From: a virus
Taxonomy: Duplodnaviria > Heunggongvirae > Uroviricota > Caudoviricetes
Strand: one strand, 5' to 3'
Virus record (IMG/VR): IMGVR_UViG_2561511241_000004
Span: 1 to 40,856 of that record
Length of the DNA stretch: 40,856 nucleotides
In this document: piece by piece, positions 1-40,856 of the stretch
Layout: every line of letters begins with the position of its first letter
How positions within the stretch are numbered: position 1 is the first letter of the stretch
The notes under the pieces: generated by a model
What the model was told of the DNA's origin: nothing
Databases searched by the model: none
The model's input: only the letters and a program-made list of their open reading frames with translations
Made by a program: the position numbers and the translations under genes

Positions 1-468
1 ATGCCAGATCAAAAAGAAAGTGAGAACACCAAACTCACTTGTGAAGAACAAAAGGACAATGAACTGGTTTCTCGAGTAATCGAAAATCCAGAAGTCTTAA
101 ACAGGGTTTTGGAGAGCCCGCAGGTGCGAGCTATTGTTTGCCAGCATTTTCAGGGGCCGGTTCCTCCGCCATCAATGCTTAAAAAGTATGATCAACTGAT
201 GCCAGGGCTTGCAAATAGGCTTGTTGAGTTGACTGAAAAGGAGCAGGCTCATCGCCACAAAACGGTGGCTGATACCATTGATATTGCCAGAGATGGTCAA
301 ACAAAGGCTTTTTGGCTGGCGATATTGATTATCTTCGTTGCTGCTGTCTTTGGTGTCATGGGGGAGACTGTTCTTGCTGGAGCTCTCGTTTCAATAGATC
401 TTGTTGCATTGGTTACGGCATTTATTGTTGGAAAACATTATTCTAAGCAGGAACCTGATCAAGATTAG
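1..468 (+). CDS. membrane protein with soluble N-terminal domain and two predicted C-terminal TM helices (DUF2335-like); may be host or cargo
   Basis: Open frame from position 1; hydrophobic C-terminal segments; convergent with int and followed by a hairpin terminator. Confidence 0.45.
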   Translation: MPDQKESENTKLTCEEQKDNELVSRVIENPEVLNRVLESPQVRAIVCQHFQGPVPPPSMLKKYDQLMPGLANRLVELTEKEQAHRHKTVADTIDIARDGQTKAFWLAILIIFVAAVFGVMGETVLAGALVSIDLVALVTAFIVGKHYSKQEPDQD

Positions 469-474
469 TCTCCA

Positions 475-500
475 AACCCCGGCATCAGCCGGGGTTTTTA
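475..500. terminator. bidirectional rho-independent terminator between convergent genes
   Basis: Perfect hairpin ccccgg-catcag-ccgggg followed by a T-run. Confidence 0.5.
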
Positions 501-571
501 CATCAGTAAAGCAATATCAACATTTTTATCGGTTGTTAATTACTGGCAACGTTACAGCTGTATTTATTTCG

Positions 572-1690
572 TCAAACAACCAATTTAACCCATTCCTGAC
601 CACGAGTATCGTTATAACGATCGGTGGTTGCTTGGACTTTATGTCCCAGTAATGTTTTTGTATCGATACCCTGTGCGCGGTACAGTCGTTCTGACAGGGA
701 GCGTTGTTCATGAAATGTTGGTGGTGTTTTTCCTGCTGGTGGAGTTATTCCTGCCAGATCCCGCGCTTTAGCAAAGTAGTCGCTCAGGTTATCTTTACTC
801 ATTGGTTTTGGTTGTTTCTGGTGCCGACTATGAATCAGGTATGGACTCAATATTCTGTCCTTGCATCCATCAATCACTTCTTTTAGCGATATTCCAATGG
901 CATCACAGCGTAGCGTAAGCGGTAACGCCAGACGCATTCCGGTTTTTCCCTGGGTGATATGCAAGTGTTCGTTCCACACATCTGAAAAACGCATGTGGCA
1001 AATGTCATCACGGCGCTGACCAGTAACAATCGCAAGAAGCATTGCGTTACGGATAAAGTGTTTTTCTGGTGTTGAATTGTAAATTTTTTGCCAGTCCTCC
1101 AGGGTGAGTCTGGCTCTGGTTACTTTAGGGATCGGTTTACGGGTAGCCTCCGGAGGATTCCATCCAGGAGGAACTTCCCCTGCATGCTGTGCTTCTTTAT
1201 AAATATCAACCCATAATCCACGATTTACTCTCGCTGTGCTGACCATGTCTTTATCCAGCCACTCATCCAGTATTAATGCAAAGTCTCTTACTTCCAGTTC
1301 TTTCAATGGGTGGTTTCCCAGACGGGAAACCAGGTATGCAGCCATTCGGGCTTTTTCTTTGTGAGTTGTAGCTGCAATATCTCCATTTTTCAGTCGCGCG
1401 TCCTGTATTTTCAGATATCGATCAACCCATGACTTTAATCTGATACCCCGACGTTTTGTTGCTGACGGACTTTCATCAATTTTGCGCATGAAATATTCAG
1501 CTTCTGCTGCAGCTATTCGCTGATTGGCTGTGGAAGCGATTTTTTCTGCTTTGCCTTTGTCTGTTCCGAGACCGTGAAATTTTCCAGTCACAGGGTTTTT
1601 ATACTGGTAGTAAACCCTGCCAGTTCTGCGATCAAACTTTTCGTAAAGACCGGTTACGTCAGTGCTGTTTTTTCGTGGCCTCGGTGACAT
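572..1690 (-). CDS. int: tyrosine recombinase / phage integrase (lambda Int family)
   Basis: 372 aa; C-terminal catalytic region (HELRSL..., LLGH..., Y) closely resembles lambda Int; 3' neighbour of xis. Confidence 0.9.
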   Translation of the reverse strand: MSPRPRKNSTDVTGLYEKFDRRTGRVYYQYKNPVTGKFHGLGTDKGKAEKIASTANQRIAAAEAEYFMRKIDESPSATKRRGIRLKSWVDRYLKIQDARLKNGDIAATTHKEKARMAAYLVSRLGNHPLKELEVRDFALILDEWLDKDMVSTARVNRGLWVDIYKEAQHAGEVPPGWNPPEATRKPIPKVTRARLTLEDWQKIYNSTPEKHFIRNAMLLAIVTGQRRDDICHMRFSDVWNEHLHITQGKTGMRLALPLTLRCDAIGISLKEVIDGCKDRILSPYLIHSRHQKQPKPMSKDNLSDYFAKARDLAGITPPAGKTPPTFHEQRSLSERLYRAQGIDTKTLLGHKVQATTDRYNDTRGQEWVKLVV

Positions 1691-1928
1691 GAGTTAAAAT
1701 CTCCTTCAGTGCATCATCATCGCCAGTATGAATTTCCGGCGCAATTCCCGTTTCACCAGGTCCAACAAATACTGCCCGGCGATCTATCAGCCAACGCCCA
1801 CGAATTTTTTGTGGTCTTGGAACGATGTATCCTAGTTTTCCGTATTTCACCAGGGTAGTGTTTGTTATTGGGAGACTGAACCGTTTTGGCTTCCACTCAT
1901 CGAGCGTTATCAGGTACTGTTCGCTCAT
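1659..1928 (-). CDS. xis: excisionase
   Basis: About 89 aa, overlaps the int start; N-terminal YLITLDEW resembles lambda Xis YLTLQEW; ATG at 1928 has a GGAGTGA RBS (the ORF track extends to a GTG at 1937). Confidence 0.65.
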   Translation of the reverse strand: MSEQYLITLDEWKPKRFSLPITNTTLVKYGKLGYIVPRPQKIRGRWLIDRRAVFVGPGETGIAPEIHTGDDDALKEILTHVTEATKKQH

Positions 1929-1989
1929 GGCTATCACTCCGGAACGCGCCAGTTGCAGAATACCAACGACAACTGGCGACAGTTGAACA

Positions 1990-3675
1990 TTAAAAATCAG
2001 CCTGACTCGGGATCAGTTTTTGCCAGATAGCTGAAACGTATTTTGCCTGGTAACGAGCGTCATCAAGTGCATTATGGCGCTCACCTTCGAATGGAATAGC
2101 CGTTCTGGCATCGAAGTCTATGGCTTTCCCCAGCTCAACGATTGTGCGTACATCGCGATCGTTGTAGTAACGCCACGGGCAGGGGATCCCCTGCCGTTCG
2201 TATGAACGGCGCAAAATCGTGTTGTCGAAGTTGGCTCCATTTCCCCAAACCTGAACAAAAAATTCACCGGAGTTTTCGTCGATAAATTCCCGCAATTGTA
2301 ACAGTGCATCATCTAACGGGATTTCATCGGTCATAATGGCAGATTGCGCTTCGCGTGATTGCTTAAGCCACCATTTAATGGTGTCCCGATCAATGACTCC
2401 GCCAGCAGTTTCCAGATCGATAGTCTTACTAAATTCCGGTCCCATATCTCCGGTTTGCGGATCGAAAAATATTGCACCTATTGAGATGATCGGGGCATCA
2501 GGATTTTTTCCCATGGTTTCAAGGTCGATCATTAGATGGTCACACGTCCTGCTGGTGGATGTGATTTCTTGATGACCGTTCACCTTAATTGGGTGATCTG
2601 CCGTCTCGCCAGTTTCATTATCGCTATCGTGATGCTGATTGCCGCCAGTGTTCTCCTTGTGTGGATGTTCAGCGCCTTCCATTTCCTCCGGATCATCTTC
2701 CTGAACTTCAACCTGATACTCTTCATCGAATGTTTCCTGGTATGTAGCGTCGCCCATCACCGCGCCACAATCAGGGCAGTTGCCGCCGCCGGTCTGACCG
2801 CAGGCGGTGCAGACTTTTTCCACTTCCTGTTGCACTACTGGTTCAGGTAGTTTCGTTTCTGGCTCGTTTTGTTGCGTATTTTGGCTGTTTTGTTCCGCTT
2901 TCTGGTCGTTCTGTTCCGTTTCTTGCTGGTTCTGGTTCACAGAATCGCGGGTTTCAATCCCCTTCACCCATTTCGGATCATTCGGATCGCTAATCCCTGC
3001 AACAAATTCACCACGTGATACTGCAAGCAGTTCATCGGCGTCAGGCTGGCTGATATTGGCTGCCTGCATAATTTTGTTTACTTCGTCAGCGGTAACTTTT
3101 ACCGGCCCTGGTTGTGCGGTCGTGTCAGATGCACCAGTATTTTGTTGTGAACCTGAGTATGTACCGTTTTTGCGGGCGAAATATTCTTCTTTCGTGATTT
3201 CAGTAGCCCCTGCAGCCAGTGCCTTATCCAGACCAGAAAGTTTGTTTGCGCGACCGTATTTTTCGCTATCCTTGTCGGTGAAGAGGAAGTAGAACGGCCC
3301 TTCACGCTCTACAGATGGTTCGACTTCCACTTTGCATTCGGTTTTTTCGTTGTCCGGAATTGCCGTTTCCACTGCATCAGTTTCTGGTACTGGCGACGAG
3401 AGAGTATCAGTTGCGCTCTGATTTCTTCCTTCATCTTCAAACACGCCCTTTGTAGTCAGGTATTCAGTAATGTATTTGTTCAGTGCCACAGGGTCTTTGT
3501 GAATGTCGATCGGACGTTCACGGACAAGGCCAAAAATAGTCTGGCGGTCGTAGCGAAGGGCATCAGGCTGTTTGCGCATTGATGCCGAGATACGCTTCCA
3601 GTCTTCGCGGTCGTTGTCGATAACTTCTTTTTTTGCCCAGCGATGGATGCTGCCGTCAATGTTTCCGGCATCCAC
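1990..3675 (-). CDS. exonuclease, C-terminal portion with DnaQ-like DEDDh 3'-5' exonuclease domain; out of frame with the upstream portion
   Basis: C-terminal region carries Exo-like motifs (LMIDLETMG, WGNGANFD, HNALDDA); frame opens only about 30 nt upstream of its GTG, and the preceding ORF runs into junk sequence here. Confidence 0.6.
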   Translation of the reverse strand: MDAGNIDGSIHRWAKKEVIDNDREDWKRISASMRKQPDALRYDRQTIFGLVRERPIDIHKDPVALNKYITEYLTTKGVFEDEGRNQSATDTLSSPVPETDAVETAIPDNEKTECKVEVEPSVEREGPFYFLFTDKDSEKYGRANKLSGLDKALAAGATEITKEEYFARKNGTYSGSQQNTGASDTTAQPGPVKVTADEVNKIMQAANISQPDADELLAVSRGEFVAGISDPNDPKWVKGIETRDSVNQNQQETEQNDQKAEQNSQNTQQNEPETKLPEPVVQQEVEKVCTACGQTGGGNCPDCGAVMGDATYQETFDEEYQVEVQEDDPEEMEGAEHPHKENTGGNQHHDSDNETGETADHPIKVNGHQEITSTSRTCDHLMIDLETMGKNPDAPIISIGAIFFDPQTGDMGPEFSKTIDLETAGGVIDRDTIKWWLKQSREAQSAIMTDEIPLDDALLQLREFIDENSGEFFVQVWGNGANFDNTILRRSYERQGIPCPWRYYNDRDVRTIVELGKAIDFDARTAIPFEGERHNALDDARYQAKYVSAIWQKLIPSQADF

Positions 3676-4460
3676 ATCACAGGCCAGAGAGCGTAGGCCA
3701 GTTCGTCATCCAGTGTTTTCCATGTCTGCTTGTATTCGCGATGAGTGGCAGCAATGACCGGGCTGATTTTTCCTGTTGAATTTTCAGTGTTCTGTTGATT
3801 GGCTCTGGCGCGGGCGAGATCAACAACAGACGTGTATTTTCCGGTTTCCTTGCGTTCACCTTCGCGACGTTTTTTCCAGATGCGCATCTCTGCCTGAATT
3901 TCGGGCCATTTAGCACCAGGAATACATTTATGCTTAACCCACCCAATGGCGTGCAACTTAAGCTCCGGATACATGGCGTTAACTTCTGGCATTTTCATCA
4001 ACGCTTCAACGATATGTCCGTCGAATGTTGCCATGTCTTCCTGCAACAATTCCTGTGCGCTAATAACCATATCAACGGTTATGTTTTCACATGTGTCGAA
4101 CTTAACCATGACAGCGTTCTGTACTTCAGGGGCCAGCTTGTCAAAAGTGACGTTCATCGGATCGGATTCAGTCTCAACCGGGACAAAAGAAGCAGACTCC
4201 TCATCCCAGCGGTTTTCCTGCATATATTCAGCATCCCATGAATCGAGGGCAGGGCAGGGTATGCCAGGTTTATCCTCGCAGACAATAAATTTATAAGCGC
4301 AGTCCTGAGCAGCCGGATAATGTTCCAGGAATTGCCAGTGAAATTTTGCTCGAGCACGGCGTTCGTCGCCAGCTTCAATGGCTGTGGCTACAGCCACAGC
4401 GCCTTCTTCCCTTGTTGCCAGTTCGTCAGGAATAGCGGCGCAAATAAAGACTTTACTCAT
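3480..4460 (-). CDS. exonuclease N-terminal portion (YdfE-like), separated from the C-terminal portion by a frame change near 3670-3706
   Basis: Protein-like translation up to about 3680, then low-complexity junk to the stop at 3480; ATG at 4460 preferred. Confidence 0.5.
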   Translation of the reverse strand: MSKVFICAAIPDELATREEGAVAVATAIEAGDERRARAKFHWQFLEHYPAAQDCAYKFIVCEDKPGIPCPALDSWDAEYMQENRWDEESASFVPVETESDPMNVTFDKLAPEVQNAVMVKFDTCENITVDMVISAQELLQEDMATFDGHIVEALMKMPEVNAMYPELKLHAIGWVKHKCIPGAKWPEIQAEMRIWKKRREGERKETGKYTSVVDLARARANQQNTENSTGKISPVIAATHREYKQTWKTLDDELAYALWPVMWMPETLTAASIAGQKKKLSTTTAKTGSVSRHQCANSLMPFATTARLFLALSVNVRSTFTKTLWH

Positions 4461-4552
4461 TTGTTTTAACCTCATGACAGATTTAAGGATGAACAAATCC
4501 CTGCCATTGCTGGCATATAAGAATGAAACCGGATATTTATTACGGAACTGTT

Positions 4553-4744
4553 TTAAAGACCTGCCGGGATTTCGATATTATCCTGGTGAATAACTTTATC
4601 GACCGGGTAACAGTTACCGGGAATTTTCTGTTCGGTTGCTGCAGTCATACACTCCTGCATTGTCCTGTGAACACTGACTGCAATATCAACTGGCTCTCCG
4701 GAAACAAGAAAAACTGTCAGAACAAGCACAAATGCTGAATTCAT
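4553..4744 (-). CDS. ydfD: YdfD-like small membrane (lysis) protein, 63 aa
   Basis: 63 aa with N-terminal hydrophobic segment; start overlaps the dicB stop (ATGA); position matches Qin ydfD downstream of dicB. Confidence 0.6.
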   Translation of the reverse strand: MNSAFVLVLTVFLVSGEPVDIAVSVHRTMQECMTAATEQKIPGNCYPVDKVIHQDNIEIPAGL

Positions 4745-4929
4745 TGTGCACATCCTTTTGGCATCAGACGTAAACGAGCCAGCATTGAAACAATGCATAT
4801 TTTATTTAATAGCTCCCGTTCTTGTTTTCTCTTGTTAATGGCATCTTCAGTAAATACAGGGTTACTGATAGTGACACCAATTTCAAAACAACCTTCAGAC
4901 GTATTAACGTTTGGTAATAACGTTTTCAT
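4741..4929 (-). CDS. dicB: cell division inhibitor DicB (62 aa)
   Basis: Translation MKTLLPNVNTSEGCFEIGVTISNPVFTEDAINKRKQERELLNKICIVSMLARLRLMPKGCAQ matches my recollection of DicB; GAGGA RBS. Confidence 0.8.
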   Translation of the reverse strand: MKTLLPNVNTSEGCFEIGVTISNPVFTEDAINKRKQERELLNKICIVSMLARLRLMPKGCAQ

Positions 4930-5104
4930 TATCGCGTCCTCAACAATGAATTTTGTGATGCAGTGCCTGGTGCCTCCAGGTGACGTTAACCAGTTAACAA
5001 TTAACGCCGGATACAGAGAATCCACCCATAACACTGTTTTTGGTTTTAACTGTTCCGCGTGCGCTTAGCCGCATTCACCGCATCACAAAATTCACTTTAA
5101 AAAA

Positions 5105-5158
5105 GGGCGGCAGAGCAGTCACGGAGTAAAAACTGATACCGCCAAACGTCACCAGAAA
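5105..5158 (-). ncRNA. dicF: DicF small RNA (ftsZ-targeting, Hfq-dependent in K-12)
   Basis: Minus-strand sequence UUUCUGGUGACGUUUGGCGGUAUCAGUUUUUACUCCGUGACUGCUCUGCCGCCC followed by a U-run; matches recollected DicF; sits just upstream of dicB as in Qin. Confidence 0.75.
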
Positions 5159-5491
5159 ATTGATAACAGAGGGCGTTGCAGCGGGGTTGTCACTTAAGCG
5201 TATGGTCAACCTGACAACCCGGTGTCCTCAACGGGGAAGGAATAACCCCGCCATACTTACCGCCGCGCCATTTCGCGGGTTGCCACAACCGGAAGCGCAC
5301 GGTCGACGAAAATTTAACGACAGGCTATCTATGAACCAGCTACCTCGCCGTGCGCTTTCGCGTTATGGTCTGACTTTTCAGGGAAATATCCTTTCAGTAA
5401 ACTGTCAGTGCCGGATGTTCACCCGTGTCCGGCGCACGCACTCCACCTCACCCGTGGAGAACTCCTTAATTACCAACCCTCAGGAGGGTGA

Positions 5492-5725
5492 ATGTTAAAA
5501 TCAACTCTTATTGCTAAATGCCTTTATCAAAATCGCATGGTAAGCAGCATTTCAATAGGCGAGTCTGCAGTTAAAAGTATTTTCGAAGAGTACTTCCCCG
5601 GGCATGATTTTAATAAATGGAATACCAAATTACCGCCAGCAGTTTCAACGCGTATTCTGAAAGCAACTGAAAGAGCAAGTACAATTCGCGTTAACTATTT
5701 CATTAAAGATTTGTGGGATCTTTGA
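5492..5725 (+). CDS. hypothetical protein (77 aa), convergent with the early-left operon
   Basis: Strong AGGAGG SD 4 nt before the ATG; AT-rich; overlaps the 3' end of the 135-aa minus-strand gene by 23 nt. Confidence 0.3.
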   Translation: MLKSTLIAKCLYQNRMVSSISIGESAVKSIFEEYFPGHDFNKWNTKLPPAVSTRILKATERASTIRVNYFIKDLWDL

Positions 5726-6110
5726 TATCCACAGAGCCTAAAGTATGTGCATATGGATGTGCTATTGTGCGCCCTCGCAGATTTGCATCATTTTCTAAAT
5801 TCACTGAACGAAACAGGGCATCAACAAGGCTCTGTACAATGCAAAGGCAATCGAAGACTGTCGCTGTTTCTGTTTTGATTGATGAAAGAACATGGCCATT
5901 CACGCAAACAGAAATTACCCGTTCATTAACATCGCTTTCCTGCTTTTGATTATCAGAACCATATAGCCCAGAAAAAGCATTGCGCACATTACGAACCATA
6001 TTATCGATGGTTTCTTTTTTGGTGTATGCCGGGTCAATTTTCACCAGACTATCACCGAGAGTCGTTGCAGCAATTGTCTGGATTTCTTTTGGTAAATCTT
6101 TAAATTCCAT
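5703..6110 (-). CDS. hypothetical protein (135 aa) in an AT-rich island between ydfC and the dicF precursor
   Basis: Good ORF with a GAGG RBS, immediately downstream of ydfC; no family recognised. Confidence 0.55.
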   Translation of the reverse strand: MEFKDLPKEIQTIAATTLGDSLVKIDPAYTKKETIDNMVRNVRNAFSGLYGSDNQKQESDVNERVISVCVNGHVLSSIKTETATVFDCLCIVQSLVDALFRSVNLENDANLRGRTIAHPYAHTLGSVDIKDPTNL

Positions 6111-6132
6111 TATTAGCCTCGTTGGTTAGCTA

Positions 6133-6351
6133 TTAACGTGGGTATGTAATCATTCTGGCAATGCTTAATGCCGCTGCTTTTTCCAGATTGGTGATATCCT
6201 GCTCCAGAGAGAACAGATTTTCAGCCTGCTTAGCCCTGGCTTCATTAGCCCATTTCAGATCCTGCGCTGCATTAATTTTCTGGCGCATCCACTCATAAAG
6301 TTCATCATCGGTATAGTCTGGCGCGATGATGACAGGTTCTCGTTTCTGCAT
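6133..6351 (-). CDS. ydfC: YdfC-like protein (72 aa)
   Basis: 72 aa from the ATG at 6351 with an AAGGAG RBS; length and position match Qin ydfC upstream of dicF. Confidence 0.6.
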   Translation of the reverse strand: MQKREPVIIAPDYTDDELYEWMRQKINAAQDLKWANEARAKQAENLFSLEQDITNLEKAAALSIARMITYPR

Positions 6352-6443
6352 GTCAGCTCCTTGTGGTTCGCATTGCCTGCTTTTAACCACGTCAGGCGAG
6401 GTGGTATCCTCTGAGGGGTCTGTTACTCGAGAGGAAATTGGTT

Positions 6444-6644
6444 ATGAATACAATCAAGTTTTCTTGCCCAGAATGTGGTGGCGAAGTCTTTGACACATCC
6501 TTTAAGCCGCAGGGCTCTGACAGTTTCGCGGGAGCCATCTGCAAAAATTGTGGTCACCTTGTAACTGAAGATGAGTCCTCGCAGTTCGATGACGAAATCG
6601 TTGACAATATCTTCGGTGCACTCACCAGAGACTTTCTGAAATAA
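6444..6644 (+). CDS. small zinc-ribbon protein (CPECGG ... CKNCGH), 66 aa
   Basis: Two CxxC motifs 24 aa apart; GAGG RBS 9 nt upstream; entirely antisense to an alternative 118-aa minus-strand ORF (6423..6779). Confidence 0.4.
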   Translation: MNTIKFSCPECGGEVFDTSFKPQGSDSFAGAICKNCGHLVTEDESSQFDDEIVDNIFGALTRDFLK

Positions 6645-6968
6645 AGACGCATACCGCTTAGTTACCGCTCTGATAACTCTTACCTGTCCGGCAATGGCGC
6701 TGATGTCAATATAAAGCGCCATTGCTGCTTCTTTGCCGATCCCGTGATGCCTTCCATTCTGATGTTTGACTTCGCCCACTGAGAAATCCTCTGTTTCCCC
6801 TTAACGCCGGGGTAGCGGAACAAAAACCTGCTGCATAGTTATTAAAGTTGGACCCTGCCGTCATGTTCTTACGCCTCAGGCTGGCTACTTAACCCCTGAC
6901 CACTGCCTGGTAACTCGAAGTATTGCCCTGCATTCTGTGGGGCGGGGTGGGTTGGTATGAAAAGAAGG

Positions 6969-7007
6969 ATACCCATAGGTATTTAAAAAGTAAATACCCA
7001 TGGGTAA
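6969..7007. promoter_or_regulatory. OL-like operator pair (ATACC-N4-GGTAT and ATACC-N4-GGTAA) with probable leftward early promoter
   Basis: Two 14-bp palindromes centred about 25 bp apart, sharing half-sites with the three OR sites. Confidence 0.5.
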
Positions 7008-7048
7008 CTTTTTGCGGTGTCTTAACTGGTGACTAGTTGTTTGGTGAG

Positions 7049-7468
7049 CTATGATGCGTTTTGTGCTTTCTTTTTACGGATTTCTTCGTAGATCATATTG
7101 TAATACTGTTTTTTCTCTTCAAGAGTTTTTAATAAGTTATCCGCTTCACTTTCTGGCAGTTCGTCTAAGAGATCTAAAAAAATACGTTGTCGTGGCGTTA
7201 GAACCCTTGTTTCATAACTGGAGGCTGTGTTCGTTGATGATGAAACGATACCATCCATCCATCCCCGGGGTAACCCAAAGGACTCTTCGATAATCTCCAC
7301 CATATCATCAGCGATCCGTTTTTTTCCCTTTTTCCCCTCTGGGTACAACATTCTTGATACATAAGAAGGCTCGCGCCCGATCTTTCTGGCCACGTTAACC
7401 GCTTTACCATCGCATTTCTCATCACGAATTTTGATGAGTTGCTGTCGTCTAAATTCATATTTGTCCAT
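7049..7468 (-). CDS. prophage repressor (HTH DNA-binding protein, cI-like role)
   Basis: Divergent from the cro-like gene across an operator-rich spacer; start at 7468 (MDKYEF...) has no SD and sits 7 nt after a TATTAT -10, consistent with a leaderless transcript; the ORF track extends to 7522. Confidence 0.65.
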   Translation of the reverse strand: MDKYEFRRQQLIKIRDEKCDGKAVNVARKIGREPSYVSRMLYPEGKKGKKRIADDMVEIIEESFGLPRGWMDGIVSSSTNTASSYETRVLTPRQRIFLDLLDELPESEADNLLKTLEEKKQYYNMIYEEIRKKKAQNAS

Positions 7469-7487
7469 AGGTAAATAATAGATGCGA

Positions 7488-7540
7488 TTACCGCAAGGTA
7501 AACAACCTGCGGGTATTGACATTTGTTTACCTGTGGGTAT
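7488..7540. promoter_or_regulatory. OR-like tripartite operator with rightward promoter (TTGACA -35 at 7516-7521)
   Basis: Three TTACC-N4-GGTA(A/T) sites at 7488-7501, 7504-7517 and 7527-7540 overlapping the -35/-10 of the cro-like gene. Confidence 0.5.
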
Positions 7541-7568
7541 TCTTTACTGTGTTTACTAAGGAGTAGCT

Positions 7569-7850
7569 ATGGAAGAATTAAGAATATTTCTCAATTCTCT
7601 TTCGTCAGATGAACAGCGTATGTTTGCATGCGAGTGTGGTACCAGCATCGGTTATCTAAGAAAGGCATTGAGTAAAGGTCAAGTGTTAGGGGCATCGTTA
7701 TGTGTCCTTATTGAGCGAGCCAGTAATGGTGAAGTTACACGTCAGCAACTAAGGCCTTTTGATTGGATGAATATTTGGCCCGAGCTGGAAGATACCAAAA
7801 CGTTAACACAACCACTTTCTAGGAGCTTGATTCATGAAAATCAAGCATGA
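7569..7850 (+). CDS. Cro-like / YdaS-family HTH regulator
   Basis: 93 aa, first rightward gene after the operators; AAGGAG RBS; HTH-like segment GTSIGYLRKALSKGQ. Confidence 0.6.
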   Translation: MEELRIFLNSLSSDEQRMFACECGTSIGYLRKALSKGQVLGASLCVLIERASNGEVTRQQLRPFDWMNIWPELEDTKTLTQPLSRSLIHENQA

Positions 7851-8259
7851 ACACATCCGCATGGCGATGAATGCCTGGGCGCATCCGGACGGTGAAAAAG
7901 TTCCGGCAGCTGAAATAACCAGGGCTTATTTTGAACTGGGTATGACGTTCCCAGAACTGTATGACGACAGCCATCCGGAAGCCCTGGCTCGCAATACCCA
8001 GAAAATTTTCCGCTGGATAGAGAAAGACACCCCTGATGCAGTTGAAAAAATTCAGGCGTTGTTACCAGCGATCGAAAAGGCAATGCCACCTTTGCTGGTG
8101 GCCAGAATGCGCAGCCACAGTTCAGCTTATTTTCGGGAGCTGGTGGAGACGCGGGAGCGACTGGTGAGAGACGCTGATGATTTTGTCGCAGTGGCAATCG
8201 CCGGTTTCAATCAGATGAACCGTGGTGGCCCGGCAGGAAATGCTGTGGCAGTACATTGA
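7834..8259 (+). CDS. YdaT-like protein (Rac prophage family)
   Basis: 141 aa beginning MKIKHEH and ending ...VH, as recollected for Rac YdaT; overlaps the end of the cro-like gene. Confidence 0.55.
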   Translation: MKIKHEHIRMAMNAWAHPDGEKVPAAEITRAYFELGMTFPELYDDSHPEALARNTQKIFRWIEKDTPDAVEKIQALLPAIEKAMPPLLVARMRSHSSAYFRELVETRERLVRDADDFVAVAIAGFNQMNRGGPAGNAVAVH

Positions 8260-8330
8260 CTGACAATAGCCATATCGAATCGCTTCCGGCAACTCGTGAG
8301 TAAAAAGATTCGGTATCAGAAGAGGTGAGT

Positions 8331-9401
8331 ATGGCTAACGCCTGGCTCAGATTATGGCATGACATGCCAAATGACCCTAAGTGGCGAACAATTGCCAGGG
8401 TGTCAGGGCAGCCAATTGCAACAGTGATGGCAGTGTATATCCACCTCCTGGTGAGCGCGTCACGAAATGTCACGCGAGGTCACATTGATGTCACGACAGA
8501 AGATTTGGCAAGTGCGCTCGACGTGACAGAAGAGGTAATTGATTCAATTTTGCAGACGATGCAGGGGCGGGTACTTGATGGTGATTTAATCACTGGATGG
8601 GAAAAACGCCAGGTGCTTAAAGAGGACAACGGCAATATTTCGCAAACCGCAAAATCTCCTGCAGAGCGCAAGAGGGCGCAGCGAGAGAGGGAAAGAAAGC
8701 GGGAACAAAATGGCGATTGTCACGGCGCGTCACGAAATGTCACGCACATGTCACGACGAGTCACGACAGATAAAGATACAGATAAAGATACAGATCAAGA
8801 AGATCAAAACACTATGGTCCATGGCGTAAAAAACGCCACGAACCAGGCAGGGGATGTTCAGACCGTCAATCTTGGTCAGCCAGCAGGCACGACACCGGAA
8901 GCCGATTCAGCGTATGCGCTGAAAGCCGATTCGGGCGCTGTGCAGCAGGTGATGACCGCAAGGCCGGAGCAATCACACCAACTGCAGCAGCCTGAAGCCG
9001 ATTCCGCCATTCAGCGGGAAGCCGATCGGGTAGTCCCGGAAAACACCGGGCAGTCTGTGGGACGAGTGGATTATCCGGATGTGTTCGAACAGGTCTGGCG
9101 GGAGTACCCGTTGCGTGCCGGGGCAAACCCGAAGAAATCCGCTTTCAGTGCCTGGAAGGCCAGATTACGCGAGGGGGTGCCACCAGAGGCAATGCTGGAT
9201 GGCGTGAGGCGTTACGCAAGATACCTAGCGGTTACCGGGAAAACGGGAACGGAATTTGTTCAGCGGGCGACGACGTTTTTTGGACCGGACCGGAATTTTG
9301 AAAACCCCTGGTTGCTCCCGGTAAGCGGCACGAACAACCAGCGTTGTGTGAATCATATTTCTGAACCGGATACCGAAATTCCGCCGGGCTTCAGGGGGTA
9401 A
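8331..9401 (+). CDS. replication initiation protein: replisome-organizer-like N-terminal domain fused to a DnaT-like C-terminal domain
   Basis: N-terminus WLRLWHDMPNDPKWR; C-terminus ends ...SEPDTEIPPGFRG, like the C-terminus of E. coli DnaT; contains iterons; AGAGGTGAG RBS. Confidence 0.65.
   Translation: MANAWLRLWHDMPNDPKWRTIARVSGQPIATVMAVYIHLLVSASRNVTRGHIDVTTEDLASALDVTEEVIDSILQTMQGRVLDGDLITGWEKRQVLKEDNGNISQTAKSPAERKRAQRERERKREQNGDCHGASRNVTHMSRRVTTDKDTDKDTDQEDQNTMVHGVKNATNQAGDVQTVNLGQPAGTTPEADSAYALKADSGAVQQVMTARPEQSHQLQQPEADSAIQREADRVVPENTGQSVGRVDYPDVFEQVWREYPLRAGANPKKSAFSAWKARLREGVPPEAMLDGVRRYARYLAVTGKTGTEFVQRATTFFGPDRNFENPWLLPVSGTNNQRCVNHISEPDTEIPPGFRG
8459..8495. repeat. iteron cluster 1: four GTCAC(G/A) copies at about 10-bp spacing (candidate ori element)
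   Basis: Copies at 8459, 8469, 8479 and 8490, inside the replication gene. Confidence 0.5.
8719..8810. repeat. iteron cluster 2 (five GTCACG copies) plus A-rich tandem repeat (gataaagataca x2, gatcaagaagatcaa)
   Basis: Copies at 8719, 8729, 8739, 8750 and 8760, then the AT-rich repeat; resembles the lambda ori layout inside O. Confidence 0.5.
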
Positions 9402-9441
9402 GTGTTTATTTCAGCTCATGAGGTAATTATCAGGAGGAGTT

Positions 9442-9867
9442 GTGGCAAAAGTTTTTACACAAGAAGAGCGGGAAAAAATTAAAGGGCAGGTTGTTGAACT
9501 TGTACGCCAGAGTGGGCGCGAGACGTTACGTCAACTGGAAGCCAAGACAGGTGCGACAAGATATCTGATGAGCGTTCTCGCAAGAGAGCTGGTTGCCAGC
9601 GGCGATGTATACAACTCTGGTTACGGGTTATTCCCGTCTGAACAGGCTCGTAAGGACTGGCAAAATGCCCGCAAAAAACTCTCAAGGGCAAAGCTGAAGA
9701 AAAAAACATCTGTGGTTGATCCGGACCTTATCTGGTCGTTACCAGACGGAGAAATACGCCGCTATGACAGGCGTCTGAACATAATCTGTCGCGAGTGCCG
9801 GAATAGTGAAGTTATGCAGCGTGTACTGGCTTTCTATCAGGGGAATTTTCAGGAGGCGGCGCAGTGA
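9442..9867 (+). CDS. hypothetical protein (141 aa, GTG start)
   Basis: AGGAGG RBS 5 nt upstream of the GTG; no helicase-loader or AAA motifs seen. Confidence 0.5.
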   Translation: MAKVFTQEEREKIKGQVVELVRQSGRETLRQLEAKTGATRYLMSVLARELVASGDVYNSGYGLFPSEQARKDWQNARKKLSRAKLKKKTSVVDPDLIWSLPDGEIRRYDRRLNIICRECRNSEVMQRVLAFYQGNFQEAAQ

Positions 9868-10064
9868 GCAGGATTGACTACCAGGAATTGGCTGCTGCTA
9901 ACGCTTCCCTGGCTGATGTACGGGCGGTGGCGTTTAACGACCTTTGCGCGGCGTTTGCCAGGCACGCAAAAGTTGCAGGACTGGATGATGCCGATACCGT
10001 AACGCTTAAGGAAGTGACAGAAGCATTGTTGCATTGTGCGGAACAGATTCGCGCGCCTGAATAA
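9864..10064 (+). CDS. hypothetical protein (66 aa, GTG start, GTGA overlap with the upstream gene)
   Basis: AGGAGG RBS 7 nt upstream; translationally coupled. Confidence 0.4.
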   Translation: MSRIDYQELAAANASLADVRAVAFNDLCAAFARHAKVAGLDDADTVTLKEVTEALLHCAEQIRAPE

Positions 10065-10159
10065 TTAAATTTAGTGTTGTAAATAAAATTTAATCCTTAA
10101 CCGGAGGGATTTCTGCACCCTCAGAACATCAGGAGGCCGCCCGAAAGGGCGGTAATGAA

Positions 10160-10342
10160 ATGCGAAAGTTCAGAATAATTATTGAAACGGGAATAGCTGG
10201 TGGAGATTTTGAGGATGTATTCGAAGTGGATGATGGTGCGACACCAGATGAAATACAGGACGAAGCAAAAGAAATTTTCTTTAACTACTGCAATTACTCA
10301 TATCACGAAATAAAAGATGAGGAGGAAGAACAAAATGGCTGA
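10160..10342 (+). CDS. small highly acidic protein (60 aa, about 18 D/E)
   Basis: Preceded by a GNRA-loop hairpin; strongly negative net charge. Confidence 0.5.
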   Translation: MRKFRIIIETGIAGGDFEDVFEVDDGATPDEIQDEAKEIFFNYCNYSYHEIKDEEEEQNG

Positions 10343-10511
10343 TTTTGGTTCAACTAAATACAACGTCAGTTTTGAAGAATGGCATGAACTGTTAATGGAC
10401 TATGCAGAGTTACGCGGTGGAAGTGCCGCTGATGCTGAAGCATGGCGTTATGACTACGAAGCAGGAAAAACTCCGGTCGAAGCATATTGTGATGAGTGGG
10501 GCGATGAATGA
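10335..10511 (+). CDS. small highly acidic protein (58 aa, about 15 D/E)
   Basis: GAGGAGGAAG RBS; overlaps the upstream stop and the downstream start (ATGA). Confidence 0.5.
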   Translation: MADFGSTKYNVSFEEWHELLMDYAELRGGSAADAEAWRYDYEAGKTPVEAYCDEWGDE

Positions 10512-11023
10512 GCGAGATTAATTATCAGGAAGGACATGAAACGGCAGGGCAGGCAAAACCAGTTGCATGGCGATATCGCTACGTGAAAAAAGGCATTACG
10601 GACTCACAGGGGGAGCCGTGGGTTGGTGACTGGAAATATGTACCGACAAAAGAGGATTGCAACGACAGGCCGAGCTATGAAATTCAGGCGTTATTCACTG
10701 CCCCGCCTGTGCCACTGACATCAGAAGGACTGGTTAAAGCCGTGCGCTTTTATGAACAGGTAAAGCGTGAGAATCCACCAGTCGAAACAGGAGCATGGAA
10801 AGATGCTGTTGATTGGGTACTCAAAGAGGCCTGCAGTGCTGTCATTCTGGGTAAAGCCGACAACCCACCAGCTTCCGGCAATCAGGTTAGCGAATTAACA
10901 ATGTGGGTTAAACGACTGGTCAGCCAACTGAAAAAAGCCAAGCCGGACTGCAAATTACCGGAGAAGGCGATGGACTACCTGAAGCGAAACGGACTGATAA
11001 GCGTGGAGGATGTTTTACGGTGA
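10508..11023 (+). CDS. hypothetical protein (171 aa)
   Basis: Translationally coupled to the acidic pair; no family recognised. Confidence 0.55.
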   Translation: MSEINYQEGHETAGQAKPVAWRYRYVKKGITDSQGEPWVGDWKYVPTKEDCNDRPSYEIQALFTAPPVPLTSEGLVKAVRFYEQVKRENPPVETGAWKDAVDWVLKEACSAVILGKADNPPASGNQVSELTMWVKRLVSQLKKAKPDCKLPEKAMDYLKRNGLISVEDVLR

Positions 11024-11162
11024 GATAGTAAATGCATGTAATGAGACGGGGGGGGTGAGGGGAGGCTTCATCTGGATAGATCTTGCACCGTTCATATGTT
11101 ATAAAAACAATTCCTACTGTTAAATCGTTGTTTGTTTTAGTTGCTATATTTAAGGAGTGAAT

Positions 11163-11420
11163 ATGCAGTTAATTGTTGATTACCCAGATCATAACATTTA
11201 TTCATCTTTTGTGGATGCGGATGCTGAACTTCGAGAGTTAAATGGTGGGGCAGTAGTTGTAATAACGGTAAAAATACCTCTTACTAGCACATCGGAACAG
11301 TTGTTTAATAAATACACTTGCGGGGAAAGTCTTCGTATTAAATTGAGGAATGGCGATGAATGGAAAATGTATTTCGTTATGCTTGATGGAGGGCGCTATA
11401 TATTTTCCTCGCACCTGTGA
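11163..11420 (+). CDS. hypothetical protein (85 aa) in AT-rich DNA
   Basis: Strong AAGGAG RBS 5 nt upstream of the ATG. Confidence 0.5.
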   Translation: MQLIVDYPDHNIYSSFVDADAELRELNGGAVVVITVKIPLTSTSEQLFNKYTCGESLRIKLRNGDEWKMYFVMLDGGRYIFSSHL

Positions 11421-11673
11421 TAAAAATGATGAGCCGAGACTGTATTTACGGGACGCTGAGAGAATACCATAGAAAAGCTTATCTAACTTAAGTAGAATTG
11501 CTGCGGGTGCTTGAGGCTATCTGCCTCAGGCATGAACACCAAAGGCAGATAGAGAAAAGCCCCAGTTAACATTACGCGTCCTGCAAGACGCTTAACATTA
11601 ATCTGAGGCTCAATCTATGAACGGCAAATCTAGGTTAGCCTCTTACGTGCCGAAAGGCAAGGAGAAGCAGGCT

Positions 11674-11829
11674 ATGAAGCAGCAAAAGGCGATGTTAATC
11701 GCCCTGATCGTCATCTGTTTAACCGTCATTGTGACGGCACTGGTAACGAGGAAAGACCTCTGCGAGGTACGAATCCGAACCGGCCAGACGGGGGTCGCTG
11801 TCTTCACAGCTTACGAACCTGAGGAGTAA
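11674..11829 (+). CDS. hokD: Hok/Gef-family type I toxin (HokD/RelF-like, 51 aa)
   Basis: MKQQKAMLIALIVICLTVIVTALVTRKDLCEVRIRTGQTGVAVFTAYEPEE; AGGAGA RBS; in-frame upstream extension from 11617; mRNA 5'/3' complementary elements present. Confidence 0.8.
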   Translation: MKQQKAMLIALIVICLTVIVTALVTRKDLCEVRIRTGQTGVAVFTAYEPEE

Positions 11830-11972
11830 GAGACCTGGCGGGGGAGAAATCCCTCGCCACCTCTGATGTGTCAGGCATCCTCAACGCACCCGCACTTAAC
11901 CCGCTTCGGCGTTTTTTCCGTTGATTAACTCTAGTTATTAGAGAACCGAACTTTTATTGATGGGGCAGGGAG

Positions 11973-12365
11973 ATGAAGAAACTTGTTTTAGTTGCAGGTG
12001 TAATGATTGCAACAGTAATGTTGGGAGGGTGTGCAGCAAAGGTCGATCCAGCGTTGAAAGCAGAAGCAATGAAGCCACTAACATGTAATGATGAAAAGCA
12101 ATGTGACTTTTATTGGAAACGAGCGCAATTCTGGTTGGCTAATAATTCCTCATGGAAAATTCAAACGGCGACAGACACGCTAATTTCCACTTATAATCCC
12201 TCTCCAAATAGTCCATTCCTCGCTTATCAAGTGAGTAAAATGCCAAATGAAGATGGATCCTCAAGAATTTTCATCAAGCCTTTTTGCGATAATATGTTTG
12301 GCTGTCAACCAAACCCCTATCAGGCAGTTGTTTCCTTTAAAAACTTCGTTAAAACAGGGCAGTAG
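11973..12365 (+). CDS. lipoprotein (signal peptide with LGGC lipobox), 130 aa
   Basis: N-terminal MKKLVLVAGVMIATVMLGGC; Cys-rich mature part; AT-rich context. Confidence 0.65.
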   Translation: MKKLVLVAGVMIATVMLGGCAAKVDPALKAEAMKPLTCNDEKQCDFYWKRAQFWLANNSSWKIQTATDTLISTYNPSPNSPFLAYQVSKMPNEDGSSRIFIKPFCDNMFGCQPNPYQAVVSFKNFVKTGQ

Positions 12366-12564
12366 TGTATAGCTTGGACGATAAATTATTAGTGAAAACG
12401 CCGTAAACCCTCACCCAATGTGGACTAAGTCTATCAAACATGACTGTGATGATTAGTCCGTAGTTGTTGTCTATGAAATCTGGATTGAGTCAGGGTTTAA
12501 TCCAATAATTATTCTATCGTTCCTTTACAAGTCCGGTATATTACTTTCAGTTTGTTTTAGCATA

Positions 12565-12589
12565 CCCGCTTCGGCGGGTTTTGTTTTTT
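12565..12589 (+). terminator. rho-independent terminator (UUCG-loop hairpin)
   Basis: cccgc-ttcg-gcggg followed by ttttgtttttt. Confidence 0.5.
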
Positions 12590-12661
12590 CCTGGCATTCT
12601 GGTTTACAATTCGCACGCCAGCCTGAACAACTGGCACCTGCTGCGCCAGCAGAGACAACCG

Positions 12662-12940
12662 ATGGCGCACGATACCAAATTACACAATTCTGATGATTCT
12701 GCCGTCTTTGCCAGCAGGCACGGGCGGCGTTCCCGCACTTTCAAATCTGACTGGTTCCAGCATGACCCATGTACTGAAGAACAGGCCGAATGGCTAATTC
12801 ATAACTATCGCAGACGCGGATACGAGATTAAGAAAGCCCTCAGCCTCGATTATCGTCACTGGATAATCTATGTCAGGCTCCCTTATTCCGAACGCCCACC
12901 GCACCCATCCCGCACATACCAGCAACGGATCTGGAGGTAA
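12662..12940 (+). CDS. hypothetical protein (92 aa), stop abuts the DUF968 start
   Basis: ATG at 12662 with a weak RBS; TAA at 12938-12940 lies 2 nt before the GTG of the next gene. Confidence 0.4.
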   Translation: MAHDTKLHNSDDSAVFASRHGRRSRTFKSDWFQHDPCTEEQAEWLIHNYRRRGYEIKKALSLDYRHWIIYVRLPYSERPPHPSRTYQQRIWR

Positions 12941-12941
12941 C

Positions 12942-13991
12942 GTGCGGATATTACTTCGACCTGTTCTGGTACCGGAACTCGGGCTGGTGGTCCTTAGGCC
13001 GGGCCGTGAATCCATGCAAGTATTTCATAACCCTCGAGTGCTGGTGGAGCCTGAACCGAAAAGCATGCGCGGTCTGCCGTCCGGAGTCGTCCCTGCCGTT
13101 CGCCAGCCGCTGGCGGAGGATAAATCATTACTGCCATTTTTCAGCGATGAGCGGGTGATTCGTGCTGCTGGCGGCGCTGGGGCACTGTCTGACTGGCTGT
13201 TGCGTCATGTCAAATCCTGCCAGTGGCCTCATGGTGACTATCATCACAGTGAAATCGTCATACATCGTTACGGTACCAGCGCGATGGTGTTGTGCTGGCA
13301 CTGCGACAACCAGTTGCGTGACCAGACATCCGAATCACTCGGGCAACTTGCTCATCAAAACCTGTCAGCATGGATGATTGACGTCATACGCCATGCAATG
13401 AATGGCACGCAGGAGCGGGAATTGTCGCTGGCTGAATTATCTTGGTGGGCGGTCTGCAATCAGGTGGCGGACGCGCTTCCGGAGGCAGTATTACGTCGTT
13501 CTCTGGGGGTACGTGCGGAAAAAATCCGCTCCTTGTACCGCGAAAGCGACATCGTACCGGGAGAGCAGACCGCCACCAGCATACTGAAGCAGCGCACAAA
13601 AAATCTTGCGCCGTTGCCTCATGCCCACCAGCAACAGAACCCACCACAGGAAAAGACGGTGGTATGCATCACCGTTGATCCGGAGTCTCCGGAATCTTTC
13701 ATGAGGCGACCTAAACGTCGCCGTTGGGTAAATGAGAAATATACGCGCTGGGTGAAGACACAGCCGTGTGCGTGTTGTGGTCAGCCAGCCGACGATCCCC
13801 ATCACCTGATTGGTCACGGTCAGGGAGGGATGGGAACAAAGGCCCACGATATTTTCACGCTACCGTTGTGCCGGGAACATCACAACGAACTTCATGCGGA
13901 TCCGCTGGCGTTCGAAGAAAAGCATGGTTCCCAGGTTGATTTAATTTTTCGTTTTCTTGATCACGCCTTTGCAACCGGCGTGCTCGGGTAA
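12942..13991 (+). CDS. DUF968-family protein (YdfU-like, nin-region)
   Basis: GTG start with GGAGG RBS; C-terminal Cys/His cluster CACCGQPADDPHHLIGHG...CREHHNELH. Confidence 0.7.
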   Translation: MRILLRPVLVPELGLVVLRPGRESMQVFHNPRVLVEPEPKSMRGLPSGVVPAVRQPLAEDKSLLPFFSDERVIRAAGGAGALSDWLLRHVKSCQWPHGDYHHSEIVIHRYGTSAMVLCWHCDNQLRDQTSESLGQLAHQNLSAWMIDVIRHAMNGTQERELSLAELSWWAVCNQVADALPEAVLRRSLGVRAEKIRSLYRESDIVPGEQTATSILKQRTKNLAPLPHAHQQQNPPQEKTVVCITVDPESPESFMRRPKRRRWVNEKYTRWVKTQPCACCGQPADDPHHLIGHGQGGMGTKAHDIFTLPLCREHHNELHADPLAFEEKHGSQVDLIFRFLDHAFATGVLG

Positions 13992-14003
13992 AAGAGGTTA
14001 CTG

Positions 14004-14363
14004 ATGCGTATAGAGTTTGTTTTGCCTTATCCGCCGACGGTGAATACTTACTGGCGACGTCGTGGCAACACATATTTTGTATCAAAAGTCGGTGAGCGTT
14101 ATCGCCGTGATGTGGCACTAATTGTTCGCCAGCAGCGGTTGAAATTAAACCTGTCCGGAAGGCTGGCAATAAAAATTATTGCAGAGCCACCGGATAAGCG
14201 CCGCCGCGACCTGGACAATATCCTGAAGGCACCACTGGATGCGCTGACGCATGCCGGACTTCTCATAGACGACGAGCAGTTTGATGAAATCAATATTGTG
14301 CGCGGACTGCCTGTTCCTGGTGGTCGGCTGGGGATAAAAATCACAGAACTGGAGTGCGCATGA
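14004..14363 (+). CDS. rusA: Holliday junction resolvase RusA
   Basis: 119 aa; RRRDLDNxxK motif and overall similarity to E. coli RusA. Confidence 0.85.
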   Translation: MRIEFVLPYPPTVNTYWRRRGNTYFVSKVGERYRRDVALIVRQQRLKLNLSGRLAIKIIAEPPDKRRRDLDNILKAPLDALTHAGLLIDDEQFDEINIVRGLPVPGGRLGIKITELECA

Positions 14364-15049
14364 ATAACCAGTATTTACAGTTTGTGCGTGAGCAGCTCAT
14401 TATCGCTACCGCTGATTTGAGTGGGGCAACAAAAGGTCAGCTTGAAGCCTGGCAGGAGAATGCCATGTTTGATACAGGGCGTTACAGGCGTAAAAAAATC
14501 CGGTACCGCGATGAAGTGACTGGAAGAATGATAACGCGGGATAGTCCACCGATACCGGGAAAACAATCACTGGCGAAAGGCTCATCAATTGCTCTGGTAA
14601 GTCAGGTTGAGTTTTCGACATCATCATGGCGACGGGCAGTTCTGTCTCTTGAAGAACATCATAAAGCCTGGTTGTTGTGGTGTTACAGCGGGAGTATTTG
14701 TTGGGAATATCAGATCGCGATAACACAGTGGGCGTGGAATGAATTTAATACTCAATCCGGTACCAGAAAAATTGCAGGGAAAACGCAGGAACGCCTGAAA
14801 AAATTAATCTGGCTGGCGGCGCAGGCATTAAAAGCAGAACTTTTTGGTGGGGAAGGTTATGAATACCAGGAGCTGGCATTACTGGCGGGAGTGACAACTA
14901 AAAACTGGTCCAAAACATTTACTCGTCACTGGGTTGCAATGAAACACATTTTTCACCGACTTGATAGTGAGGCTTTATTGTTTGTAATGAGAACACGTTC
15001 AAAACAAAAGGCGGCATTTTCAAAGCAAAGTGTTGCAAAAGTAGATTGA
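14360..15049 (+). CDS. putative late-gene antiterminator (Q-like), assigned by position only
   Basis: ATGA overlap with the rusA stop; last gene before the terminator, tRNAs and lysis cassette; no motif-level confirmation. Confidence 0.4.
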   Translation: MNNQYLQFVREQLIIATADLSGATKGQLEAWQENAMFDTGRYRRKKIRYRDEVTGRMITRDSPPIPGKQSLAKGSSIALVSQVEFSTSSWRRAVLSLEEHHKAWLLWCYSGSICWEYQIAITQWAWNEFNTQSGTRKIAGKTQERLKKLIWLAAQALKAELFGGEGYEYQELALLAGVTTKNWSKTFTRHWVAMKHIFHRLDSEALLFVMRTRSKQKAAFSKQSVAKVD

Positions 15050-15112
15050 AAGGCATATATTTCATGCAAATCTGATATTTTGCCGATTTTGTACGTGATG
15101 GCAAAAGCAAAC

Positions 15113-15140
15113 AAAACCCGCCCACAAGCGGGTTTTTTGT
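15113..15140 (+). terminator. rho-independent terminator downstream of the Q-like gene
   Basis: acccgc-ccacaa-gcgggt followed by tttttt. Confidence 0.5.
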
Positions 15141-15243
15141 GCCACTTATCTCGGATAGACATGGTGAATGCGCTGGTGGAGGAGATAAGGGTGATTTTTG
15201 AATGCTTGCAACATTGATTTCGTAACGTTATTATCCTGCGCCC

Positions 15244-15319
15244 GGCCCTTTAGCTCAGTGGTGAGAGCGAGCGACTCATAATCGCCAGGTCGCTGGTTCA
15301 AATCCAGCAAGGGCCACCA
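15244..15319 (+). tRNA. tRNA with anticodon CAU (Ile2/Met type, ileX/ileZ-like)
   Basis: Clean cloverleaf: 7-bp acceptor stem, GCTC/GAGC D-stem, anticodon loop CUCAUAA, TTCAAAT T-loop, CCA end; very similar to E. coli ileX. Confidence 0.8.
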
Positions 15320-15320
15320 G

Positions 15321-15397
15321 CCGCCACTAGCTCATCAGGAAAGAACGTCAACCCTTTAAGTTGAGTGTGCGAGGTTCGAGTCCCCGGTGGCGGTCCA
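15321..15397 (+). tRNA. tRNA-like gene with unusual anticodon loop CCUUUAA (C at position 33); identity uncertain
   Basis: Perfect 7-bp acceptor stem, TCAAC/GTTGA anticodon stem, TTCGAGT T-loop, CCA end; mismatches in D- and T-stems. Confidence 0.5.
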
Positions 15398-15399
15398 GT

Positions 15400-15476
<77 letters not shown>

Positions 15477-15479
15477 TAT

Positions 15480-15554
<75 letters not shown>

Positions 15555-15822
15555 GCAGAGGACGATTGATACTAGGTTGTGTTAGGCACTGACACATTTT
15601 ATGTGGGGCGTTTTTCCTGACTCCTTACCTCGCCCTGTACTGTAAGGAGTGATATCGCTTGCAGCACCAGTGCCATTTTTTACGTCACCGGAATGGTGCA
15701 TTATTGGTAGAGATTTGCAATGTTTCTGGCAGGGGCCGATGATGCATCATTCTGGTGTTGTAAATAACACCATGACATTGAGATTAATCATATATTAAGC
15801 AAAACCTGGAAATGCATCCTTA

Positions 15823-15848
15823 ACCGCCTCTATCGGGCGGTTTTTTTT
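15823..15848 (+). terminator. tR'-like rho-independent terminator between the tRNA cluster and the lysis genes
   Basis: ccgcc-tctatcg-ggcgg followed by eight T; expected position for the late-operon terminator that Q would override. Confidence 0.55.
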
Positions 15849-16212
15849 ATTCTGAACTCAGAAAAGAATACACGGGCATTGATATTACCCGTGTGGCAAG
15901 GCCATGAAAGCTAATAATGAACTGAGCGCAAAAAAAGCGCGGCTGTCGGATTAACGCCGCGGGACAAAGTCCGTGAAGAAGAATAAGCATCAGTCTCCTC
16001 CAGGAGACGATTTGATATTACTAAGCTTTAAAAATGGTTTAAATCCCCCGGATTAACCTTAATTTCAGATAAGCTTTATTTCATTTTCTCCGAGCCACGT
16101 CAGGCGCACATCACATCAGATAACACCACATAAAAGGCATCTGCGGGTGTCTTTGATGGGGGTGTTTTTTACGGGTCGCTGGTGGCCCTTTTTTATTTAC
16201 AGGAGAAAAAGT

Positions 16213-16605
16213 ATGTCTGAACCCTTATCCGGTTCCGGCACGGCTGCGGCGCTCGGTGGAGCGACAGTATTCGGGCTGTTTACCGGAACGGATTTCGGGA
16301 TTGTGTTTGGTGCGTTCGCCGGGGCGTTATTTGTGGCAACGATGCCGCAGGCACTTTCAGCCTGGCGTGTGGCGGCGCATTTTCTGGTGTCGTTCATTAT
16401 CGGCGTGCTGGGCGCAGAGGTTCTGGCATCCTGGCTGGTAAAGCATACAGGGTTTGACGGTGCACCCGTCGACGCACTGTGTGCAGTGCTGGTGTCAGTG
16501 GTGTCGGTGAAGATTCTCTCGTTCATCCACCAGCAGGATATTGCATCGCTGGTGTCCGGTATGTTCTCCCGCCTGCGGGGTGGAGGAGGCGGCAATGTTA
16601 AGTAA
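16213..16605 (+). CDS. holin-like membrane protein (about 130 aa, several TM segments)
   Basis: First gene of the late operon; AGGAG RBS; Gly/Ala-rich hydrophobic segments. Confidence 0.5.
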   Translation: MSEPLSGSGTAAALGGATVFGLFTGTDFGIVFGAFAGALFVATMPQALSAWRVAAHFLVSFIIGVLGAEVLASWLVKHTGFDGAPVDALCAVLVSVVSVKILSFIHQQDIASLVSGMFSRLRGGGGGNVK

Positions 16606-16870
16606 CCTTCCCGGATTGCTGAATGTGGCGTTATGCACGGTTATCGTGCTGGCGCTCTTTTTTTATCGTCGCCGTGATTCCAGACATAAACCGCTGATGT
16701 CATGGCTGGCCTGGCTGCTGATGCTGCTGTATGCCTTTGCGCCCCTCAGCTATCTGTGTGGTCGCCCGTTAGCAACGGGCTGGCCTGAAGTGTTTTTTAA
16801 TCTGCTGTTCTGCGTGCTGGTGATACGCGCGCGCGGGAACGTCACAAAAATCTTTCCATTGTTGAGGTGA
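16595..16870 (+). CDS. small membrane protein (second holin/antiholin-like component), 91 aa
   Basis: GGAGGAGG RBS; two or three hydrophobic helices; overlaps neighbours on both sides. Confidence 0.45.
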   Translation: MLSNLPGLLNVALCTVIVLALFFYRRRDSRHKPLMSWLAWLLMLLYAFAPLSYLCGRPLATGWPEVFFNLLFCVLVIRARGNVTKIFPLLR

Positions 16871-16872
16871 AT

Positions 16873-17250
16873 ATGTCGGGTAAATTCAGATTTAGTCGTC
16901 GCAGCGAAAAGAATCTGGAGGGCGTTAAACCACAGCTGGTTGCTGTCGTTCGCCGTGCGCTGGAGCTGACGGAGGTTGATTTCGGTATTACGGAAGGGCT
17001 GCGCACGAAAGAACGCCAGAAACAGCTGGTCGCGGAAGGGAAAAGCCAGACCATGAACAGCCGCCACCTGACCGGTGATGCGGTGGATGTTGTTGCCTGG
17101 GTTGGCAGCCAGGTGTCATGGGACTGGCCTCTGTACGAGAAAATAGCGCAGGCATTTAAGCAGGCTGCCGCAGAGCTGGGAACTGCCATCGAATGGGGCG
17201 GGGACTGGAAAACACTGAAAGACGGGCCTCACTTTCAGTTGAAACGCTGA
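16873..17250 (+). CDS. endolysin, L-alanyl-D-glutamate peptidase (peptidase M15, T5 Lys-like)
   Basis: Resembles T5 endolysin (VKPQL..., HLTGDAVD, GGDW...GPHFQL). Confidence 0.8.
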   Translation: MSGKFRFSRRSEKNLEGVKPQLVAVVRRALELTEVDFGITEGLRTKERQKQLVAEGKSQTMNSRHLTGDAVDVVAWVGSQVSWDWPLYEKIAQAFKQAAAELGTAIEWGGDWKTLKDGPHFQLKR

Positions 17251-17264
17251 TAACCAGGTGTGTT

Positions 17265-17447
17265 ATGAGCAGAAAACACTGGACACACAGAATGCCGCGA
17301 ACAACGGCGAAATGGGCACTGGTAGCGATACTAGTGCCTTTTTTCTTGGTGGGATGCGTCAGCATGGATAAGGCGCGCCAGCTTTTCGATATGGCTTCTC
17401 AGGTCTGCGAAATTGTCGACGGTGTTCGGCAGTGTCTGCAGAACTGA
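17265..17447 (+). CDS. small lipoprotein after the endolysin (possible o-spanin-like lysis accessory), 60 aa
   Basis: Signal peptide with LVGC lipobox; short mature peptide with two Cys; AGGTG RBS. Confidence 0.45.
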   Translation: MSRKHWTHRMPRTTAKWALVAILVPFFLVGCVSMDKARQLFDMASQVCEIVDGVRQCLQN

Positions 17448-17489
17448 ACGACGGTGAGAGCAGAATATTTTTTAGCGGAGCGAAGTTCT

Positions 17490-17840
17490 ATGCCATCACA
17501 AATCCCCCGCGCATGCCGTAAGCGTGGCTGCGCAGGCAAAACAACAGACATCTCTGGCTACTGCGATAAACATCGTGGTGAAGGCTGGGTACAGCATCAA
17601 CGCGGACTAAGTCGCCACCAGCGTGGCTATGGCACGAAATGGGATGCCATACGTGCGCGCATACTGAAGCGTGATAATCATCTGTGTCAGAACTGCCTGC
17701 GCGATGGGAGAGCCGTTGAAGCCAGAACTGTGGACCACATCATTCCGAAAGCTCATGGTGGCACGGATGCAGACAGTAATCTGCAGAGTCTGTGCTGGCC
17801 CTGCCATAAAGCAAAAACAGCGCGCGAACGCATTAATTGA
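17490..17840 (+). CDS. HNH endonuclease (packaging-associated)
   Basis: Cys pairs and HNH motif (VDHIIPKAHGG...N...CWPCH); immediately upstream of the terminase genes. Confidence 0.8.
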   Translation: MPSQIPRACRKRGCAGKTTDISGYCDKHRGEGWVQHQRGLSRHQRGYGTKWDAIRARILKRDNHLCQNCLRDGRAVEARTVDHIIPKAHGGTDADSNLQSLCWPCHKAKTARERIN

Positions 17841-17987
17841 TAACAGTTCCCATCTGTAGGGGAGGGGCGGGTCAAATCTCTGCAACCCTGGCAGCTCAGT
17901 ACCGCCGCCTGACCCTTCCTCACATCGCCGCAGGTTCGAAAACTTTTTTTGGAAATGTGAACAAACGATTGATAGGTAAGACCGATT

Positions 17988-18471
17988 ATGTCAGGACCTC
18001 CGAAAACTCCGCCACGCCTGCATTTGATTCGAGGCAACCCCTCAAAGCGCCCCGTTAAAAGACCACAAAAAAACCGCTAAAAAGGATGAAAAAGGTCTTC
18101 CTAAAATTCCGCAGCATTTAGGGGCTCAGGGGAAGTACTGGTTCAGGCGAATGGCGGAAGAGCTGAATGCGGAAGGGATCATTTCTCAGCTTGATGCGCG
18201 TGCGCTCGAGTTGCTGGTGGAAGCCTACACCGAATATCGGCATCACTGCGAAACACTCGATGTTGAGGGGTATACCTACCGCACGGAAACGCAGAGCGGT
18301 GATGTACTGATTAAGGCGCACCCCGCGGCGGCAATGAAAGCGGATGCCTGGAAGCGGATCCGGGCAATGCTTGCAGAGTTTGGTATGTCACCGGCAAGCC
18401 GGGCTAAAGTAAATATCGCCGGACCGGATGATGTTGATCCGCTGGCGGAGCTTTTAAAAGCGAGAGACTGA
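17988..18471 (+). CDS. terminase small subunit (P27 family), reading frame interrupted at an A7 run (18067-18073)
   Basis: N-terminus MSGPPKTPPRLHLIRGNPSKRPVKRPQK in one frame stops at 18078-18080; the remainder (...KKDEKGLPKIPQHLGAQGKYWFRRMAEEL...) is in the +1 frame; removing one A joins them. Confidence 0.65.
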
Positions 18472-20228
18472 TGGCAAAAGTGGCTGACGGGATCCGCTAC
18501 GCCGAACGTGTTGTTGCAGGAGAAATTGTTGCTGGCGAATTTGTCCGCTTGGCCTGCCAGCGTTTTCTTGATGATCTGAAGTACGGCGAAGAGCGGGGGA
18601 TTTATTTCAGTGAACCCCGTGCGCAGCACATCCTGAATTTCTACAAATTTGTGCCTCATGTAAAAGGGGCGCTGGCAGGCCAGCCCATTGAACTGATGGA
18701 CTGGCATGTATTTATCCTCATTAATATTTTTGGTTTTGTCATTCCGCTGGTGAATGAAGAGACCGGGGAAGTTGTCATGCGCAGCGATGGCAGCGGACGT
18801 CCGGTGATGGTGCGCCGGTTCCGGACGGCGTACAACGAAGTCGCCCGTAAAAACGCAAAATCAACTCTGTCATCGGGTATCGGCCTGTATATGACGGGGG
18901 CAGATGGTGAAGGCGGTGCTGAGGTGTATTCAGCCGCCACCACGCGTGACCAGGCCAGAATTGTGTTTGAAGACGCCAAAAATATGGTCAGAAAAGCCCG
19001 GTCGACACTCGGGCGGTTGTTTGATTTCAACAAGCTGGCGATTTACCAGGAGCAGAGCGCATCAAAATTTGAACCGCTTTCCTCGGATGCAAACAACCTG
19101 GATGGTCTGAACATCCACTGCGCCATTATTGATGAGCTGCATGCACATAAAACCCGCGACGTGTGGGACGTTCTGGAAACGGCAACCGGTGCCCGCCTGC
19201 AGTCCCTGTTATTTGGTATCACCACGGCAGGGTTTAACAAGGAAGGGATTTGTTACGAGCAGCGTGATTACGCCATCAAGGTATTGCGTGGCTATAACAG
19301 CGATGTGGAGGGCGCTGTAAAAGACGACTCCTACTTTGCGATTATTTACACCCTCGATGAGGGAGATGATCCGTTTGATGAAACGGTCTGGCAGAAAGCG
19401 AATCCCGGCCTGGGCATCTGTAAACGCTGGGATGATCTGCGTCGTCTGGCGAAAAAGGCGAAGGAGCAGGTTTCTGCGCGGGTGAATTTTTTTACCAAAC
19501 ACATGAATGTGTGGGTCACTGCCGAATCTGCCTGGATGGACATGATTAAGTGGGAGAAGTGCGAATACATCGCTCCACAGCATGAGCTGAAAACGTATCC
19601 CATGTGGGTCGGCGTCGACCTTGCTCATAAGATTGATATCTGTGCGGCGGCAAAACTCTGGCGAACGGATAACGGGCATGTTCATGCCGATTTTAAATTC
19701 TGGCTTCCGGAAGGGCGACTGGAACGGTGTTCACGGCAGCAGGCAGAACTTTACCGGAAGTGGGCAGAGATGGGGAAGCTCATCCTGACGGATGGTGATG
19801 TTATCGATCATGCTCAGATAAAAAGTGACTTACTGGAATGGATTGGCGGTGAAAACCTCAGGGAACTGGGATTTGACCCGTGGAGCGCAATGCAGTTCAG
19901 TCTGGCGCTGGCTGAAGAAGGGATACCGCTGGTGGAAGTTCCGCAGACGGTCCGCAATCTGTCAGAGGCTATGAAGGAAACGGAATCACTGGTTTATGCC
20001 GGACGTTTCCACCACAGCAATCATCCGGTCATGAACTGGATGATGTCTAACGTTACGGTAAAACCGGACAAAAACGACAATATCTTCCCGAATAAATCCA
20101 CGCCGGAAGCCAAAATCGACGGCCCTGTTGCGATGTTTACAGCAATGAGCCGGATGCTGGTCAATGGCGGTGAACCGGAGCCGGATCTGTCTGAGCATCT
20201 GGTCAGCGTTGGTATTCGCTCGCTTTAA
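18471..20228 (+). CDS. terminase large subunit
   Basis: 585 aa with ATPase and nuclease regions typical of HK97-type large terminases; ATGA overlap with the small subunit. Confidence 0.9.
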
Positions 20229-20239
20229 CCGAGGTCATT

Positions 20240-20422
20240 ATGTTTCTGATAATTCTCACACCACTGGTGGGCGTGCTGGGGGCGCTTTTGCTGTCGTACG
20301 GCGCATGGCTGATTTATCCCCCGGCAGGTTTTGTTGTTGCCGGGGCGCTGTGCCTGTGCTGGTCGTGGCTGGTTGCGCGTTATCTCGATCGCGGTCAGTG
20401 GGTCGCCTCCGGAGGTGAGTAA
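20240..20422 (+). CDS. small hydrophobic protein between terminase and portal (60 aa)
   Basis: GAGG RBS; two hydrophobic segments. Confidence 0.4.
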
Positions 20423-21663
20423 TGTTTTTCCAGGGGCTTTTTCAACGCAAAAATAACACTCCCGTTACAACACCCGGGATGCTTGCGGAAGAGCTGGGAT
20501 TGTCATACGACACCTATACCGGAAAGCGGATCAGCAGTCAGCGGGCCATGCGGCTGACGGCGGTGTATTCCTGCGTCAGAGTGCTGGCGGAGTCTGTTGG
20601 TATGCTGCCCTGCAGCCTCTACAAAATCACCGGCACCCTTAAAACACGGGCGGTGGATGAACGACTGCATAAGCTGATTTCGGCAAAACCCAATGGCTAC
20701 ATGACACCGCAGGAATTCTGGGAGCTGGTTATCGTCTGCCTGTGTCTGCGGGGTAATTTTTACGCTTACAAGGTGAAGGCGCTGGGAGAAGTGGTGGAGC
20801 TTCTTCCGATAGATCCGGGTTGTGTGGAGCCGAAGCTGAACTGTCAGTGGCAGCCGGTTTATCAGGTGACGTTTCCGGATGGTTCCGTGGATGTGCTGAC
20901 CCAGGATGAAATCTGGCATGTGCGTACTCTGACACTGGACGGGCTGGTCGGGCTGAATCCCATTGCATATGCGCGTGAGGCCATTTCACTGGCAGCGGCA
21001 ACTGAGGAGCACGGCGCCAGGCTGTTTGGTAACGGCGCTGTGACATCCGGTGTGTTGCGTACGGATCAACAACTTTCTGATCAGGCTTATGCGCGTATCA
21101 AAAAGGACTTTGAGGAACGGCATGTCGGGCTGGGAAATTCTCATCGTCCGATGATTCTGGAAATGGGGCTGGACTGGAAAACGGTGGCACTGAATGCCGA
21201 GGACAGCCAGTTCCTGGAAACCCGTAAGTTTCAGCTGGAAGAAATCTGTCGTCTGTTCCGCGTGCCACTGCATATGGTGCAGAACACTGACCGCGCCACC
21301 TTCAACAATATTGAAGAGCTGGGGCTTGGTTTCATTAACTATTCCCTTGTGCCGTATCTGACCCGTATTGAACAGCGGATCAATACAGGGCTGGTCAGGG
21401 AGAGCAAGCAGGGGAAGTTTTACGCCAAATTTAATGCCGGAGCATTGTTGCGTGGCGACATGAAATCCCGCTTTGAAGCGTATGCCACGGGGATCAACTG
21501 GGGGATTTATTCCCCTAATGACTGCCGTGATCTGGAGGATATGAATCCTCGCCCGGGCGGTGATGTGTATCTGACACCGATGAACATGACCACCAGTCCC
21601 TCTGCTGGCGATGACAACGGTAAGAAAAAGGAGAGTGGAGATGCAGACAAAACAGCGTCTTGA
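20422..21663 (+). CDS. portal protein (HK97 family)
   Basis: 413 aa; position and sequence character of HK97-type portals. Confidence 0.9.
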   Translation: MFFQGLFQRKNNTPVTTPGMLAEELGLSYDTYTGKRISSQRAMRLTAVYSCVRVLAESVGMLPCSLYKITGTLKTRAVDERLHKLISAKPNGYMTPQEFWELVIVCLCLRGNFYAYKVKALGEVVELLPIDPGCVEPKLNCQWQPVYQVTFPDGSVDVLTQDEIWHVRTLTLDGLVGLNPIAYAREAISLAAATEEHGARLFGNGAVTSGVLRTDQQLSDQAYARIKKDFEERHVGLGNSHRPMILEMGLDWKTVALNAEDSQFLETRKFQLEEICRLFRVPLHMVQNTDRATFNNIEELGLGFINYSLVPYLTRIEQRINTGLVRESKQGKFYAKFNAGALLRGDMKSRFEAYATGINWGIYSPNDCRDLEDMNPRPGGDVYLTPMNMTTSPSAGDDNGKKKESGDADKTAS

Positions 21664-22291
21664 TATACCGCTGAACCTGAAATCCGTCAGTGATTCCGGG
21701 GAATTTGAAGGTTACGGTTCTGTTTTTGGTGTTAAGGACAGCCACGATGATGTGGTGGTCCCCGGTGCCTTTACCACAACACTCCAGAAATGGAGCGAAA
21801 AAAAGGCGCTGCCTGCGTTGCTCTGGCAGCACCGTATGGATGAGCCCATCGGTGTGTACACCGAAATGAAAGAAGATGATGTCGGGCTTTATGTCAGGGG
21901 GCGATTACTCGTTGATGATGATCCCCTGGCAAAACGTGCACATGCCCATATGAAGGCCGGTTCTTTAACCGGCCTTTCTATTGGCTACATCCTGAAAGAC
22001 TGGGAGTACGACCGTGAAAAAGGGGTATTCCTGCTGAAAGAGATCGACCTGTGGGAGGTCAGTCTGGTGACGTTTCCTTGCAATGATGAGGCACGTATCA
22101 GCGATGTGAAAAATGCGCTGGCGCGTGGGGAGATCCCTGATCAGAAAATTATTGAGCGGGTCCTGCGCGATGTTGGACTCTCGCGAACCCAGGCCAAAGC
22201 ATTCATGGCCGGGGGATATGGCGCTTTATCCCTGCGTGATGCTGAGGATGTGGATGCCGCACTGAATGCACTGAAAAATCTTAAATTTTAA
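21641..22291 (+). CDS. prohead protease (HK97 family)
   Basis: GGAGAGTGGAG RBS; between portal and major capsid; overlaps the portal 3' end. Confidence 0.85.
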   Translation: MQTKQRLDIPLNLKSVSDSGEFEGYGSVFGVKDSHDDVVVPGAFTTTLQKWSEKKALPALLWQHRMDEPIGVYTEMKEDDVGLYVRGRLLVDDDPLAKRAHAHMKAGSLTGLSIGYILKDWEYDREKGVFLLKEIDLWEVSLVTFPCNDEARISDVKNALARGEIPDQKIIERVLRDVGLSRTQAKAFMAGGYGALSLRDAEDVDAALNALKNLKF

Positions 22292-22305
22292 CCAGGAGAA
22301 AAATA

Positions 22306-23529
22306 ATGGCTGACATTAAAGATGTGGAGCAGGTCGCGCAGGAGCTGCAGCAGAAGTTTGACGATTTTAAGGCAAAAAACGACAAGCGCATTGACGCGAT
22401 CGAACAGGAAAAAGGCAAGCTGGCCGAACAGGTGGAAAGCCTGAACGGGCAAATCAGCGAGCTGGAGAACCTGAAAAGCGATCTTGAGGCTGAACTGGCT
22501 GAAGTTAAACGTCCGGCAGGCGGCACGCAAAATAAAGTTGCCGGTGAACATAAAGAAGCGTTTATCGGTTTTATGCGCAAGGGGCGTGAAGACGGTCTGC
22601 GTGAGCTTGAGCGTAAGGCGCTGCAGGTGGGCAATGATGAAGATGGTGGTTATGCCATTCCGGAAGAACTGGATCGCACCATTCTGACGCTGCTGAAAGA
22701 TGAGGTGGTGATGCGCCAGGAAGCCACTGTGATCACCCTCGGTGGCTCGGATTATAAAAAACTGGTGAATCTGGGCGGCACAACGTCCGGATGGGTGGGG
22801 GAAACGGATGCACGTCCTGAAACCGCCACCTCAAAACTGGGTCTGATTGAACCCTTTATGGGGGAAATCTACGGCAACCCGCAGGCCACCCAGAAAATGC
22901 TCGATGATGCTTTCTTCAATGTGGAAGACTGGATCAACAGTGAACTGGCGCTGGAATTTGCCGAACAGGAAGAAATTGCCTTTACCAGTGGCGACGGCAG
23001 CAAAAAACCAAAAGGTTTTCTGGCTTATGAGTCCACTGATGAAGATGACAAGACCCGTGCATTTGGCAAACTTCAGCACATTGCTTCCGGTGCGGCTTCT
23101 GGCGTGACCGCCGATGCGATTATTAAACTGATTTACACCCTGCGCAAGGCGCACCGCAGCGGCGCGAAGTTCATGATGAACAACAGCAGCCTGTTTGCCA
23201 TTCGTCTGCTGAAGGATAACGACGGAAATTATCTGTGGCGTCCGGGTATTGAGCTGGGTCAGCCTTCTTCTCTGGCAGGGTATGGCATCGTTGAAAATGA
23301 GCAGATGCCGGATATTGCCGCCGATGCAAAAGCCATTGCGTTTGGTAATTTCAAACGTGGCTATACCATCGTTGATCGCATCGGCACCCGCATCCTGCGC
23401 GATCCTTACACCAACAAACCGTTTGTGGGCTTTTATACCACCAAACGAACCGGCGGTATGCTGGTGGATTCTCAGGCGATTAAGCTGATGAAAATTGGGG
23501 CTGCAACCCGCCAGAAAGCCGCTGCGTAA
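22306..23529 (+). CDS. major capsid protein (HK97 fold, with N-terminal coiled-coil delta domain)
   Basis: 407 aa; N-terminal heptad-rich region then capsid domain. Confidence 0.9.
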   Translation: MADIKDVEQVAQELQQKFDDFKAKNDKRIDAIEQEKGKLAEQVESLNGQISELENLKSDLEAELAEVKRPAGGTQNKVAGEHKEAFIGFMRKGREDGLRELERKALQVGNDEDGGYAIPEELDRTILTLLKDEVVMRQEATVITLGGSDYKKLVNLGGTTSGWVGETDARPETATSKLGLIEPFMGEIYGNPQATQKMLDDAFFNVEDWINSELALEFAEQEEIAFTSGDGSKKPKGFLAYESTDEDDKTRAFGKLQHIASGAASGVTADAIIKLIYTLRKAHRSGAKFMMNNSSLFAIRLLKDNDGNYLWRPGIELGQPSSLAGYGIVENEQMPDIAADAKAIAFGNFKRGYTIVDRIGTRILRDPYTNKPFVGFYTTKRTGGMLVDSQAIKLMKIGAATRQKAAA

Positions 23530-23574
23530 TGCGGTTTTTTTGTGCCCGCACAGTGTTGCGGGCAGGAGTTTCTG

Positions 23575-23892
23575 ATGGCAGCAATAGTGGAAAAACTCAG
23601 GGCGCAGTGCCGTATTGATACAGATGATGCAACTGATGATGAGTTACTGATGCTGTATTTCCGGGCGGCCTGCCGCAAGGCAGAAAATTTTATCAACCGT
23701 AAGCTTTATGAGGAGGCGGTGCCGGAAGGTGATCCTGAAGGGGTGCTTATAGCTGATGATGTTTTGCTGGCGCTCATGTTGCTGGTCGGACACTGGTACG
23801 AAAACCGGGAAAATTCCTCAGATGTCAGCAAGGTACCAGTCCCGTTTGGTTTTTCTTCTCTGCTGGAGCCTTATCGTTTTATTCCTTTGTAG
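23575..23892 (+). CDS. head-tail connector protein (gp6-like)
   Basis: AGGAG RBS; first gene after the major capsid; about 105 aa. Confidence 0.6.
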   Translation: MAAIVEKLRAQCRIDTDDATDDELLMLYFRAACRKAENFINRKLYEEAVPEGDPEGVLIADDVLLALMLLVGHWYENRENSSDVSKVPVPFGFSSLLEPYRFIPL

Positions 23893-23900
23893 GAGGAGGC

Positions 23901-24239
23901 ATGCAGGCGGGCAGATTACGTGATCGCGTAATTATTCTGAATGTCACCACCGCCCGCTCTCCGTCAGGGCATCCGGTGGAGACGGTGACGGAGGGAGCTA
24001 CCGTATGGGCAGAAGTTAAGGGTATCAGCGGGAGGGAGATAATCTCAGGTGGAGCAGAAACCGCTCAGGCTACGGTCAGAGTCTGGATGAGATTCCGGCG
24101 CGATGTGACAGCGACTTCACGTCTGAAAGTGCTGACCGGTGCATTTAAAGGGGCCATTCTGGGTATAGAAGGTCCACCAATACCGGATGCACGCGCCACC
24201 CGGCTTGAGATACTCTGTTCTCAGAAGGGGAATGTGTGA
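23901..24239 (+). CDS. head-tail joining / head closure protein
   Basis: GGAGGAGG RBS; size and position in an HK97-like head completion module. Confidence 0.55.
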   Translation: MQAGRLRDRVIILNVTTARSPSGHPVETVTEGATVWAEVKGISGREIISGGAETAQATVRVWMRFRRDVTATSRLKVLTGAFKGAILGIEGPPIPDARATRLEILCSQKGNV

Positions 24240-24685
24240 TGGATTTCAGTCTTGATTTTTCAGGTCTGGCGGATATTGCACGGGATCTGGAGACGCTCAG
24301 CAGGGCAGAAAACAATAAGGTACTGCGCGATGCCACCCGTGCCGGTGCTGAAGTTATGCGGGATGCAGTTGTTGAACGTGCGCCGGAGCGAACCGGGAAA
24401 CTGAAAAAAAATGTGGTTGTTCTCACTCAGCGTTCAAAGCGTCGGGGGGAAATTATCTCGGGTGTCCACATTCGCGGACGGAACCTGCGAACCGGAAACA
24501 GTGATAACAGCATGAAAGCCAGCGATCCCCGAAATGCGTTTTACTGGCGCTTTGTGGAGCTGGGAACGATAAACATGCCCGCGCATCCGTTCATTCGCCC
24601 GGCTTTCGATACGACAGAGGAACTGGCAGCACAGATTGCCATACAGCGAATGAATCAGGCTATTGATGAGGTCTTAAGTAAATGA
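24239..24685 (+). CDS. HK97 gp10-like tail component protein
   Basis: Size and synteny; ATG overlaps the upstream stop. Confidence 0.55.
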   Translation: MDFSLDFSGLADIARDLETLSRAENNKVLRDATRAGAEVMRDAVVERAPERTGKLKKNVVVLTQRSKRRGEIISGVHIRGRNLRTGNSDNSMKASDPRNAFYWRFVELGTINMPAHPFIRPAFDTTEELAAQIAIQRMNQAIDEVLSK

Positions 24686-25026
24686 GGGAAGCCACACTGT
24701 ATTCCCTGCTGTCTCAGCTGGCCGGAGGACAGGTTTATCCTTATGTGGTCCCGCTGACGGAGGGAAAGCCTGCGGTATCTCCGCCGTGGCTGGTGTTTTC
24801 TGTGGTGTCTGACACGGCATCTGATGTGCTTGATGGTCAGGCTGAATCCAGAATTACCGTGCAGATCGATGTCTGGGCGACAGTACCTGATGACGCAGAT
24901 AATATTCGTGAGCAGGCGCTTGATGCGGTAAGAAAACTGGCACCCTCCGTTATTTCTAAAACGCAGGGTTATGATCCTGACTCCCGTCTGAGCAGAGCCA
25001 CGCTTGAATTCCAGGTAATAGCCTGA
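24682..25026 (+). CDS. tail completion / tail terminator-like protein
   Basis: Size and synteny; ATGA overlap with the upstream gene. Confidence 0.5.
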   Translation: MREATLYSLLSQLAGGQVYPYVVPLTEGKPAVSPPWLVFSVVSDTASDVLDGQAESRITVQIDVWATVPDDADNIREQALDAVRKLAPSVISKTQGYDPDSRLSRATLEFQVIA

Positions 25027-25047
25027 GGTCATTAATGATTTTATCCA

Positions 25048-25069
25048 CCCGCCGCTGGCGGGTTTTTTA
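25048..25069 (+). terminator. terminator-like hairpin immediately upstream of the major tail gene (possible attenuator or mRNA stabiliser)
   Basis: cccgcc-gct-ggcggg followed by tttttt, then the major tail RBS. Confidence 0.35.
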
Positions 25070-25085
25070 TTTTCAGGAGACGAGT

Positions 25086-25790
25086 ATGTCCTCTAATTTT
25101 GAGCGTTCGCAACTGACGAAAATTATGATTTCGTCTGCACCGGTAACCGCAGAAACCCTGGATTCTGCCAGCTATCTTGGCCTGAGCTGTACAATCAAAG
25201 AGGTGCAGTTTACCGCAGGACAAAAGCAGGATATTGATGTCACCACGCTGTGTTCTGTTGAGCAGGAAAATATTAACGGCCTTGGTGCCGCGTCAGAGAT
25301 TTCCATGTCAGGCAACTTTTATCTCAATGCTGCCCAGAACGCGTTGCGCAGTGCCTATGACAATGACACCACGTATGGCTTTAAAGTTATTTTTCCGTCA
25401 GGCAACGGATTTACCTTTATGGCAGAGGTGCGTCAGCATACCTGGTCTGCAGGAACCAATGGTGTTGTGGCTGCAACGTTTTCCCTGCGTCTGAAAGGTA
25501 AACCTGTGCTGACGACAGAGCCGCTGAAAGTGAAAGTCGATTTAAACAGCACGCTGCAGGTTTCTGCCGGAGCGAAACTCGAAATGGTGGTTGAGGCTGC
25601 CGGTGGTGTGCCGCCTTATTCTTATGTCTGGAAGAAAGGTAGTTCTCCTGTTTCCGGACAGACGGCGGCAACGTTCAGTAAGGCATCAGCAGCATCAGGT
25701 GATGCCGGTGCGTATACCTGCGAGATTTCTGACTCAGCAAGCCCTGTTAACAAGGTGACCTCCACTTCCTGCACTGTTACCGTCAGTTAA
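25086..25790 (+). CDS. major tail protein with C-terminal Ig-like domain
   Basis: CAGGAGA RBS; lambda V-like position; C-terminal beta-rich region typical of Ig-like decoration domains. Confidence 0.75.
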   Translation: MSSNFERSQLTKIMISSAPVTAETLDSASYLGLSCTIKEVQFTAGQKQDIDVTTLCSVEQENINGLGAASEISMSGNFYLNAAQNALRSAYDNDTTYGFKVIFPSGNGFTFMAEVRQHTWSAGTNGVVAATFSLRLKGKPVLTTEPLKVKVDLNSTLQVSAGAKLEMVVEAAGGVPPYSYVWKKGSSPVSGQTAATFSKASAASGDAGAYTCEISDSASPVNKVTSTSCTVTVS

Positions 25791-26176
25791 TGAGGATAGA
25801 TGTGATGACTAAAAATATCCGCAATCTGGCACTGGCAACGATGTCGGGGTTTCGCCACAAAACTGTTGATGTGCCTGAATGGGAAGGGGCAACGGTTGTA
25901 TTACGGGAACCTTCTGCAGAAGCCTGGTTGCGCTGGCAGGAGATCGTTAAAGCAAAAGATGATGAGACACCGTTATCCGTTGCGGAGCGCGCCCGCCGAA
26001 ATCTGGAGGCAGATGTTGAACTGTTCATTGATGTTCTGTGTGATACCGGACTGCAACCTGTATTTTCAGAGGATGATCGTGAACGGGTGATTGCCGTGTA
26101 TGGCCCGGTGCATGCGCGGCTTCTTCGGCAGTCTCTGGAACTGATCAGTGATGCCGGCGAGGTTAAAAAAAAGTAG
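25790..26176 (+). CDS. tail assembly chaperone (lambda G-like)
   Basis: Ends ...GEVKKK at a slippery A-run; immediately followed by a -1 frame ORF. Confidence 0.7.
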   Translation: MRIDVMTKNIRNLALATMSGFRHKTVDVPEWEGATVVLREPSAEAWLRWQEIVKAKDDETPLSVAERARRNLEADVELFIDVLCDTGLQPVFSEDDRERVIAVYGPVHARLLRQSLELISDAGEVKKK

Positions 26177-26478
26177 CGCTTCCGGGGATGCGTTTTCTGA
26201 TGATGCTGGCGCTCAGGATGGGGCGCACATTGTCAGAGTTACGCCGGGAAATGTCCGCATCAGAAATCATGATGTGGGCAGAATTTGACAGGTTCAGCCC
26301 GCTGGGTGACGAGCGGGCTGATATCCGGGCTGCCCAGATAGTTTCTGCGGTTTACGGTGCGCAGGGTGTCAAAGTCCCACTGAATGATGCGCTTCTTCAG
26401 TGGGAACAAGAGCAGACAGAAGGCGTCTCAGATCCATTTGCCGGACTGGAAAACGCGCTTTTAATAGTGTCTCAGTGA
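25790..26478 (+). CDS. tail assembly chaperone G-T fusion made by programmed -1 ribosomal frameshift
   Basis: Heptamer A AAA AAG at 26167-26173; the -1 frame is open from 26167 to 26478 (KKVALPGMRFLMM...). Confidence 0.6.
26167..26173 (+). other. slippery heptamer A AAA AAG (-1 programmed frameshift site)
   Basis: Within an A8 run at the 3' end of the G-like gene; conserved lambdoid G/GT mechanism. Confidence 0.6.
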
Positions 26479-26486
26479 GTCAACAT

Positions 26487-26508
26487 AACCGCTTCGGCGG
26501 TTTTTTTC
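26487..26508 (+). terminator. terminator-like UUCG hairpin between the T and tape measure genes
   Basis: accgc-ttcg-gcggt followed by ttttttt. Confidence 0.35.
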
Positions 26509-26517
26509 GTCCGGAGA

Positions 26518-27975
26518 ATGAGTGTGGCGACATTACGTGAACTGATTATTAAAATCTCGGCAAATTCCCGGTCATTCCAGTCAGAGATCTCCCGGGCTTC
26601 GCGTATGGGGCAGGATTACTACCGTACCATGCAGAACGGAGGCCGGCAGTCCGCTGCTGCATCCCGTGAAATGCGGCGTGCACTGGCAGAAGTGACGGAT
26701 CAGATAAATACAGCTAAATCTTCGGCACTGAACATGGCTGGCGCATTTGCCGGTGCTTTTGCCACTGGACATCTTATATCTCTTGCGGATGAATGGAGTT
26801 CAGTAAATGCCCGTCTGAAGCAGGCCTCACAGTCCAGTGATGATTTTCAGGCATCACAGCGTGAATTAATGGCGATCAGCCAGAAAACGGGGACGGCGTT
26901 TTCTGATAACGCACGCCTTTTTGCCCGTTCTGCAGCTTCCATGCGGGAGTATGGTTACAGTTCTGAGGAAGTACTGAAAGTCACCGAGGCGATCTCCACG
27001 GGCCTGAATTTATCCGGTGCCAGTACAGCAGAAGCCAGTTCGGTGATCACGCAGTTCAGTCAGGCACTGGCGCAGGGAGTGCTGCGCGGTGAAGAGTTTA
27101 ACTCGGTGAATGAGAACGGCGATCGTGTTATTCGTGCGCTGGCTGCGGGAATGGGTGTTGCCCGTAAGGATCTGAAGGCCATGGCGGATAACGGAAAACT
27201 GACCACCGATAAGGTTGTTCCTGCACTGATTAGTCAGCTTGGGGCATTACGTGATGAATATGCGGCAATGCCTGATACGGTTTCATCCTCTGCAACCAAA
27301 GTTGAAAACGCCTTTATGGCCTGGGTTGGTGGTGCGAACGAGGCAAGCGGAGTGACGAAGACGCTCTCCGGTGTGCTGAATGGTATTGCAGGCAATATTG
27401 ACACCGTGGCAACCGCTGCCGGTGCTCTGGTTGCCGTCGGGGTAGCCCGATATTTTGGCAATATGGCGTCTTCTGCTGGATCTGCAACTGCCGGATTAAT
27501 TACTGCAGCCAGAAACGAAGTGGCTCTTGCGGAAGCGCAACTCCGGGGGACACAGATAGCAACAGCCAGGGCGCGTGCGGCGGTTTATCGTGCGCAACAG
27601 GCAGTTGTGGCTACCCGTGGTACAGAAAGGCAGGCAGCCGCAGAAGCGAAACTGGCTGCTGCCCAGGCATCACTTACCCGTAATATTGCGGCCAGAACAG
27701 CAGCACAGACAACGCTGAATACTGTCACGTCAGTGGGGAGCCGTTTGTTAAGTGGGGCACTGGGGCTGGTTGGGGGTGTGCCGGGGCTTGTCATGCTGGG
27801 AGCCGCGGCCTGGTACACGACTGTATCAGAATCAGGAGCAGGCCAGAGAATCTGCACGCCAGTATGCCGCAACAATCGACGAAATTCGCCAGAAAACCGT
27901 CGGCAATGTCGCTTCCTGAAGCGTCAGATAATGAGGAAAAGACGCGGCAGGCACTTGATGAGCAAAACAGGTTAA
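26518..27975 (+). CDS. tail tape measure protein, N-terminal fragment (credible to about 27835, then junk)
   Basis: Coiled-coil rich, ends with hydrophobic ...GGVPGLVMLGAAAWY; translation after about 27840 is Arg/Cys junk. Confidence 0.6.
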   Translation: MSVATLRELIIKISANSRSFQSEISRASRMGQDYYRTMQNGGRQSAAASREMRRALAEVTDQINTAKSSALNMAGAFAGAFATGHLISLADEWSSVNARLKQASQSSDDFQASQRELMAISQKTGTAFSDNARLFARSAASMREYGYSSEEVLKVTEAISTGLNLSGASTAEASSVITQFSQALAQGVLRGEEFNSVNENGDRVIRALAAGMGVARKDLKAMADNGKLTTDKVVPALISQLGALRDEYAAMPDTVSSSATKVENAFMAWVGGANEASGVTKTLSGVLNGIAGNIDTVATAAGALVAVGVARYFGNMASSAGSATAGLITAARNEVALAEAQLRGTQIATARARAAVYRAQQAVVATRGTERQAAAEAKLAAAQASLTRNIAARTAAQTTLNTVTSVGSRLLSGALGLVGGVPGLVMLGAAAWYTTVSESGAGQRICTPVCRNNRRNSPENRRQCRFLKRQIMRKRRGRHLMSKTG

Positions 27976-28082
27976 TTGACGAGCAGAAAAGTAAGATTAA
28001 ATCCTTACAGGAAAAAATTGCTGGCTATCAGTATGTGCTGGCAAACCCGGGCTGGACAACCGATAACGGTTTTTATGATTAA
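27864..28082 (+). CDS. tape measure protein, middle fragment in a different frame
   Basis: Protein-like ...LPEASDNEEKTRQALDEQNRLIDEQKSKIKSLQEKIAGYQYVLANPGW...; a third frame gives QEQARESARQYAATIDEIRQKTVGNVAS over 27833-27916. Confidence 0.4.
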   Translation: MPQQSTKFARKPSAMSLPEASDNEEKTRQALDEQNRLIDEQKSKIKSLQEKIAGYQYVLANPGWTTDNGFYD

Positions 28083-28117
28083 CCACATGACGTCGGTAAA
28101 AACTGTCACAGAAGGGC

Positions 28118-29755
28118 TTGCAGAAGCAACAAATCAACTGGCAGTTGAAACAGTCTCGCCTCACTCAAATGCAGGGCAAAGCGCAATCCATTCAGGATGT
28201 GCTTGCCGGGCTGGAGGAGCGACGGGTGGCGTTGATTCGTCAACAGGCGGCGGAGCAAAATAAAGCGTATCAGTCCCTGTTGATCATGAATGGTCAGTAC
28301 ACTGAGTTTAATCACCTTCTCGGGCTTGGTAATGAGTTACTTCAGCAGCGTCAGGGGCTGGTGAATGTACCATTACGGCTGCCACAGGCCACCCTGGATG
28401 ATAAACAGCAGACAGCACTGAATAACAGCGAGCGCGAACTGGCTCTGTCCCGCCTGAAGGGGGAAGCCCGTGAGCGTGCCCGCCTGGGTTATGCTGCGGA
28501 TGATCTCGGCTTTGTGGGAGAGGCATATCAGACAGCAAGACTGAATTATATTAATAATTCACTGGATGCATGGCGAAATAACCAGGCAAATAAACCCAAA
28601 GCGCATAAAAAGACCGAAGCGGAAAAAACAGAAGATATTTATAAACGGCTGATTAAACAGCAGAAAGAGCAGATAGCACTGGCAGGGCAGAATACTGAAC
28701 TGGCTAAGATGAAATATCAGGTCAGTCAGGGCGAATTATCAACCCTGTCAGAAGCGCAGAAAAAAACGCTTTTGCAGAATGCAGCACTCATCGACCAGAA
28801 AAAGATTCGTGAGCAGCTTGCTGCGTATGAGAGCAGTCTGGCGGACAGTAATGCCAGTGCCCGGGCATCTGACGAAGCGCAGTTGCTGGGATATGGTGAA
28901 GGCTCACGGATGCGTGAACGACTCCAGGAAATGTGGAGTATCCGGCAGGCGTTTGAGCAGAAAAATAACGAGCTGCTGAGACAGTATCAGGCCGGAGAAA
29001 TTGAAGAAGCCCTGTGGAAACAGGAGAAAGAACTGAATAAAAAATATCTGGAAGAGCGTCTCAGCGATCAGCAGGATTATTATGCAAAGGCCGATGCTTT
29101 ACGTAATAACTGGAATGCCGGACTCCAGGAGGGACTGACCAACTGGGCAGACAGTGCCACCGATTATGCTTCACAGGCGGCAGATGCTGTCGTTTCCACG
29201 ATGGACGGGCTGGTATCAAATATTTCCGATGCACTGGCCGGGAATGTTGTGGACTGGAGGAACTGGGGGAGTTCAGTTCTCCGGGAAGTTTCAAAAATTC
29301 TGATGAATGCAGCCATTGTTAACGGACTGAAATCACTCTCCGGTGCCGGAGGGTGGCTTGGTACGGTCGGCGGATGGATTTCGGGGGCAGTGGCAAACGC
29401 AAAAGGTGGTGTTTACACATCGGCAAATCTGAGTGCTTACAGTAACACTATTGTGGATACACCGACGTATTTTGCTTTTGCGAAAGGTGCCGGGTTGATG
29501 GGCGAGGCCGGGCCTGAAGCAATCATGCCACTGACACGGGCAGCGGACGGCTCTCTTGGGGTCAGGGCCATTGGAAATGTGAATGGTGGTGGTGGATTTG
29601 TTTATTCTCCCGTGTATCACATCAGCATTCAGAATCAAGGGAGCAATGGCGAGATAGATGCGCGCTCAGCCAGGGGACTGGTGGATCTGATCGACAGCAG
29701 GGTTGTGTCAATTATGCAGTCATCGCGTCGGGATGGAGGATTGTACAGTGCCTGA
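28118..29755 (+). CDS. tail tape measure protein, C-terminal fragment (lambda H-like C-terminus)
   Basis: Frame open from 28100; C-terminal region resembles lambda H (...GLMGEAGPEAIMPL...). Confidence 0.65.
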   Translation: MQKQQINWQLKQSRLTQMQGKAQSIQDVLAGLEERRVALIRQQAAEQNKAYQSLLIMNGQYTEFNHLLGLGNELLQQRQGLVNVPLRLPQATLDDKQQTALNNSERELALSRLKGEARERARLGYAADDLGFVGEAYQTARLNYINNSLDAWRNNQANKPKAHKKTEAEKTEDIYKRLIKQQKEQIALAGQNTELAKMKYQVSQGELSTLSEAQKKTLLQNAALIDQKKIREQLAAYESSLADSNASARASDEAQLLGYGEGSRMRERLQEMWSIRQAFEQKNNELLRQYQAGEIEEALWKQEKELNKKYLEERLSDQQDYYAKADALRNNWNAGLQEGLTNWADSATDYASQAADAVVSTMDGLVSNISDALAGNVVDWRNWGSSVLREVSKILMNAAIVNGLKSLSGAGGWLGTVGGWISGAVANAKGGVYTSANLSAYSNTIVDTPTYFAFAKGAGLMGEAGPEAIMPLTRAADGSLGVRAIGNVNGGGGFVYSPVYHISIQNQGSNGEIDARSARGLVDLIDSRVVSIMQSSRRDGGLYSA

Positions 29756-30089
29756 GCCTGAAGTTTTTAACTGGATCCCCCGTGAGGGGATGGAGACGAC
29801 ACGAAAGCCATCAGTTATTACGGTAAAGTTTGGTGACGGATATGAACAGCGACGGGCTGGTGGTCTGAATGCGGATCTGAAAACGTTTAAACCGGTATTT
29901 CGTGTCACAGATGAATATTCCCGTGCCGCGCTGGACAGTTTTTTATCCCGTCATGCCGGGATTCGTGCTTTTTTGTGGCGTCCGCCAAAACACAACAGGA
30001 CTGTCCGGGTTGTCTGCAGGGAGTGGAGCATTTCGGATAATGCCATGTATACCGATTTTAACTGTACCTTTGAAGAGGTCACTCACTGA
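29748..30089 (+). CDS. M: minor tail protein M
   Basis: Lambda M-like (...KFGDGYEQRRAGGLNADLKT...); GTG at 29748 with GGAGGA RBS preferred over the ATG at 29733. Confidence 0.8.
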   Translation: MPEPEVFNWIPREGMETTRKPSVITVKFGDGYEQRRAGGLNADLKTFKPVFRVTDEYSRAALDSFLSRHAGIRAFLWRPPKHNRTVRVVCREWSISDNAMYTDFNCTFEEVTH

Positions 30090-30787
30090 TGCAGGATATA
30101 CAGCAGGAAACACTCAATGAGTGCACTAAAACGGAGCAATCCGCGCTGGTCGTGCTCTGGGAAATTGATCTGACAGAGGTCGGCGGAGATCGTTATTTCT
30201 TCTGTAATGAGCAGAACGAAAAAGGTGAACCAGTCACCTGGCAGGGGCGGCAGTATCAGGCTTATCCCATTCAGGGAAGCGGATTTGAGATGAACGGCAA
30301 AGGAGCCAGTGCAAGGCCAACGCTTAAAGTCTCTAATCTGTACGGCATGGTCACCGGGATGGCGGAAGATCTGCAGAGTCTGGTCGGCGGAACGGTGGTC
30401 CGGCGTAAGGTTTACGCCCGTTTTCTGGATGCGGTGAACTTCGTCAACGGAAACAGTGACGCCGATCCGGAGCAGGAGGTGATCAGCCGCTGGCGCATCG
30501 AACAGTGCAGCGAACTGAGCGCGGTCAGTGCCTCTTTTGTGCTGTCCACACCGACGGAAACGGATGGCGCTGTTTTTCCGGGGCGCATCATGCTGGCCAA
30601 CACCTGCACCTGGATCTACCGCGGCGATGAGTGCGGTTATGATGGCCCGGCGGTCGCGGATGAATATGACCAGCCAACGTCCGATATCACGAAGGATAAA
30701 TGCAGCAAATGCCTGAGTGGTTGCAAGTTCCGCAATAACGTCGGCAATTTTGGCGGCTACCTTTCCATTAACAAACTTTCGCAGTAA
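30089..30787 (+). CDS. L: minor tail protein L
   Basis: 232 aa, lambda L-like with C-terminal Cys cluster. Confidence 0.9.
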   Translation: MQDIQQETLNECTKTEQSALVVLWEIDLTEVGGDRYFFCNEQNEKGEPVTWQGRQYQAYPIQGSGFEMNGKGASARPTLKVSNLYGMVTGMAEDLQSLVGGTVVRRKVYARFLDAVNFVNGNSDADPEQEVISRWRIEQCSELSAVSASFVLSTPTETDGAVFPGRIMLANTCTWIYRGDECGYDGPAVADEYDQPTSDITKDKCSKCLSGCKFRNNVGNFGGYLSINKLSQ

Positions 30788-30791
30788 ACCC

Positions 30792-31535
30792 ATGACAGAG
30801 ACAGAATCAGCGATTCTGGCGCACGCCCGGCGATGTGCGCCAGCGGAGTCGTGCGGCTTCGTGGTGAGAACGCCGGAGGGGGACAGATATTTTCCCTGCG
30901 TGAATATCTCCGGTGAGCCGGAGGCGTATTTCCGGATGTCGCCGGAGGACTGGCTGCGGGCAGAGATGCAGGGTGAGATTGTGGCGCTGGTCCACAGCCA
31001 CCCCGGTGGTCTGCCCTGGCTGAGTGAGGCCGACCGGCGGCTGCAGGTGCAGAGTGATTTGCCGTGGTGGCTGGTCTGCCGTGGGGAGATTCATAAATTC
31101 CGCTGTGTGCCGTATCTCACCGGGCGGCGCTTTGAGCACGGGGTGACGGACTGTTACACGCTGTTCCGGGATGCTTACCATCTGGCGGGGATTGAGATGC
31201 CGGATTTTCATCGCGAGGATGACTGGTGGCGTCACGGTCAGAATCTCTATCTGGATAATCTGGAGGCCACAGGGCTGTATCAGGTGCCGTTGTCAGCGGC
31301 GCAGCCGGGCGATGTGCTGCTGTGCTGTTTTGGTTCATCGGTGCCGAATCATGCCGCCATTTACTGTGGTGACGGCGAGCTGCTGCACCATATTCCTGAA
31401 CAACTGAGCAAACGAGAGAGGTATACCGACAAATGGCAGCGACGCACACAATCCCTCTGGCGTCACCAGGCATGGCACGCATCTGCCTTTACGGGGATTT
31501 ACAACGATTTGTCCGCCGCATCGATCTGCGTGTGA
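30792..31535 (+). CDS. K: tail assembly protein K (JAB/MPN plus NlpC/P60-like)
   Basis: Lambda K-like (HSHPGG...); overlaps the start of I. Confidence 0.85.
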   Translation: MTETESAILAHARRCAPAESCGFVVRTPEGDRYFPCVNISGEPEAYFRMSPEDWLRAEMQGEIVALVHSHPGGLPWLSEADRRLQVQSDLPWWLVCRGEIHKFRCVPYLTGRRFEHGVTDCYTLFRDAYHLAGIEMPDFHREDDWWRHGQNLYLDNLEATGLYQVPLSAAQPGDVLLCCFGSSVPNHAAIYCGDGELLHHIPEQLSKRERYTDKWQRRTQSLWRHQAWHASAFTGIYNDLSAASICV

Positions 31536-32074
31536 AAACGGGGGCCGAAGCCATCCGGGCGCTGGCCATGCAGATCCCGGCGTTTCGTCAGAAGCTGAGC
31601 GACGGCTGGTATCAGGTACGCATTGCCGGGCGTGATACAGGTGAAACGGAATTATCAGCCCGTCTTAATGAACCGCTGGCAAATGGTGCTGTGATCCATA
31701 TCGTGCCGCGTCTGGCAGGAGCCAAAAGTGGCGGTGTGTTTCAGGCTGTGCTGGGGGCGGCTGTTATGGCGGTTGCTATATGGATGCCGGGGGTAGGAAT
31801 TATGGCGAGTAATCTGCTGTTTTCTCTCGGTGCCAGTATGACGCTTGGCGGTGTTGCACAGATGCTGGCCCCTAAACCCAAAACCCCCCGCACACAGACA
31901 ACGGATAACGGCAAACAGAACACCTATTTTTCTTCACTGGATAATATGGTTGCCCAGGGCAATGTTCTGCCCGTTCTGTACGGTGAAATGCGCGTGGGAT
32001 CACGTGTGGTATCTCAGGAGATCAGCACAGCAGATGAAGGTGATGGTGGTCAGGTTGTGGTGATTGGTCGCTGA
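31433..32074 (+). CDS. I: tail assembly protein I
   Basis: Near-identical to lambda I at both ends (MAATHTIPLASPGMARICLYGDLQRF... ...EGDGGQVVVIGR). Confidence 0.9.
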   Translation: MAATHTIPLASPGMARICLYGDLQRFVRRIDLRVKTGAEAIRALAMQIPAFRQKLSDGWYQVRIAGRDTGETELSARLNEPLANGAVIHIVPRLAGAKSGGVFQAVLGAAVMAVAIWMPGVGIMASNLLFSLGASMTLGGVAQMLAPKPKTPRTQTTDNGKQNTYFSSLDNMVAQGNVLPVLYGEMRVGSRVVSQEISTADEGDGGQVVVIGR

Positions 32075-32134
32075 TGAAAAACGTTTTATGTGAAACCGCC
32101 TCCGGGCGGTTTTATCGTTTATGGAGCATGACGA

Positions 32135-35100
32135 ATGGGTAAAGGCAGCAGTAAGGGGCATACCCCGCGCGAAGCGAAGGACAACCTGAAATCCACGCAG
32201 CTGCTGAGTGTGATTGATGCCATCAGCGAAGGGCCGATTGAAGGTCCGGTGGATGGATTAAAAAGCGTGCTGCTGAACAGTACGCCAGTGCTGGACAGTG
32301 AGGGGAATACCAACATCTCCGGCGTCACGGTGGTGTTCCGGGCCGGTGAGCAGGAGCAGACACCGCCGGAGGGATTTGAATCCTCCGGCTCCGAGACGGT
32401 GCTGGGTACGGAAGTGAAATACGACACGCCGATCACCCGGACCATCACGTCGGCAAACATTGACCGACTGCGTTTTACCTTCGGCGTGCAGGCACTGGTG
32501 GAAACCACCTCAAAGGGGGACAGGAATCCGTCGGAAGTCCGCCTGCTGGTTCAGATACAGCGTAATGGTGGCTGGGTGACGGAAAAAGACATCACCATTA
32601 AGGGCAAAACCACCTCGCAGTATCTGGCCTCGGTGGTGGTGGGTAACCTGCCGCCGCGCCCGTTCAATATACGGATGCGCAGGATGACGCCGGACAGCAC
32701 CACAGACCAGCTGCAGAACAAAACGCTCTGGTCGTCATACACCGAAATCATCGATGTGAAACAGTGCTACCCGAACACGGCACTGGTCGGCGTGCAGGTG
32801 GACTCGGAGCAGTTCGGCAGCCAGCAGGTGAGCCGTAATTATCATCTGCGCGGGCGTATTCTGCAGGTGCCGTCGAATTATAACCCGCAGACGCGGCAAT
32901 ACAGCGGTATCTGGGACGGAACGTTTAAACCGGCATACAGCAACAACATGGCCTGGTGTCTGTGGGATATGCTGACCCATCCGCGCTACGGCATGGGGAA
33001 ACGTCTTGGTGCGGCGGATGTGGATAAATGGGCGCTGTATGTCATCGGCCAGTACTGCGACCAGTCAGTGCCGGACGGCTTTGGCGGCACGGAGCCGCGC
33101 ATCACCTGTAATGCGTACCTGACCACACAGCGCAAGGCGTGGGATGTGCTCAGTGATTTCTGCTCGGCGATGCGCTGTATGCCGGTATGGAACGGGCAGA
33201 CGCTGACGTTCGTGCAGGACCGGCCATCAGATAAGGTGTGGACCTATAACCGCAGTAATGTGGTGATGCCGGATGATGGTGCGCCGTTCCGCTACAGCTT
33301 CAGCGCCCTGAAGGACCGCCATAATGCCGTTGAGGTGAACTGGATTGACCCGAATAACGGCCAGGAGACGGCGACAGAGCTTGTGGAGGATACGCAGGCC
33401 ATTGCCCGTTACGGTCGTAACGTCACGAAAATGGATGCCTTTGGCTGTACCAGCCGGGGGCAGGCACACCGAGCCGGGCTGTGGCTGATTAAAACGGAGC
33501 TGCTGGAAACGCAGACCGTGGACTTCAGCGTGGGTGCTGAAGGGCTTCGCCATGTGCCGGGCGATGTCATTGAAATCTGCGATGATGACTATGCCGGTAT
33601 CAGCACCGGTGGTCGCGTGCTGGCGGTGAACAGCCAGACCCGGACGCTGACGCTCGACCGTGAAATCACGCTGCCATCCTCCGGCACCACGCTGATAAGC
33701 CTGGTTGACGGAAATGGCAATCCGGTCAGCGTGGAGGTTCAGTCCGTCACCGACGGCGTGAAGGTGAAAGTGAGCCGGGTTCCTGACGGCGTTGCTGAAT
33801 ACAGCGTGTGGGGGCTGAAGTTGCCGACGTTGCGCCAGCGCCTGTTCCGCTGTGTGAGTATCCGTGAGAACGATGACGGCACGTATGCCATCACTGCCGT
33901 GCAGCATGTACCGGAAAAAGAGGCCATCGTGGATAACGGGGCGCACTTTGACGGCGACCAGAGCGGCACGGTGAATGGTGTCACGCCGCCAGCGGTGCAG
34001 CACCTGACCGCCGAAGTCACCGCAGACAGCGGGGAATATCAGGTGCTGGCGCGCTGGGACACGCCGAAGGTGGTGAAGGGCGTGAGCTTCCTGCTCCGTC
34101 TGACCGTAACAGCGGATGACGGCAGTGAGCGGCTGGTCAGCACGGCCCGGACGACGGAAACCACATACCGCTTCACGCAACTGGCGCTGGGGAACTACAG
34201 GCTGACTGTCCGGGCTGTAAATGCGTGGGGACAGCAGGGCGAGCCGGCATCGGTATCGTTCCGGATTGCCGCACCGGCAGCGCCGTCTCGGATTGAGCTG
34301 ACACCGGGCTATTTTCAGATAACCGCCACGCCGCATCTTGCGGTTTATGATCCGACGGTACAATTTGAGTTCTGGTTCTCGGAAACGCGGATTACCGATA
34401 TCAGGCAGGTTGAAACCACAGCCCGCTACCTTGGCACGGGGCTGTACTGGATAGCCGCCAGTATCAATATCAAACCGGGCCATGATTATTACTTTTATAT
34501 CCGCAGTGTGAACACCGTTGGCAAATCGGCATTCGTGGAGGCCGTCGGTCGGGCGAGCGATGATGCGGAAGGTTACCTGGATTTTTTCAAAGGCAAGATA
34601 ACCGAATCCCATCTTGGTAAAGAGCTGCTGGAAAAAGTCGACCTGACGGAGGATAACGCCAGCAAACTGGAGCAGTTTTCGAAAGAGTGGAAGGATGCCA
34701 ACGATAAATGGAATGCCATGTGGGCTGTCAAAATTGAGCAGACCAAAGACGGCAAACATTATGTCGCGGGTATTGGCCTCAGTATGGAGGACACGGAGGA
34801 AGGCAAACTGAGCCAGTTTCTGGTTGCCGCTAACCGTATCGCGTTTATTGACCCGGCAAACGGGAATGAAACGCCGATGTTTGTGGCGCAGGGCAATCAG
34901 ATATTCATGAACGACGTGTTCCTGAAACGCCTGACGGCCCCCACCATTACCAGTGGTGGAAATCCACCGGCATTTTCCCTGACACCGGATGGGCGGCTGA
35001 CGGCGAAAAATGCCGATATCAGCGGTAACGTGAATGCGAACTCCGGGACGCTCAACAACGTCACGATTAACGAGAACTGTCGGGTTCTGGGAAAACTGTC

Positions 35101-35530
35101 CGCGAACCAGATTGAAGGCGATCTCGTTAAAACAGTGGGCAAAGCTTTCCCCCGGGACTCCCGTGCACCGGAACGGTGGCCATCAGGGACCATTACCGTC
35201 AGGGTTTATGACGATCAGCCGTTTGACCGGCAGATTGTTATTCCGGCGGTGGCATTCAGCGGCGCTAAACATGAGAGAGAGCATACTGATATTTACTCCT
35301 CATGCCGTCTGATAGTGCGGAAAAACGGTGCTGAAATTTATAACCGTACCGCGCTGGATAATACGCTGATTTACAGTGGCGTTATTGATATGCCTGCCGG
35401 TCACGGTCACATGACGCTGGAGTTTTCGGTGTCAGCATGGCTGGTAAATGACTGGTATCCCACAGCAAGTATCAGCGATTTGCTGGTTGTGGTGATGAAG
35501 AAAGCCACCGCAGGCATCAGTATCAGCTGA
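32135..35530 (+). CDS. J: tail tip / host specificity protein J
   Basis: 1131 aa, lambda J-like throughout, including fibronectin-like repeats and a C-terminal receptor-binding region. Confidence 0.95.
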
Positions 35531-35548
35531 ATTTTATAACCCATATAC

Positions 35549-35575
35549 GGGCGCCAGAAATGGCGCCTTTTTTAT
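35549..35575 (+). terminator. rho-independent terminator after J
   Basis: ggcgcca-gaaa-tggcgcc followed by tttttt. Confidence 0.6.
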
Positions 35576-35597
35576 TGCAGAAAAGCGAGAGGTAATT

Positions 35598-36197
35598 ATG
35601 CGTAAAGTTTGTGCAGCCATTTTGTCCGCAGCCATCTGTCTGTCCGTATCCGGTGCGCCTGCATGGGCGTCTGAACATCAGTCCACACTGAGCGCAGGGT
35701 ATCTTCATGCCCGTACGAACGCTCCCGGCAGCGATAATCTGAACGGGATTAACGTGAAATACCGTTATGAGTTTACGGACACGCTGGGGCTGATTACGTC
35801 CTTCAGTTATGCCAATGCTGAGGATGAGCAAAAAACGCACTACAGCGATACCCGCTGGCATGAAGATTCCGAGCGTAATCGCTGGTTCAGCGTGATGGCG
35901 GGGCCGTCTGTACGCGTGAATGAATGGTTCAGCGCGTATGCGATGGCGGGTGTGGCTTACAGCCGTGTGTCGACTTTCTCCGGGGATTATCTCCGCGTAA
36001 CTGACAACAAGGGGAAAAAGCACGATGTGCTGACCGGAAGTGATGACGGTCGCCACAGCAACACGTCTCTGGCGTGGGGAGCTGGCGTGCAGTTTAACCC
36101 GACCGAATCCGTGGCCATTGATGTCGCTTATGAAGGCTCCGGCAGTGGTGACTGGCGCACTGACGGGTTCATCGTGGGTGTTGGTTATAAATTCTGA
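35598..36197 (+). CDS. lom: outer membrane protein Lom (Ail/Lom family)
   Basis: Near-identical to lambda Lom; signal peptide; ends ...GFIVGVGYKF. Confidence 0.9.
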   Translation: MRKVCAAILSAAICLSVSGAPAWASEHQSTLSAGYLHARTNAPGSDNLNGINVKYRYEFTDTLGLITSFSYANAEDEQKTHYSDTRWHEDSERNRWFSVMAGPSVRVNEWFSAYAMAGVAYSRVSTFSGDYLRVTDNKGKKHDVLTGSDDGRHSNTSLAWGAGVQFNPTESVAIDVAYEGSGSGDWRTDGFIVGVGYKF

Positions 36198-36223
36198 TTA
36201 GCCAGGTAACACAGTGTTATGAC

Positions 36224-36250
36224 AGCCCGCCGGTTCAGGCGGGCTTTTTT
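36224..36250 (+). terminator. rho-independent terminator after lom
   Basis: gcccgcc-ggttca-ggcgggc followed by tttttt. Confidence 0.6.
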
Positions 36251-36261
36251 GTGGGGTGAAT

Positions 36262-39009
36262 ATGGCAGTAAAAATTTCAGGTGTACTGAAAGACGGCACA
36301 GGAAAACCGGTACAGAACTGCACAATCCAGCTGAAAGCAAAACGTAACAGTACCACGGTGGTGGTGAACACGCTGGCATCTGAAAATCCGGATGAAGCCG
36401 GGCGTTACAGCATGGACGTTGAGTACGGTCAGTACAGCGTTATTTTGTTGGTGGAGGGATTCCCGCCGTCACATGCCGGGACCATCACCGTGTATGAAGA
36501 TTCTCAACCCGGTACGCTGAATGATTTTCTCGGTGCCATGACGGAGGATGATGCCCGTCCGGAGGCACTGCGCCGCTTTGAACTGATGGTGGAAGAGGTG
36601 GCGCGTAACGCGTCCGCAGTGGCGCAGAACACAGCAGCCGCGAAGAAGTCAGCCAGCGATGCCAGCACATCAGCCCGTGAGGCGGCAACCCATGCGACTG
36701 ATGCTGCAGGCTCAGCACGTGCAGCCAGCACATCAGCCGGGCAGGCCGCGACGTCGGCTCAGTCAGCGTCTTCCAGCGCAGGAACGGCATCAACAAAGGC
36801 TACTGAAGCATCAAAAAGTGCTGCCGCTGCAGAGTCCTCAAAAAGCGCGGCAGCTACCAGTGCCAGTGCCGCGAAAACGTCAGAAACGAATGCGGCAGCG
36901 TCACAAAAATCTGCAGCCACTTCTGCATCCACCGCGACCACGAAAGCGTCAGAAGCTGCCACCTCAGCCCGGGATGCGGCGGCCTCAAAAGAGGCAGCGA
37001 AATCATCAGAAACGAGCGCAGCCTCGAGCGCCAGCAGCGCAGCTTCCTCGGCAACGGCGGCAGGAAATTCCGCGAAGGCGGCAAAGACGTCCGAGACGAA
37101 CGCCAGGTCTTCTGAAACGGCAGCGGGACAGAGTGCCTCAGCTGCGGCAGGCTCAAAAACAGCGGCTGCATCATCTGCCAGTGCCGCGTCAACAAGTGCC
37201 GGGCAGGCCTCAGCCAGTGCCACCGCTGCCGGAAAGTCGGCAGAAAGTGCCGCATCGTCTGCTTCAACAGCCACAACGAAGGCTGGCGAAGCCACTGAAC
37301 AGGCCAGCGCAGCAGCGAGGTCAGCTTCCGCAGCGAAGACATCCGAAACGAACGCGAAAGCGTCGGAAACCCGTGCAGAATCCTCAAAAACGGCTGCCGC
37401 ATCGTCAGCCAGTTCGGCGGCGTCATCGGCATCATCGGCGTCTGCTTCAAAAGATGAGGCGACCAGACAGGCGTCAGCAGCGAAGGGCAGCGCCACGACA
37501 GCATCCACGAAGGCGACAGAGGCAGCTGGCAGTGCGACGGCGGCAGCACAGAGCAAAAGTACGGCGGAATCCGCGGCAACGCGCGCCGAGACAGCGGCAA
37601 AACGGGCAGAGGATATTGCATCCGCCGTGGCGCTTGAGGATGCGAGCACGACGAAAAAGGGGATAGTACAGCTCAGCAGTGCGACCAACAGCACGTCTGA
37701 AACGCTGGCGGCAACGCCAAAGGCAGTTAAAACTGTTAAAGATAGTTCAGTTCAAAAAACTGGCGACACAATGGGAGGGCAGTTAAAAATCAGCACGATA
37801 AATGCTCTTCGAATATTCAACCAAGCCTTTGGCCTTATTTTTAGGCGTTCCGAAGATCATCTTCATCTTATTCCGACTAATGAAGGGGAGGGGGAAAATG
37901 GAGACATCGGTTCATTAAGACCATTCTCTATAAACTTAAGATCAGGGTTGGTGTCCATCGGTAATGGACTAAAAGTTGGTGGTAGTGTTACTGGTAATTT
38001 GACCGGAAACGCAGATACTGCGACCAAGATCAAGACAGCACGTAAGATTGGGGGCGTGGCATTTGATGGATCGGCAGATATCAACTTGCCTGGAGTCAAC
38101 GCTACCGGTAATCAAAACACTACAGGTAATGCTGCGACCGCCACGAAACTTCAGGCAGCCAGAACGATTAACGGTGTGTCATTTGATGGTAGTGCAAATA
38201 TCACATTGACCCCTTCAAATATTGGGGCATTGGCATTAACTGGAGGGACTCTTTCAGGTGGTTTAACTGCTGCTGGTGAGGTTATTTCAAGGTCAGCAAA
38301 TGGTCTGCGTATTGCCTATGGCAACTATGGATTCTTTATCCGAAATGATGGATTAAACACATATTTTATGTTGACAGATTCGGGTAACAGGCTTGGTACG
38401 TACAATAGCTTAAGGCCGTTTATAATTAGTAACCATACTGGCAATGTTACAATTGCAACTAAATTAAACGCGAGTGGTGGTATCACTGGATCTTTATCGG
38501 GTAATGCAAGCACAGCAACCAAATTGCAAACTGCAAGGACAATTAACGGCGTAAAATTTGACGGCTCGGCAAATATTGAAGCGTTTCCGCCAGGTGTTCC
38601 GCTGCCGTGGCCATCAGATACACCACCTGCAGGTTATGCAATCATGCAGGGGCAGACGTTTGATAAGGCAGCATATCCGAAACTGGCTATTGCCTATCCT
38701 TCAGGTGTTATTCCAGATATGCGCGGCTGGACAATCAAGGGCAAACCCGCCAGTGGTCGGGCCGTATTGTCTCAGGAACAGGACGGCATTAAATCGCACA
38801 CCCACAGCGCCAGCGTATCCAGTACGGATTTGGGGACGAAAACCACATCGTCGTTTGATTACGGCACTAAATCCACGAATAACACTGGTGCGCATACCCA
38901 TAGTGTTAGCGGTACGGCTGCTTCAGCCGGTGCACATACCCATTCGATGACATTTGTTTCAGGTGGTTCCAGTGGTGCTCCGGGAAGTGGATCACCTGAT
39001 TATTACTAA
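36262..39009 (+). CDS. stf: side tail fibre protein (Stf-like) with long Ala/Ser/Thr-rich repeat region; frame breaks about 70 codons before the expected C-terminus
   Basis: Conserved N-terminus [16 protein letters not shown]; low-complexity repeat 36600-37650; GAHTHS repeats near the 3' end; ends ...GSGSPDYY. Confidence 0.8.
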
Positions 39010-39226
39010 ATACAGTGTTAACACTTCTTCTGCAGGCGCTCATACGCACTCTGTATCGGGTACTGCTGCAAGCGCAGGTGCACACGCACATACTGTCGGT
39101 ATTGGTGCTCATACGCACTCCGTTGCGATTGGTTCACATGGACATACCATCACCGTTAACGCTGCTGGTAACGCGGAAAACACCGTCAAAAACATCGCAT
39201 TTAACTATATTGTGAGGCTTGCGTAA
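38954..39226 (+). CDS. Stf C-terminal segment in an alternate frame (canonical ...[13 protein letters not shown] end)
   Basis: Repeats the [17 protein letters not shown] motif and ends exactly where tfa starts. Confidence 0.5.
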
Positions 39227-39810
39227 TGGCATTCAGAATGAGTGAACAACCACGGACCATAAAAATTTATAATCTGCTGGCCGGAACTAATGAATTTATT
39301 GGTGAAGGTGACGCATATATTCCGCCTCATACAGGTCTGCCAGCAAACAGTACCGATATTGCACCACCAGATATTCCTGCTGGCTTTGTGGCTGTTTTCA
39401 ACAGTGATGAGGCATCGTGGCATCTCGTTGAAGACCATCGGGGTAAAACGGTTTATGACGTAGCGTCAGGGGACGAGTTATTTATTTCTGAACTCGGTCC
39501 GTTACCGGAAAATGTTACCTGGTTATCGCCGGAAGGGGAGTTTCAGAAGTGGAACGGCACAGCCTGGGTGAAGGATACGGAAGCAGAAAAACTGTTCCGG
39601 ATCCGGGAGGCGGAAGAAACAAAAAACAACCTGATGCAGGTAGCCAGTGAGCATATTGCGCCGCTTCAGGATGCTGCAGATCTGGAAATTGCAACGGAGG
39701 AAGAAACCTCATTGCTGGAAGCCTGGAAAAAGTATCGGGTGTTGCTGAACCGTGTTGATACATCAACTGCACCTGATATTGAGTGGCCTACGAACCCTGT
39801 CAGGGAGTAA
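39226..39810 (+). CDS. tfa: tail fibre assembly protein (Tfa)
   Basis: 194 aa, [18 protein letters not shown]... Tfa family; immediately follows stf. Confidence 0.85.
39656..39810 (+). repeat. direct repeat copy 1 (tfa 3' region, about 85% identical to 40697..40856)
   Basis: Aligned by eye: gcgcc(g/a)ct(t/g)caggatgctg(c/t)agatctggaaat(t/c)gcaacggaggaagaaa... Confidence 0.6.
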
Positions 39811-39864
39811 TCATTGGGATTATGCCGCAGCACGTCTTAAGCAAGAACGTGCTGCGGTTGGATG

Positions 39865-40521
39865 CTATTTTTTCCCTGAAGCGGAAAACATTACTACAGT
39901 ACCTTGAACCTTGGTTTTAACATTCTCGAAATGCTCTGAGAGTATATGTGTTAAGCCTTCTTCGGAATCTTTTGTGTTTGAAAAGATGCCTTTCTGATTG
40001 TAAATGCGCATCAGTTTTTGACCGAAGCTATTGTGCACAACTCCATCGCCAAGAATTGTGGCTCCGTATAGAGTTCCATCGTCAGTTAAGGCCTGCGCCG
40101 CATTGCGTATTACACAGCTTTTTGTAGATATATTTCCAGGCAGGCAGTGAAGAAGGTAAAACATGGAAATGGAATCAAATTGACCATGTAACGCCGCGGG
40201 ATAAGGTTCAAAAACATCATGGCTAATTTTATGTTTAATTTTTGATTCCCCAGCCCTTGTCGATGCCGCGTTCAGGCTAGCTTCGTTCAAATCCATTAAA
40301 GATATCAGACTACTCTCAGGTACGTGAGTAAGGTAAAACCCAGTTCCAACACCAATATCCAGATGGTTGTTACCTACATGTTCCAGAAAGTGTGGAAGAA
40401 GGTGTTCCTTTGTAGGACATCCCCATGCAAGCCGATTTGATACTCCCAAAACCCACCAGTCATAAAGCTTTAGGGTAAGTGGTGTGTAAATTTTAGCCCC
40501 ATCATCTGTGTTTTTTTTCAT
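39865..40521 (-). CDS. class I SAM-dependent methyltransferase (no DPPY/NPPY motif, so probably not a DNA amino-methyltransferase)
   Basis: SAM-binding motif LDIGVGTGFY; GGTGA RBS before the ATG at 40521; AT-rich, opposite strand to the tail fibre genes. Confidence 0.65.
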   Translation of the reverse strand: MKKNTDDGAKIYTPLTLKLYDWWVLGVSNRLAWGCPTKEHLLPHFLEHVGNNHLDIGVGTGFYLTHVPESSLISLMDLNEASLNAASTRAGESKIKHKISHDVFEPYPAALHGQFDSISMFYLLHCLPGNISTKSCVIRNAAQALTDDGTLYGATILGDGVVHNSFGQKLMRIYNQKGIFSNTKDSEEGLTHILSEHFENVKTKVQGTVVMFSASGKK

Positions 40522-40589
40522 TGATTTCACCATGTTATAGTTTTATTTGTGAATTAAATCAATTATGGCGATGAATTACAAGGGGTTAA

Positions 40590-40856
40590 ATGCTGCCGCA
40601 GCATAGCGATATTGAAATAGCCTGGTATGCTTCGATACAGCAGGAGCCGAATGGCTGGAAGACCGTCACCACACAGTTCTACATCCAGGAATTCAGTGAG
40701 TATATTGCGCCACTGCAGGATGCTGTAGATCTGGAAATCGCAACGGAGGAAGAAAGATCGTTGCTGGAGGCATGGAATAAATATCGGGTATTGTTGAATC
40801 GTGTTGATACATCAACTGCACCTGATATTGAGTGGCCGACTTCACCTGCAGAGTAA
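40590..40856 (+). CDS. tail fibre assembly-like protein (conserved Tfa C-terminal domain, divergent short N-terminus)
   Basis: AAGGGG RBS; C-terminal 50 aa almost identical to Tfa; the window ends at its stop codon. Confidence 0.6.
40697..40856 (+). repeat. direct repeat copy 2 (tfa 3' region)
   Basis: See copy 1. Confidence 0.6.

Follow-up and report, generated by a model that had tools for sequence, protein, structure and literature searches.

How should a prophage be read in which several essential genes carry frame disruptions while other long genes are intact? The question is raised by a stretch of 40,856 nucleotides (the window, by which we mean this whole stretch of DNA), for which a preliminary description offered two readings, a defective prophage or localized sequence errors. 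The window corresponds to approximately 1364882-1405737 of CP002729.1, the chromosome of E. coli UMNK88, whose loci match it at 100% identity. Work on porcine enterotoxigenic E. coli uses UMNK88 as a standard reference genome; if the breaks were accepted as deposited, the prophage would be scored as defective, pseudogene counts would be inflated, and DicF and a tape measure gene would be mis-annotated.

Results

Layout of the prophage

Gene calls and Pfam hits for CP002729.1 outline the element as follows.

572..40533, no strand assigned: lambdoid prophage between potC and potB
Early genes: int, xis, exo, ydfD, dicB, DicF, repressor/cro, replication genes, hokD/sok, DUF968, rusA, Q
tRNA, lysis and head genes: four tRNAs, holins, M15 endolysin, HNH, terS, terL, portal, protease, major capsid, connectors
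Tail and cargo genes: tail tube, G/T, tape measure, M, L, K, I, J, lom, stf, tfa, methyltransferase

The order int-xis-exo...Q-lysis-terS/terL-portal-protease-capsid-tail tube-G/T-tape measure-M-L-K-I-J-stf-tfa, for which we also used the RefSeq annotation of relatives, and the Pfam families in the CP002729.1 gene calls both match a lambdoid prophage with an HK97-type head and a lambda-type tail. By these gene calls the complement of genes is full, and there is no IS element in the prophage. No break affects J, TerL or the major capsid protein, whose exact products are found on 45, 498 and 86 other contigs, respectively; the portal ORF is likewise whole, and its 413 aa equal the length given to it in relatives. 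These four genes had been described as clean, and they are. The 408-aa capsid call begins at an odd ATA start, and for that reason has no entry of its own on record.

Sites of the one-base changes

Frame breaks had been reported in the exonuclease, terminase small subunit, tape measure, side tail fiber and one tRNA. All are present at or near the positions given for them, and each is a 1-bp indel. The affected features, leaving the tRNA for later, are these.

1990..4460, minus strand: Rac-type exonuclease, 823 aa if intact, split into ORFs of 326 aa and 499 aa
5105-5157 (entry 5099..5157), minus strand: DicF sRNA, which gains a U in its interior and another in the terminator tract
16045..16049, no strand assigned: intergenic C-run, C5 here and C4 in 12/12 aligned relatives, a private insertion
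17988..18471, plus strand: terminase small subunit (P27 family), 160 aa if intact, with one extra A
26524..29755, plus strand: tail tape measure gene, 1075 aa if intact, left by four 1-bp insertions as ORFs of 483 aa and 528 aa
36262..39226, plus strand: side tail fiber gene, 987 aa if intact, with an extra A at 39005, 74 codons before its end

In the exonuclease, nucleotide alignment places the break at 3680, where a 1-bp deletion has removed one C of a plus-strand CC (a G on the coding strand), and tblastn with intact orthologs switches from frame -1 to frame -3 at about the same position. The best matches listed for this site each cover 552 nt against a query of 551 nt and thus carry the extra base. 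Both exonuclease fragments are found on the UMNK88 contig only. In two relatives (L051 and L054) the frame is unbroken across 3680, the gene running off the contig end in both, and the repaired protein of 823 aa has the length of its orthologs, with an exact match absent from the collection. Just 5' of the exonuclease ATG, at 4460, there is a private change from T4 to T3. An unrelated ENA metagenome contig has a +2 frameshift of its own six bases away from the exonuclease site.

Two further changes private to the UMNK88 assembly fall in DicF, one in its interior (A4 to A5, the A-run at 5128-5132) and one in the terminator tract at 5099-5104 (A5 to A6 at 5099). The private one-base changes at 4460, 5099, 5128 and 16045 had all escaped the preliminary description.

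The terminase small subunit gene has gained an A at 18057-18060 (A3 to A4, by nucleotide alignment), and tblastn with intact orthologs switches from frame 3 to frame 1 at about 18030-18075. The break had been assigned to an A7 run; that run is native and unchanged, and the altered A3 run lies 10 nt upstream of it. As deposited, TerS meets a stop at codon 31, leaving a 106-aa C-terminal ORF at 18151-18471, and the repaired protein is identical to P0287, which an exact look-up finds on at least 1000 contigs. The truncated 106-aa product has a second UMNK88 accession, AEE57045.1, the two lying about 1000 genes apart. This fits a collapsed repeat contig that was used twice; alternatively, AEE57045.1 could be a real TerS variant copied between prophages.

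Three or more breaks had been suspected in the tape measure gene, and there are exactly four insertions: at 27821 (a C outside runs), 27897/8 (C to CC), 28070-74 (T4 to T5) and 28148-50 (A2 to A3). In tblastn with intact orthologs, the frame switches from 1 to 2 between 27821 and 28150. The fragments are unique to UMNK88, and deleting the four insertions yields a 1075-aa protein identical to P0288, present on 18 other contigs by exact look-up; a homology search with the repaired protein brought up nothing but 90%-cluster representatives, none more than 98% identical to it. The clustering is stronger than uniform placement predicts, with four of the 11 events inside 330 bp (p = 6e-4). All four insertions sit in an island of 350-420 bp with complete identity to alleles common in other prophages, and its flanks diverge from those alleles by about 10%. 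Compared with a more distant allele (L007), 82 of 104 substitutions (about 80%) are in codons unchanged in the corrected frame, and the gene was therefore under selection until the indels appeared. Across the tape-measure codons, the gene complement and the search for IS elements, we see no sign of relaxed selection or structural decay.

At the 3' end of the side tail fiber gene, nucleotide alignment puts the inserted A at 39005 outside any run, and tblastn with intact orthologs switches from frame 1 to frame 2 at about 38950-39000. The repaired product (987 aa) again has the ortholog length, and the collection holds no exact match to it.

Comparison with sister prophages

Megablast of the whole window against 5426 complete RefSeq E. 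coli genomes (a collection without NC_017641 and NZ_CP137721.1) found no sister above about 97% overall, and look-ups via the methyltransferase and via lom gave no closer sister prophages. We used as sisters near-identical loci from independent assemblies, tiled over about 35 kb. Over this tiling the window differs by 14 one-base indels and 8 substitutions. Among relatives other than UMNK88 the baseline is 193 gap openings to 4683 substitutions, a ratio of 0.041, so the ratio in the window is roughly 40-fold higher (Fisher p = 9e-15).

The same imbalance appears in single sisters. Against the window, L048 has 1 substitution and 6 indels over 14.6 kb, the Logan read-run assemblies L041-43 have 3-4 substitutions and 4 indels over 10.9 kb, L055 has 0 and 2 over 3.3 kb, L053 has 3 and 3 over 11.3 kb, and L054 has 7 and 4 over 4.6 kb. 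Over the 5.5 kb that run from 35381 to the end of the window, taken together with 2.95 kb of core flank (about 8.4 kb in all), L073 and L078 show 0 substitutions and 1 indel. A sequence lesion of a defective prophage should be shared within its lineage; here the same-lineage sisters (L073 and L078, whose core flank is identical, and the others L048 and L053-55) have intact stf, tape measure and terS. The complete genome CP137721.1 pairs an identical core flank with an unbroken stf.

In a comparison that was anchored and run-normalized, since gaps place variably inside runs, and counting as strictly private only those changes at which all aligned relatives (three or more) disagree with the window, we find 9 insertions, 1 deletion and 8 substitutions in the whole window. 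Seven coding and three non-coding indels are absent from all aligned relatives (3-15 per site), and of the 11 private indels 9 simply alter the length of a run, those at 27821 and 39005 lying outside runs, which is atypical for simple homopolymer miscalls. At the exonuclease and tape-measure sites, the best-matching complete E. coli genomes of the 5426 are all without the indels. Each of six truncated products occurs on 1 contig only among about 15 billion proteins, with intact neighbors on 40-498 contigs. In about 4.5 kb of core flank we see no private indel, where the rate in the prophage would predict about 1.8; the errors may thus be confined to repeat-rich prophage DNA.

The tRNA-Thr allele and the G/GT frameshift

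Two features of the window have to be kept apart from the private changes.

15400..15475, plus strand: tRNA-Thr(UGU), with GGG for GG at 15467-15469 in the 3' acceptor strand
26165..26172, plus strand: G/GT slippery site, an A8 run at the end of G that includes an A AAA AAG heptamer, T lying in the -1 frame

The extra G in the tRNA had been counted among the breaks. It is there, and it is also carried by six other assemblies (L019, L021, L027, L033, L046 and L053), with GG in 14 loci; being common to these assemblies, GGG is a genuine allele and not an error, which means that not every oddity in the window is an artifact. The Rfam score is 60.3 bits with GGG and 71.4 with GG. The allele is irrelevant to particle formation, and with its bulged acceptor-stem G in at least seven assemblies it might be a functional variant rather than a dead tRNA. 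We also considered tRNA-Lys (15321-15397) as the tRNA that had been flagged and rejected it, as it has no indel relative to relatives; it is a naturally odd, low-scoring phage tRNA.

At 26165-26172, tblastn reads G in frame 2 and T in frame 1, and this is the only place in the window where a conserved two-frame arrangement coincides with a slippery site. The A AAA AAG heptamer is presumably the lambda G/GT mechanism, as expected in lambda-like tail chaperones, and G/GT is the sole biologically meaningful frame change in the window.

Discussion

The indels are private to one assembly, far outnumber substitutions, and their removal restores ORFs that match intact proteins, a combination that points to base-calling or assembly error rather than decay. 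We consider it very probable that the breaks in the exonuclease, terS, tape measure and stf, together with the DicF changes and two extra bases in non-coding runs, are errors of the UMNK88 assembly (CP002729.1). Single-base errors, mostly changes in homopolymer length, would have entered the deposited sequence with the prophage itself unmutated, and the 330-bp cluster in the tape measure gene would reflect a locally poor consensus, for example at a repeat shared with other prophages or in a gap-closure read. From these comparisons we infer both the origin of the changes during sequencing or assembly and a functional prophage: what the strain really carries between potC and potB is most likely a lambdoid prophage that is intact and perhaps inducible, with an HK97-type head and a lambda-type tail. 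Of the two readings first offered, then, localized errors has strong support, and the other claim, that of a defective element that cannot make particles, is not upheld. A full-text literature search on UMNK88 found nothing on assembly quality.

Could the breaks instead be real? Recent pseudogenization would make the UMNK88 prophage defective, without packaging or tails, though still expressing dicB/DicF, hokD and lom. It takes the deposited sequence as it stands, lambdoid prophages often decay, the tRNA-Thr GGG shows that at least one oddity is real, and the +2 frameshift of the ENA metagenome contig near the exonuclease site shows that such events occur or recur. It would nevertheless need about 14 indels per 8 substitutions, roughly 40-fold above the ratio of the relatives, and private insertions exceeding deletions 9 to 1, where natural bacterial indels are expected to show the opposite bias, of deletions over insertions. 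It would also need four independent insertions packed into 330 bp of a gene that elsewhere matches its sisters at 100% over 14.6 kb, truncated products that appear in no other assembly, and same-lineage sisters with an identical core flank that keep the genes intact. We regard genuine pseudogenization as improbable by a wide margin, and would be a little more surprised still if the indels as such, some ten +1/-1 frameshifts accompanied by hardly any substitutions and including the four within 330 bp, were real in UMNK88; prophage DNA would then have to be subject to a localized mutational process biased toward insertions, of which error-prone patch synthesis is an example. Nor does programmed recoding, in which ribosomal frameshifting or transcriptional slippage at some of the breaks would make full-length proteins, offer a way out. 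A true programmed -1 site lies nearby (G/GT, 26165-26172) and A-rich runs adjoin the terS break, but programmed frameshift sites are conserved among relatives, and here all relatives have an uninterrupted frame at all seven coding sites, which already refutes this reading; we also know of no precedent for a gene that shifts frame four times within 330 bp. Its probability is negligible.

A separate matter is how the errors of the UMNK88 assembly arose. Reads from paralogous prophages may have been merged, or low-quality gap-closure reads used, so that the errors are confined to repeats, and such mis-assembly is a variant of the explanation that we prefer and no true opponent of it. Pointing this way are the tape-measure insertions within an island that equals the common alleles of other prophages between flanks about 10% diverged, the two UMNK88 accessions of the truncated TerS about 1000 genes apart, the core flank of about 4.5 kb without a private indel, and the two insertions outside runs. 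However, run-length changes make up 9 of the 11 private indels, as plain homopolymer miscalls would give, and merged paralogs should add substitutions, of which there are almost none. We hold mis-assembly, as distinct from base miscalling, to be a possible but less likely route.

The main finding contains no new biology; its practical value is as a warning on the UMNK88 reference genome. Recognizing assembly-private indels protects later work on prophage intactness, pangenomes and sRNAs, and the indel-to-substitution ratio against sister loci, combined with an exact look-up of the repaired protein, is a recipe for telling artifact from decay.

The closest parallel is with early next-generation or lightly polished "finished" genomes, whose indel errors have the same single-base, mostly run-length, insertion-biased pattern, are likewise private and outnumber substitutions, and whose split genes yield known proteins on in silico repair. 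Unlike uniform homopolymer error, 2 of 11 UMNK88 events lie outside runs and four are tightly clustered, which suggests a locally poor patch. These genes are affected in the same way in other public assemblies, for example by a split terS or terL in the NCTC loci L016/L030 and L033 and in L032. The G/GT -1 frameshift of lambda-like phages is present and conserved here, in contrast to the flagged breaks, which are absent from all relatives. With the cryptic prophages of K-12 (Rac, Qin, DLP12 and e14) the UMNK88 element shares dicB, DicF, ydfD, hokD/sok, the Rac-type exonuclease and lom. The hallmarks of those prophages are large deletions, IS insertions and lesions common to all isolates of the lineage, whereas the UMNK88 element keeps the full lambda-order gene set and its lesions are only private 1-bp indels that its same-lineage sisters lack.

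Frame breaks in the UMNK88 prophage

The ORF map, tRNA scan and Rfam scan describe a lambdoid prophage whose gene order is backed by RefSeq annotation of relatives and precomputed Pfam hits on CP002729.1. Because exact look-up returns its proteins as the GenBank AEE56xxx series of 'Escherichia coli UMNK88' and it matches loci of CP002729.1 at 100% identity across 8-21 kb, we place the window at ~1364882-1405737 of that chromosome, with potC/potD on the left of the prophage and potB/potA/pepT on the right.

Gene order of the prophage
Left part: int/xis, Rac-type exonuclease, ydfD-dicB-DicF, immunity region, replication genes, hokD/sok
Middle: DUF968-rusA-Q, four tRNAs, lysis genes, HNH-terS-terL-portal-protease-capsid
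Right part: tail genes up to J, lom, side tail fibre (stf), tfa, methyltransferase

A hok/sok module lies upstream of DUF968 (11505-11679), and tfa contains an Rfam IS009 RNA match (225 bits, 39569-39767). Between tfa and potB (39865-40856), an opposite-strand methyltransferase cargo gene precedes another, incomplete copy of tfa; this layout recurs in other strains at different insertion sites (trpA side). Long ORFs run antisense within stf (311 aa, 36759-37694, minus strand) and J (510 aa, 33227-34759, minus strand). Gene calls for the UMNK88 contig list the 311-aa ORF instead of the N-terminal two-thirds of stf, which are rich in Ala and Ser; the biased composition has probably misled gene calling here.

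With intact orthologues as tblastn queries, we see the exonuclease, terS and stf each change frame once and the tape measure shift by a net +1 over 27821-28150; J is in one frame end to end, as the preliminary description had it. Nucleotide alignment places the individual changes.

Single-base changes at the flagged sites
Exonuclease, 3680: C lost
tRNA-Thr, 15467-69: GG to GGG
terS, 18057-60: A3 run with one A added
Tape measure, 27821: C inserted
Tape measure, 27897/8: C to CC
Tape measure, 28070-74: T4 to T5
Tape measure, 28148-50: A2 to A3
stf, 39005: A added

Read as deposited, the exonuclease meets a stop at codon 327, terS at 31, the tape measure at 484 and stf at 916. All the breaks that the preliminary description reported, in these four genes and a tRNA, are thus present; its 'three or more' in the tape measure was right as to multiplicity and becomes exactly four insertions, and its terS break belongs not in the A7 run, which is native and unaltered, but in the neighbouring A3 run. 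Other private single-base changes are found at 4460, 5099, 5128 (within DicF) and 16045. DicF (5099-5157, minus strand) has U5 vs U4 in 11/11 relatives, and its terminator U-tract is also one U longer; since both extra U are private to the UMNK88 assembly, the deposited DicF is probably wrong by two bases.

The indels are private and outnumber substitutions

At the sites in the exonuclease and the tape measure, the best matches listed from 5426 complete E. coli genomes all have the uninterrupted length (552 vs 551 nt and 797 vs 801 nt in the window). The truncated products (tape measure 483 + 528 aa, stf 460 + 84 aa, exonuclease 326 + 499 aa) each occur, in a search of ~15 billion proteins, on one contig, always the 5,186,416-bp UMNK88 chromosome, while intact neighbour proteins occur on 40-498 contigs each. 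Changes opposed by every aligned relative over the whole 40.8 kb comprise 9 insertions, 1 deletion and 8 substitutions, so that 9/10 strictly private indels are insertions. Run-length changes account for 9/11 when the T-run change at 4460 is counted, and four private indels fall inside 330 bp (p = 6e-4 under uniform placement). Seven of the 11 lie in coding DNA in a window that is 90% coding; frameshifts are therefore not depleted from genes.

We then compare the window with sister prophages, near-identical loci in independent assemblies found through neighbouring intact proteins.

Differences between the window and its closest sisters (all indels 1 bp)
L048, GCA_014329425.1; 17894-32473 (14.6 kb); 1 substitution (synonymous); 6 indels
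L041-43, Logan assemblies of three read runs; 19485-30431 (10.9 kb); 3-4 substitutions; 4 indels, tape measure only
L055, GCA_021649545.1; 5063-8350 (3.3 kb); 0 substitutions; 2 indels
L054, GCA_021649485.1; 3516-8116 (4.6 kb); 7 substitutions; 4 indels
L053, GCA_021649205.1; 6235-17523 (11.3 kb); 3 substitutions; 3 indels
L073 (CP137721.1, complete genome) and L078 (GCA_053454835.1); 35381 to window end plus 2954 bp of potB-side core; 0 substitutions; 1 indel, the A at 39005

The six indels against L048 are a T-run near 17943-51, terS and the four in the tape measure; the lone substitution over those 14.6 kb is 25858, C in the window and T in 20/20 aligned relatives, synonymous in His codon 18 of G. 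Tiled over ~35 kb, the closest sisters give 14 indels vs 8 substitutions. In natural E. coli divergence substitutions far outnumber indels, and small indels are biased to deletion. As a control, pairwise alignments of other loci (1.48 Mb at >=99% identity, some of the loci visibly error-prone long-read assemblies) give 193 gap openings to 4683 substitutions, a ratio of 0.041; the window lies ~42-fold above it (Fisher p = 9e-15).

Deleting the four inserted bases opens a 1075-aa tape measure that is residue-for-residue P0288, an intact database protein (ELF97695.1 and others; 18 contigs), and repaired TerS is identical to the intact protein P0287 (>=1000 contigs). For the exonuclease and stf, repair gives 823 and 987 aa, exactly the lengths of their orthologues, with no exact match to either in the protein collection. 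Against a more distant tape-measure allele, ~80% of substitutions leave codons of the repaired frame unchanged, which argues that the gene was under selection until the indels arose.

Error, decay or recoding

Judged from sequence comparison, the private indels are very likely sequencing or assembly errors: they equal or exceed substitutions, are biased to insertion, mostly change run lengths, cluster in part within 330 bp, strike a selected tape measure, show no depletion from genes, belong to one assembly and, once repaired, yield exact real proteins. Real pseudogenisation of the UMNK88 prophage is improbable, as it would require an unprecedented indel-to-substitution ratio, insertion bias with tight clustering, and restriction to a single isolate, its same-lineage sisters being intact. 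Of the two readings offered by the preliminary description, 'localised sequence errors' is strongly supported and 'defective prophage' is not, the indels being private, more numerous than substitutions and repairable to products that equal intact proteins in sequence or in length. Programmed recoding at the flagged breaks is excluded, because no relative is two-framed at any of them. The sole conserved recoding site is the heptamer A AAA AAG in the A8 run at 26165-26172, at the end of G with T in the -1 frame, where a programmed G/GT frameshift is expected. The run is one A shorter in four other assemblies (L010, L011, L013, L014), probably through homopolymer errors of their own.

As to how such errors may have arisen, the four tape-measure insertions sit inside a 350-420 bp island identical to common alleles from other prophages, with flanks ~10% different from them. 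The same truncated 106-aa TerS occurs twice in UMNK88 (AEE56036.1 and AEE57045.1, ~1000 genes apart), apparently from a second prophage with the same broken terS, which fits one repeat consensus placed twice. No private indels occur in ~4.5 kb of core flank. Together, the shared island, duplicate TerS and clean flank tentatively suggest assembly or closure trouble in repeated prophage segments rather than a uniform miscall rate. The genome was presumably pyrosequenced.

The tRNA genes

The extra G is confirmed in the acceptor stem (3' strand) of tRNA-Thr(UGU) (15400-15475), where it makes a bulge or mismatch and lowers the Rfam score (60.3 bits vs 71.4 with GG). GGG also occurs in six related loci from several projects (L019, L021, L027, L033, L046, L053), GG in 14, and L021 equals the window exactly for 4.4 kb left of the site. 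GGG is thus a real allele in at least seven assemblies including the window, not an error like the breaks it was grouped with. The neighbouring 'tRNA-Lys(UUU)' (15321-15397) has a C as nucleotide 33, its D and T stems are weak, and it scores 35.6 bits (44.4 in relatives having G at 15345); RefSeq likewise annotates the relatives' copies as tRNA-Lys. It is a naturally odd phage tRNA, perhaps a degenerate or atypical one. In tRNA-Gly, acceptor pair 6-67 (15485, 15545) is C-G in the window and T-A in strain CV839-06, a compensatory change and ordinary variation under selection on structure.

Relation to known systems

The breaks fall in a class with the artefactual indels of assemblies that are early or were little polished, and in this region the widely used UMNK88 reference would have a spurious 1-bp indel roughly every 3-4 kb. 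Within the same prophage family, terS, terL or protease is split at other positions in L016/L030 (GCA_900448605.1), L032 and L033 (GCA_900448105.1); UMNK88 is thus not alone in having frameshift artefacts there. An independent exonuclease allele, P0271 (94% identical, on a 9705-bp ENA metagenome contig), has a +2 change that resembles expansion of a CT repeat and lies six bases upstream of the site in UMNK88 (~3680-3690), leading to the same alternative frame and stop. In its cargo genes the window prophage is like Rac and Qin, two cryptic prophages of K-12, but it lacks the features that define them, shared lesions, deletions and IS insertions, and should be treated as probably intact.

Follow-up and report, generated by a model that had tools for sequence, protein, structure and literature searches.

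A dicF-dicB-ydfD division-inhibition module in the early-left operon of a lambdoid prophage largely distinct from Qin

Phage lambda carries kil, a host division inhibitor, in its repressor-controlled early-left (pL) operon, and to our knowledge lambda has no DicF-type small RNA (sRNA). In the Rac prophage, the kilS-kilR pair is also located early-left, with an sRNA gene preceding the gene of a small division inhibitor. The dicBF operon of the Qin prophage of Escherichia coli K-12 has the order ydfA-ydfB-ydfC-dicF-dicB-ydfD-ydfE and is under DicA/DicC, DicA being the repressor of the promoter dicBp (PMC10448788). RNase E cleaves the leader of the precursor to make the 5′ end of DicF (PMC5069750, PMC10448788), and the 3′ end of the 53-nt form arises by Rho-independent termination (PMC5069750). 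With the aid of Hfq, K-12 DicF represses ftsZ translation, causing filaments upon overproduction, and its targets are ftsZ, xylR, and pykA (PMC5069750). DicB acts through MinC and ManYZ (PMC6832061), and YdfD lyses cells through binding of IspG (PMC8835842).

In this study, a dicF-dicB-ydfD module was analyzed in a stretch of 40,856 nt of viral DNA, hereafter the window. Qin DNA was matched by only 4.9 of the 40.9 kb (12%), and the prophage surrounding the module is therefore largely not Qin, in agreement with the original prediction of an otherwise different prophage. The lambda-type tail that it had also proposed was found, with genes H, M, L, K, I, J, Lom, Stf, and Tfa in the lambda order and approximately 95–96% DNA identity to phages so annotated. 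We consider the module, with a probability of about 0.9, to be a dicBF-type segment of the standard kind, located in the early-left (pL-like) operon of a lambdoid prophage.

The dicF, dicB and ydfD genes

The features of the module and its immediate surroundings, all on the minus strand, are as follows.

1990–4460 (−): ydfE-type exonuclease gene, 823 aa, with an Rv2179c-like 3′-5′ exoribonuclease domain
4553–4744 (−): ydfD, 63 aa, DUF1482 lysis protein, directly after dicB
4741–4929 (−): dicB, 62 aa, predicted MinC-dependent division inhibitor (Pfam, NCBIfam, and K-12 identity)
5099–5104 (−): T-run, tail of the intrinsic terminator, directly after the DicF hairpin
5105–5158 (−): dicF sRNA gene, 54 nt (Rfam RF00039 and base-by-base comparison with K-12)
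5159–5478 (−): dicF 5′ leader, part of the polycistronic precursor, 98–99% identical to K-12

The original prediction had placed DicF, DicB, and YdfD at these positions of the minus strand, and all three were confirmed there by Rfam, Pfam, and alignment with K-12. The alignment, which it had put forward as the check, revealed homologues throughout: DicB and YdfD were identical to the K-12 proteins over their whole lengths (62 of 62 and 63 of 63 residues, 100% each), and DicF differed by one inserted base. DicB matched Pfam PF05358 over positions 1–62 of 62 with 136.8 bits (cut-off 27; E = 1.9e-40) and NCBIfam NF049927 with 132.8 bits (cut-off 100), while YdfD matched Pfam PF07358 (DUF1482) with 91.1 bits (cut-off 25; E = 3.9e-26). 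The dicB gene is preceded by the Shine-Dalgarno sequence GAGGA, and its stop codon overlaps the ydfD start in ATGA. From the identity with the K-12 protein (PMC6832061, PMC10448788), we infer that the DicB of the window would inhibit Z-ring formation in a MinC-dependent manner.

The RF00039 match to dicF, at 5105–5157 (−), covered the whole model (positions 1–52 of 52) and scored 69.9 bits, against a gathering threshold of 48. With an E-value of 1.5e-13 for this match, the Pfam E-values given above, and 99.2% DNA identity to Qin over 1785 nt, the view that these are chance or low-complexity similarities and not true DicF, DicB, and YdfD is untenable. A relaxed Rfam scan of 4300–7700 found DicF alone above threshold. 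In the same scan, a sub-threshold match to STnc100 (35.7 versus 47 bits) lay over the dicF-dicB spacer.

Counted according to the K-12 annotation, dicF is 54 nt long rather than 53 because of one additional T in the loop, at 5128 (T5 for T4). RNAfold and the sequence gave a single-stranded 5′ arm, a terminator-like hairpin, and a T6 tail, the last being T5 in K-12 and most other copies; the tail was CTTTTTAAAGTG in 95 of 125 loci. The extra U was tolerated in the RNAfold model, with the same structure and hairpin energies of −15.8 kcal/mol for the window and −15.9 kcal/mol for K-12. [quoted passage not shown] The local duplex with the K-12 ftsZ leader was predicted at −13.7 kcal/mol for the window DicF versus −12.9 kcal/mol for K-12 DicF, and the overall pairing at −29.4 versus −28.6 kcal/mol. 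On these predictions, pairing with the ftsZ ribosome-binding site would not be weakened and the extra U would be harmless. The T5 form of DicF was found nowhere else in 5426 E. coli genomes, GTDB species representatives, metagenome contigs, or IMG/VR contigs among the matches listed; the combination of T5 loop and T6 tail had no match of at least 99% in 3959 E. coli genomes, in the 125 loci, or in metagenome contigs. Since this form is private to the window sequence, its activity is only predicted.

Comparison with Qin showed the same gene order and the same coupling of dicB to ydfD. Between window positions 5478 and 3694, the matching block of 1785 nt, which takes in the dicF leader and the start of ydfE, had 12 substitutions and 2 one-base indels. 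Downstream of the module, the exonuclease, xis, and int genes are present in the window, whereas in Qin they are cut by IS2. The exonuclease gene of the window is interrupted by a missing G near 3681 (−1 in GG), which leaves two ORFs. A similarity to Rac was also observed, the stretch 4945–5144 being 77.7% identical to the Rac sequence between kilR and kilS and overlapping the 3′ part of kilS; unlike Rac, however, the inhibitor is DicB and not KilR, and the window repressor is unrelated to RacR. With lambda kil, the likeness lies in function and operon position.

Upstream genes and immunity region

Upstream of the dicF leader, the following features were identified.

5479–6112: cassette of 634 bp with two genes, missing from K-12
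5492–5725 (+): ORF of the cassette, 77 aa, convergent with the 135-aa ORF and antisense to the early-left transcript
5703–6110 (−): ORF of the cassette, 135 aa
6133–6351 (−): ydfC, 72 aa, phrog_1744
6438–6644 (+): CxxC zinc-ribbon gene (ECs_2282 family), antisense; NCBIfam NF047912, annotated by RefSeq in Ecol_881
6794–6959 (−): leftward operon leader, of which 6796–6959 is 86% identical to the leader preceding ydaG in Rac
6969–7007: first pair of operator-like sites, ATACCCATAGGTA and ATACCCATGGGTA, at a distance of 25 bp
7049–7468 (−): prophage repressor candidate, 139 aa, phrog_5736 transcriptional regulator
7505–7541: second pair of operator-like sites (reverse complements ATACCCGCAGGT and ATACCCACAGGT), at a distance of 24 bp between the divergent repressor and cro genes
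7569–7850 (+): Cro-like regulator, phrog_35 (E = 4.8e-23)
7834–8259 (+): YdaT/CII-like protein, phrog_163, Pfam YdaT_toxin

The ydfC gene, which had been predicted upstream of the module, is indeed present, with 96.7% nucleotide identity to K-12 and 70 of 72 residues conserved, but it is not adjacent, being separated from the dicF leader by the 634-bp cassette, and ydfA and ydfB are missing. In place of the latter two, unlike in Qin, lies the antisense zinc-ribbon gene. This gene was favored over ORF 6423–6779 (−), which fully overlaps it, because of its match to a curated family (57.2 bits, cut-off 37). The last 28 nt of the operon leader match the K-12 sequence immediately 5′ of the ydfA ribosome-binding site. 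When the leader was folded in search of a nut-like or other structured element, it did no better than shuffled sequences (z = +0.89).

The 634-bp cassette, and not the DicF/DicB/YdfD module, is the least ordinary feature of the region. It was found in 676 genomes, including O157:H7, and the gene pair occurred again in prophages of E. coli, Klebsiella, and Serratia, the 77-aa protein having further homologues in Dickeya, Xenorhabdus, and Yersinia. The 3′ ends of the two ORFs overlap by 23 bp, an overlap that is conserved, and the partner of the 77-aa gene corresponds in the window to the C-terminal half of the 135-aa ORF. Neither protein had a match in Pfam, NCBIfam, or PADLOC. The 77-aa protein was modeled with a pLDDT of 96.4, and the model matched no fold in PDB (best E = 5.2) and, in BFVD, a single uncharacterized phage protein; the AlphaFold model of the 135-aa protein (pLDDT 46.6) was too poor for fold searching. 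The layout is reminiscent of sieB in P22 and lambda. It is conceivable, albeit improbable, that the 77-aa gene is an exclusion or defense gene expressed in the lysogen and turned off under convergent early-left transcription, with its partner conferring self-immunity, or that it modulates the amount of precursor reaching dicF; a second and smaller possibility is that the extra U of DicF is real and retunes its pairing with ftsZ.

As with dicA and dicBp in Qin, the repressor gene is located upstream of the operon and oriented with it, with operators between. The repressor itself is not DicA: similarity was confined to the C-terminal 46 residues (33% identity, E = 1e-7), and the score against the NCBIfam DicA model was 23.9 bits, under the cut-off of 101. 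A RacR-like repressor was rejected as well, the best BLASTP hit to K-12 RacR having E = 2.6. Whereas Qin has the DicA/DicC pair, the right arm of the window consists of the Cro-like gene and YdaT. The Cro-like protein scored 25.8 bits against Pfam YdaS_toxin, below the cut-off of 30, and a stretch of 28 aa was 54% identical to K-12 YdaS. The YdaT-family protein scored 39.9 bits against Pfam YdaT_toxin (cut-off 21) and was 33% identical over its full length to YdaT of Rac (E = 7e-16). Thus, the immunity region described as Rac-like YdaS/YdaT by the original prediction is Rac-like only in terms of protein families: a YdaT-family gene is present, the repressor is not RacR-like, and the Cro-like protein scores below the Pfam YdaS cut-off.

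Exact copies of ATACCCNNNGGT occurred four times in the 40.9 kb, all flanking the repressor gene: at 6969 and 6994, 47–72 nt beyond the repressor stop, and at 7505 and 7529, between the repressor and cro genes. Seventeen further loci with this repressor had the motif at identical offsets and nowhere else within up to 14 kb. Sites ATACCCATAGGTA and ATACCCATGGGTA coincide in part with a possible leftward promoter (TTTACT, 17 nt, TATCCT), whose putative hexamers agree with 8 of 12 consensus positions; a promoter scan at its threshold called no leftward promoter, the candidate included. These four placements fit operator control of the leftward operon. A 16-bp "terminator" called at 7006–6970 was rejected because its arms coincide with two of the operator copies repeated next to the repressor gene.

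Occurrence of the module in other prophages

The dicBF block was present in 4752 of 5426 complete E. coli genomes (about 88%), with a median of 2 copies, and dicB and ydfD followed dicF at fixed spacing in 105 of 111 loci. Viable phages Tritos, mEp460, HannyBb, and PhiR42_1 carry the module, as do prophages of O157:H7 Sakai and EDL933 and pig ETEC prophages at potC; in these lambdoid carriers, the spacing of the dicF-dicB-ydfD-exonuclease block is constant and the immunity region joined to it varies. The module is real and already known, and its presence here is ordinary, as it occurs in most E. coli genomes and many different prophages.

The combination of the module with a different immunity region, which the original prediction had implied to be unusual, proved to be common. 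Among 91 dicF loci with upstream sequence, YdaT-type immunity was found in 62 and Qin-type DicA immunity in only 26, that is, the Qin-style DicA/DicC arrangement is the minority context for dicF and the YdaT type the commonest; the occurrence of dicBF in different prophages has also been published (PMC5069750, section 13 and Fig 9; PMC10448788). The window's own repressor was present at 15 of these 91 loci and together with dicF at 17 of 125, and the same repressor region was found in 36 E. coli genomes. The module is thus a mobile block of lambdoid early-left operons, presumably controlled by whichever repressor is local. For the first 25 kb of the window, no record exceeded 93.5% identity over 89% coverage; therefore, this exact mosaic is absent from the collections.

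The importance of the locus is slight beyond correct annotation of the prophage. Side leads are the operators of an uncharacterized repressor, the conserved convergent pair of unknown fold, and the one-base indels, which possibly reflect poor sequence.

Proposed operation of the operon and state of the prophage

The genes of the operon from 6351 down to int are all on the minus strand. By analogy to the work on K-12, from which processing, targets, and repression by the 139-aa protein are taken, the operon would function as follows. In the lysogen, the repressor would bind the paired operators on both sides of its own gene and keep the leftward promoter off; it is the placement of the operators that suggests such control, the repressor being different from DicA. 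Upon derepression, a long leftward transcript would extend over ydfC and the 135-aa gene, through the leader into dicF, dicB, and ydfD, and on into the exonuclease gene, xis, and int. RNase E would cut the 5′ end of DicF out of this transcript, and either the hairpin and U-run of DicF, acting as a terminator, or RNase III would define its 3′ end. Together with Hfq, DicF would use its loop region to pair with the ribosome-binding site of ftsZ and its 5′ arm to pair with xylR and pykA. Transcription past the DicF terminator would yield DicB, which would recruit MinC, block Z-ring formation, and also close the ManXYZ route of lambda DNA entry, and YdfD, coupled to DicB in translation, would cause lysis via inhibition of IspG. 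Because this copy of the module looks functional, derepression should lead, as in K-12, to filamentation and death of the host. The leftward transcript must pass the convergent 77-aa gene, which is missing from K-12.

Whether lytic division arrest is the main selected role of such a module is a separate matter. Transient induction of dicBF protects K-12 from lambda via DicB, MinC, and ManYZ (PMC6832061), about 1% of K-12 cells are spontaneously promoter-on (PMC10448788), and the module, although toxic, persists in some 88% of E. coli genomes, several copies being frequent. Each of these would suit a module kept in the lysogen mainly for anti-phage protection, by the DicB/MinC block of ManYZ-dependent DNA entry. 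However, its location in the repressed early-left operon of viable phages fits a lytic role like that of lambda kil, the two roles can coexist, and the window itself favors neither; protection as the main role is thus possible but rather unlikely.

At least two genes of the prophage are broken, those of the exonuclease and the tape measure, the latter frameshifted by four +1 insertions within 330 nt (at 27821, 27898, 28074, and 28150) relative to a 96% identical phage. Either decay of the prophage or errors in the sequence could account for this. Both differences in DicF are +1 in T runs, the T5 loop and T6 tail occurred in no other copy searched, and the −1 in GG of the exonuclease gene and the four tape-measure insertions are of the same window, all of which speaks for the loop U and the additional tail T as homopolymer errors of sequencing or assembly, in which case the true DicF would be of K-12 type. 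On the other hand, decaying prophages gain one-base indels too, the indel:substitution ratios of 2:12 and 5:132 are within the range of pseudogenes, and the insertion at 27821 lies outside any homopolymer, so that we place such an error at slightly under even odds. The same two frameshifts, together with the private DicF variant and the loss of ydfA and ydfB, could also be taken to mean that the prophage is defective and the module a decaying remnant, with an altered DicF and/or an operon that is unexpressed or non-functional. This is highly improbable. DicB and YdfD are intact and the same as the active K-12 proteins; DicF keeps its hairpin and ftsZ complementarity in silico; the operators are present; and the repressor, integrase, excisionase, replication, lysis, head, and remaining tail genes are full-length ORFs. 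Moreover, Qin of K-12 is far more decayed, yet its dicBF operon works (PMC10448788).

The dicF-dicB-ydfD module and its predicted working

The minus strand of positions 4200-5900 was read and its ORFs listed, the whole window was scanned with Rfam at curated thresholds, and the annotated Qin region of Escherichia coli K-12 MG1655 was used as the reference for comparison. The following features were found.

4553-4744 (-): ydfD, 63 aa; DUF1482 (YdfD family), E = 3.9e-26
4741-4929 (-): dicB, 62 aa; Pfam DicB end to end, E = 1.9e-40; NCBIfam DicB, 132.8 bits against a cut-off of 100
5105-5157 (-): DicF; full-length match to Rfam RF00039, 69.9 bits against a gathering score of 48, E = 1.5e-13
6133-6351 (-): ydfC; 96.7% nucleotide identity and 70/72 aa against K-12

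Because of the Rfam, Pfam and NCBIfam matches and the K-12 alignment, the coordinates, lengths and gene order in the original prediction of a complete Qin-type division-inhibition module were judged correct. In the alignment, DicB and YdfD were each 100% identical to the K-12 protein, in agreement with the predicted homology, and the 1785 nt from 5478 down to 3694 differed from Qin by 12 substitutions and 2 one-base indels (99.2% DNA identity). The DicF predicted as 54 nt is the 53-nt K-12 sRNA plus one inserted T. The dicB gene has the Shine-Dalgarno sequence GAGGA and is joined to ydfD by an ATGA overlap, from which translational coupling is expected.

All steps of the proposed mechanism come from K-12 work and are carried over on sequence identity. 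A polycistronic transcript would start at a repressor-controlled promoter, and the 5′ end of DicF would be made by RNase E; the 53-nt form is ascribed to the sRNA's own Rho-independent terminator and a 72-nt form to RNase III (PMC5069750; PMC10448788). The 3′/loop region of DicF would pair with the ftsZ ribosome-binding site and the 5′ region with xylR and pykA, as described for these pairing regions (PMC5069750). DicB would block division together with MinC, and would also block ManXYZ, protecting the cell against lambda, as stated in PMC6832061 and PMC10448788. YdfD would lyse the cell through IspG inhibition (PMC8835842).

Prophage background and frequency of the combination

The window holds a complete-looking lambdoid prophage in the order int, xis, early-left operon and immunity region, replisome organiser, hok/sok locus, DUF968, RusA, Q, four tRNA genes, lysis genes, HK97-type head and lambda-type tail. 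The tail, of the type predicted, is accompanied by Lom, side tail fibre and Tfa. The closest relatives are pig ETEC prophages integrated beside potC, with 93.5% identity across 89% of the window's first 25 kb. Matches to K-12 Qin DNA add up to only 4.9 kb (12%), namely the dicF block, ydfC, hokD, ydfU and stfQ/tfaQ. Calling the rest an otherwise different prophage was fair, but this is the usual lambdoid mosaicism.

The hok/sok type I toxin-antitoxin locus lies at 11505-11679 (Rfam sok, 111.7 bits), next to 258 nt that match the hokD region of Qin at 97.7% identity. The tRNA genes (15244-15554; Met-CAT, Lys-TTT, Thr-TGT and Gly-TCC) are downstream of the Q antiterminator gene, at a position occupied by Ile and Arg tRNA genes in a related pig ETEC prophage. 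An Rfam IS009 match (39569-39767, 225 bits) falls within the tail-fibre assembly gene (39226-39810) and probably reflects a family built on coding sequence, not a separate RNA gene.

The 1.1-kb dicF-dicB-ydfD block was present in 4752 of 5426 complete E. coli genomes, at a median of 2 and a maximum of 10 places per genome, and in the viable lambdoid phages Tritos (with DicF, DicB and YdfD annotated), mEp460, HannyBb and PhiR42_1. A survey covered 125 loci with the dicF core, which were chosen by exact dicF match and are not a random sample; dicB and ydfD at fixed spacing were found in 105 of the 111 with enough downstream sequence. Among the 91 with 3 kb upstream, YdaT-family genes were seen in 62, a DicA-type repressor in only 26, and the repressor of the window in 15. 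Other E. coli genomes have the repressor region plus ydfC at 99.8% identity, likewise adjoining dicB. In O157:H7, DicF orthologues from four different prophages are expressed, according to work cited in PMC10448788. The combination of module and immunity region is not unusual; the module is real and rightly identified, and it is a textbook, near-ubiquitous element in a common genomic context, already known.

Positions 4945-5144, comprising the 3′ part of DicF and the dicF-dicB spacer, are 77.7% identical to Rac between kilR and kilS (L004 7250-7454), and since this match overlaps the 3′ part of kilS, an annotated sRNA, dicF/dicB and kilS/kilR look like positional homologues, each an sRNA plus a division inhibitor. 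At 4910-5115 there is a sub-threshold Rfam STnc100 match (35.7 against 47 bits). The 254-kb jumbo-phage record of Aeromonas phage AP1 (MT713136.1) ends with 249 nt that are 98.8% identical to E. coli dicB/ydfD, which looks like contamination or chimeric assembly.

Immunity region and operator-like sites

The following features are discussed in this section.

6969-7007: operator-like pair, copies at 6969 and 6994, 25 bp apart, just beyond the repressor stop codon
7049-7468 (-): repressor candidate, 139 aa from the RefSeq start codon; PHROG 5736 'transcriptional regulator', E = 4.4e-70
7505-7541: operator-like pair, copies at 7505 and 7529, 24 bp apart, between the repressor and cro-like genes

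The region had been described as a Rac-like YdaS/YdaT immunity region. BLASTP gave no match between the repressor and RacR (best E = 2.6). The repressor's 46 C-terminal residues had 33% identity to the DicA C-terminus (E = 1e-7), and the protein scored 23.9 bits on the NCBIfam DicA model, far under the cut-off of 101. The divergent 93-aa protein is Cro-like, with a phrog_35 match, a score on Pfam YdaS_toxin under the cut-off (25.8 against 30 bits) and a 28-aa stretch at 54% identity to K-12 YdaS. The next protein is a true YdaT-family/CII-like protein (Pfam, 39.9 against 21 bits), with 33% identity to Rac YdaT over the whole length. Judged by these comparisons, 'Rac-like' is right at family level for the right arm and does not extend to the repressor.

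The leader of the leftward operon (6796-6959) has 86% identity over 164 nt to the leader that precedes ydaG in Rac. The stretch 6794-6959 is conserved in prophages whose repressors differ, and its predicted folding was not exceptional (z = +0.89); a 28-nt leader core, including a CCCC...GGGG hairpin, is common to the window and Qin.

Searching for repeats near the repressor gene revealed a near-palindromic motif in four copies. The exact sequence ATACCCNNNGGT occurs 4 times in the 40.9-kb window, as the two pairs flanking the repressor gene. Its offsets (-72/-48 upstream and +47/+72 downstream) were kept in 17 other loci with the same repressor (at least 90% identity), and no further copy turned up in up to 14 kb of those loci. 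The pairs are likely the OL and OR operators of the uncharacterised phrog_5736 repressor; lambda OL/OR have the same layout, as do the operators of DicA at dicBp and dicCp (PMC10448788). A candidate leftward promoter (TTTACT-17 nt-TATCCT) overlaps the left pair; it agrees with the consensus at only 8 of 12 positions and was missed by a generic scan. Because of this layout around the repressor gene, we infer that the dicF-dicB-ydfD operon is repressed by the prophage's own repressor, as the original prediction states for K-12, a reading well supported by the anatomy. A 'terminator-like' hairpin called by the generic scan at the left pair was rejected, as it consists of the two copies of the motif.

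Departures from K-12 Qin

The original prediction placed ydfC upstream of the module, where it is indeed found; in K-12 Qin, however, ydfC runs directly into the dicF leader, whereas here the two are parted by a 634-bp insert (the cassette, 5479-6112). ydfA and ydfB of K-12 Qin are missing, and all that is left there of K-12 sequence is a 28-nt stretch (6794-6821) that in K-12 immediately precedes the ydfA ribosome-binding site. Their position is taken by an opposite-strand CxxC zinc-ribbon gene of the ECs_2282 family (6438-6644(+); NCBIfam, 57.2 bits against a cut-off of 37), annotated likewise by RefSeq in strain Ecol_881 (region 99.8% identical). Two ORFs on opposite strands overlap fully at 6423-6779, the rival being a 118-aa ORF (6423-6779(-), phrog_21318) with a GTG start behind the conserved ydfA-type ribosome-binding region; either may be the expressed one.

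K-12 lacks the cassette; 676 of 5426 E. coli genomes have it, O157:H7 among them. It carries two ORFs.

5492-5725 (+): 77-aa ORF with conserved homologues
5703-6110 (-): 135-aa ORF, converging with the 77-aa gene with a 23-bp 3′ overlap

The 77-aa ORF is a real gene conserved across Enterobacterales prophages; full-length 77-aa homologues (55-72% identity) occur in Klebsiella, Serratia, Dickeya, Xenorhabdus, Yersinia, Morganella and Salmonella. Its AlphaFold model was confident (pLDDT 96.4); the fold search gave no solved-structure (PDB) match (best E = 5.2) and a single BFVD match, an uncharacterised phage protein. In 6 of 6 Serratia and Klebsiella/Raoultella places examined, the homologue meets an opposite-strand 77-79-aa gene in an exact 23-bp tail-to-tail overlap, the same as that of the 135-aa ORF, and in most of these places the partner directly follows the repressor gene. 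The partners have 36-43% identity to residues 58-135 of the 135-aa protein (E of about 1e-15 to 1e-17), and its N-terminal 55 residues are a separately shuffled domain. Neither cassette protein had a match in Pfam, NCBIfam or PADLOC. By analogy to sieB, antisense within the early-left operon, one may speculate that the 77-aa gene is expressed in the lysogen and silenced when the leftward operon fires, a reading that this window by itself is unlikely to prove.

Downstream of ydfD, K-12 ydfE is cut short by IS2, whereas the window has a full 823-aa-type exonuclease gene followed by xis and int. One G is missing at about 3681, and the resulting -1 frameshift divides this gene into two ORFs; the tape-measure gene (~1075 aa) is broken by four +1 insertions (27821, 27898, 28074 and 28150) within 330 nt relative to a phage with 96% identity. 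These indels point either to prophage decay or to poor sequence quality. The same two readings apply to DicF, which differs from K-12 and from a pig-strain prophage with 99.6% identity by one additional T in the loop (T5 for T4, at 5128) and another in the terminator tail (T6, 5099-5104): these may be homopolymer sequencing errors or may reflect decay, as other one-base indels break two long genes. All 3959 E. coli genomes matched by an 81-nt DicF query fell below 99% identity. With a pattern allowing either form, 5 of 5 matches in GTDB representatives and all matches listed from IMG/VR were the 40-nt T4 form; the extra loop base was in 0 of 125 dicF loci, and the exact T5 sequence was absent from the metagenome contigs searched.

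The DicF hairpin predicted by ViennaRNA is the same in the T5 and K-12 forms (-15.8 vs -15.9 kcal/mol), and the 5′ arm (xylR, pykA) is unchanged. The predicted pairing of T5 DicF with the K-12 ftsZ leader is not weaker than that of K-12 DicF (local, -13.7 vs -12.9 kcal/mol; overall, -29.4 vs -28.6), the extra U being predicted to pair with an A that forms a mismatch with K-12 DicF.

Follow-up and report, generated by a model that had tools for sequence, protein, structure and literature searches.

The immunity genes of pore-forming colicins are convergent genes with promoters of their own. Among temperate phages, P22 sieB/esc and BstA with aba each combine a prophage factor that blocks lytic growth with an element of the same phage that confers exemption from it. 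The hok/sok-like type I loci encode a short hydrophobic peptide toxin together with an antisense sRNA, and in lambda cII/oop a convergent 3′ overlap serves antisense control.

Here we describe a locus of Qin-like lambdoid prophages, situated in their early-left (dicB) operon, in which a gene on the operon strand coding for a 135-aa protein faces a convergent gene for a 77-aa protein (hereinafter B). It resembles the pore-forming colicin operons in three respects: an inducible gene whose N-terminal part is conserved and whose C-terminal part is exchangeable, a small matched gene that follows directly on the opposite strand under putative expression signals of its own, and several allelic pairs in the population. 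However, it shows no sequence or fold similarity to them, its proteins are far smaller, the partner is predicted to be soluble, there is no lysis gene, and the setting is a prophage early operon rather than a plasmid; the recognizable toxin domains and membrane-bound immunity protein of the colicin systems have no counterpart here, as we recovered neither Pfam domains nor a structural match. With type I toxin–antitoxin systems of the hok/sok kind it would share overlapping transcription from opposite strands and a leader predicted to close the ribosome-binding site (RBS), but B, a 77-aa protein predicted to be soluble and five-helical, is not a short hydrophobic membrane peptide, and the opposite strand codes for a conserved protein and not for an sRNA alone. 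Type II toxin–antitoxin systems are a poor match too: the genes are convergent with overlapping 3′ ends, and neither has a match to a toxin or antitoxin family in Pfam, NCBIfam or PADLOC. As in lambda cII/oop, convergent transcripts would overlap at their 3′ ends within a lambdoid early operon; oop, however, is non-coding, whereas conserved proteins are encoded here on both strands. Finally, like phage morons such as HK97 gp15, the locus is present or absent between conserved genes, deviates in GC content and may be expressed autonomously in the lysogen. Unlike them, it comprises two convergent genes, one of them fused in frame to a domain of an operon gene that is specific to the slot, and it exists in multiple alleles with one structured leader in common. 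We describe it as a moron cassette of two convergent genes that occurs in several alleles and has a shared structured leader.

The window (the whole stretch of DNA analysed, 40,856 nucleotides) represents a lambdoid prophage of the Qin-like kind, and its early-left operon is encoded by the minus strand. The features that fix the position of the cassette are:

4741–4929, minus strand: dicB (DicB Pfam match, 9.6e-40)
5105–5157, minus strand: DicF sRNA (Rfam RF00039, 69.9 bits, E = 1.5e-14), downstream in the same operon
5479–6112: cassette island of 634 bp with 39.3% GC, present in the window and missing from K-12 Qin by blastn
6133–6351, minus strand: ydfC (RefSeq annotation), the conserved upstream neighbour of the slot
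7049–7522: cI-like repressor gene

With ydfC upstream and the DicF RNA and dicB downstream, all on one strand and collinear with K-12, this is a dicB operon of the Qin type. In the blastn comparison, positions 4701–5478 of the window correspond to 2202–2977 of the K-12 locus (L001), and positions 6113–6351 to 2978–3216 of it. An earlier note on this DNA, made from the sequence alone, had pointed to a low-GC island of about 600 bp between ydfC and the dicF precursor, and the island is indeed there: at 634 bp, its GC content of 39.3% compares with 50.7% for the window and is the lowest among all segments of 634 nt (0.1 percentile). Its presence or absence between flanks that are contiguous in K-12 and in many other genomes, along with its deviating composition, conforms to what is expected of a moron.

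The island is found in 645 of 5426 complete Escherichia coli genomes (about 12%), including many STEC strains of the O157:H7, O145, O111 and O121 types, while the surrounding 1.7 kb (window 5000–6700) has at least a partial match in 4606 of the 5426. The 135-aa gene is thus not a core member of the operon. The island also occurs in 12 phage records, which are phage Evi and entries whose annotation names the PPompW prophage; a scan of genome contigs returned only four loci. PGAP calls both open reading frames as coding sequences in RefSeq genomes, in each case as hypothetical proteins, and we found no papers citing the RefSeq accessions of the two proteins. The dicBF literature shows non-conserved genes in the region, but these are not its subject.

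The two genes and their parts are arranged as follows:

5492–5725, plus strand: B, the 77-aa gene (WP_000920491-type, phrog_10348), with an ATG start and AGGAGG at 5482–5487, four nt upstream
5703–6110, minus strand: the 135-aa gene (WP_000394519-type), with an ATG start and GAGG six nt upstream, coding for the slot N-domain, a linker and the A-domain
5946–6110, minus strand: N-domain, residues 1–55 (MEFKDLPKEIQ...GLY), a predicted helical hairpin common to all slot alleles
5706–5927, minus strand: A-domain, residues 62–135, a β-hairpin plus helices, homologous to stand-alone 75–86-aa prophage proteins (phrog_23433)
5703–5725: overlap of the 3′ ends of the two genes, 23 nt, containing the inverted repeat AAAGAT/ATCTTT

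These boundaries bear out the description in the earlier note of a well-formed 135-aa gene with a good RBS, a 77-aa open reading frame on the other strand with a near-consensus AGGAGG Shine–Dalgarno sequence (SD), and a 23-nt convergent overlap. That note had also named what would speak against it, namely a 135-aa gene that is core to the operon in all relatives and a 77-aa frame lacking conservation or expression; the 77-aa frame turned out to be strongly conserved. B matches phrog_10348, a family without known function, over 77/77 positions (1.1e-47), and its homologs in Klebsiella, Serratia, Dickeya, Yersinia, Xenorhabdus, Morganella, Proteus and Salmonella are nearly all 77 aa long at 55–72% identity. 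Between lineages, synonymous differences are saturated (pS 0.6–0.86) against a pN of 0.06–0.30, and dN/dS, where estimable, is 0.06–0.33. The AlphaFold model of B is a five-helix domain (pLDDT 96.8, pTM 0.86, from only 30 sequences), and the sequence has no long hydrophobic stretch; B is thus predicted to be a compact, soluble protein. Its model has no fold match in the PDB, and a BFVD search returned its own family alone. Given the retained length, the purifying selection and the confident fold, the 77-aa frame is a genuine gene, and its conserved coding capacity shows that the partner is more than an antisense RNA.

The 135-aa protein is a domain fusion, which revises the earlier view of it as a single protein. 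It matches phrog_1363 over residues 1–130 (2.4e-46) and phrog_23433, the stand-alone A-domain, over residues 55–128 (1.4e-09), both annotated as 'unknown function', while its N-terminus matches five PHROGs that have different C-termini. The AlphaFold model (pLDDT 72) consists of a helical hairpin (8–50), a disordered linker (50–61) and a β-hairpin-plus-helices domain, with no convincing structural match in the PDB. The absence of a recognizable family, which the earlier note had also remarked on, is confirmed by Pfam, NCBIfam and PADLOC if the PHROGs of unknown function are set aside. More generally, these three resources gave no meaningful match for the two proteins, five sister alleles and four other partners; no known toxin, antitoxin, immunity or defence family was recovered for any of them (Pfam, NCBIfam, PADLOC 2.0), and sequence-profile searches of the PDB found nothing. 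The A-domain family is small, with 72 clusters at 50% identity among 1.84 billion representatives in a profile search, mostly stand-alone proteins of 70–110 aa. None of these clusters carries an annotated domain. The one exception in the Pfam, NCBIfam and PADLOC scans is a Citrobacter fusion with a ClpX-type zinc finger ahead of the A-domain (36 bits, cut-off 27), whose locus keeps a diverged B-like partner. Connections to YdfC recur as well: one protein (P0149) has a YdfC-like segment fused to the A-domain, and in Proteus a YdfC-like gene precedes the A-domain gene.

A convergent A-domain gene is present at 96 of the 98 B-bearing loci. The overlap measures 23 nt at 92 of these loci, 26 nt at 2 and 51 nt at 2, and the remaining two B-bearing loci are L085, which is truncated by the end of its contig, and a B-like gene of Psychrosphaera, 43% identical, in a non-prophage context. 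The loci that combine the A-domain with B span E. coli, Serratia, Klebsiella, Dickeya, Proteus, Citrobacter and Photorhabdus. Prophages of Serratia, Dickeya and Klebsiella have B facing a convergent A gene of 77–79 aa, again with the 23-nt overlap, and the A-domain of the 135-aa protein aligns with these B partners at 36–43% identity and 20 invariant columns. The A gene of Klebsiella and Serratia lies directly behind a PL-like promoter, adjoining the repressor gene, which would make it an immediate-early product. On these comparative grounds, the A-domain and B form a conserved module and are not one gene plus a side ORF.

In E. coli, this two-gene cassette is polymorphic, and the island is one of its alleles. 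The N-domain (residues 1–55) heads proteins of 124, 133, 135, 179, 186, 201 and 208–212 aa, whose C-terminal parts are unrelated and all of which are encoded directly after ydfC. Our co-variation set of 102 distinct cassettes gives the following pairings at this slot:

main protein of 135 aa: convergent partner of 77 aa (B)
main protein of 201 aa (A-domain plus a 73-aa tail): partner of 63 aa
main protein of 208–228 aa: partner of 69 aa
main protein of 133–154 aa: partner of 92 aa or of 57 aa
main protein of 179–186 aa: partner of 80 aa (CxxC type)
main protein of 124 aa: no partner

Judged from these sequences, the slot holds at least five exchangeable cassette types, each consisting of the N-domain, a differing C-domain and a differing small convergent partner. 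The variable C-terminal domain co-varies with the adjacent small gene across at least five classes, as in colicin/immunity (polymorphic toxin) loci, and this co-variation is the main argument for the two products working together. The partners of 63, 69, 80 and 92 aa, like B, each belong to a PHROG family of their own, of unknown function, over most or all of their length. The exchange is sharply delimited in the 201-aa allele: between 6351 and 5727 its DNA matches the window at 98% identity, whereupon a 395-bp segment stands in place of window 5493–5726, which is almost exactly the B ORF (5492–5725). We considered whether the 201-aa variant arises by antisense read-through of B and rejected this, as it is a different cassette with its own 63-aa partner. 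A convergent 91-aa ORF beside the 124-aa allele was likewise discarded as a partner, being a spurious antisense ORF of the dicF precursor.

The two genes of the cassettes decay unequally. A frameshifted or truncated partner accompanies an intact main gene in at least 11 distinct cassettes, and the reverse is seen in 3, though these counts are small and come from phylogenetically non-independent loci. Such asymmetry is expected if the partner is dispensable or harmful. As a separate observation, the pairing has exceptions: a B-like gene stands alone in Psychrosphaera, the 124-aa allele is unpaired and the 133–154-aa class occurs with two partners.

The region upstream of B contains a structured leader and a candidate promoter:

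5375–5403, plus strand: candidate promoter for B, TTTTCA-17 nt-TAAACT, 8/12 consensus positions, ending about 6 nt before S1
5410–5491, plus strand: structured leader of B, about 85 nt, with the same leader before the 63-, 92-, 69- and 80-aa partners
5410–5415 (GCCGGA) and 5428–5433 (TCCGGC): arms of the leader S1 hairpin
5418–5424: S1 loop, TTCACCC, complementary to GGGTGAA at 5486–5492
5441–5446 (CTCCAC) and 5454–5459 (GTGGAG): arms of the second leader hairpin
5462–5466: anti-SD, CTCCT, facing the SD AGGAG at 5482–5486

All partner genes in E. coli share this leader, which exists as two haplotypes in which the S1 loop and the SD spacer change jointly (TCACCC/GGGTGA versus TTATCC/GGATAA). 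RNAalifold predicts a corresponding long-range helix, UCACCC...UCC with GGA-GGGUGA, that contains two CG->UA compensatory pairs, with only two leader haplotypes behind the covariation. In other genera, the leader has a CCAC/GUGG hairpin and an anti-SD/SD hairpin, the arms of the latter being TCTTGG/CCAAGA, CCTTC/GAAGG, CCTCT/AGAGG or TCTCT/AGAGA depending on the lineage. The mean predicted pairing probability of the SD is 0.68 versus 0.50 in control genes, a modest difference, and shuffling individual leaders gives p values of 0.02–0.9, which a Fisher combination done by hand brings to about 0.01 with nine leader types treated as independent. These folding results lead to the prediction that the partner leader occludes the RBS. 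A leader of the same type also precedes unrelated counter-oriented genes, namely the ECs_2282 zinc-ribbon gene (6444–6644) and a 148-aa gene in Citrobacter (L016).

The candidate promoter is kept in all allele types and in K-12, although this conservation could instead reflect a minus-strand function in the dicF precursor. A promoter scan upstream of B in the window returned no site of at least 9/12, and an extended -10-like motif, TGGTATCTT, which precedes B in other genera, is degenerate in the leader from E. coli. A terminator scan found no intrinsic terminator in the island, including between the two genes. Accordingly, operon transcription would run antisense through B and the B transcript antisense into the 135-aa gene. 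This makes the antisense interference suggested in the earlier note plausible, and with such overlapping transcripts, the expression of the two genes should be mutually antagonistic.

The leader also bears on the origin of the K-12 arrangement. K-12 Qin keeps S1, the second hairpin and the anti-SD arm, i.e., the 5′ half of the leader, but is without the SD and both genes, and its breakpoint at 5478/5479 falls inside the leader loop. Because the 5′ half of the leader is present while the SD and both genes are absent, K-12 Qin is, as far as this sequence comparison goes, more likely a deletion derivative of a cassette-bearing ancestor. This reverses the insertion proposed in the earlier note: there are an extra 634 bp relative to K-12, but the leader remnant favors deletion in K-12.

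From these patterns, we infer an interaction between the two proteins, a toxic partner, a promoter, an RNA switch and a role in exclusion or defence. In the scheme we propose, an operon-strand protein comprising a conserved N-domain, a flexible linker and an exchangeable C-domain would be accompanied by a small opposite-strand protein matched to that C-domain. The 135-aa protein and B would interact as a cognate pair and be expressed reciprocally. While the prophage is repressed, B might be made at low output from its own promoter, with its leader holding the RBS base-paired. Upon derepression of the operon by induction or loss of the repressor, antisense transcription through B would shut it off, and freshly made 135-aa protein would bind and neutralize leftover B. 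That the two are a matched interacting pair with reciprocal expression is a tentative reading, which may well hold but which we stop just short of calling probable. Within it, B would be the preferred candidate for the harmful or excluding component and the 135-aa protein for the phage's own allele-specific antidote. The asymmetric decay combined with the predicted closing of the RBS favors B as a tightly limited, potentially harmful factor of lysogeny, though we hold this direction of toxicity with less confidence than the pairing. By analogy, P22 sieB/esc and BstA/aba are like this proposal in their early-left or nearby location and in joining an exclusion factor with self-exemption. They differ in that there is no homology, in that the antidote would here be a separate convergent protein gene and in that exclusion is purely conjectural for the present locus.

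Three other readings have to be weighed against this one. The roles might be reversed, as in the pore-forming colicin operons, with the operon-strand protein acting as a harmful host-takeover effector upon derepression and the small convergent gene as a constitutive immunity gene that guards lysogens from leak. The combination of a conserved N-terminus, an exchangeable C-terminus and a matched small gene on the 3′ side is a hallmark of polymorphic toxin–immunity systems, and the operon holds other host-toxic functions in dicF, dicB and ydfD. However, a base-paired RBS, as predicted here, is unexpected for a constitutive immunity gene, and the loss of the partner with the main gene intact, about four times more frequent than the reverse, would be costly were the main gene the toxin. 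Moreover, no toxin or immunity domains were detected, the partner is without membrane segments, and elsewhere a lone A-domain of 75–86 aa would need to be the entire toxin, so we consider the reversal unlikely. A reading in which the convergent transcription itself is the function, and the proteins are secondary, starts from the missing terminator and from the location of the cassette immediately ahead of the dicF precursor. Transcription starting at the partner promoter might then brake read-through into the toxic dicF–dicB segment, either through collision or because RNase III cleaves the duplex, which is essentially what the earlier note suggested and for which lambda cII/oop is a precedent. 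Yet the purifying selection and confident fold of B show that selection acts on its coding sequence itself, the pair is also found where a prophage has neither dicF nor dicB downstream, and K-12 Qin and thousands of other genomes have dicF and dicB without the cassette; we regard this role as quite improbable.

The co-variation of C-domain and partner could, for its part, arise from tight linkage alone without any interaction. If small genes in counter-orientation, each bringing a portable leader, repeatedly enter behind genes of the operon as independent morons, linkage would explain the pattern in full, a reading to which the same type of leader before the unrelated zinc-ribbon and 148-aa genes, the Psychrosphaera gene lacking an A-domain neighbour and the partnerless 124-aa allele all lend some weight. 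We nevertheless give it a low probability, comparable to that of reversed roles, as the A/B pairing and its 23-nt overlap persist at identities as low as about 35% (A) and 55% (B), across several genera and differing operon positions. Apart from the locus cut at the contig end, the distant Psychrosphaera homolog is the sole B locus without an A-domain. The boundary of the allelic swap, further, matches the ends of the B ORF while the C-terminus of the main protein changes too.

Returning to the matched pair with B as the harmful component, a broader and more speculative extension may be drawn from it, which we consider somewhat unlikely as a whole. Under this extension, the slot behind ydfC would be a previously unrecognized polymorphic effector/antidote locus of lambdoid prophages, in which the convergent proteins (B and four or more analogues) are latent, translationally locked effectors of exclusion or abortive infection in lysogens. 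The N-domain fusions would be allele-specific antidotes made at once upon induction, each giving immunity only to its own effector, and B would be a new protein fold.

This exact pair is found in about 12% of complete E. coli genomes and its sister alleles in further ones, all of the genes being annotated only as hypothetical proteins. The linkage, the co-variation and the shared leader turn this piece of prophage dark matter into a defined two-component module. The well-studied dicB operon of K-12 is more likely a deleted version of a richer ancestral arrangement, and the cassette could represent a self/non-self or defence system of a new kind within the operon that also makes DicF and DicB.

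A leader of the type found 5′ of B (the 77-aa gene convergent with the 135-aa gene of the cassette) also precedes counter-oriented genes that are distinct from the pair:

Window 6375-6644, plus strand: leader region and ECs_2282-family zinc-ribbon gene (6444-6644), counter-oriented within the early-left operon.
L016 5510-5599 (Citrobacter prophage), minus strand: near-identical leader of an unrelated, counter-oriented 148-aa gene.

The former leader combines an ACCAC/GTGGT hairpin, GGTGGTATCCT and a CCTCT/AGAGG anti-SD pairing, and is of the same type as that found 5′ of B in other genera. The leader of the 148-aa gene displays GCCTG...CAGGC, GGTGGTATCTTGG and CCAAGAAGG; roughly 0.9 kb separates this gene from the locus's B-like gene, which has a separate copy of the leader. 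Such a leader has the look of a portable cassette for expressing morons that lie in antisense orientation.

Several further signals and one ORF lie near the cassette:

Window 4910-5115, minus strand: Rfam hit to STnc100 below threshold (35.7 bits vs a gathering score of 47, E = 2.6e-05), spanning the DicF-dicB spacer.
Window 5160-5498, plus strand: 112-aa ORF with a TTG start, antisense over the dicF precursor and ending at the B start.
Window 6156-6173, plus strand: weak terminator-like hairpin within the ydfC 3′ end.
Window 6970-7006, minus strand: terminator-like hairpin immediately 3′ of the cI-like gene, with a stem of 16 bp.

A putative B transcript would first meet a candidate terminator at the hairpin within ydfC and, if it ended there, would be antisense to the entire 135-aa gene. 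The 112-aa ORF looks spurious; its counterpart beside the 124-aa allele of the slot is a false partner.

The A-domain (residues 62-135 of the 135-aa protein) also occurs in fusions. In the 193-aa protein P0149, recovered in the representative search, it is joined to a YdfC-like segment within one polypeptide, which hints that YdfC might act together with the cassette proteins; in Proteus, a YdfC-like gene lies upstream of the A gene (L019 5480-5707). In Citrobacter (L016/L017 4001-4606), a ClpX-type zinc finger (Pfam PF06689, 36 bits) is N-terminal to the A-domain, and this fusion gene stands opposite a diverged 78-aa B-like gene with an overlap of 51 nt. A solitary B-like gene is present in a Psychrosphaera MAG (L022 4989-5228; 43% identical, KSTLIAKCL motif retained), flanked by genes for a chemotaxis receptor and an alpha-glucosidase, with neither an A-domain neighbor nor a prophage context at that locus.

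Decay of the pair is asymmetric, with the small partner hit more than the main gene: the A-domain gene is intact opposite a frameshifted B in Photorhabdus (L021 5001-5165) and in two E. coli loci (L101 and L127), and truncation is likewise frequent in the partner genes of the 133-154-aa allele. K-12 Qin contains a remnant:

L001 2905-2990: counterpart of window 5405-5478 abutting 6113; leader of the partner gene, 5′ half only, plus a decayed RBS of the N-domain gene.

Given the retention of these two elements, the textbook dicB operon of K-12 appears to be a deletion derivative.

Follow-up and report, generated by a model that had tools for sequence, protein, structure and literature searches.

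Introduction

A close counterpart of the replication module studied here is that of phage lambda, in which iterons and then an A/T-rich region lie within the initiator gene O. The loader gene P comes next, and ren is found after the replication genes. Genetic analysis of lambda/phi80/82 hybrids established that the N-terminal part of the initiator sets origin specificity and that the C-terminal part couples it to the helicase loader. The lambda O protein ends in "...LDLTNTDWIYGVDL". In the Rac prophage (YdaU-YdaV), Gifsy-2 (O-DnaC) and Shigella phage 75/02-Stx (gp15-gp16), a DnaC-like AAA+ loader is encoded immediately downstream of the initiator. The "O-only" lambdoid type, of which LLS is an example, has a replication module with a single initiator and neither helicase nor loader, and its replication "is not yet understood" (Zheng et al., Genome Res 2025; PMC12315714).

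On the host side, the way in which the PriA-PriB-DnaT preprimosome recruits DnaB-DnaC was still stated to be open in papers of 2024-2026 (PMC11087952, PMC13377028). A lambda-O-like N-terminus and a DnaT C-terminal motif (HHpred against 2ru8) were reported together for the chromosomal gene pair DopC/DopE (Brezellec et al., 2017; PMC5509034). That study reported the match for the C-terminal region of DnaT and did not take up covariation between tail and loader.

In this study, we analyzed a stretch of 40,856 nt of Caudoviricetes DNA (IMG/VR record IMGVR_UViG_2561511241_000004), referred to below as the window, with respect to its replication initiator. A preliminary description had proposed that this protein is fused to a DnaT-like C-terminal domain and that the phage recruits the restart primosome of the host.

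Results

The Initiator Gene and Its Protein

The initiator gene is preceded by an immunity and early-regulatory block (7049..8259), which comprises a repressor gene (7049-7522, minus strand), a Cro/YdaS-like gene (7569-7850, plus strand) and a CII/YdaT-like gene (7834-8259, plus strand). The coding sequence itself (8331..9401, plus strand) is a real and intact ORF of 356 aa, running from the ATG at 8331 to the stop codon at 9399-9401, and a Shine-Dalgarno-like AAGAGG (8320..8325, plus strand) lies 5 nt upstream of the start. The product matched PHROG 3729 ("replication initiation protein") over its full length (E 3e-257), and a 98%-identical protein carries the PGAP name "phage replisome organizer," so that the initiator assigned to this position in the preliminary description was confirmed. 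The gene product is most likely a lambdoid-type origin-binding replication initiator.

Residues 1-95 (8331..8615, plus strand) form a helical, winged-helix-like domain with AF2 pLDDT values of 71-92 over most of aa 11-90, which is conserved across 49 loci from many proteobacteria. Foldseek returned weak MarR-type matches only (E > 1) for this domain. The N-terminus had been called replisome-organizer-like. The PGAP name agrees with this, and the alignment to Phage_rep_org_N (PF09681) spans profile positions 1-118 of 121, but the scores for PF09681 (E 0.12; 12.8 bits, cut-off 23.3) and TIGR01714 (E 0.016; 15.4 bits, cut-off 49.8) were below threshold. In contrast to lambda O, the initiator gave no Pfam match to Phage_rep_O (PF04492) or Phg_2220_C, while the same tool detected both types in Gifsy-2 O and in locus L064.

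A disordered linker of variable length (aa 128-245; 8712..9065, plus strand) follows, with a pLDDT of about 30 and large indels among the homologues. It leads to a small C-terminal domain (aa 250-302; 9078..9236, plus strand) in which the invariant columns give the motif YPDVFEQVWREYP...KK.A..AW. Three helices were predicted in it (250-258, 267-281, and 285-302; pLDDT 53-67). The AF2 model was built on a 20-sequence alignment, has a mean pLDDT of 53 and is confident for the N-domain only; a Foldseek search of the PDB with this low-confidence model returned nothing at E < 1 and no match to DnaT, a result that says little about the C-domain. The PHROG 1701 profile, whose label "DnaD-like helicase loader" is a family name, matched aa 122-356 (E 9e-63), and Pfam DnaB_2 and DnaD gave no match.

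An Origin Layout Within the Initiator Gene

About ten direct copies of GTCAC(G/A) and one inverted copy, phased by 10-11 nt, are located inside the initiator gene at 8459-8765. The first cluster (8459..8495, plus strand) contains GTCACG at 8459, 8469, and 8490 and GTCACA at 8479, with spacings of 10, 10, and 11 nt. A lone inverted GTCACG (8522..8527, minus strand) follows, and the second cluster (8719..8765, plus strand) consists of five GTCACG copies at 8719, 8729, 8739, 8750, and 8760, with spacings of 10, 10, 11, and 10 nt. The interval 8459-8765 holds 9 of the 21 GTCACG copies in the whole window. Next to the iterons is an A/T-rich, purine-skewed stretch (8766..8824, plus strand; GC 36-40%, AT skew about +0.5), which is presumed to be the unwinding element. 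It includes a tandem 12-mer, ACAGATAAAGAT, present twice at 8766-8789, and the GC minimum falls at 8750-8824.

The iterons and the A/T-rich stretch inside the initiator gene have the layout of lambda O/ori. From this layout, and from the joint conservation of the N-domain and the iteron-encoded "VT" motifs in homologues, the N-domain is predicted to bind the iterons. The organizers of O157 prophages have an N-domain 85% identical to that of the window protein, together with the iteron-encoded motifs.

Resemblance of the C-Terminal Tail to DnaT

The last 21 residues of the initiator (aa 336-356, NQRCVNHISEPDTEIPPGFRG; 9336..9398, plus strand) agreed with the end of E. coli DnaT at 14 of 21 positions, the final seven among them, and an IPxGFRG core stands at the extreme C-terminus of both proteins. 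The near-identity of the two endings was thus correctly noted in the preliminary description. Acidic and rich in proline (SEPDTEIPPGFRG), the tail is predicted from the alignments and the AF2 model to be a disordered short linear motif.

The proposed DnaT-like C-terminal domain, for which an HMM search had been suggested as the check, was not found, an outcome that the description itself had named as refuting. Pfam DnaT (PF17948, corresponding to DnaT residues 89-154) had no match in the initiator at E ≤ 1. The NCBIfam DnaT model (NF002770) aligned solely aa 333-356 to profile positions 156-179 (18 bits, where the cut-off is 201), and in the phmmer search with DnaT only its residues 159-179 aligned to the initiator. 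HHalign of the two proteins gave a probability of 92.6% (E 4.7e-7) when the tails were included, which fell to 0.3% for aa 236-332 against DnaT 84-155 when the tail was removed. The N-terminal oligomerisation domain of DnaT and its acidic PriB-binding linker (residues 1-83) were also absent from the initiator by NF002770 and phmmer. The DnaT-like domain was therefore rejected, and as far as these alignments can tell, the likeness to DnaT is a 21-residue tail and no domain. The window protein further differs from DnaT in being twice as long, in having iterons inside its gene and in lacking an adjoining dnaC.

Among homologues with 52-57% identity the tail was kept whereas the linker in front of it drifted, and [IV]PxGF[RK][GDS] was invariant in DnaT orthologues, very divergent lysine-rich ones included. 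Because of this conservation beside a variable flank, we regard the tail as a real feature under selection. A literature search for "IPPGFRG" gave no match.

Absence of a Helicase Loader Gene From the Window

The gene directly 3' of the initiator (9442..9867, plus strand) encodes a DUF977/LygF/Ren-like protein, as indicated by Pfam DUF977 (E 8.5e-30), PHROG 142 ("Ren-like") and phmmer against lambda Ren (E 2.9e-5). It is followed by a 66-aa ORF (9864..10064, plus strand; phrog_27745) without loader features in Pfam, PHROG, and motif scans. The further downstream ORFs included DUF7167 and others in Pfam and PHROG scans of the ORFs at 9442-11023. The possibility that the DUF977 protein is a cryptic loader was rejected, as it is Ren-like and also occurs downstream of DnaC-like genes in relatives. 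Its gene occupies the position of lambda ren after P, and a ren-like gene thus follows the replication genes in both phages.

The Walker-A pattern [AG]xxxxGK[STN] occurred in none of the ORFs of at least 70 aa in the whole 40.8-kb window. The pattern was written with GK[STN], as GK[ST] alone would miss the GKN motif of DnaC. HMMs of DnaC-like and P-like (PF06992) proteins matched no ORF across the window even at E ≤ 10, and the annotated homologous prophage likewise lacks a loader gene. Unlike lambda, this phage therefore has no P gene, and the earlier claim that no loader is found among the following ORFs extends to the entire window. Because the phage brings no loader, it needs the helicase-loading machinery of the host, as had been supposed.

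Distribution of the Tail and Its Association With the Loader Type

The tail was found on at least ten initiator architectures of enterobacterial phages, with carriers including Rac YdaU, Gifsy-1/2, 75/02-Stx, mEp460, SPN1S, and LLS. The N-domains bearing it were of the Phage_rep_O, DUF1376, HTH_36+Phg_2220_C, organizer-like, and unassigned types, and several C-domains carried it as well, one of them the true DnaT domain PF17948. By this distribution, the tail is a portable, modular motif. The initiators of Rac, Gifsy-2, and 75/02-Stx end in it as the window protein does, and gp15 of 75/02 also shares the C-domain of the window protein; they differ in their N-domains (DUF1376, Phage_rep_O, unassigned) and in the DnaC-like loader next to them. 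LLS O ends in ...KIPEGFRG and, like the window phage, stands without a loader, but its body is of the HTH_36 plus Phg_2220_C type, as in L064. The tail is not mentioned in the study that defined the O-only type (PMC12315714). Among the SPN1S/epsilon15-like organizers, the SPN1S type has the tail and no loader. Both the SPN1S and the O157 types contain a genuine PF17948 domain, which the window protein lacks, and the O157 type has the other, lambda-O-like tail and a P-like loader. DopC differs in being a domesticated chromosomal gene without iterons, paired with the P-like DopE.

The loader genes next to these initiators were then compared. Among 100 tail-bearing IMG/VR loci, a DnaC-like loader was next in 52, no loader in 48, and a P-like loader in none. 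The tail was present in 73/73 initiators upstream of DnaC-like loaders and in 0/77 upstream of P-like loaders, and these 77 initiators all end in ..LDCxDWxDD; these scans cover mostly near-identical E. coli prophages, so that the counts are neither independent events nor phylogenetically independent. Homologues from Yersinia and Serratia have the N- and C-domains of the window protein, followed by an "LDCxxW" tail and then by PF06992 P-like loaders. In a set with one genome per species, where loaders were sought with stop-to-stop segments and an iterated HMM so that P-like genes overlapping the 3' end of the initiator were caught, the tail was absent in 20/20 P-linked homologues, and the four tail-bearers had a DnaC-like loader or none, although this species-level set alone (0/4 versus 20/39) is not significant.

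Since a lambda-O-like tail takes its place in homologues that are paired with P-type loaders, the DnaT-type tail is taken, on this comparative basis, to track the DnaC-type loading route. The association could partly reflect linkage through mosaic recombination, because the tail codons physically adjoin the loader gene. In one locus (L077), a 98%-identical initiator is followed by a DnaC-like gene, which indicates that the loader gene is optional. As about half of the tail-bearing initiators, including that of L077, have a DnaC-like loader of their own, the tail is not a substitute for the loader.

The DnaC-like protein of phages and E. coli DnaC share 50% identity, and the host gene order, with dnaT directly 5' of dnaC, equals that of a tail-bearing initiator and a DnaC-like gene in phages. 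The tail occurs only in phages of Enterobacterales, which is the clade having both DnaT and DnaC. The loader-less module is also found in the isolated phages Tritos, HannyBb, mEp460, and LLS.

Discussion

The explanation that we favor as a whole, and hold to be somewhat probable, is that the tail of the initiator brings the host DnaB-DnaC complex to the opened origin. The winged-helix-like N-terminal domain would bind the phased GTCACG iterons in its own coding sequence, and the A/T-rich stretch beside them would be the site of unwinding. The long disordered linker and the small helical domain come next, and the terminal 21-residue peptide is a short linear motif that the initiator shares with the very end of DnaT, with the core [IV]PxGF[RK]G. 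The C-terminal end of lambdoid initiators would then specify the helicase-loading partner, the DnaT-type tail pairing with DnaC-type loaders and the lambda-O-like "LDxxxW" tail with P-type loaders. Since the phage has no loader gene, the tail would reach the host DnaB-DnaC complex directly or via a host adaptor. This explanation accommodates the observed anatomy of the protein, the identity of its tail, the missing loader and the covariation of tail and loader type, with the tail as a probable protein-docking peptide and DnaC or DnaB-DnaC as its likely partner. The covariation shows the tail to be the counterpart of the P-binding tail in DnaC-type modules; it does not single out DnaC as the partner, and DnaB, PriA, or DnaT are possible partners as well. 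Two published findings bear on this. The cryo-EM paper proposes DnaT's N-terminal domain, not the tail, as the recruiter of DnaB/DnaC, which counts against our explanation; the tail appears to be absent from the models in the cryo-EM structures, judging from the methods, where residues 84-153 were fitted. Truncation of DnaT residues 154-179 mildly lowers ssDNA affinity and cooperativity (PMC4132743), which points to another possible role.

The preliminary description had instead suggested that the phage recruits the PriA-PriB-DnaT primosome. The tail would mimic DnaT and recruit PriA, with or without PriB, and the origin would be fired through the restart primosome, which loads DnaB-DnaC. The tail is indeed common to the initiator and a preprimosome component, the phage encodes no loader, DnaT and PriA meet at a conserved hydrophobic interface, and phage Mu, phiX174, and pBR322 set a precedent as replicons that depend on PriA (PMC4129139). 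The PriA-contacting residues of DnaT are not listed in the main text, preprint, or methods of the cryo-EM paper, and a later paper on PriA offers no further information about the tail. However, in the cryo-EM work the DnaT unit placed on PriA came from the crystal structure of residues 84-153, the acidic linker is what PriB binds, and no homologue of either part could be detected in the window protein. Half of the tail-bearing initiators stand beside their own DnaC-like loader, and the tail vanishes exactly with the P-type loader, which is unexpected for a general PriA signal, although a C-terminus can hold one motif only. We consider this route improbable, and the claim was not upheld.

Docking of the tail on the three-helix bundle of host DnaT is no more probable. 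By tail-exchange oligomerisation, the initiator would seed a DnaT filament and DnaT would bring DnaB-DnaC, making replication DnaT-dependent and PriA-independent. In the DnaT crystal, the tail reportedly contacts the neighboring bundle. DnaT binds ssDNA less cooperatively once residues 154-179 are lost, and SPN1S-type initiators carry the whole DnaT C-terminal domain in addition to the tail. The crystal study of DnaT 84-179 refers in its title to "a new oligomerization mechanism" (Chen 2019). Yet such docking explains neither the lack of the tail in O157-type initiators, which have the PF17948 bundle and P-type loaders, nor its retention in phages with their own DnaC-like loader.

A role of the tail in DNA binding or self-assembly, such as more cooperative ssDNA binding at the opened origin without docking to a host protein, is less probable still. 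Compared with DnaT 84-179, the 84-153 fragment shows an about two-fold weaker binding to dT30 and a reduced Hill coefficient (PMC4132743), but the tail is acidic, proline-rich, and predicted to be disordered, it is present on initiators without the DnaT-type ssDNA-binding bundle, and such a role predicts no covariation with the loader type. It is very unlikely that the loader-less module is what is left of a decaying prophage, with the tail as a functionless, hitch-hiking leftover of recombination: between initiator and DUF977, relatives do have a DnaC-like cassette, and the tail DNA and the DUF977 gene travel jointly as a mosaic block, but the four virion-isolated phages named above share the loader-less arrangement, 34 of 314 lambdoid phages have loader-less O-only modules (PMC12315714), diverged lineages and DnaT orthologues have kept the amino acid sequence of the tail, and the initiator ORF is intact.

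Returning to the recruitment of DnaB-DnaC by the initiator tail, a broader proposal may be put forward tentatively, to which we give less credence. The [IV]PxGF[RK]G tail would be the element by which DnaT passes the preprimosome on to DnaB-DnaC, dnaT-dnaC would derive from a phage module of initiator and DnaC-like loader, and enterobacterial phages with or without a DnaC-like gene would engage DnaC-type loaders by the same peptide, which would be how O-only phages replicate. DnaT's own tail may accordingly be its link to DnaB/DnaC.

The comparison across phages suggests that the tail couples initiators to loaders of the DnaC type, in this phage those of the host, and this would account for loader-less lambdoid replication. 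The pattern nominates a motif of 7-20 residues for peptide-binding, mutagenesis, and structure-prediction tests, and the tail offers a simple annotation marker that predicts the loader route of a lambdoid phage. About 10% of enterobacterial lambdoid phages encode an O-type initiator only, and helicase loading in these phages, like the recruitment of DnaB-DnaC by the preprimosome, becomes directly testable.

The initiator gene and its neighborhood

The ORF at 8331-9401 (plus strand) was intact and encoded 356 aa, with an ATG start after AAGAGG and the C-terminus SEPDTEIPPGFRG directly before the stop codon. Within the lambdoid prophage it belongs to the early-right operon, where it is preceded by genes for a repressor (7049-7522, minus strand), a Cro/YdaS-like protein (7569-7850), and a CII/YdaT-like protein (7834-8259). 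It is followed by a "Ren-like" DUF977/LygF gene (9442-9867) and by small ORFs. A prophage in E. coli ETEC1749, annotated from integrase to tail genes, was 93% identical, and its initiator is named "phage replisome organizer." The protein matched PHROG 3729, "replication initiation protein," end to end (E 3e-257). The protein cluster closest to it has 5,786 members, so this initiator is common among prophages.

The DUF977/LygF gene sits behind the replication genes, where lambda has ren. Its product was weakly similar to lambda Ren (phmmer E 2.9e-5) and is a "Ren-like exclusion protein" in PHROG. Together with the final 60 nt of the initiator gene it forms a mosaic block with about 90% DNA identity to phages of the mEp460 type, which have initiators otherwise unrelated to that of the window. 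In the ETEC1749 prophage (L001), the closest annotated one, it is a frameshifted pseudogene (10824-11250). An annotated relBE toxin-antitoxin pair adjoins the immunity region there (L001 7957-8428), and no relBE-like ORFs were seen in the equivalent region of the window. At 11617-11829 the window has a 70-aa ORF whose core is hydrophobic, at the site of a hokD gene annotated in this prophage as a type I toxin (L001 13057-13212).

A putative origin inside the initiator gene

There were 21 GTCACG hexamers in the window, and nine of them, plus one GTCACA, were located inside the initiator gene. They form two phased clusters with 10-11-nt spacing (8459, 8469, 8479, 8490 and 8719, 8729, 8739, 8750, 8760), with a single inverted copy at 8522. 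A purine-skewed local GC minimum (36-40% at 8750-8824) containing a tandem 12-mer directly follows the iterons. The same arrangement of iterons and low GC is found in ori-lambda, which is annotated inside gene O. The window gene thus appears to be an initiator carrying its own, putative origin. The 12-mer (ACAGATAAAGAT, twice at 8766-8789) encodes DKDT repeats within the A/T-rich part. Its copy number differs between near-identical homologues: the 98%-identical initiator locus L077 has one more copy, and the homologue P0030 has a DTDTDTDTD run.

An AlphaFold2 model built from a 20-sequence alignment was confident for an N-domain of helices (aa 1-95). A basic helix came next (aa 110-127), then a disordered linker spanning aa 128-245 and three short helices between aa 250 and 302 (pLDDT 53-67), and the last 50 residues were disordered. 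Foldseek returned just weak MarR-type winged-helix matches for the N-domain (E>1). Pfam Phage_rep_org_N and TIGR01714 aligned over their full profiles, with scores below threshold.

The likeness to DnaT is confined to the tail

The preliminary description took the protein for a fusion to a DnaT-like C-terminal domain. Its ending does resemble DnaT: 14 of the last 21 residues, including all of the last seven, were identical to E. coli DnaT (MG1655). The domain was dropped after Pfam, NCBIfam, phmmer, and HHalign all pointed to the tail only. The NCBIfam DnaT model aligned aa 333-356 alone with profile positions 156-179, and phmmer against PDB sequences aligned the same residues with the ends of DnaT chains 6aep, 2ru8, and 9zbt_D. 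The Pfam DnaT domain (DnaT 89-154) had no match in the window protein. HHalign of the C-domain family with DnaT 84-155 gave a probability of 0.3% without the tail; with tails included it was 92.6% (E 4.7e-7). Because the Pfam domain was absent and the HHalign signal vanished once the tail was removed, the fusion claim was wrong in extent. Some tail-bearing proteins are labeled "Primosomal protein I" or "DnaT-like ssDNA-binding domain-containing protein" in databases.

The tail recurs on unrelated initiators

When the 20-residue tail was searched against 50,697 phage records by tblastn, 47 matched, and in most of them the tail ended a replication or O-like protein. The exceptions were two Salmonella draft-genome records, in which the host gene for primosomal protein 1 was hit, and a few records that were unannotated or "hypothetical." The phages belonged to Escherichia, Shigella, Salmonella (Gifsy-1/2, SPN1S, SPN3UB, PAT1), and Klebsiella, and Rac YdaU was included. 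A degenerate DNA pattern for PDxxIPPGFRG-stop hit at least 120 IMG/VR loci. The N-domains joined to the tail were unrelated (Phage_rep_O, DUF1376, HTH_36, organizer-like, unassigned), and the C-domains comprised Phg_2220_C, the window's "YPxxFE..W" domain, the genuine DnaT bundle PF17948 (SPN1S-type, E 1e-38 to DnaT 84-179), and others. In the window protein's family the tail, unlike the preceding linker, was kept down to 52-57% identity, and [IV]PxGF[RK][GDS] was invariant in DnaT orthologues, very divergent lysine-rich ones included. Together this marks the tail as a portable, selected motif. Our literature search found no paper mentioning it. The O protein of phage LLS (L346, PQ299149, 34213-35067) ends PVDTKIPEGFRG, a DnaT-type variant (...KIPEGFRG) that both the IPPGFRG pattern and the tblastn search pass over, so the tail is more widespread than counted.

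The tail tracks the type of helicase loader

Among the matches listed, 100 tail-bearing IMG/VR loci had enough downstream sequence. A DnaC-like AAA+ gene followed immediately in 52, no loader followed in 48 (usually DUF977 or DUF1064 instead), and a lambda-P-like gene in none. Starting from the loader, IPPGF[RS]G ended all 73 initiators upstream of DnaC-like genes, and the DnaT-type tail was found in 0 of 77 upstream of P-like genes, which all end ...E[AT][LM]DCxDWxDD; the lambda O C-terminus is LDLTNTDWIYGVDL. Near-identical E. coli prophages make up much of these samples. In a set with one genome per species (43 initiators with the window-type N-domain), the tail was absent from all 20 preceding a P-like loader, and the four tail-bearers (Shigella, Superficieibacter, Scandinavium, Enterobacter) had a DnaC-like loader or none.

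The most telling evidence for the proposed coupling comes from natural swaps. E. coli O157-type proteins combine the window N-domain (85% identity) and a true PF17948 with an "LDC.DW" tail, and a PF06992 P-like loader follows. Yersinia and Serratia homologues match the window protein in the N-domain and the C-domain alike, yet carry an "LDCxxW" tail before P-like loaders. These comparisons suggest that the tail tracks the loader type. The DnaC-like gene itself is an optional cassette: in L077 the 98%-identical initiator is followed by one, and mEp460-type bodies occur both with and without it. Part of the association may reflect physical linkage, because the tail codons abut the loader gene.

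In DnaC-type modules the two genes are just a few nt apart. In P-type modules the P-like ORF overlaps the 3' end of the initiator gene by 77-92 nt, in a different frame (L131 3950-4038; L134 3257-3333; L136 3929-4020), and the "LDCxDW" tail region is therefore dual-coding. Beta-proteobacterial homologues (L154, Pseudothauera; L156, Castellaniella) precede distant DnaC/IstB-like loaders and share the ending ...HGG[FY]xxR[DN]YGxGGxL, which may represent a third type of tail, paired with a third lineage of loaders. A GTDB-set contig assigned to Sphingomonas sp. NPDC019816 (L173) encodes an initiator of enterobacterial type whose tail is degenerate (...EKPAGFS), along with a DnaC-like loader that scored E 8e-121 with the DnaC-like HMM; contamination or recent transfer is the probable cause.

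A proposed route to the host helicase

The proposed absence of a helicase-loader gene was borne out. The ORFs downstream of the initiator had no loader features, [AG]xxxxGK[STN] was absent from every ORF of at least 70 aa across the 40.8-kb window, and HMMs from DnaC-like and P-like loaders matched no window ORF even at E<=10. The phage should thus depend on host loading, as had been suggested. Recruitment of PriA-PriB-DnaT, the route then proposed, is unsupported and less likely, because the window protein lacks both DnaT parts that contact these partners: the unit docked on PriA in 2026 cryo-EM structures, fitted from the 84-153 crystal structure, and the acidic linker bound by PriB. Judging from the methods, the DnaT tail seems to have been left out of the cryo-EM model.

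As hybrid-phage genetics established for lambda O, origin specificity resides in the N-terminal part and coupling to P in the C-terminal part. The C-terminal domain of O has also been used as a putative P-binding partner (PMC12661323). The DnaT-type tail is the counterpart of this determinant in DnaC-type loader modules, and a loader-less phage would use host DnaB-DnaC as its siblings use their own DnaC-like protein. Such use is plausible in an enterobacterium, since E. coli DnaC shares 50% identity with the DnaC-like proteins of the phages. Among candidate direct partners of the tail, we place DnaC or the DnaB-DnaC complex at the top, followed by the host DnaT bundle (through tail exchange) and last by PriA. 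An "EGQxxA(L/Y)(S/T)xA(K/R)" stretch of the E. coli dnaC product (L130 1739-2476) is conserved in phage DnaC-like loaders (L002 2989-3729, L008 2563-3312); this region may offer the tail a docking surface, as a lead only.

Implications for DnaT and lambdoid phages

On the host side, dnaC comes immediately after dnaT, 2 nt away (MG1655), and Gifsy-2 has the same order, O and then a DnaC-like gene. A DnaT C-terminal motif has already been seen in DopC, a domesticated O-like protein (Brezellec et al., 2017, PMC5509034). An O homologue stands alone in 34 of 314 lambdoid phages, whose replication "is not yet understood" (Zheng et al., 2025, PMC12315714), and LLS, the model phage of that work and the "O-only" phage studied by experiment, also has a DnaT-type tail on its O protein. 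The comparative pattern nominates the tail of DnaT as its candidate link to DnaB/DnaC and suggests an origin of dnaT-dnaC from a phage module. What is new here is the reading of the tail as a peptide, common to DnaT and phage initiators, that would couple them to the DnaC route.

Follow-up and report, generated by a model that had tools for sequence, protein, structure and literature searches.

The gene of the putative replication initiator of this prophage contains two groups of short, regularly spaced hexamers. This raises the question of whether replication of the phage begins within the very gene whose product would initiate it. The window, i.e. the whole stretch of DNA that was analysed, comprises 40,856 nucleotides. 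As judged from the sequence, vegetative (theta-type) replication of this lambdoid E. coli prophage most probably starts at this locus, inside the gene of its own initiator. An earlier note had proposed a lambda-like origin of this kind, with iterons and an AT-rich unwinding element inside the initiator gene, and the proposal withstood every computational test that was run.

The initiator gene (positions 8331 to 9401, plus strand) encodes a protein of 356 amino acids which carries the NCBI protein name 'phage replisome organizer'. It occupies the cro-cII-O position of a lambdoid E. coli prophage, since the order of the genes is repressor (on the minus strand), Cro-like, CII-like, initiator and Ren-like, compared to cro-cII-O-(P)-ren in lambda. 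A loader or helicase gene following the initiator gene is absent. The protein is composed of a helical, winged-helix-like N-terminal domain (approximately residues 1 to 128), a linker predicted to be disordered (residues 128 to 243) and a C-terminal domain (residues 245 to 356). Searches of Pfam and NCBIfam with the full-length protein did not assign it to any family, the sole match being a weak one of a 24-residue stretch of the tail to DnaT. The profile PF09681 (Phage_rep_org_N) aligned from end to end, with a score of 16.4 bits (E 0.0096) that lies below the gathering threshold of 23.3 bits. For the C-terminal domain, no Pfam match was obtained. In its fold, the N-terminal domain may be similar to winged-helix DNA binders, among them the N-terminal domain of DnaD; a Foldseek search of the PDB gave nothing with E < 1 and a sequence-profile search of the PDB yielded only noise.

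Ten GTCAC(G/A) hexamers were located between positions 8459 and 8765. Cluster 1 (8459 to 8495, plus strand) contains GTCACG at 8459, 8469 and 8490 and GTCACA at 8479, spaced by 10, 10 and 11 bp, and is accompanied by an inverted GTCACG copy (8522 to 8527, minus strand) 27 bp downstream. Cluster 2 (8719 to 8765, plus strand) consists of five direct GTCACG copies at 8719, 8729, 8739, 8750 and 8760 with spacings of 10, 10, 11 and 10 bp. These positions bear out the two clusters with a recurrence of 10 to 11 bp described in the earlier note; its count of nine iterons covered all direct copies but overlooked the inverted one. Cluster 1 lies approximately 260 bp upstream of cluster 2, and the two share an identical block of 21 nucleotides. 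Nine of the 21 exact GTCACG copies of the 40.8-kb window fall within these 307 bp, while dinucleotide shuffles gave an expectation of 18.2 copies per window and about 0.14 per 307 bp (P ~1e-13, Poisson arithmetic from the shuffle numbers). A second GTCACG array that might be analogous to oriR of SPP1 was sought across the 40.8-kb window and not found. With regard to the protein, cluster 1 encodes residues 43 to 55, which form the end of helix 3 and a low-confidence loop in the predicted structure of the N-terminal domain, and cluster 2 encodes residues 130 to 145 in the predicted disordered linker. Cluster 1 thereby breaks the rule that iterons lie in the linker, and its location inside the coding region of the DNA-binding domain is the one distinctive feature compared to known origins. 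A core of only 6 bp at a spacing of 10 bp is shorter and denser than the iterons of lambda or of plasmids, a property that was counted against the interpretation as an origin.

Cluster 2 is directly followed by an A-rich, purine-rich tract (8766 to 8812, plus strand), the proposed DNA unwinding element. It is made up of three tandem 12-mers, ACAGATAAAGAT at 8766 to 8777 and again at 8778 to 8789 and ACAGATCAAGAA at 8790 to 8801, and the adjoining GATCAAAACAC; two GATC sites are present at 8793 and 8802. Cluster 2 and the tract together correspond to residues 130 to 160, inside the predicted disordered segment. The GC content at 8760 to 8819 (0.33 to 0.35) is the minimum of the gene and A strongly prevails over T. 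The AT content of the tract (0.70) exceeds that obtained after synonymous recoding (0.56 +/- 0.04, P 2e-4). In nearly all relatives, repeats of the AGATAAAGATA type make up the 40 nucleotides of lowest GC content in the gene, again directly 3' of cluster 2, and the AT-richness is retained even at loci with 58 to 69% GC. The tandem 12-mers and the GC minimum confirm the A-rich repeat inside the initiator gene that had been noted before; the view that such a repeat directly follows the clusters is correct for cluster 2 but not for cluster 1, which is not adjoined by an AT-rich tract. Just after the tract, an imperfect hairpin with 13-nucleotide arms and a 5-nucleotide loop can be formed (8815 to 8845; DNA fold -8.7 kcal/mol, z = -3.5 compared to shuffles). 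In lambda, a palindrome is situated to the right of the AT-rich region, and the hairpin was considered as its counterpart. Though the hairpin stands above the shuffled sequences, it remains uncertain as a part of the origin because it is absent as a conserved feature in an E. albertii relative (L090). A candidate DnaA box at 8436 to 8444 (ATATCCACC, 7 of 9 matches) was dropped since the third positions of its codons (Y36, H38, L39, L40) vary among 22 relatives (0.9 to 2.0 bits).

The arrangement of the hexamers is not dictated by the protein. They are read in all three frames, as Val-Thr in four copies, x-Ser-Arg in three and Gly/Cys-His in two, so that the repeated Val-Thr codons, by which the coding demands had been thought to be met, account for four of the nine direct copies but not for those encoding Ser-Arg or His. 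In 20,000 trials of synonymous recoding, both clusters together contained on average 1.05 hexamers and at most six, compared to nine observed. Among 22 diverged, ungapped relatives from different genera, the entropy at third codon positions amounted to 0.13 bit inside the hexamers versus 1.33 bits outside (Mann-Whitney P 4.5e-6), and the spacer codons R49 and V52 were free to vary (1.7 and 1.5 bits). The third base of Val65, which belongs to the inverted copy, was invariant in 19 of 19 loci. Hence the hexamers are under purifying selection at the level of DNA and the spacers are not. In Ralstonia phage Firinga, a change of TC to CA converts GTCACG to GCAACG, and this one change in the DNA explains why V is replaced by A in one frame and H by N in another. 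Close E. coli variants show in-frame differences exactly at the repeats, for instance an additional 21 bp corresponding to two iteron units.

Relatives were gathered by tblastn searches of isolated phages and by a scan of genome contigs for the N-terminal domain; a scan of viral contigs detected only 100% identical copies. Across genera, the amino acid identities are about 55 to 78%. The layout with two clusters and the A-tract persists across the 58 relatives, whose hosts belong to several phyla, and the two clusters of Aeromonas phage pAEv1818 and of Pseudomonas phage phi1 occupy unchanged positions within the gene. In a minority of the relatives (L114, L117, L129, L132, L133 and cyanophages), no exact-k-mer arrays were detected, and four loci (L124, L131, L141, L142) possess cluster 2 only. 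At least four classes of hexamers occur (GTCACG, GTAACG, CGAACG and GCAACG). Both clusters carry GCAACG in Firinga and CGAACG in one environmental phage, and the inverted copy is present at the equivalent position in most relatives of the GTCACG class and, as CGTTGC, in Firinga. The commonest NNNACG hexamer was identical in the two clusters at 43 of the 48 scorable loci compared to 17.5 under permutation; since the classes follow phylogeny, this concordance goes back to no more than a few independent switches. Gene conversion between the clusters could contribute to such a joint change. Among the relatives, the coding sequence of the initiator N-terminal domain is the only one that is always linked to the repeats. 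It has been inherited together with the origin while the C-terminus was exchanged, and the C-terminal domains vary along with the downstream partners, which may be a DnaC-like loader, a primase-helicase, a DnaB-like helicase or none.

Similar arrangements are known from other phages, and in r1t ORF11, SPP1 gene 38 and lambda O they occupy a corresponding place within the gene. The organizers of the lactococcal phages TP901-1 (ORF13), Tuc2009 (Rep2009) and r1t bind to repeats within their own genes and these repeats serve as origin. The gene of the putative replisome organizer ORF11 of the Lactococcus phage r1t harbours four GGAACC hexamers with a spacing of 11 bp in its middle (nucleotides 316 to 354), directly followed by the A-rich tract AGATAAGAATAGATTAGATAAG..., which is almost the same motif as AGATAAAGATACAGATAAAG in the phage studied here. 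On the other hand, r1t has a different hexamer, lacks the second upstream cluster and infects a Gram-positive host. Its ORF11 possesses a C-terminal domain (PF09524) whereas the C-terminus of the initiator has no Pfam match, a DnaC-like loader gene lies downstream in r1t but not here, and no significant sequence similarity was detected between the N-terminal domains of the two proteins. In gene 38 of SPP1, direct repeat units of approximately 11 bp (AGAAACGACAG...) at nucleotides ~361 to 414 precede an A-rich unwinding element. [quoted passage not shown] SPP1 also possesses two sets of repeats, oriL and oriR, though oriR is about 13 kb away while cluster 1 lies 260 bp upstream in the same gene, and SPP1 has genes for a loader and a helicase of its own (G39P and G40P). 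A comparison of the N-terminal profile with G38P by hhalign was not significant (E 0.41). PF09524, which is matched by both G38P and r1t ORF11, was not detected in the initiator, and phrog_1701 and phrog_1163 are matched by the initiator and G38P but via different parts of each protein.

The resemblance to lambda concerns the layout as well. The iterons of lambda O (nucleotides 349 to 433 of the gene) and cluster 2 (nucleotides 389 to 435) are located mid-gene, and in both phages the iterons are followed by an AT-rich, A-strand-biased tract encoding a linker rich in K, D, T and E. As in the close variants of the locus studied here, the number of iterons varies among relatives of lambda (Stx-phage variants with six iterons), and in the lambda family, too, the N-terminal domain and the origin are co-inherited while the C-terminus is exchanged. 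However, the lambda iterons are inverted repeats of 18 to 19 bp, about 20 to 24 bp apart and each bound by a dimer of O, whereas the prophage has direct 6-bp cores every 10 to 11 bp without dyad iterons. Moreover, lambda has a single cluster and the P gene, while there are two clusters and no loader here. Neither hhalign (E 0.16, probability 0.4%) nor a search for a Phage_rep_O Pfam match revealed a relationship to lambda O. Of the features used to recognize iteron origins, the locus displays at least three phased direct repeats, an adjoining AT-rich element, the position of cluster 2 in the linker and co-variation of the hexamers, the last based on few independent switches. Taken together, the selection at the DNA level, the conserved layout, the retention of the AT-rich tract and the likeness to r1t, SPP1 and lambda support the interpretation as an origin. 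A design in the style of lambda and SPP1 seems to be undescribed in this phage family; literature searches on the initiator family did not uncover reports on binding, replication or unwinding.

It is conceivable that the arrays, though bound by the initiator, are mainly regulatory and that the true origin is located elsewhere. They might serve autoregulation or act as a transcription roadblock, control the copy number by handcuffing, or titrate incoming initiator and thereby cause superinfection exclusion. Cluster 1 lies in DNA that encodes a folded domain and lacks an adjoining AT-rich tract, which would fit such a role, as would the distance of 260 bp between the arrays, by which they resemble plasmid control iterons. 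Control iterons are known from the plasmids P1 and R6K. Furthermore, lactococci acquire phage resistance (the PER phenotype) from cloned phage origins with organizer genes. Nevertheless, this explanation is unlikely, as the AT-rich, purine-asymmetric tract next to cluster 2 is conserved and has been kept in spite of the GC content of the hosts, a hallmark of unwinding elements. The same layout has been proven to be the origin in SPP1 and makes up the origin region determined for lactococcal phages, and other GTCACG clusters are absent from the 40.8-kb window. A regulatory function of cluster 1 would also be compatible with an origin at cluster 2.

Recognition of the arrays by another factor, be it a host protein or the CII-like, Cro-like or DUF977 product of the phage, appears very unlikely. 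Phages of different hexamer classes share a strongly conserved putative helix-turn-helix and wing in the N-terminal domain, which does not match a simple model of specificity change by the recognition helix and speaks for another binder. Yet the neighbouring genes are not conserved among the loci bearing arrays, as Firinga, phi1 and ct2G2228 have kept the arrays without the CII-like/DUF977 context. A conserved host factor is contradicted by the span of the hosts over several phyla and by the different hexamers of phages with related hosts, and the only constant partner of the arrays is the N-terminal domain in whose gene segment they sit. That the repeats have no function as DNA and merely result from a peptide that is repeated, from a linker of low complexity (SRNVT..., DKDT...) or from replication slippage is scarcely credible and has been largely refuted. 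The peptide ASRNVT does occur twice, DKDT is repeated and the changes in copy number among close variants look like slippage. But the three reading frames yield different peptides (VT, SR, H), recoding predicts one copy rather than nine, and synonymous sites are frozen inside the hexamers while the spacer codons drift. GAT and AAA codons persist in loci with 60 to 69% GC, and the identities across genera exclude very recent common ancestry as a source of artefact.

Returning to the interpretation as an origin, we infer a pathway in which the initiator itself would be the binding protein. Its winged-helix-like N-terminal domain may bind to the 6-bp GTCACG cores and, because these are one helical turn apart, the bound protomers would stack along the same side of the helix and bend or wrap the DNA of cluster 2 into a nucleoprotein complex. 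Cluster 1 and the inverted copy, 260 bp upstream, might be auxiliary by raising the local concentration of the initiator or by looping onto cluster 2. The resulting strain may open the adjoining AT-rich, purine-asymmetric tract, whereupon the variable C-terminal domain would recruit the helicase. In view of the missing loader and helicase genes after the initiator, this helicase would be DnaB of the host. As to the specificity of binding, the first three, variable bases of the hexamer might be read by the loop of residues 43 to 56 encoded by cluster 1 and the invariant ACG by the remainder of the domain, but this idea is rather improbable. The loop reads ASRNVTRGHxDVT in GTCACG phages, ASNATERGRTQ in CGAACG phages and ASTATQGNADAT in the GCAACG phage. 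If the idea were true, one and the same DNA would both be bound and encode the reader of the site, and a mutation spread by gene conversion would re-specify both together, so that new origin specificities, incompatible with each other, could arise by an inherent mechanism.

The locus provides an origin candidate of approximately 450 bp, with a 6-bp iteron and an unwinding tract, for a replication module that is very common in prophages of E. coli and Shigella; a single protein cluster comprises 5,786 members. Relatives in Pseudomonas, Aeromonas, Bordetella, Ralstonia and further hosts share this layout. The locus represents a natural example of an overlapping code, in which a cis-acting DNA element constrains the coding sequence in all three frames. 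With at least four iteron classes on one protein scaffold, the family is a system for studying the evolution of origin specificity, which in turn bears on the incompatibility of replicons between co-resident prophages. The signature of iterons and A-tract could be used to annotate prophage origins and in the design of phage-derived replicons that are compatible with one another.

Based on the ORF layout and the matches to lambdoid E. coli phages, the window is judged to be a complete lambdoid prophage. A gene for a DicA/CI-like repressor (7049-7522, minus strand) lies next to a YdaS/Cro-like gene (7569-7850; Pfam YdaS_toxin below threshold, 25.8 vs 30 bits) and a YdaT/CII-like gene (7834-8259; YdaT_toxin above threshold, 39.9 vs 21 bits). 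Both names are of the Rac prophage type, and 17 nt (7834-7850) belong to both ORFs. The initiator ORF (8331-9401, plus strand, 356 aa), with AAGAGG ahead of its ATG, takes the place of O, since the local gene order corresponds to cro-cII-O-(P)-ren of lambda; the next gene 3′ is DUF977/Ren-like ('LygF', 9442-9867). Its product matches phrog_3729 'replication initiation protein' (E 3e-257) and is named 'phage replisome organizer' by NCBI, in a cluster with 5,786 member sequences. Over 8200-9500, the E. coli phages Tritos, Evi and 204576, among others, show 97-98% identity. In an AlphaFold model, the N-terminal domain is helical (pLDDT 70-84), aa 128-243 are disordered, and aa 245-330 form a confident C-terminal domain. 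Downstream of the initiator (9402-10100), no lambda P-like, DnaC-like or DnaB-like gene was detected. The replication module thus looks 'initiator-only', with a helicase needed from the host, presumably DnaB. A weak match of the last 24 aa to the DnaT C-terminus (E 0.0015) gives only a hint on the helicase route.

The nine direct GTCAC(G/A) copies at 10-11 bp described in the earlier note were confirmed. Cluster 1 comprises GTCACG at 8459, 8469 and 8490 and GTCACA at 8479 (plus strand, spacing 10/10/11 bp); cluster 2 contains GTCACG at 8719, 8729, 8739, 8750 and 8760 (plus strand, spacing 10/10/11/10 bp). A tenth, inverted GTCACG (8522-8527, minus strand) has to be added. Within 307 bp, 9 of the 21 exact GTCACG copies of the 40.8-kb window are found, while shuffled sequences predict 18.2 per window and approximately 0.14 per 307 bp. 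Directly 3′ of cluster 2 are tandem A-rich 12-mers (8766-8801), ACAGATAAAGAT twice and ACAGATCAAGAA once, followed by GATCAAAACAC. This A-tract has the lowest GC of the gene (0.33-0.35) and a strong A-over-T skew. It adjoins cluster 2 only, so the claim that the iterons run directly into an A-rich repeat holds for this cluster and not for cluster 1. Mapped onto the model, cluster 1 corresponds to the last part of helix 3 and a loop of low confidence (aa 43-55), whereas cluster 2 and the A-tract fall into the part encoding the disordered linker. An identical 21-nt block (GCGCGTCACGAAATGTCACGC; 8456-8476 and 8726-8746) encodes ASRNVT at both sites and could have arisen by duplication or by gene conversion between the two clusters. 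The A-tract also harbors two GATC (Dam) sites (8793-8796, 8802-8805), and AAAGATCTAAAAGATAAA is present at the equivalent position in several enterobacterial and Aeromonas relatives; Dam/SeqA control of the candidate origin is possible. An imperfect hairpin (TGGTCCATGGCGT / ACGCCACGAACCA, 8815-8845; DNA fold z = -3.5) directly 3′ of the A-tract is not conserved in the E. albertii relative L090.

A tblastn search with the N-terminal domain against isolated phages matched five groups: Aeromonas phage pAEv1818 (74% identity), Pseudomonas D3-like phages (73%), an environmental phage (48%), Ralstonia phage Firinga (38%) and cyanophages (approximately 35%). The Aeromonas and Pseudomonas phages possess GTCACG arrays at matching gene positions with 10/10/11 spacing and the inverted copy. 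Both clusters contain GCAACG in Firinga and CGAACG in the environmental phage, and both phages have a purine-rich AT tract after cluster 2. Scanning one genome per species yielded 57 further prophage loci from Gamma-, Beta- and Alphaproteobacteria, Acidobacteria and others. An NNNACG hexamer with at least two copies in each cluster region was present in 48 of the 58 loci analysed, and in 43 of these 48 the commonest hexamer was identical in both regions (GTCACG 25, CGAACG 11, GTAACG 6, GCAACG 1), compared to 17.5 expected by label permutation (P < 1e-5). Since the hexamer classes follow phylogeny, this concordance is to be read as a handful of independent two-cluster switches, not 43. Duplication or gene conversion between the clusters could drive such joint changes. 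Four loci (L124, L131, L141, L142) have cluster 2 only, and neither the cyanophages nor L114, L117, L129, L132 and L133 show arrays of exact k-mers. Array-bearing loci vary in their flanking genes and C-terminal domains and also in the helicase partner, which is a DnaC-like loader in some, a 609-aa primase-helicase or DnaB-like helicase in others, and absent from the rest; only the N-terminal domain always accompanies the arrays. As aa 43-56 change with the hexamer while the rest of this domain is highly conserved across the classes, the iteron-encoded loop might itself determine specificity, a reading to which we attach little probability.

Close E. coli variants of the gene exhibit in-frame copy-number changes at exactly these repeats, namely a gain of 21 bp (two units) in cluster 1, a gain of 33 bp ahead of cluster 2, and a loss of 6 or 12 bp in the A-tract. 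Further downstream, a 36-nt direct repeat (8895-8930 / 8991-9026; 75% identity, separation 96 bp) codes for PEADSA... within the disordered linker, and its copies bound in-frame deletions in the close E. coli/Shigella variants P0004, P0013, P0017 and P0002. Variant P0020 (302 aa; four contigs, the longest 5.1 Mb) has lost the sequence between the middle of cluster 2 and the PEADSA repeat, A-tract included, and may belong to a cryptic prophage that lacks the origin and can no longer replicate. Stx phages, Shigella phage 75/02 Stx among them, match only the C-terminal part of the gene (8923-9401, query 724-1202; 82-83% nucleotide identity), which places a recombination junction downstream of the candidate origin, as in lambdoid O genes.

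It has to be asked whether the repeats are merely a by-product of a repeated peptide or of slippage. The Val-Thr codons invoked in the earlier note account for four copies, less than half of the hexamers; three others encode x-Ser-Arg and two Gly/Cys-His, and therefore all three frames are used. A single DNA change, GTCACG to GCAACG, replaces V by A in one frame and H by N in another. In 20,000 synonymous recodings of the ORF that kept to the codon usage of the phage, nt 121-440 contained on average 1.05 GTCAC(G/A) (maximum 6) vs the nine observed, and the A-tract 56 ± 4% AT vs 70% (P 2e-4). Among 22 ungapped relatives from different genera (approximately 55-78% amino-acid identity), third codon positions had an entropy of 0.13 bit within the hexamers of cluster 1, compared with 1.33 bit at other sites (Mann-Whitney P 4.5e-6), while the spacer codons R49 and V52 vary freely (1.7 and 1.5 bits). 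Even at prophage loci from GC-rich hosts (locus GC 0.58-0.69), cluster 2 is directly followed by the 40-nt stretch with the lowest GC of the gene (0.17-0.35), and the A-tract still reads AGATAAAGATA(A/C)AGATA; codon bias would have erased a tract serving the DKDT peptide alone. Frames, recoding, synonymous sites and host GC point to selection on the repeats as DNA and essentially refute the by-product explanation, which is scarcely credible.

We consider it probable that the element acts as an origin. The N-terminal domain would bind the hexamers head to tail on one helical face and build a bent nucleoprotein complex on cluster 2, with cluster 1 and the inverted copy as auxiliary or looping sites; the AT-rich, purine-asymmetric tract next to cluster 2 would then melt, and the exchangeable C-terminal domain would recruit the helicase. 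Arrays that serve mainly in regulation, handcuffing or exclusion are unlikely, although cluster 1 could have such a role alongside an origin at cluster 2. Recognition by some other factor is very unlikely, since nothing else is co-conserved with the arrays.

The lambda-like layout proposed in the earlier note, iterons and an AT-rich element inside the initiator gene, was borne out at cluster 2 when the r1t, SPP1 and lambda reference sequences were read directly. Here, five GTCACG 10-11 bp apart (nt 389-435 of the ORF) precede the A-rich 12-mers (nt 436-482). In r1t ORF11, four GGAACC 11 bp apart (nt 316-354) precede AGATAAGAATAGATTAGATAAGAATAG..., nearly the A-tract motif of this phage; in SPP1 gene 38, about five 11-bp units (AGAAACGACAG..., nt ~361-414) precede an A-rich tract, and in lambda O, four 18-bp iterons (nt 349-433) an AT-rich tract. 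The SPP1 oriL (356 bp, in gene 38) is necessary and sufficient in vitro, and its repeats are bound by G38P (PMC5737612, PMC6316719). TP901-1 ORF13 and Tuc2009 Rep2009 bind direct repeats in their own genes that constitute the origin, and r1t ORF11 is a homologue of Rep2009 (PMC8965321). The origin of lambda and Stx phages consists of iterons and an AT-rich tract midway along O (PMC7466680). From these matching layouts and the literature, the element is of the same design as the r1t, SPP1 and lambda origins. However, the lambda iterons are 18-19 bp long and dyad-symmetric, in contrast to 6-bp direct cores at every helical turn, and r1t, SPP1 and lambda all lack the second array found here 260 bp upstream in the region coding for the DNA-binding domain. 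In the r1t locus (L150, 4211-4300), AGATAAGAATAGATTAGATAAG... comes after the four GGAACC spaced 11 bp apart and resembles the proteobacterial AGATAAAGATACAGATAAAG tract. This likeness suggests that what is deeply conserved in the unwinding element is a preference for particular sequence, beyond AT-richness.

In the searchable literature, which does not cover older subscription papers, no description of the iterons of this initiator family was found. An origin embedded in the initiator gene is a textbook arrangement, and the element described here would therefore add a member to a known kind of origin. Noteworthy are the unusually clean dual-coding signal in the initiator gene, the upstream cluster within its domain-coding region, the switching of the hexamer in both clusters together, with at least four classes, and an AGATAA-type tract that is deeply conserved from Lactococcus phage r1t to proteobacterial phages.

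Follow-up and report, generated by a model that had tools for sequence, protein, structure and literature searches.

Positions 10160 to 11023 of the window (the whole stretch of 40,856 nucleotides that was analyzed) hold a cassette of three accessory genes that are translationally coupled to one another; the cassette belongs to the early rightward operon of an E. coli prophage that is lambdoid and Rac/Qin-like. ORF1, ORF2, and ORF3 are real genes under purifying selection. The products of ORF1 and ORF2 are small, globular, and unrelated to each other, and each moves between mobile elements without need of the other; ORF3 encodes a mosaic protein in a slot held elsewhere by Ead/Ea22-like proteins. 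The explanation that we tentatively favor combines this coupled cassette, and a split Shine-Dalgarno (SD) sequence aided by a hairpin, with a role of ORF1 and ORF2 as electrostatic decoys that would block host nucleic-acid-binding proteins.

A three-gene cassette in the early operon

The three genes of the cassette are as follows.

10160-10342, + strand: ORF1, 60 amino acids (aa), D+E 30.0%, net charge -13, pI 4.05
10335-10511, + strand: ORF2, 58 aa, D+E 25.9%, net charge -11, pI 4.08
10508-11023, + strand: ORF3, 171 aa, pI 7.6, near-neutral

A replication initiator gene (phrog_3729) and then a DUF977/Ren-like gene precede the cassette, and hokD, DUF968, rusA, and Q follow it, which bears out the position in the early region past the replication genes given by the initial annotation. 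The same annotation described the genes as early accessory cargo with translational coupling and the first two products as extremely acidic, and it was right in these respects. The genes are joined by stop/start overlaps, ATGGCTGA (8 nt) between the ORF1 stop and the ORF2 start and ATGA (4 nt) between the ORF2 stop and the ORF3 start, and the D+E fractions of ORF1 and ORF2 both lie above the 99th percentile (21%) of all window ORFs of at least 50 aa.

PGAP predicts the identical three genes in a genome that is 100% identical across positions 10060 to 11100. A start for ORF2 at 10317 was considered and set aside; position 10335 is favored by PGAP, by the SD spacing, and by an MADF N terminus that is conserved in unrelated contexts. 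Estimates of pN/pS were 0.10 for ORF1 and 0.06 for ORF2, both from 80-odd related loci, and 0.30 for ORF3. In 79 of 80 close IMG/VR loci, ORF1 is the neighbor immediately upstream of ORF2, and of 5426 complete E. coli genomes, 1749 (~32%) carry the pair. The opposite reading, in which the ORFs have no function and are either fortuitous frames or remnants in decay, could draw on an internal stop found in 5 of 30 distinct ORF1 nucleotide variants and on the frameshifted fragments that are frequent among database entries. We consider it extremely improbable: it is already contradicted by pN/pS values of 0.06 to 0.10 over dozens of variants and by an ORF2 family of 136 clusters at 50% identity, and it must also contend with the conservation of both families across distant phages and plasmids, with confident fold predictions for ORF1 and ORF2, and with canonical SD motifs.

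Shine-Dalgarno motifs and the leader hairpin

Signals for expression of the cassette were located in the leader of ORF1 and within ORF1 itself.

10065..10159, + strand: conserved leader of ORF1 (95 nt; a "cassette linker"), holding the SD motif and the hairpin
10131..10136, + strand: AGGAGG SD motif of ORF1, 23 nt before the ORF1 ATG (read from the sequence)
10136..10153, + strand: RNA hairpin G-CCGCCC/GAAA/GGGCGG-T, between the SD motif and the ATG at 10160
10320..10325, + strand: AGGAGG SD motif of ORF2, 9 nt before the ORF2 ATG (read from the sequence)

Identity of the leader is 100% to its counterpart in phage pPE4 and 89 to 90% to those in Rac-442/2 and ArgO145; a second ArgO145 copy (91 nt, 90% identical; L003, positions 6016 to 6099) precedes a different gene. 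A scan of the leader revealed no promoter-like or terminator-like sites, and an Rfam search of the leader and hairpin returned no match. The order of AGGAGG, GNRA-loop hairpin, and ATG noticed in the initial annotation was confirmed. The stem consists of 7 bp (a closing G.U pair and six G-C pairs) capped by a GAAA (GNRA) tetraloop, and no T-run accompanies it.

Both the minimum-free-energy and the centroid folds contain the hairpin (-24.6 kcal/mol for the 76-nt region; z = -2.2). Nearly all variants keep the hairpin; pairing was present in 94.7% of cells over the 19 sequence variants, compared with 28 to 67% when the partner columns were slid. The variants include one compensatory change from G-C to A-U and several C-to-U changes that preserve G.U pairs, and a loop change from GAAA to GGCA still conforms to GNRA. 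Covariation among these 19 variants was not statistically significant, as 178 of 500 shuffles did as well. Nearly every upstream variant retains the ORF1 SD motif, in the form AGGAGG or AGGAGA.

This arrangement has the features of a split SD sequence, with an SD-to-ATG spacing of 23 nt, a stable stem-loop in the gap, and 6 nt lying outside the stem. Split SD sequences have been described for T4 genes 38 and 25, where spacings of 22 and 27 nt are reduced by hairpins to 5 and 11 nt (PMC3014915). As in those genes, the ORF1 SD motif is too distant from the AUG, and the intervening hairpin is predicted to cut the effective spacing to ~6 nt; unlike in those genes, the leader, which is unrelated in sequence, is reused as a linker before different genes. 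By analogy with the T4 genes, the hairpin most likely shortens the SD-to-start distance of ORF1, and it would thereby bring a strong AGGAGG from 23 nt to ~6 nt of the AUG. The ORF2 SD motif is encoded by GAG GAG codons in the acidic tail of ORF1. Translation of ORF2 would begin from this AGGAGG within ORF1 glutamate codons, at an ATG that overlaps the ORF1 stop, and ORF3 translation would restart at the ATGA overlap with the ORF2 stop.

Protein families and their genomic neighbors

The absence of a recognizable family, as given in the initial annotation, needs correction: ORF1 belongs to DUF7167, ORF2 matches phrog_519, and ORF3 matches phrog_660, all of which are catalogued as families of unknown function. 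ORF1 matches the full length of the Pfam DUF7167 model (PF23768; positions 1 to 60 of 60; E value of 9.1e-13) with a score of 48.5 bits, above the gathering threshold of 24.4, and also matches phrog_1997 (E value of 8e-29); the identical RefSeq protein is named "DUF7167 family protein." An AlphaFold2 model (pLDDT 82) places strands at residues 2 to 9 and 16 to 23 and a helix at residues 29 to 43, so that the predicted architecture is a beta-hairpin and a helix followed by a disordered acidic tail. Family members have net charges of -8 to -18, and relatives were found in Klebsiella, Enterococcus, and Phapecoctavirus phages and on Pseudomonas plasmids. Distant members of this family and of the ORF2 family were retrieved with an alignment of artificial ORF1+ORF2 fusions as the query.

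The match of ORF2 to phrog_519 (E value of 1.3e-21) is confined to profile positions 76 to 137 of 143, so that ORF2 represents the C-terminal domain of this PHROG; neither Pfam nor NCBIfam yielded a family match. The AlphaFold2 model (pLDDT 87, pTM 0.72) is a three-helix domain with helices at residues 13 to 26, 35 to 42, and 47 to 55. The family carries the signature F-x-x-W ... A-W-x-x-D-Y-x-x-G-x-T-P ... W-G, in which L20, W37, G44, and G56 are invariant and F13, W16, and Y41 nearly so. Invariant residues are mainly aromatic or glycine rather than acidic, and D33 and D40 are the only acidic positions that are nearly invariant. Among 94 stand-alone relatives, 75 have a net charge of -5 or lower (mean, -7.8) and 8 have a net charge of 0 or higher.

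Relatives of ORF2 occur in lambdoid, N15-like, P2-like, T7-like, and Vi01-like phages and on IncI2, IncT, and MOBH plasmids. The family is almost unchanged in lambdoid and P2-like prophages and in the IncI2, IncT, and MOBH conjugative plasmids and is more distant in the virulent T7-like and Vi01-like phages. A copy with 88% identity is present on ~413 plasmids, of which those examined are IncI2; its distance from the mobC/relaxase genes is ~15 kb, and it falls past repA on what is presumed to be the leading side. In Vi01-like phages, the homologue adjoins the major capsid gene, not early genes. Another setting is the P2 variable locus, where one relative is accompanied by an nSTAND1 ATPase gene. 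A "DUF5419" label on a Morganella phage homologue of ORF2 was discarded as irreproducible, since the protein had no match in Pfam.

Each of the two genes is also found alone, without an Ea22-like neighbor, in many phages and plasmids, and the neighbors of relatives are typical of early, establishment, and DNA metabolism functions, including exonucleases, gpA, two DNA methyltransferases, and ParB-like, Ea22-like, and DUF551 genes. Some of these associations would fit a role of ORF1 and ORF2 as accessory subunits of the replication or recombination machinery of the element, in which an acidic surface or tail would dock in the DNA-binding cleft of a phage or plasmid enzyme to regulate it or recruit partners; SSB and T7 gp2.5 use their acidic C-terminal tails in this way. 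Acidic C-terminal tails recur, and in Klebsiella Guernseyvirinae and Enterococcus Herelleviridae, which are unrelated phage groups, the DUF7167 gene overlaps that of an exonuclease. The gene immediately before the ORF2 homologue is gpA in P2-like prophages and a metallophosphoesterase gene in phiKDA1; in a Serratia prophage, the homologue comes right after two DNA methyltransferase genes, and in Alux-21, right after ParB-like and ATPase genes. In rare cases the ORF2 domain is fused to another protein or domain: GemA, a ribbon-helix-helix domain (HicB/NikA-like), or a protein with an N terminus that is ParB-like by eye but had no Pfam match. However, no single partner is conserved, since the adjoining enzyme varies between all lineages; the neighbors in the window and in most E. 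coli prophages are accessory genes, not enzymes; and adjacency to enzymes may merely mirror the way in which early operons mix replication and accessory genes. We regard a subunit role as quite unlikely.

ORF3 matches phrog_660 (E value of 2e-74) and, partially, five other PHROGs. Its modules circulate separately: residues 1 to 28 are constant and resemble the N terminus of lambda Ea22, the module at residues 27 to 115 is found in Stx phages and phage Av-05, and the module at residues 108 to 171 is found in N15, ST64B, and SP-016. Across 80 IMG/VR loci, residues 1 to 28 are nearly always retained while the remainder is swapped. ORF3 did not match Pfam Ead_Ea22 (PF13935) at E values up to 1, and its alignments with lambda Ea22 and with the ArgO145 Ea22-like protein end after the first 16 to 23 residues; the ArgO145 protein in the equivalent slot matches PF13935 with an E value of 3.5e-39. 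In both ArgO145 and L142, ORF2 is followed directly by a Pfam Ead_Ea22 gene through an ATGA junction, the position that ORF3 takes in the window. ORF3 shares with lambda Ea22 the N-terminal motif MSEIN(Y)Q and a similar multimodule mosaicism (PMC8614690), but it lies in the nin-equivalent region and not, like the lambda genes, between exo and xis.

The constancy of the ORF3 N terminus, together with the tight stop/start coupling, the order of ORF1 and ORF2 in all but one of the close loci, and the ATGA junction that also links ORF2 to Ea22-like genes, would fit a single complex in which the acidic pair serve as chaperones or adaptors docking on the N terminus of whichever protein fills the ORF3/Ea22 slot. 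This is very improbable. Both acidic genes occur apart and without an Ea22-like neighbor elsewhere, their net charges make mutual binding unlikely, and the constant N terminus is equally explicable as a DNA-level recombination or coupling joint.

The same slot bears on another possibility, that ORF1 and ORF2 modulate the development of the phage itself, in the lysis-lysogeny decision or in prophage induction via host regulators, and have no anti-defense role. They can be likened to exo-xis proteins of lambda and of Stx phages (Ea22, Orf60a, Orf61, Orf63, and Orf73); the exo-xis genes are described as small, early, poorly conserved, and affecting lysogenization (PMC8614690; PMC7093339, PMC3824215). 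In Stx phage ArgO145, the ORF1-ORF2 pair lies in an int-proximal accessory block that is the exo-xis equivalent, between two Ead/Ea22-like genes, and an Ea22-like N terminus is found both on ORF3 and on a 66-aa ORF upstream of the cassette. This developmental role seems doubtful, as it is weakened by the presence of both families in strictly virulent phages (Phapecoctavirus, Herelleviridae, Ackermannviridae, and Autographiviridae) and on conjugative plasmids, which have no lysogeny decision to make. Nor did ORF1 or ORF2 show sequence similarity to any characterized exo-xis protein in Pfam and PDB searches.

Candidate functions of the acidic pair

The initial annotation had proposed ORF1 and ORF2 as candidate DNA-mimic anti-defense proteins. 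Ocr (T7 gp0.3) and ArdA (of conjugative plasmids and transposons) are small, extremely acidic proteins that are expressed on entry and counter restriction by mimicking DNA. Mimics of the Ocr type are reported to trigger PARIS. Like Ocr and ArdA, ORF1 and ORF2 are encoded by mobile elements among entry-expressed genes, are small, and have a net charge per residue of about -0.2; their negative charge is conserved within each family, a trait of Ocr, ArdA, and ArdB/KlcA proteins. The conservation of acidity in both families across very distant phages and plasmids is the main support, though indirect, for a decoy or DNA-mimic role, and the spread of both families over many kinds of mobile elements may indirectly support an anti-defense reading of such mimicry.

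Homology searches brought this proposal no further. None of the three proteins matched an anti-restriction, anti-defense, or defense family in Pfam, PHROG, or NCBIfam, and PADLOC models gave no match at E values up to 1 to these proteins or to two flanking small ORFs. For ORF1 and ORF2, phmmer and profile searches of the PDB returned nothing below an E value of 0.01 and nothing relevant, fold searches gave no link to a known DNA mimic or anti-defense protein, and HMM, PDB sequence, and PDB profile searches detected no homology to an anti-CRISPR family. Homology to a housekeeping or structural family, which would have spoken against the proposal, was likewise not found for the proteins, and a literature search found no experimental work on DUF7167 or the ORF2 family. 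ORF1 and ORF2 differ from Ocr and ArdA in having no sequence, profile, or fold similarity to them, in being about half their size, and in that their conserved residues are mainly aromatic; in contrast to the elongated helical dimers of Ocr and ArdA, the models predict a beta-hairpin plus helix for ORF1 and a compact three-helix domain for ORF2. Given the lack of a homology link, the aromatic invariants, and the existence of some uncharged ORF2 relatives, we regard the pair as a reasonable screening candidate, not a discovery.

ORF1 also resembles T7 Gp2, an inhibitor of host RNA polymerase, in its length of ~60 aa, its acidity, its origin in an early phage gene, and its beta-beta-alpha order; Gp2 has a third strand. 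A comparison of ORF1 with the Gp2 family (Pfam RNA_pol_inhib, PF16857) gave no Pfam match and hhalign E values of 0.22 and 0.11 at a probability of <1%. The hhalign register, again at a probability of <1%, pairs RKF.. with KKF.., FEV with FEV, and DEA with DEA (37% identity over 38 columns).

In the decoy explanation that we tentatively favor, ORF1 would bind and inhibit one host protein whose usual ligand is nucleic acid, and ORF2 would do likewise; examples of candidate targets are a restriction or other defense enzyme, a recombination nuclease, RNA polymerase, and a nucleoid protein. A dense negative surface, carried on a conserved aromatic core, would act as the electrostatic decoy, and the two proteins would be host-takeover or counter-defense factors that aid establishment of the element in a new cell. 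In favor of this explanation are the acidity shared within both families, the compact folds predicted for both proteins, and the early, establishment, and DNA metabolism genes beside their relatives. The Vi01-like homologue beside the major capsid gene and the IncI2 copy, which is not clearly in the leading region, weigh against this explanation. A bolder form of it, which we think rather unlikely, holds that very different mobile elements share, in the ORF2 family, a new inhibitor directed at a single conserved host hub of nucleic acid handling or immunity and that DUF7167 is a second, unrelated inhibitor reaching Gram-positive phages; these would be two new anti-defense or host-takeover families, carried by roughly one-third of E. 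coli genomes.

As things stand, the cassette is ordinary lambdoid accessory "dark matter" whose families are already catalogued without a function. The split-SD leader, as a reused cassette linker, provides a small, neat case of mosaic phage genes retaining expression signals. Screening could be directed at the ORF2 family, a well-defined target with 136 clusters, a confident three-helix model, and prophage and IncI2 copies that are 88% identical. If ORF1 or ORF2 neutralizes a host defense or DNA-handling enzyme, the known counter-defense families would be joined by one or two more, both very small in size and very widespread; with the pair in ~32% of complete E. coli genomes and an ORF2 copy on ~413 plasmids, this would be relevant to the host range of therapeutic phages and to the spread of plasmids.

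The cassette is a coupled early accessory unit with a mosaic third gene

Three overlapping ORFs lie at positions 10160 to 11023 of the window. Their coordinates, the acidity of the first two and the stop/start overlaps, as given in the initial annotation, were all confirmed in the sequence.

Cassette ORFs and their neighbors.
9864-10064: 66-aa ORF; GTG start; Ea22-like N-terminal motif SRIDYQEL
10160-10342: ORF1; 60 aa; D+E, 30%; net charge, -13
10335-10511: ORF2; 58 aa; D+E, 26%; net charge, -11
10508-11023: ORF3; 171 aa; pI 7.6
11163-11420: 85-aa ORF just 3′ of the cassette; AT-rich (GC, 0.34-0.39); hypothetical protein by PGAP

The junction sequences are ATGGCTGA (ORF1/ORF2) and ATGA (ORF2/ORF3), and the D+E content of both acidic ORFs lies above the 99th percentile of all window ORFs of at least 50 aa. 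The ORF2 start was placed at 10335 rather than 10317, in agreement with the PGAP call; further backing comes from the AGGAGG that lies 9 nt before it (10320-10325) and from the MADF N-terminus, which is conserved across unrelated contexts. This AGGAGG is made by GAG GAG codons in the ORF1 acidic tail (region 10311-10342), and therefore the tail and the downstream translation signal share bases. Across ~80 related loci, pN/pS was 0.10 (ORF1), 0.06 (ORF2), and 0.30 (ORF3, constant N-terminal part only); by this sequence-based measure, all three are genes under purifying selection. That the ORFs are non-functional is contradicted by this selection and by their conservation and is extremely improbable.

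E. coli chromosomes with a lambdoid prophage adjoining potC match the region around the cassette at 100% identity. Upstream lie int, xis, a large exonuclease gene, ydfD, dicB, a LexA-family repressor gene, a Cro/CI-family gene, and ydaT, followed by a replication initiator gene (phrog_3729), a DUF977/Ren-like gene, and the 66-aa ORF. Downstream of ORF3 are the 85-aa ORF, hokD/sok, DUF968, rusA, Q, four tRNAs, lysis genes, and terminase. This gene order places the cassette in the early rightward operon, the equivalent of the lambda nin region, and bears out the earlier view that it follows the replication genes. RNA genes were taken from Rfam matches over the gathering threshold.

RNA genes in the window.
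5105-5157, - strand: DicF small RNA
11505-11679, + strand: sok antitoxin RNA of the hokD locus
15244-15551, + strand: four clustered tRNA genes preceding the lysis genes
39569-39767, + strand: IS009 RNA

Three modules make up the mosaic ORF3. The first (residues 1-28) is present in nearly all cases and is similar to the N-terminus of lambda Ea22 (MSEINxQ); the second (residues 27-115) is found separately in Stx phages and phage Av-05, and the third (residues 108-171) is found in N15, ST64B, and SP-016. ORF3 had been described as belonging to no recognizable family; it does match phrog_660 and, in part, five other PHROGs but fails the Pfam Ead_Ea22 model. True Ead/Ea22-like proteins, unlike ORF3 in having that match, hold elsewhere the slot that it fills here. 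Ea22 proteins have been described as multidomain and variable (PMC8614690). Besides phrog_27745, the 66-aa ORF matches phrog_492 and phrog_368 in their C-terminal parts, and it looks like another Ea22-type mosaic fragment, so that Ea22-like pieces lie on both sides of the acidic pair. The 85-aa ORF had no significant match in Pfam, PHROG, NCBIfam, or PADLOC.

The leader of ORF1

The 95 nt upstream of ORF1 (the leader, 10065-10159) carry a distant Shine-Dalgarno (SD) motif and a hairpin.

10131-10136: AGGAGG, 23 nt from the ORF1 ATG
10136-10153: GNRA hairpin of 7 bp, spanning the SD-ATG gap with 6 nt left over

No T-run follows the hairpin, no promoter or terminator was predicted, and Rfam gave no match to the leader. 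The layout matches that of T4 genes 38 and 25, whose split SD sites need a hairpin for efficient initiation; there, the hairpin shortens the SD spacing from 22 to 5 nt and from 27 to 11 nt (PMC3014915). Over a set of 19 variants, pairing of the stem stands at 94.7%. One double substitution turns G-C into A-U, several C-to-U substitutions leave G.U pairs in place, and in one loop change GAAA becomes GGCA, which is still GNRA. Shuffles equaled the observed pairing in 178 of 500 trials, so this covariation is no proof of hairpin structure.

A 91-nt leader copy, 90% identical, precedes a different 72-aa gene in Stx phage ArgO145 (locus L003, 6016-6099), with partial copies at two other gene boundaries (4737-4781 and 5001-5026), and several other lambdoid phages match the leader only, as an intergenic piece. 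At module boundaries, the leader behaves as a portable linker for expression. A few database proteins (P0144, P0167, P0142, and P0002) have it read in frame, with an Ead/Ea22 domain or N-terminal extension fused to DUF7167; the leader-derived extension includes TGGISAPSEHQEAARKGG. Cluster P0002 (139 members) has the usual ATG replaced and starts further upstream. The window leader frame is open for 22 codons ahead of the ORF1 ATG.

ORF1 and ORF2 represent two unrelated, independently mobile families

ORF1 belongs to Pfam DUF7167 (48.5 bits against a cutoff of 24.4) and also matches phrog_1997. ORF2 has no family in Pfam or NCBIfam and matches the C-terminal part of phrog_519. The pair occurs in 1,749 of 5,426 complete E. 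coli genomes (coverage of ≥80%), and ORF1 lies immediately 5′ of ORF2 at 79 of 80 close IMG/VR loci; even a relative with an ORF1 of just 69% identity retains the pair. ArgO145 carries it in an int-proximal accessory block, flanked by two Ead/Ea22-like genes. We give very low probability to a single complex formed by all three products.

Relatives of the acidic proteins elsewhere.
DUF7167, Klebsiella Guernseyvirinae phages: overlaps the gene for a 454-aa exonuclease
DUF7167, Enterococcus Herelleviridae phages: overlaps the gene for a 166-aa exonuclease
DUF7167, Phapecoctavirus phages
DUF7167, Pseudomonas plasmids: beside PRTRC genes
DUF7167, Lactococcus and Streptomyces phages: by fold similarity only
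ORF2, ~413 plasmids (those examined, IncI2): 88% protein identity
ORF2, IncT/Rts1-like plasmids and MOBH Klebsiella plasmids
ORF2, Vi01-like Ackermannviridae: adjoins the major capsid gene
ORF2, T7-like phage phiKDA1, phage Alux-21 (read here as N15-like), and a Morganella phage
ORF2, P2-like Salmonella prophages (L137-L140, 4001-4189): overlaps the gpA end, at the edge of a variable region before the portal gene
ORF2, Serratia prophage: after two DNA methyltransferase genes

The IncI2 copy (plasmid pSH146_65, locus L011, 7601-7904) has the same 8-nt overlap, with a 44-aa DUF1187 gene as the preceding partner in place of DUF7167, a CaiF/GrlA-type regulator upstream, and SPFH and NfeD genes downstream; its 88% identity suggests recent prophage-plasmid exchange. 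The variable region of one Salmonella relative (L138) includes a gene for an nSTAND1 ATPase, possibly a defense gene. An exhaustive profile search gave 136 ORF2 clusters at 50% identity, nearly all stand-alone proteins of 49 to 75 aa. In rare fusions, the domain is attached to GemA, a HicB/NikA-like ribbon-helix-helix domain, or a protein with an N-terminus that looks ParB-like by eye, though without a Pfam match.

The exonuclease overlaps, in two unrelated virulent phage groups (L005, 3001-3171; L007, 2501-2671), may hint at a recombination-linked role of DUF7167. A role as accessory factors for replication or recombination enzymes of the element itself is suggested by recurring but inconsistent neighbors, and we consider this reading improbable. 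Modulation of the lysis-lysogeny decision is somewhat less improbable but still unlikely, weakened by the presence of both families in virulent phages and plasmids.

Acidity and candidate function

Net charge ranges from -8 to -18 among ORF1 relatives. Stand-alone ORF2 relatives average -7.8, with -5 or lower in 75 of 94 and 0 or above in 8, some of which look like genuine members. Acidity is mostly a constrained trait in both families. Invariant ORF2 positions are L20, W37, G44, and G56, and F13, W16, Y41, and W55 are nearly so; the only nearly invariant acidic residues are D33 and D40.

AlphaFold2 models were built on alignments widened by a search with a fused ORF1+ORF2 query. Both proteins are predicted to be compact: ORF2 would form a three-helix domain (helices 13-26, 35-42, and 47-55; pLDDT 87, pTM 0.72) and ORF1 a beta-hairpin (strands 2-9 and 16-23) plus a helix (29-43; pLDDT 82), with its acidic tail at low confidence. 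A resemblance was noticed between ORF1 and T7 Gp2, an inhibitor of host RNA polymerase; hhalign recovered its register, though without significance (E values of 0.22 and 0.11). Single-sequence and profile searches found no solved structure, no PADLOC model for defense-related families matched the cassette ORFs, and a literature search found no paper mentioning DUF7167 or the ORF2 or ORF3 family.

DNA-mimic anti-defense, as first proposed, is a reasonable hypothesis that no test run confirmed. More broadly, ORF1 and ORF2 may be electrostatic decoys: each would bind a host nucleic-acid-binding protein, and this binding would serve host takeover or counter-defense. We hold this reading tentatively, because the positive evidence comprises just conserved charge and spread over many kinds of mobile element and because all homology and fold tests were negative. 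Since the families are very common and already catalogued with function unassigned, they would be no surprise to a specialist. The best candidate for experimental screening is the ORF2 family.

Follow-up and report, generated by a model that had tools for sequence, protein, structure and literature searches.

The window analysed here, a stretch of 40,856 nucleotides, carries at positions 11470–11917 what is very probably one complete hok/mok/sok type I toxin–antitoxin module of the hokD/hokW subfamily. The flanking ORFs, identified by Pfam and by comparison with a colinear annotated genome, encode, each on the plus strand, a replisome organiser, DUF977, DUF968, RusA and the antiterminator Q. 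With replication genes before the module and DUF968, RusA and Q after it, the locus falls into the nin region of a lambdoid prophage. The module is co-oriented with both the replication genes upstream and the DUF968/RusA/Q genes downstream. A search of the window for a second hok copy gave none. Homologues of relB and relE are absent from the whole window (tblastn), which agrees with the observation in the first-pass annotation that the toxin gene has no adjacent relBE.

The hok toxin ORF (11674–11829, plus strand) encodes a 51-aa peptide of the HokD/HokW type, MKQQKAMLIALIVICLTVIVTALVTRKDLCEVRIRTGQTGVAVFTAYEPEE. Its earlier assignment to the Hok family was confirmed by a match to Pfam HOK_GEF (PF01848), whose cut-off of 22 bits it exceeds with a score of 76.7 bits (E = 9.8e-22). 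The peptide is 98% identical to K-12 HokD, from which it differs in a single residue. A Shine-Dalgarno sequence, AGGAG (11660–11664, plus strand), is located 9 nt upstream of the ATG at 11674. The ORF list also contains a longer frame, mok (11617–11829, plus strand, 70 codons), which is in frame with hok and has its own Shine-Dalgarno sequence GAGG (11605–11608, plus strand) 8 nt upstream of the ATG at 11617. The suggestion that this in-frame extension plays the role of Mok is supported by the conservation of the ATG and GAGG arrangement and by the annotation of mokW in 933W. A mok ATG lying 57 nt upstream of the hok ATG and preceded by GAGG is found in 97 of 107 intact loci, and the sequence GAGGC is invariant in the 30 homologous loci aligned below. 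In 10 of the 107 loci mok is out of frame with hok via a 1-nt insertion. Since these loci carry a frame-breaking insertion, it is the translation of mok and not the Mok peptide that is conserved.

Two complementary boxes had been reported on either side of the 51-aa ORF, and both are present, the 5′ box GCGGGTGCTTGAGG at 11503–11516 and the 3′ box CCTCAACGCACCCGC at 11879–11893. The reverse complement of the 3′ box, GCGGGTGCGTTGAGG, has one extra G compared with the 5′ box. In the RNA this is a single bulged C, flanked by 8 and 6 bp when the boxes pair. The duplex energy is −27.9 kcal/mol, whereas control duplexes from same-geometry segment pairs drawn from the window have a mean of −9.5 kcal/mol (sd 3.8), with 2 of 3000 as good. 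Folding of 11500–11915, a check proposed along with the boxes, gave a minimum free energy structure that is closed by exactly the box helix. Its energy of −173.1 kcal/mol compares with −128.3 kcal/mol for shuffled sequences (z = −7.3), and 0 of 100 shuffles were as good. The boxes correspond to tac, the translational activator element (11505–11516, plus strand), and fbi, the fold-back inhibitory element (11879–11893, plus strand, with a conserved core at 11879–11891), the latter identified by folding, duplex energy and covariation. tac pairs with 11879–11891 in the full-length RNA and with a third element, ucb, in the truncated RNA. The outermost pairs, 11503/11893 and 11504/11892, do not form in 18 and in 20, respectively, of the 30 homologues and probably lie upstream of the transcription start at about 11505. 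The conserved core of the helix is therefore given as 11505–11516 with 11879–11891.

For the comparative analysis, one scan of a species-representative genome collection yielded 40 loci, and the 30 intact ones were aligned with MAFFT. These loci have 58–98% protein identity and cover seven genera, with members from Escherichia, Kluyvera, Pseudocitrobacter, Citrobacter, Pantoea, Photorhabdus and other Enterobacteriaceae. In per-sequence duplex calculations all 30 loci have a 5′/3′ helix of 12–14 bp located 45–56 nt past the stop codon. RNAalifold applied to the 30 loci recovered, unprompted, the tac/fbi helix, the 5′ hairpin, the Sok-target hairpin and the 3′ hairpin, with compensatory changes at 16 pairs, several of them in the Sok-target hairpin. 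The fold-back pairing proposed in the first-pass annotation is thus the tac/fbi helix, as found both by single-sequence folding and by RNAalifold with covariation. Within this helix, tac columns 3–8 are paired in 30 of 30 loci, and GAGG/CCUC is replaced by GAGA/UCUC or GAAG/CUUC in some of them. Over the 14 tac/fbi pairs, 83% of the cells are paired, compared with 34–52% when the 3′ partner is slid by 1–3 columns. The MAFFT alignment places the distal half of the helix one column out of register in Photorhabdus and Pantoea, whose helices lack the bulge, so the value of 83% understates the conservation. By per-sequence duplex both genera have uninterrupted helices of 12–14 bp.

It could be argued that the 5′/3′ complementarity is fortuitous, or that it serves another purpose, for example as the remnant of a mobile element's inverted repeat, and that it plays no part in the folding of the mRNA. 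A pairing of this strength can indeed arise by chance, as the 2 of 3000 window pairs above demonstrate. However, the helix occupies the same position in loci of 58–98% protein identity across seven genera, and the homology block shared with 933W ends directly after the 3′ box. The covariation refutes this explanation: tac/fbi pair 6/406 occurs as U-A in 19 sequences and as C-G in another 10, a double change that is joined by other compensatory changes elsewhere. Double-change cells in the helix number 18 against 8.0 expected, and none of 500 shuffles reached the observed covariation score. We regard a chance origin as practically negligible and treat the boxes as the tac/fbi helix in what follows.

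The remaining elements of the leader were assigned by folding and by comparison with known families. The Rfam model RF01794 (“sok”) matches 11505–11679 on the plus strand from end to end and scores 111.7 bits, well above the gathering score of 59 (E = 9e-25). As its alignment shows, the model describes the open conformation of the hok mRNA leader, comprising the tac stem, the Sok-target hairpin and the hairpin between the mok Shine-Dalgarno sequence and dcb, and ending at the hok AUG. A plus-strand match to a family named “sok” is therefore no contradiction. A weak minus-strand Rfam match (18 bits) and matches to ceN48 and isrK were discarded, as they are below the gathering scores. The upstream complementary box ucb, AAGCCCC (11557–11563, plus strand), is the anti-Shine-Dalgarno element of mok and pairs with the mok Shine-Dalgarno sequence in the full-length RNA and with tac in the truncated RNA. 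The Rfam consensus has the tac/ucb pairing as its first stem. In the ucb helix the GCC/GGC pairs are invariant in the 30 loci and the adjoining pairs covary. The downstream complementary box dcb, AGCCUC (11637–11642, plus strand), pairs with the mok Shine-Dalgarno sequence both in the truncated fold and in the Rfam consensus, and it overlaps the −10 element of the Sok promoter, as it does in plasmid R1 (PMC9841398).

In the R1 system, the full-length mRNA is closed by tac/fbi with the mok Shine-Dalgarno sequence sequestered by ucb, and after 3′ trimming the tac/ucb and mok Shine-Dalgarno/dcb pairings define the translatable, Sok-accessible form (PMC9841398). We observed both alternative folds for the window copy, in which all of these elements are present and conserved. 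The full-length RNA folds into the published closed state with tac/fbi paired and ucb on the mok Shine-Dalgarno sequence, and the segment 11505–11860, which ends at the 3′ hairpin, folds into the open state (z = −5.6). The open pairings are GGG.GCUU with AAGCCCC for tac/ucb and GAGGCU with AGCCUC for the mok Shine-Dalgarno sequence and dcb. The R1 model also includes a metastable 5′ structure that sequesters tac (PMC9841398). By analogy, the hairpin at 11507–11533 (plus strand) is a putative metastable 5′ hairpin that may sequester tac in the nascent transcript. In isolation, the 31-nt 5′ end forms an 11-bp hairpin of −19.6 kcal/mol (z = −5.0).

The predicted full-length hok mRNA spans 11505–11917 on the plus strand. 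Its 5′ end is put at about 11505, where the Rfam model starts and where the spacing from the −10 element would place it. A promoter-like site at 11470–11498 (plus strand) consists of a −35-like TAGAAA (11470–11475), a 17-nt spacer and the −10 element TAGAAT (11493–11498), and it is the sole sigma-70-like match that a generic promoter scan found in 11350–12050. The −10 element ends 7 nt upstream of the predicted start and is kept in 933W and Rac. The −35 region is a poor match and is not conserved in either of them. The stretch homologous to 933W and Rac runs from a little before 11493 to a point past 11893. On the 3′ side, a stem-loop at 11836–11859 (plus strand), upstream of fbi, is the putative protected end of the processed, translatable mRNA. 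It was recognised by folding and conservation as a 10-bp hairpin of −19.6 kcal/mol (z = −5.0) and is conserved in the 30 loci, with compensatory changes at two of its pairs. Mutation of the equivalent 3′ stem in R1 destroys the truncated mRNA (PMC9841398). The 3′ end of the full-length mRNA is predicted to fall after fbi, at or beyond a weak terminator. Alignments identify this terminator, CCCGCTTCGGCG-TTTTTT (11900–11917, plus strand), as a decayed intrinsic terminator that lacks two G of the 3′ arm relative to CCCGCTTCGGCGGGTTTTT of K-12 and Rac. Its fold reaches only −3.1 kcal/mol, which is no better than shuffles, and a generic terminator scan of the locus reported no terminators. The decayed sequence is also present in the closest genomes.

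The antisense RNA Sok is predicted to be a 71-nt transcript of the minus strand at 11555–11625, transferred from the sokW annotation of 933W. As the alignment between the window and 933W is gap-free over 11503–11893 with an offset of 9987, sokW (L001 1568–1638, minus strand) maps to window 11555–11625. This position fits the earlier expectation of a Sok-like antisense RNA around 11560–11640 on the minus strand, and the promoter region is identical to that of 933W. The predicted Sok folds with −30.0 kcal/mol (z = −5.6) into a free 14-nt 5′ tail and a long terminator hairpin with a 3′ UUUU. Its promoter, assigned by homology, lies at 11632–11660 on the minus strand, with the −10 element TAACCT (complement of 11632–11637), a 17-nt spacer and the −35 element TTGCCT (complement of 11655–11660). 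The predicted Sok start at 11625 is 7 nt downstream of the −10 element, whose TAnnnT pattern is found in 30 of 30 loci. The suggested search for a minus-strand promoter had a mixed outcome: the generic scan did not report one, and homology to the validated sokW promoter did. The scan missed the site because TAACCT fits 3 of 6 consensus positions and falls under its threshold. In Sp5, northern blots showed that sokW is transcribed and that the full-length hok mRNA is processed to a truncated form, and sokW was identified as the antitoxin; without the sokW promoter there was no protection against HokW, which sokW provided in trans brought back in part (PMC8621323). Changing the sokW −10 element from TAGGTTA to CCGGCTC (primers YO-421/422) led to the loss of antitoxin activity (Takada et al. 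2021, PMC8621323).

The closest characterised relative is hokW-mokW-sokW of the Stx2 phages 933W and Sp5 (VT2-Sakai), which aligns with 92% of the locus at 93% nucleotide identity, has the same element order and likewise resides in a lambdoid prophage. The annotations mokW, hokW and sokW are found at this locus in both the 933W and VT2-Sakai phage records. The tac, fbi, ucb, mok Shine-Dalgarno, dcb, Sok promoter and hok Shine-Dalgarno elements are identical to those of the window. The two copies differ in the C-terminus of Hok, which is HokD-like in the window (FTAYEPEE, with G40) and HokW-like in 933W/Sp5 (FVDYESEK), and in Mok codons 2–5, hence in the first nucleotides of Sok (AACGGCAAATCT in the window and CTGAACACATGT in 933W). 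The neighbouring genes differ as well, and 933W has no terminator whatever after fbi, whereas the window retains a remnant.

K-12 hokD (relF) of the cryptic prophage Qin is 98–99% identical to the window over the hok Shine-Dalgarno sequence, the ORF, the 3′ hairpin, fbi and the terminator region, and both genes lie in lambdoid prophages upstream of Q-type genes. Upstream of the hok ATG the homology extends for no more than about 16 nt, to the hok Shine-Dalgarno sequence. In K-12 the promoter, tac, ucb, the mok start and the whole of sok are replaced by relB-relE, whereas the window has no relBE. Because K-12 hokD shares sequence only from the hok Shine-Dalgarno sequence on, the window represents the intact, ancestral-type form of a locus that K-12 carries as a relBE-fused fragment. 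The intact form without relBE is the common one. Among the IMG/VR prophage loci that are long enough to judge, tac is present in 74 of 77.

More distantly, hok/mok/sok (parB) of plasmid R1 has the same regulatory logic and element order (PMC9841398). The shared elements are the tac/fbi, ucb/mok Shine-Dalgarno and tac/ucb pairings, dcb, a hok gene coupled to mok, a Sok that covers the mok start and the protective 3′ hairpin. The Hok proteins are about 44% identical, a figure given for HokW versus Hok (PMC8621323). The R1 system is carried on a plasmid, in contrast to the prophage-borne window copy, and post-segregational killing has been shown for R1 hok/sok and not for the hokD/hokW subfamily.

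The locus is already known, being annotated and experimentally characterised in close relatives. A 451-nt query of the locus matched 4727 of 5426 complete E. coli genomes (~87%), the number of matching places per genome reaching 10 at most (median 2), and in 3949 complete genomes at least one place covers at least 80% of the query. In the records listed, the feature beneath the match is “type I toxin-antitoxin system toxin HokD”. Since about 87% of complete E. coli genomes have a match and a close relative has been characterised, the window locus is correctly recognised but ordinary. The value for annotation is small, as the NCBI pipeline already names the gene hokD and the mok and sok of the subfamily are annotated in the 933W GenBank record. 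Genome annotations give the toxin ORF alone and omit the mok, Sok and mRNA elements mapped here. The peculiarities of the window copy are local ones, namely a minority Hok E40G allele, the decayed terminator and a hypervariable patch in the 5′ tail of Sok.

The E40G change results from A to G at 11792, which is the sole difference over 451 nt between the window and the best-matching complete genomes. Glutamate occupies position 40 in all 24 other distinct homologues. Seven residues, M1, C16, T18, L30, C31, E32 and E41 in R1 numbering, are conserved in >80% of 1264 Hok peptides (10.1101/2025.08.07.668861), and the window peptide has all of them except the equivalent of E41, which is Gly40. The exact G40 peptide is found on 156 public contigs, where it is named HokD, and the exact 70-aa Mok-Hok frame on 118. 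These identical records point to a real minority allele rather than an error. The hok ORF also contains UACGAA (11812–11817, plus strand), the Tyr47 codon followed by GAA, as a candidate motif for A-to-I editing by TadA with Tyr to Cys recoding. According to a stated rule, TadA recoding is possible where Y at logo position 48 precedes a conserved GAA (10.1101/2025.08.07.668861), and TACGAA is invariant in 30 of 30 loci. Folding of the window sequence did not predict a stable local TadA-substrate hairpin around UACGAA, and we therefore do not claim editing for the window.

The combination of G40 with a damaged terminator raises the question of whether the architecture is intact while the module has functionally decayed. 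E40G would then attenuate or inactivate the toxin, the terminator would alter the 3′ end of the mRNA, and the locus would be a harmless relic, a status that has been suggested for several chromosomal hok loci. The near-universal Glu40, the single nucleotide that alone separates the window from its nearest complete genomes and the weak terminator hairpin (−3.1 kcal/mol) are in line with such decay, and the chromosomal hok loci examined in earlier work were unable to mediate post-segregational killing. On the other hand, an alanine scan found that R1 Hok E41A, the equivalent of E40, is still toxic on overexpression (preprint 10.1101/2025.08.07.668861), so E41 is not strictly required. The occurrence of the G40 allele on 156 contigs means that it persists in a lineage, which counts against decay. 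Every regulatory element is intact, which is unexpected for a dead toxin gene, 933W lacks a terminator after fbi altogether, and the Sp5 locus, with the same 93% identity to the window, is functional. We therefore consider decay improbable and favour a working module.

From these relatives we infer how a working window copy would be transcribed and processed and that its product would be toxic. By homology to R1 hok/sok and Sp5 hokW/sokW, a weak constitutive promoter would yield a stable mRNA of about 390–410 nt, and the 5′ tac box would be held in a metastable hairpin in the nascent transcript. In the full-length RNA, tac (11505–11516) would pair with fbi (11879–11891) and ucb (11557–11563) would occlude the mok Shine-Dalgarno sequence, so that neither mok nor the translationally coupled hok would be translated and Sok would be unable to bind. 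Slow exonucleolytic trimming from the 3′ end to the hairpin at 11836–11859 would remove fbi. Once fbi is gone, tac would re-pair with ucb and the mok Shine-Dalgarno/dcb hairpin would form, giving an RNA that is both translatable and a target for Sok. The unstable 71-nt Sok (11625 to 11555, minus strand), expressed from a promoter inside mok, would pair over the mok start region and lead to cleavage by RNase III. If the supply of Sok stops, because the element is lost, transcription is shut off or the prophage is induced, the pool of processed mRNA would be translated, and the 51-aa Hok would insert into the inner membrane and depolarise or kill the cell.

The biological role of the window copy is likewise approached through Sp5. 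HokW is toxic there and is neutralised by sokW in a partly RNase III- and Hfq-dependent manner, and a lysogen deleted for the locus shows no phenotype (PMC8621323). Upon treatment with mitomycin C, sokW is lost, and HokW is seen in the inner membrane roughly an hour ahead of the endolysin; cells with the locus arrest growth about 40 min earlier and release about twofold more phage after induction (PMC8621323). The best-supported role for the window copy, by analogy with Sp5, would be to help phage release and lysis on induction. Classical addiction, in which cells that lose the prophage are killed, or defence by abortive infection might be the role instead. Post-segregational killing and the exclusion of T4 are both effects of R1 hok/sok (PMC10305079), hok genes are fourfold enriched in prophages according to a published survey, and the mechanism reacts to any transcription shut-off. 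However, a published survey found that hok is not enriched beside defence systems, and the Sp5 study is the sole experiment on a prophage copy in the subfamily; its lysogen without a phenotype, earlier arrest and higher phage yield under mitomycin C (PMC8621323) speak against addiction or defence. We regard addiction or defence in place of lysis help as a credible but less than even prospect, and the roles are not mutually exclusive. Help with release on induction is thus the role that we prefer for the window copy.

One lead goes beyond the textbook module. The stretch of 16–22 nt encoding the single-stranded 5′ tail of Sok, which is also mok codons 2–5, forms a hypervariable patch that lies at 11610–11631 in the window. 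Between co-resident copies in one genome, 37% of the patch positions differ, compared with 6% elsewhere in the locus, third-codon positions of hok included. A tentative explanation, which we put forward with some doubt, is that the patch might act as a fast-diversifying “address” that keeps co-resident hok/sok copies orthogonal, so that each Sok would silence only its own hok mRNA. We did not find this idea described in the literature examined, and specialists may know it; a literature search for cross-talk between hok/sok paralogues gave nothing specific. If selection for orthogonality does act on the patch, it would explain how up to 10 matching places can exist in one E. coli genome without cross-silencing. 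The address of the window copy, ATGAACGGCAAATCT, is a minority one, being found in 10 of the 97 loci with in-frame mok, the window included.

The leader of the hok/mok/sok module has a hypervariable patch, sharply restricted to window positions 11610-11631. The patch comprises Sok nucleotides 1-16 together with the 6 nt that separate the Sok start from the Sok -10 element, and it coincides with mok codons 2-5. Across 75 prophage loci, all of which encode the same HokD, the column entropy of the patch was 0.68-0.87 bits versus 0.04-0.25 bits across most other leader columns. While 39 distinct variants of the patch were found among 97 loci, the mok ATG and its Shine-Dalgarno sequence are nonetheless retained. 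We also compared hok copies that reside within one genome, in E. coli ECMA0423 and four Photorhabdus species. The Sok tail mismatches at 44 of 119 positions in these pairs, which are not phylogenetically independent, versus 100 of 1675 positions elsewhere, a figure that includes hok third-codon positions. The patch could act as an orthogonality "address" or, by another reading of the same variation, could simply be the sole stretch that is free of constraint.

The mok reading frame is variable as well. In 97 of the 107 intact loci, mok is an N-terminal extension of Hok. The mok ATG is out of frame with hok in the remaining 10 (loci L003, L009, L010, L013, L018, L021 and L023-L026 of the comparison set); in some of these, such as L003, L009 and L010, the shift is due to an insertion of 1 nt (AAAGGTCAAGG). 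Therefore the frame relation between mok and hok is not conserved across the family.

Within the toxin gene, an A to G change at window 11792 yields Hok E40G, at a residue that is invariant across 24 other homologues. Over the 451 nt compared, the complete E. coli genomes nearest to the window differ from it at this position alone, and the exact E40G allele was found on 156 public contigs. The hexamer UACGAA (window 11812-11817), which consists of the Tyr47 codon followed by GAA, is invariant in 30 of 30 aligned loci. UACGAA is the A-to-I editing motif of TadA, through which Hok mRNAs reportedly have this Tyr recoded as Cys (10.1101/2025.08.07.668861). Folding of the window copy predicted no local hairpin around this motif.

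An inspection of the 3' flank indicated a damaged terminator. The 3' arm of the intrinsic terminator located 3' of fbi (window 11900-11917) is two G short compared with K-12 and Rac, and the element no longer folds as a stable hairpin. Transcription may read through into the plus-strand ORF directly 3' of hok (window 11973-12365), which encodes 130 amino acids and has no Pfam match. Judged from its sequence, the N-terminus of this product, MKKLVLVAGVMIATVMLGGC, looks like a lipoprotein signal. In phage 933W, the same slot downstream of hok holds a different gene, YgiW/YdeI-like, and the slot therefore looks like a variable cargo site.

Several relatives are rearranged or damaged. Locus L022 of Kluyvera sp. 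CHPC 1.2972 (777-1716) shows the order relB-relE-hok, colinear with K-12 Qin over 948 nt at 90% identity; its Hok is only 68% identical to the window Hok. As L022 carries this colinear arrangement, the relBE-hok fusion is a conserved and transferable three-gene module rather than a K-12 oddity. In two IMG/VR prophage contigs (L109 and L113, about 1-600), an opposite-strand ORF that reads like a putative transposase-type gene stands in place of the hok leader. On both contigs the breakpoint is 16 nt 5' of the hok ATG, at the very position where K-12 hokD adjoins relE, and the junction is the K-12-type ACAGGAG. The hokD-type copy L007 on the E. coli ECMA0423 chromosome has an intact Hok ORF and an internal deletion that takes most of tac (…GACTGCATGTGGCTATG…); this copy is likely a regulatory wreck.

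The Rfam family RF01794, named "sok antitoxin", matches window 11505-11679. The family describes the leader of the hok mRNA on the plus strand, with a consensus that stops at the hok AUG; the actual Sok strand reaches only 18 bits with it. Taking the strand of the match as the antitoxin strand would mislead. Other Rfam matches above the gathering score are the DicF sRNA on the minus strand (window 5105-5157, 69.9 bits), four plus-strand tRNA genes (15244-15551) a short way 3' of the gene for antiterminator Q (14354-15049), and the plus-strand IS009 RNA (39569-39767, 225 bits) close to the window's right end.
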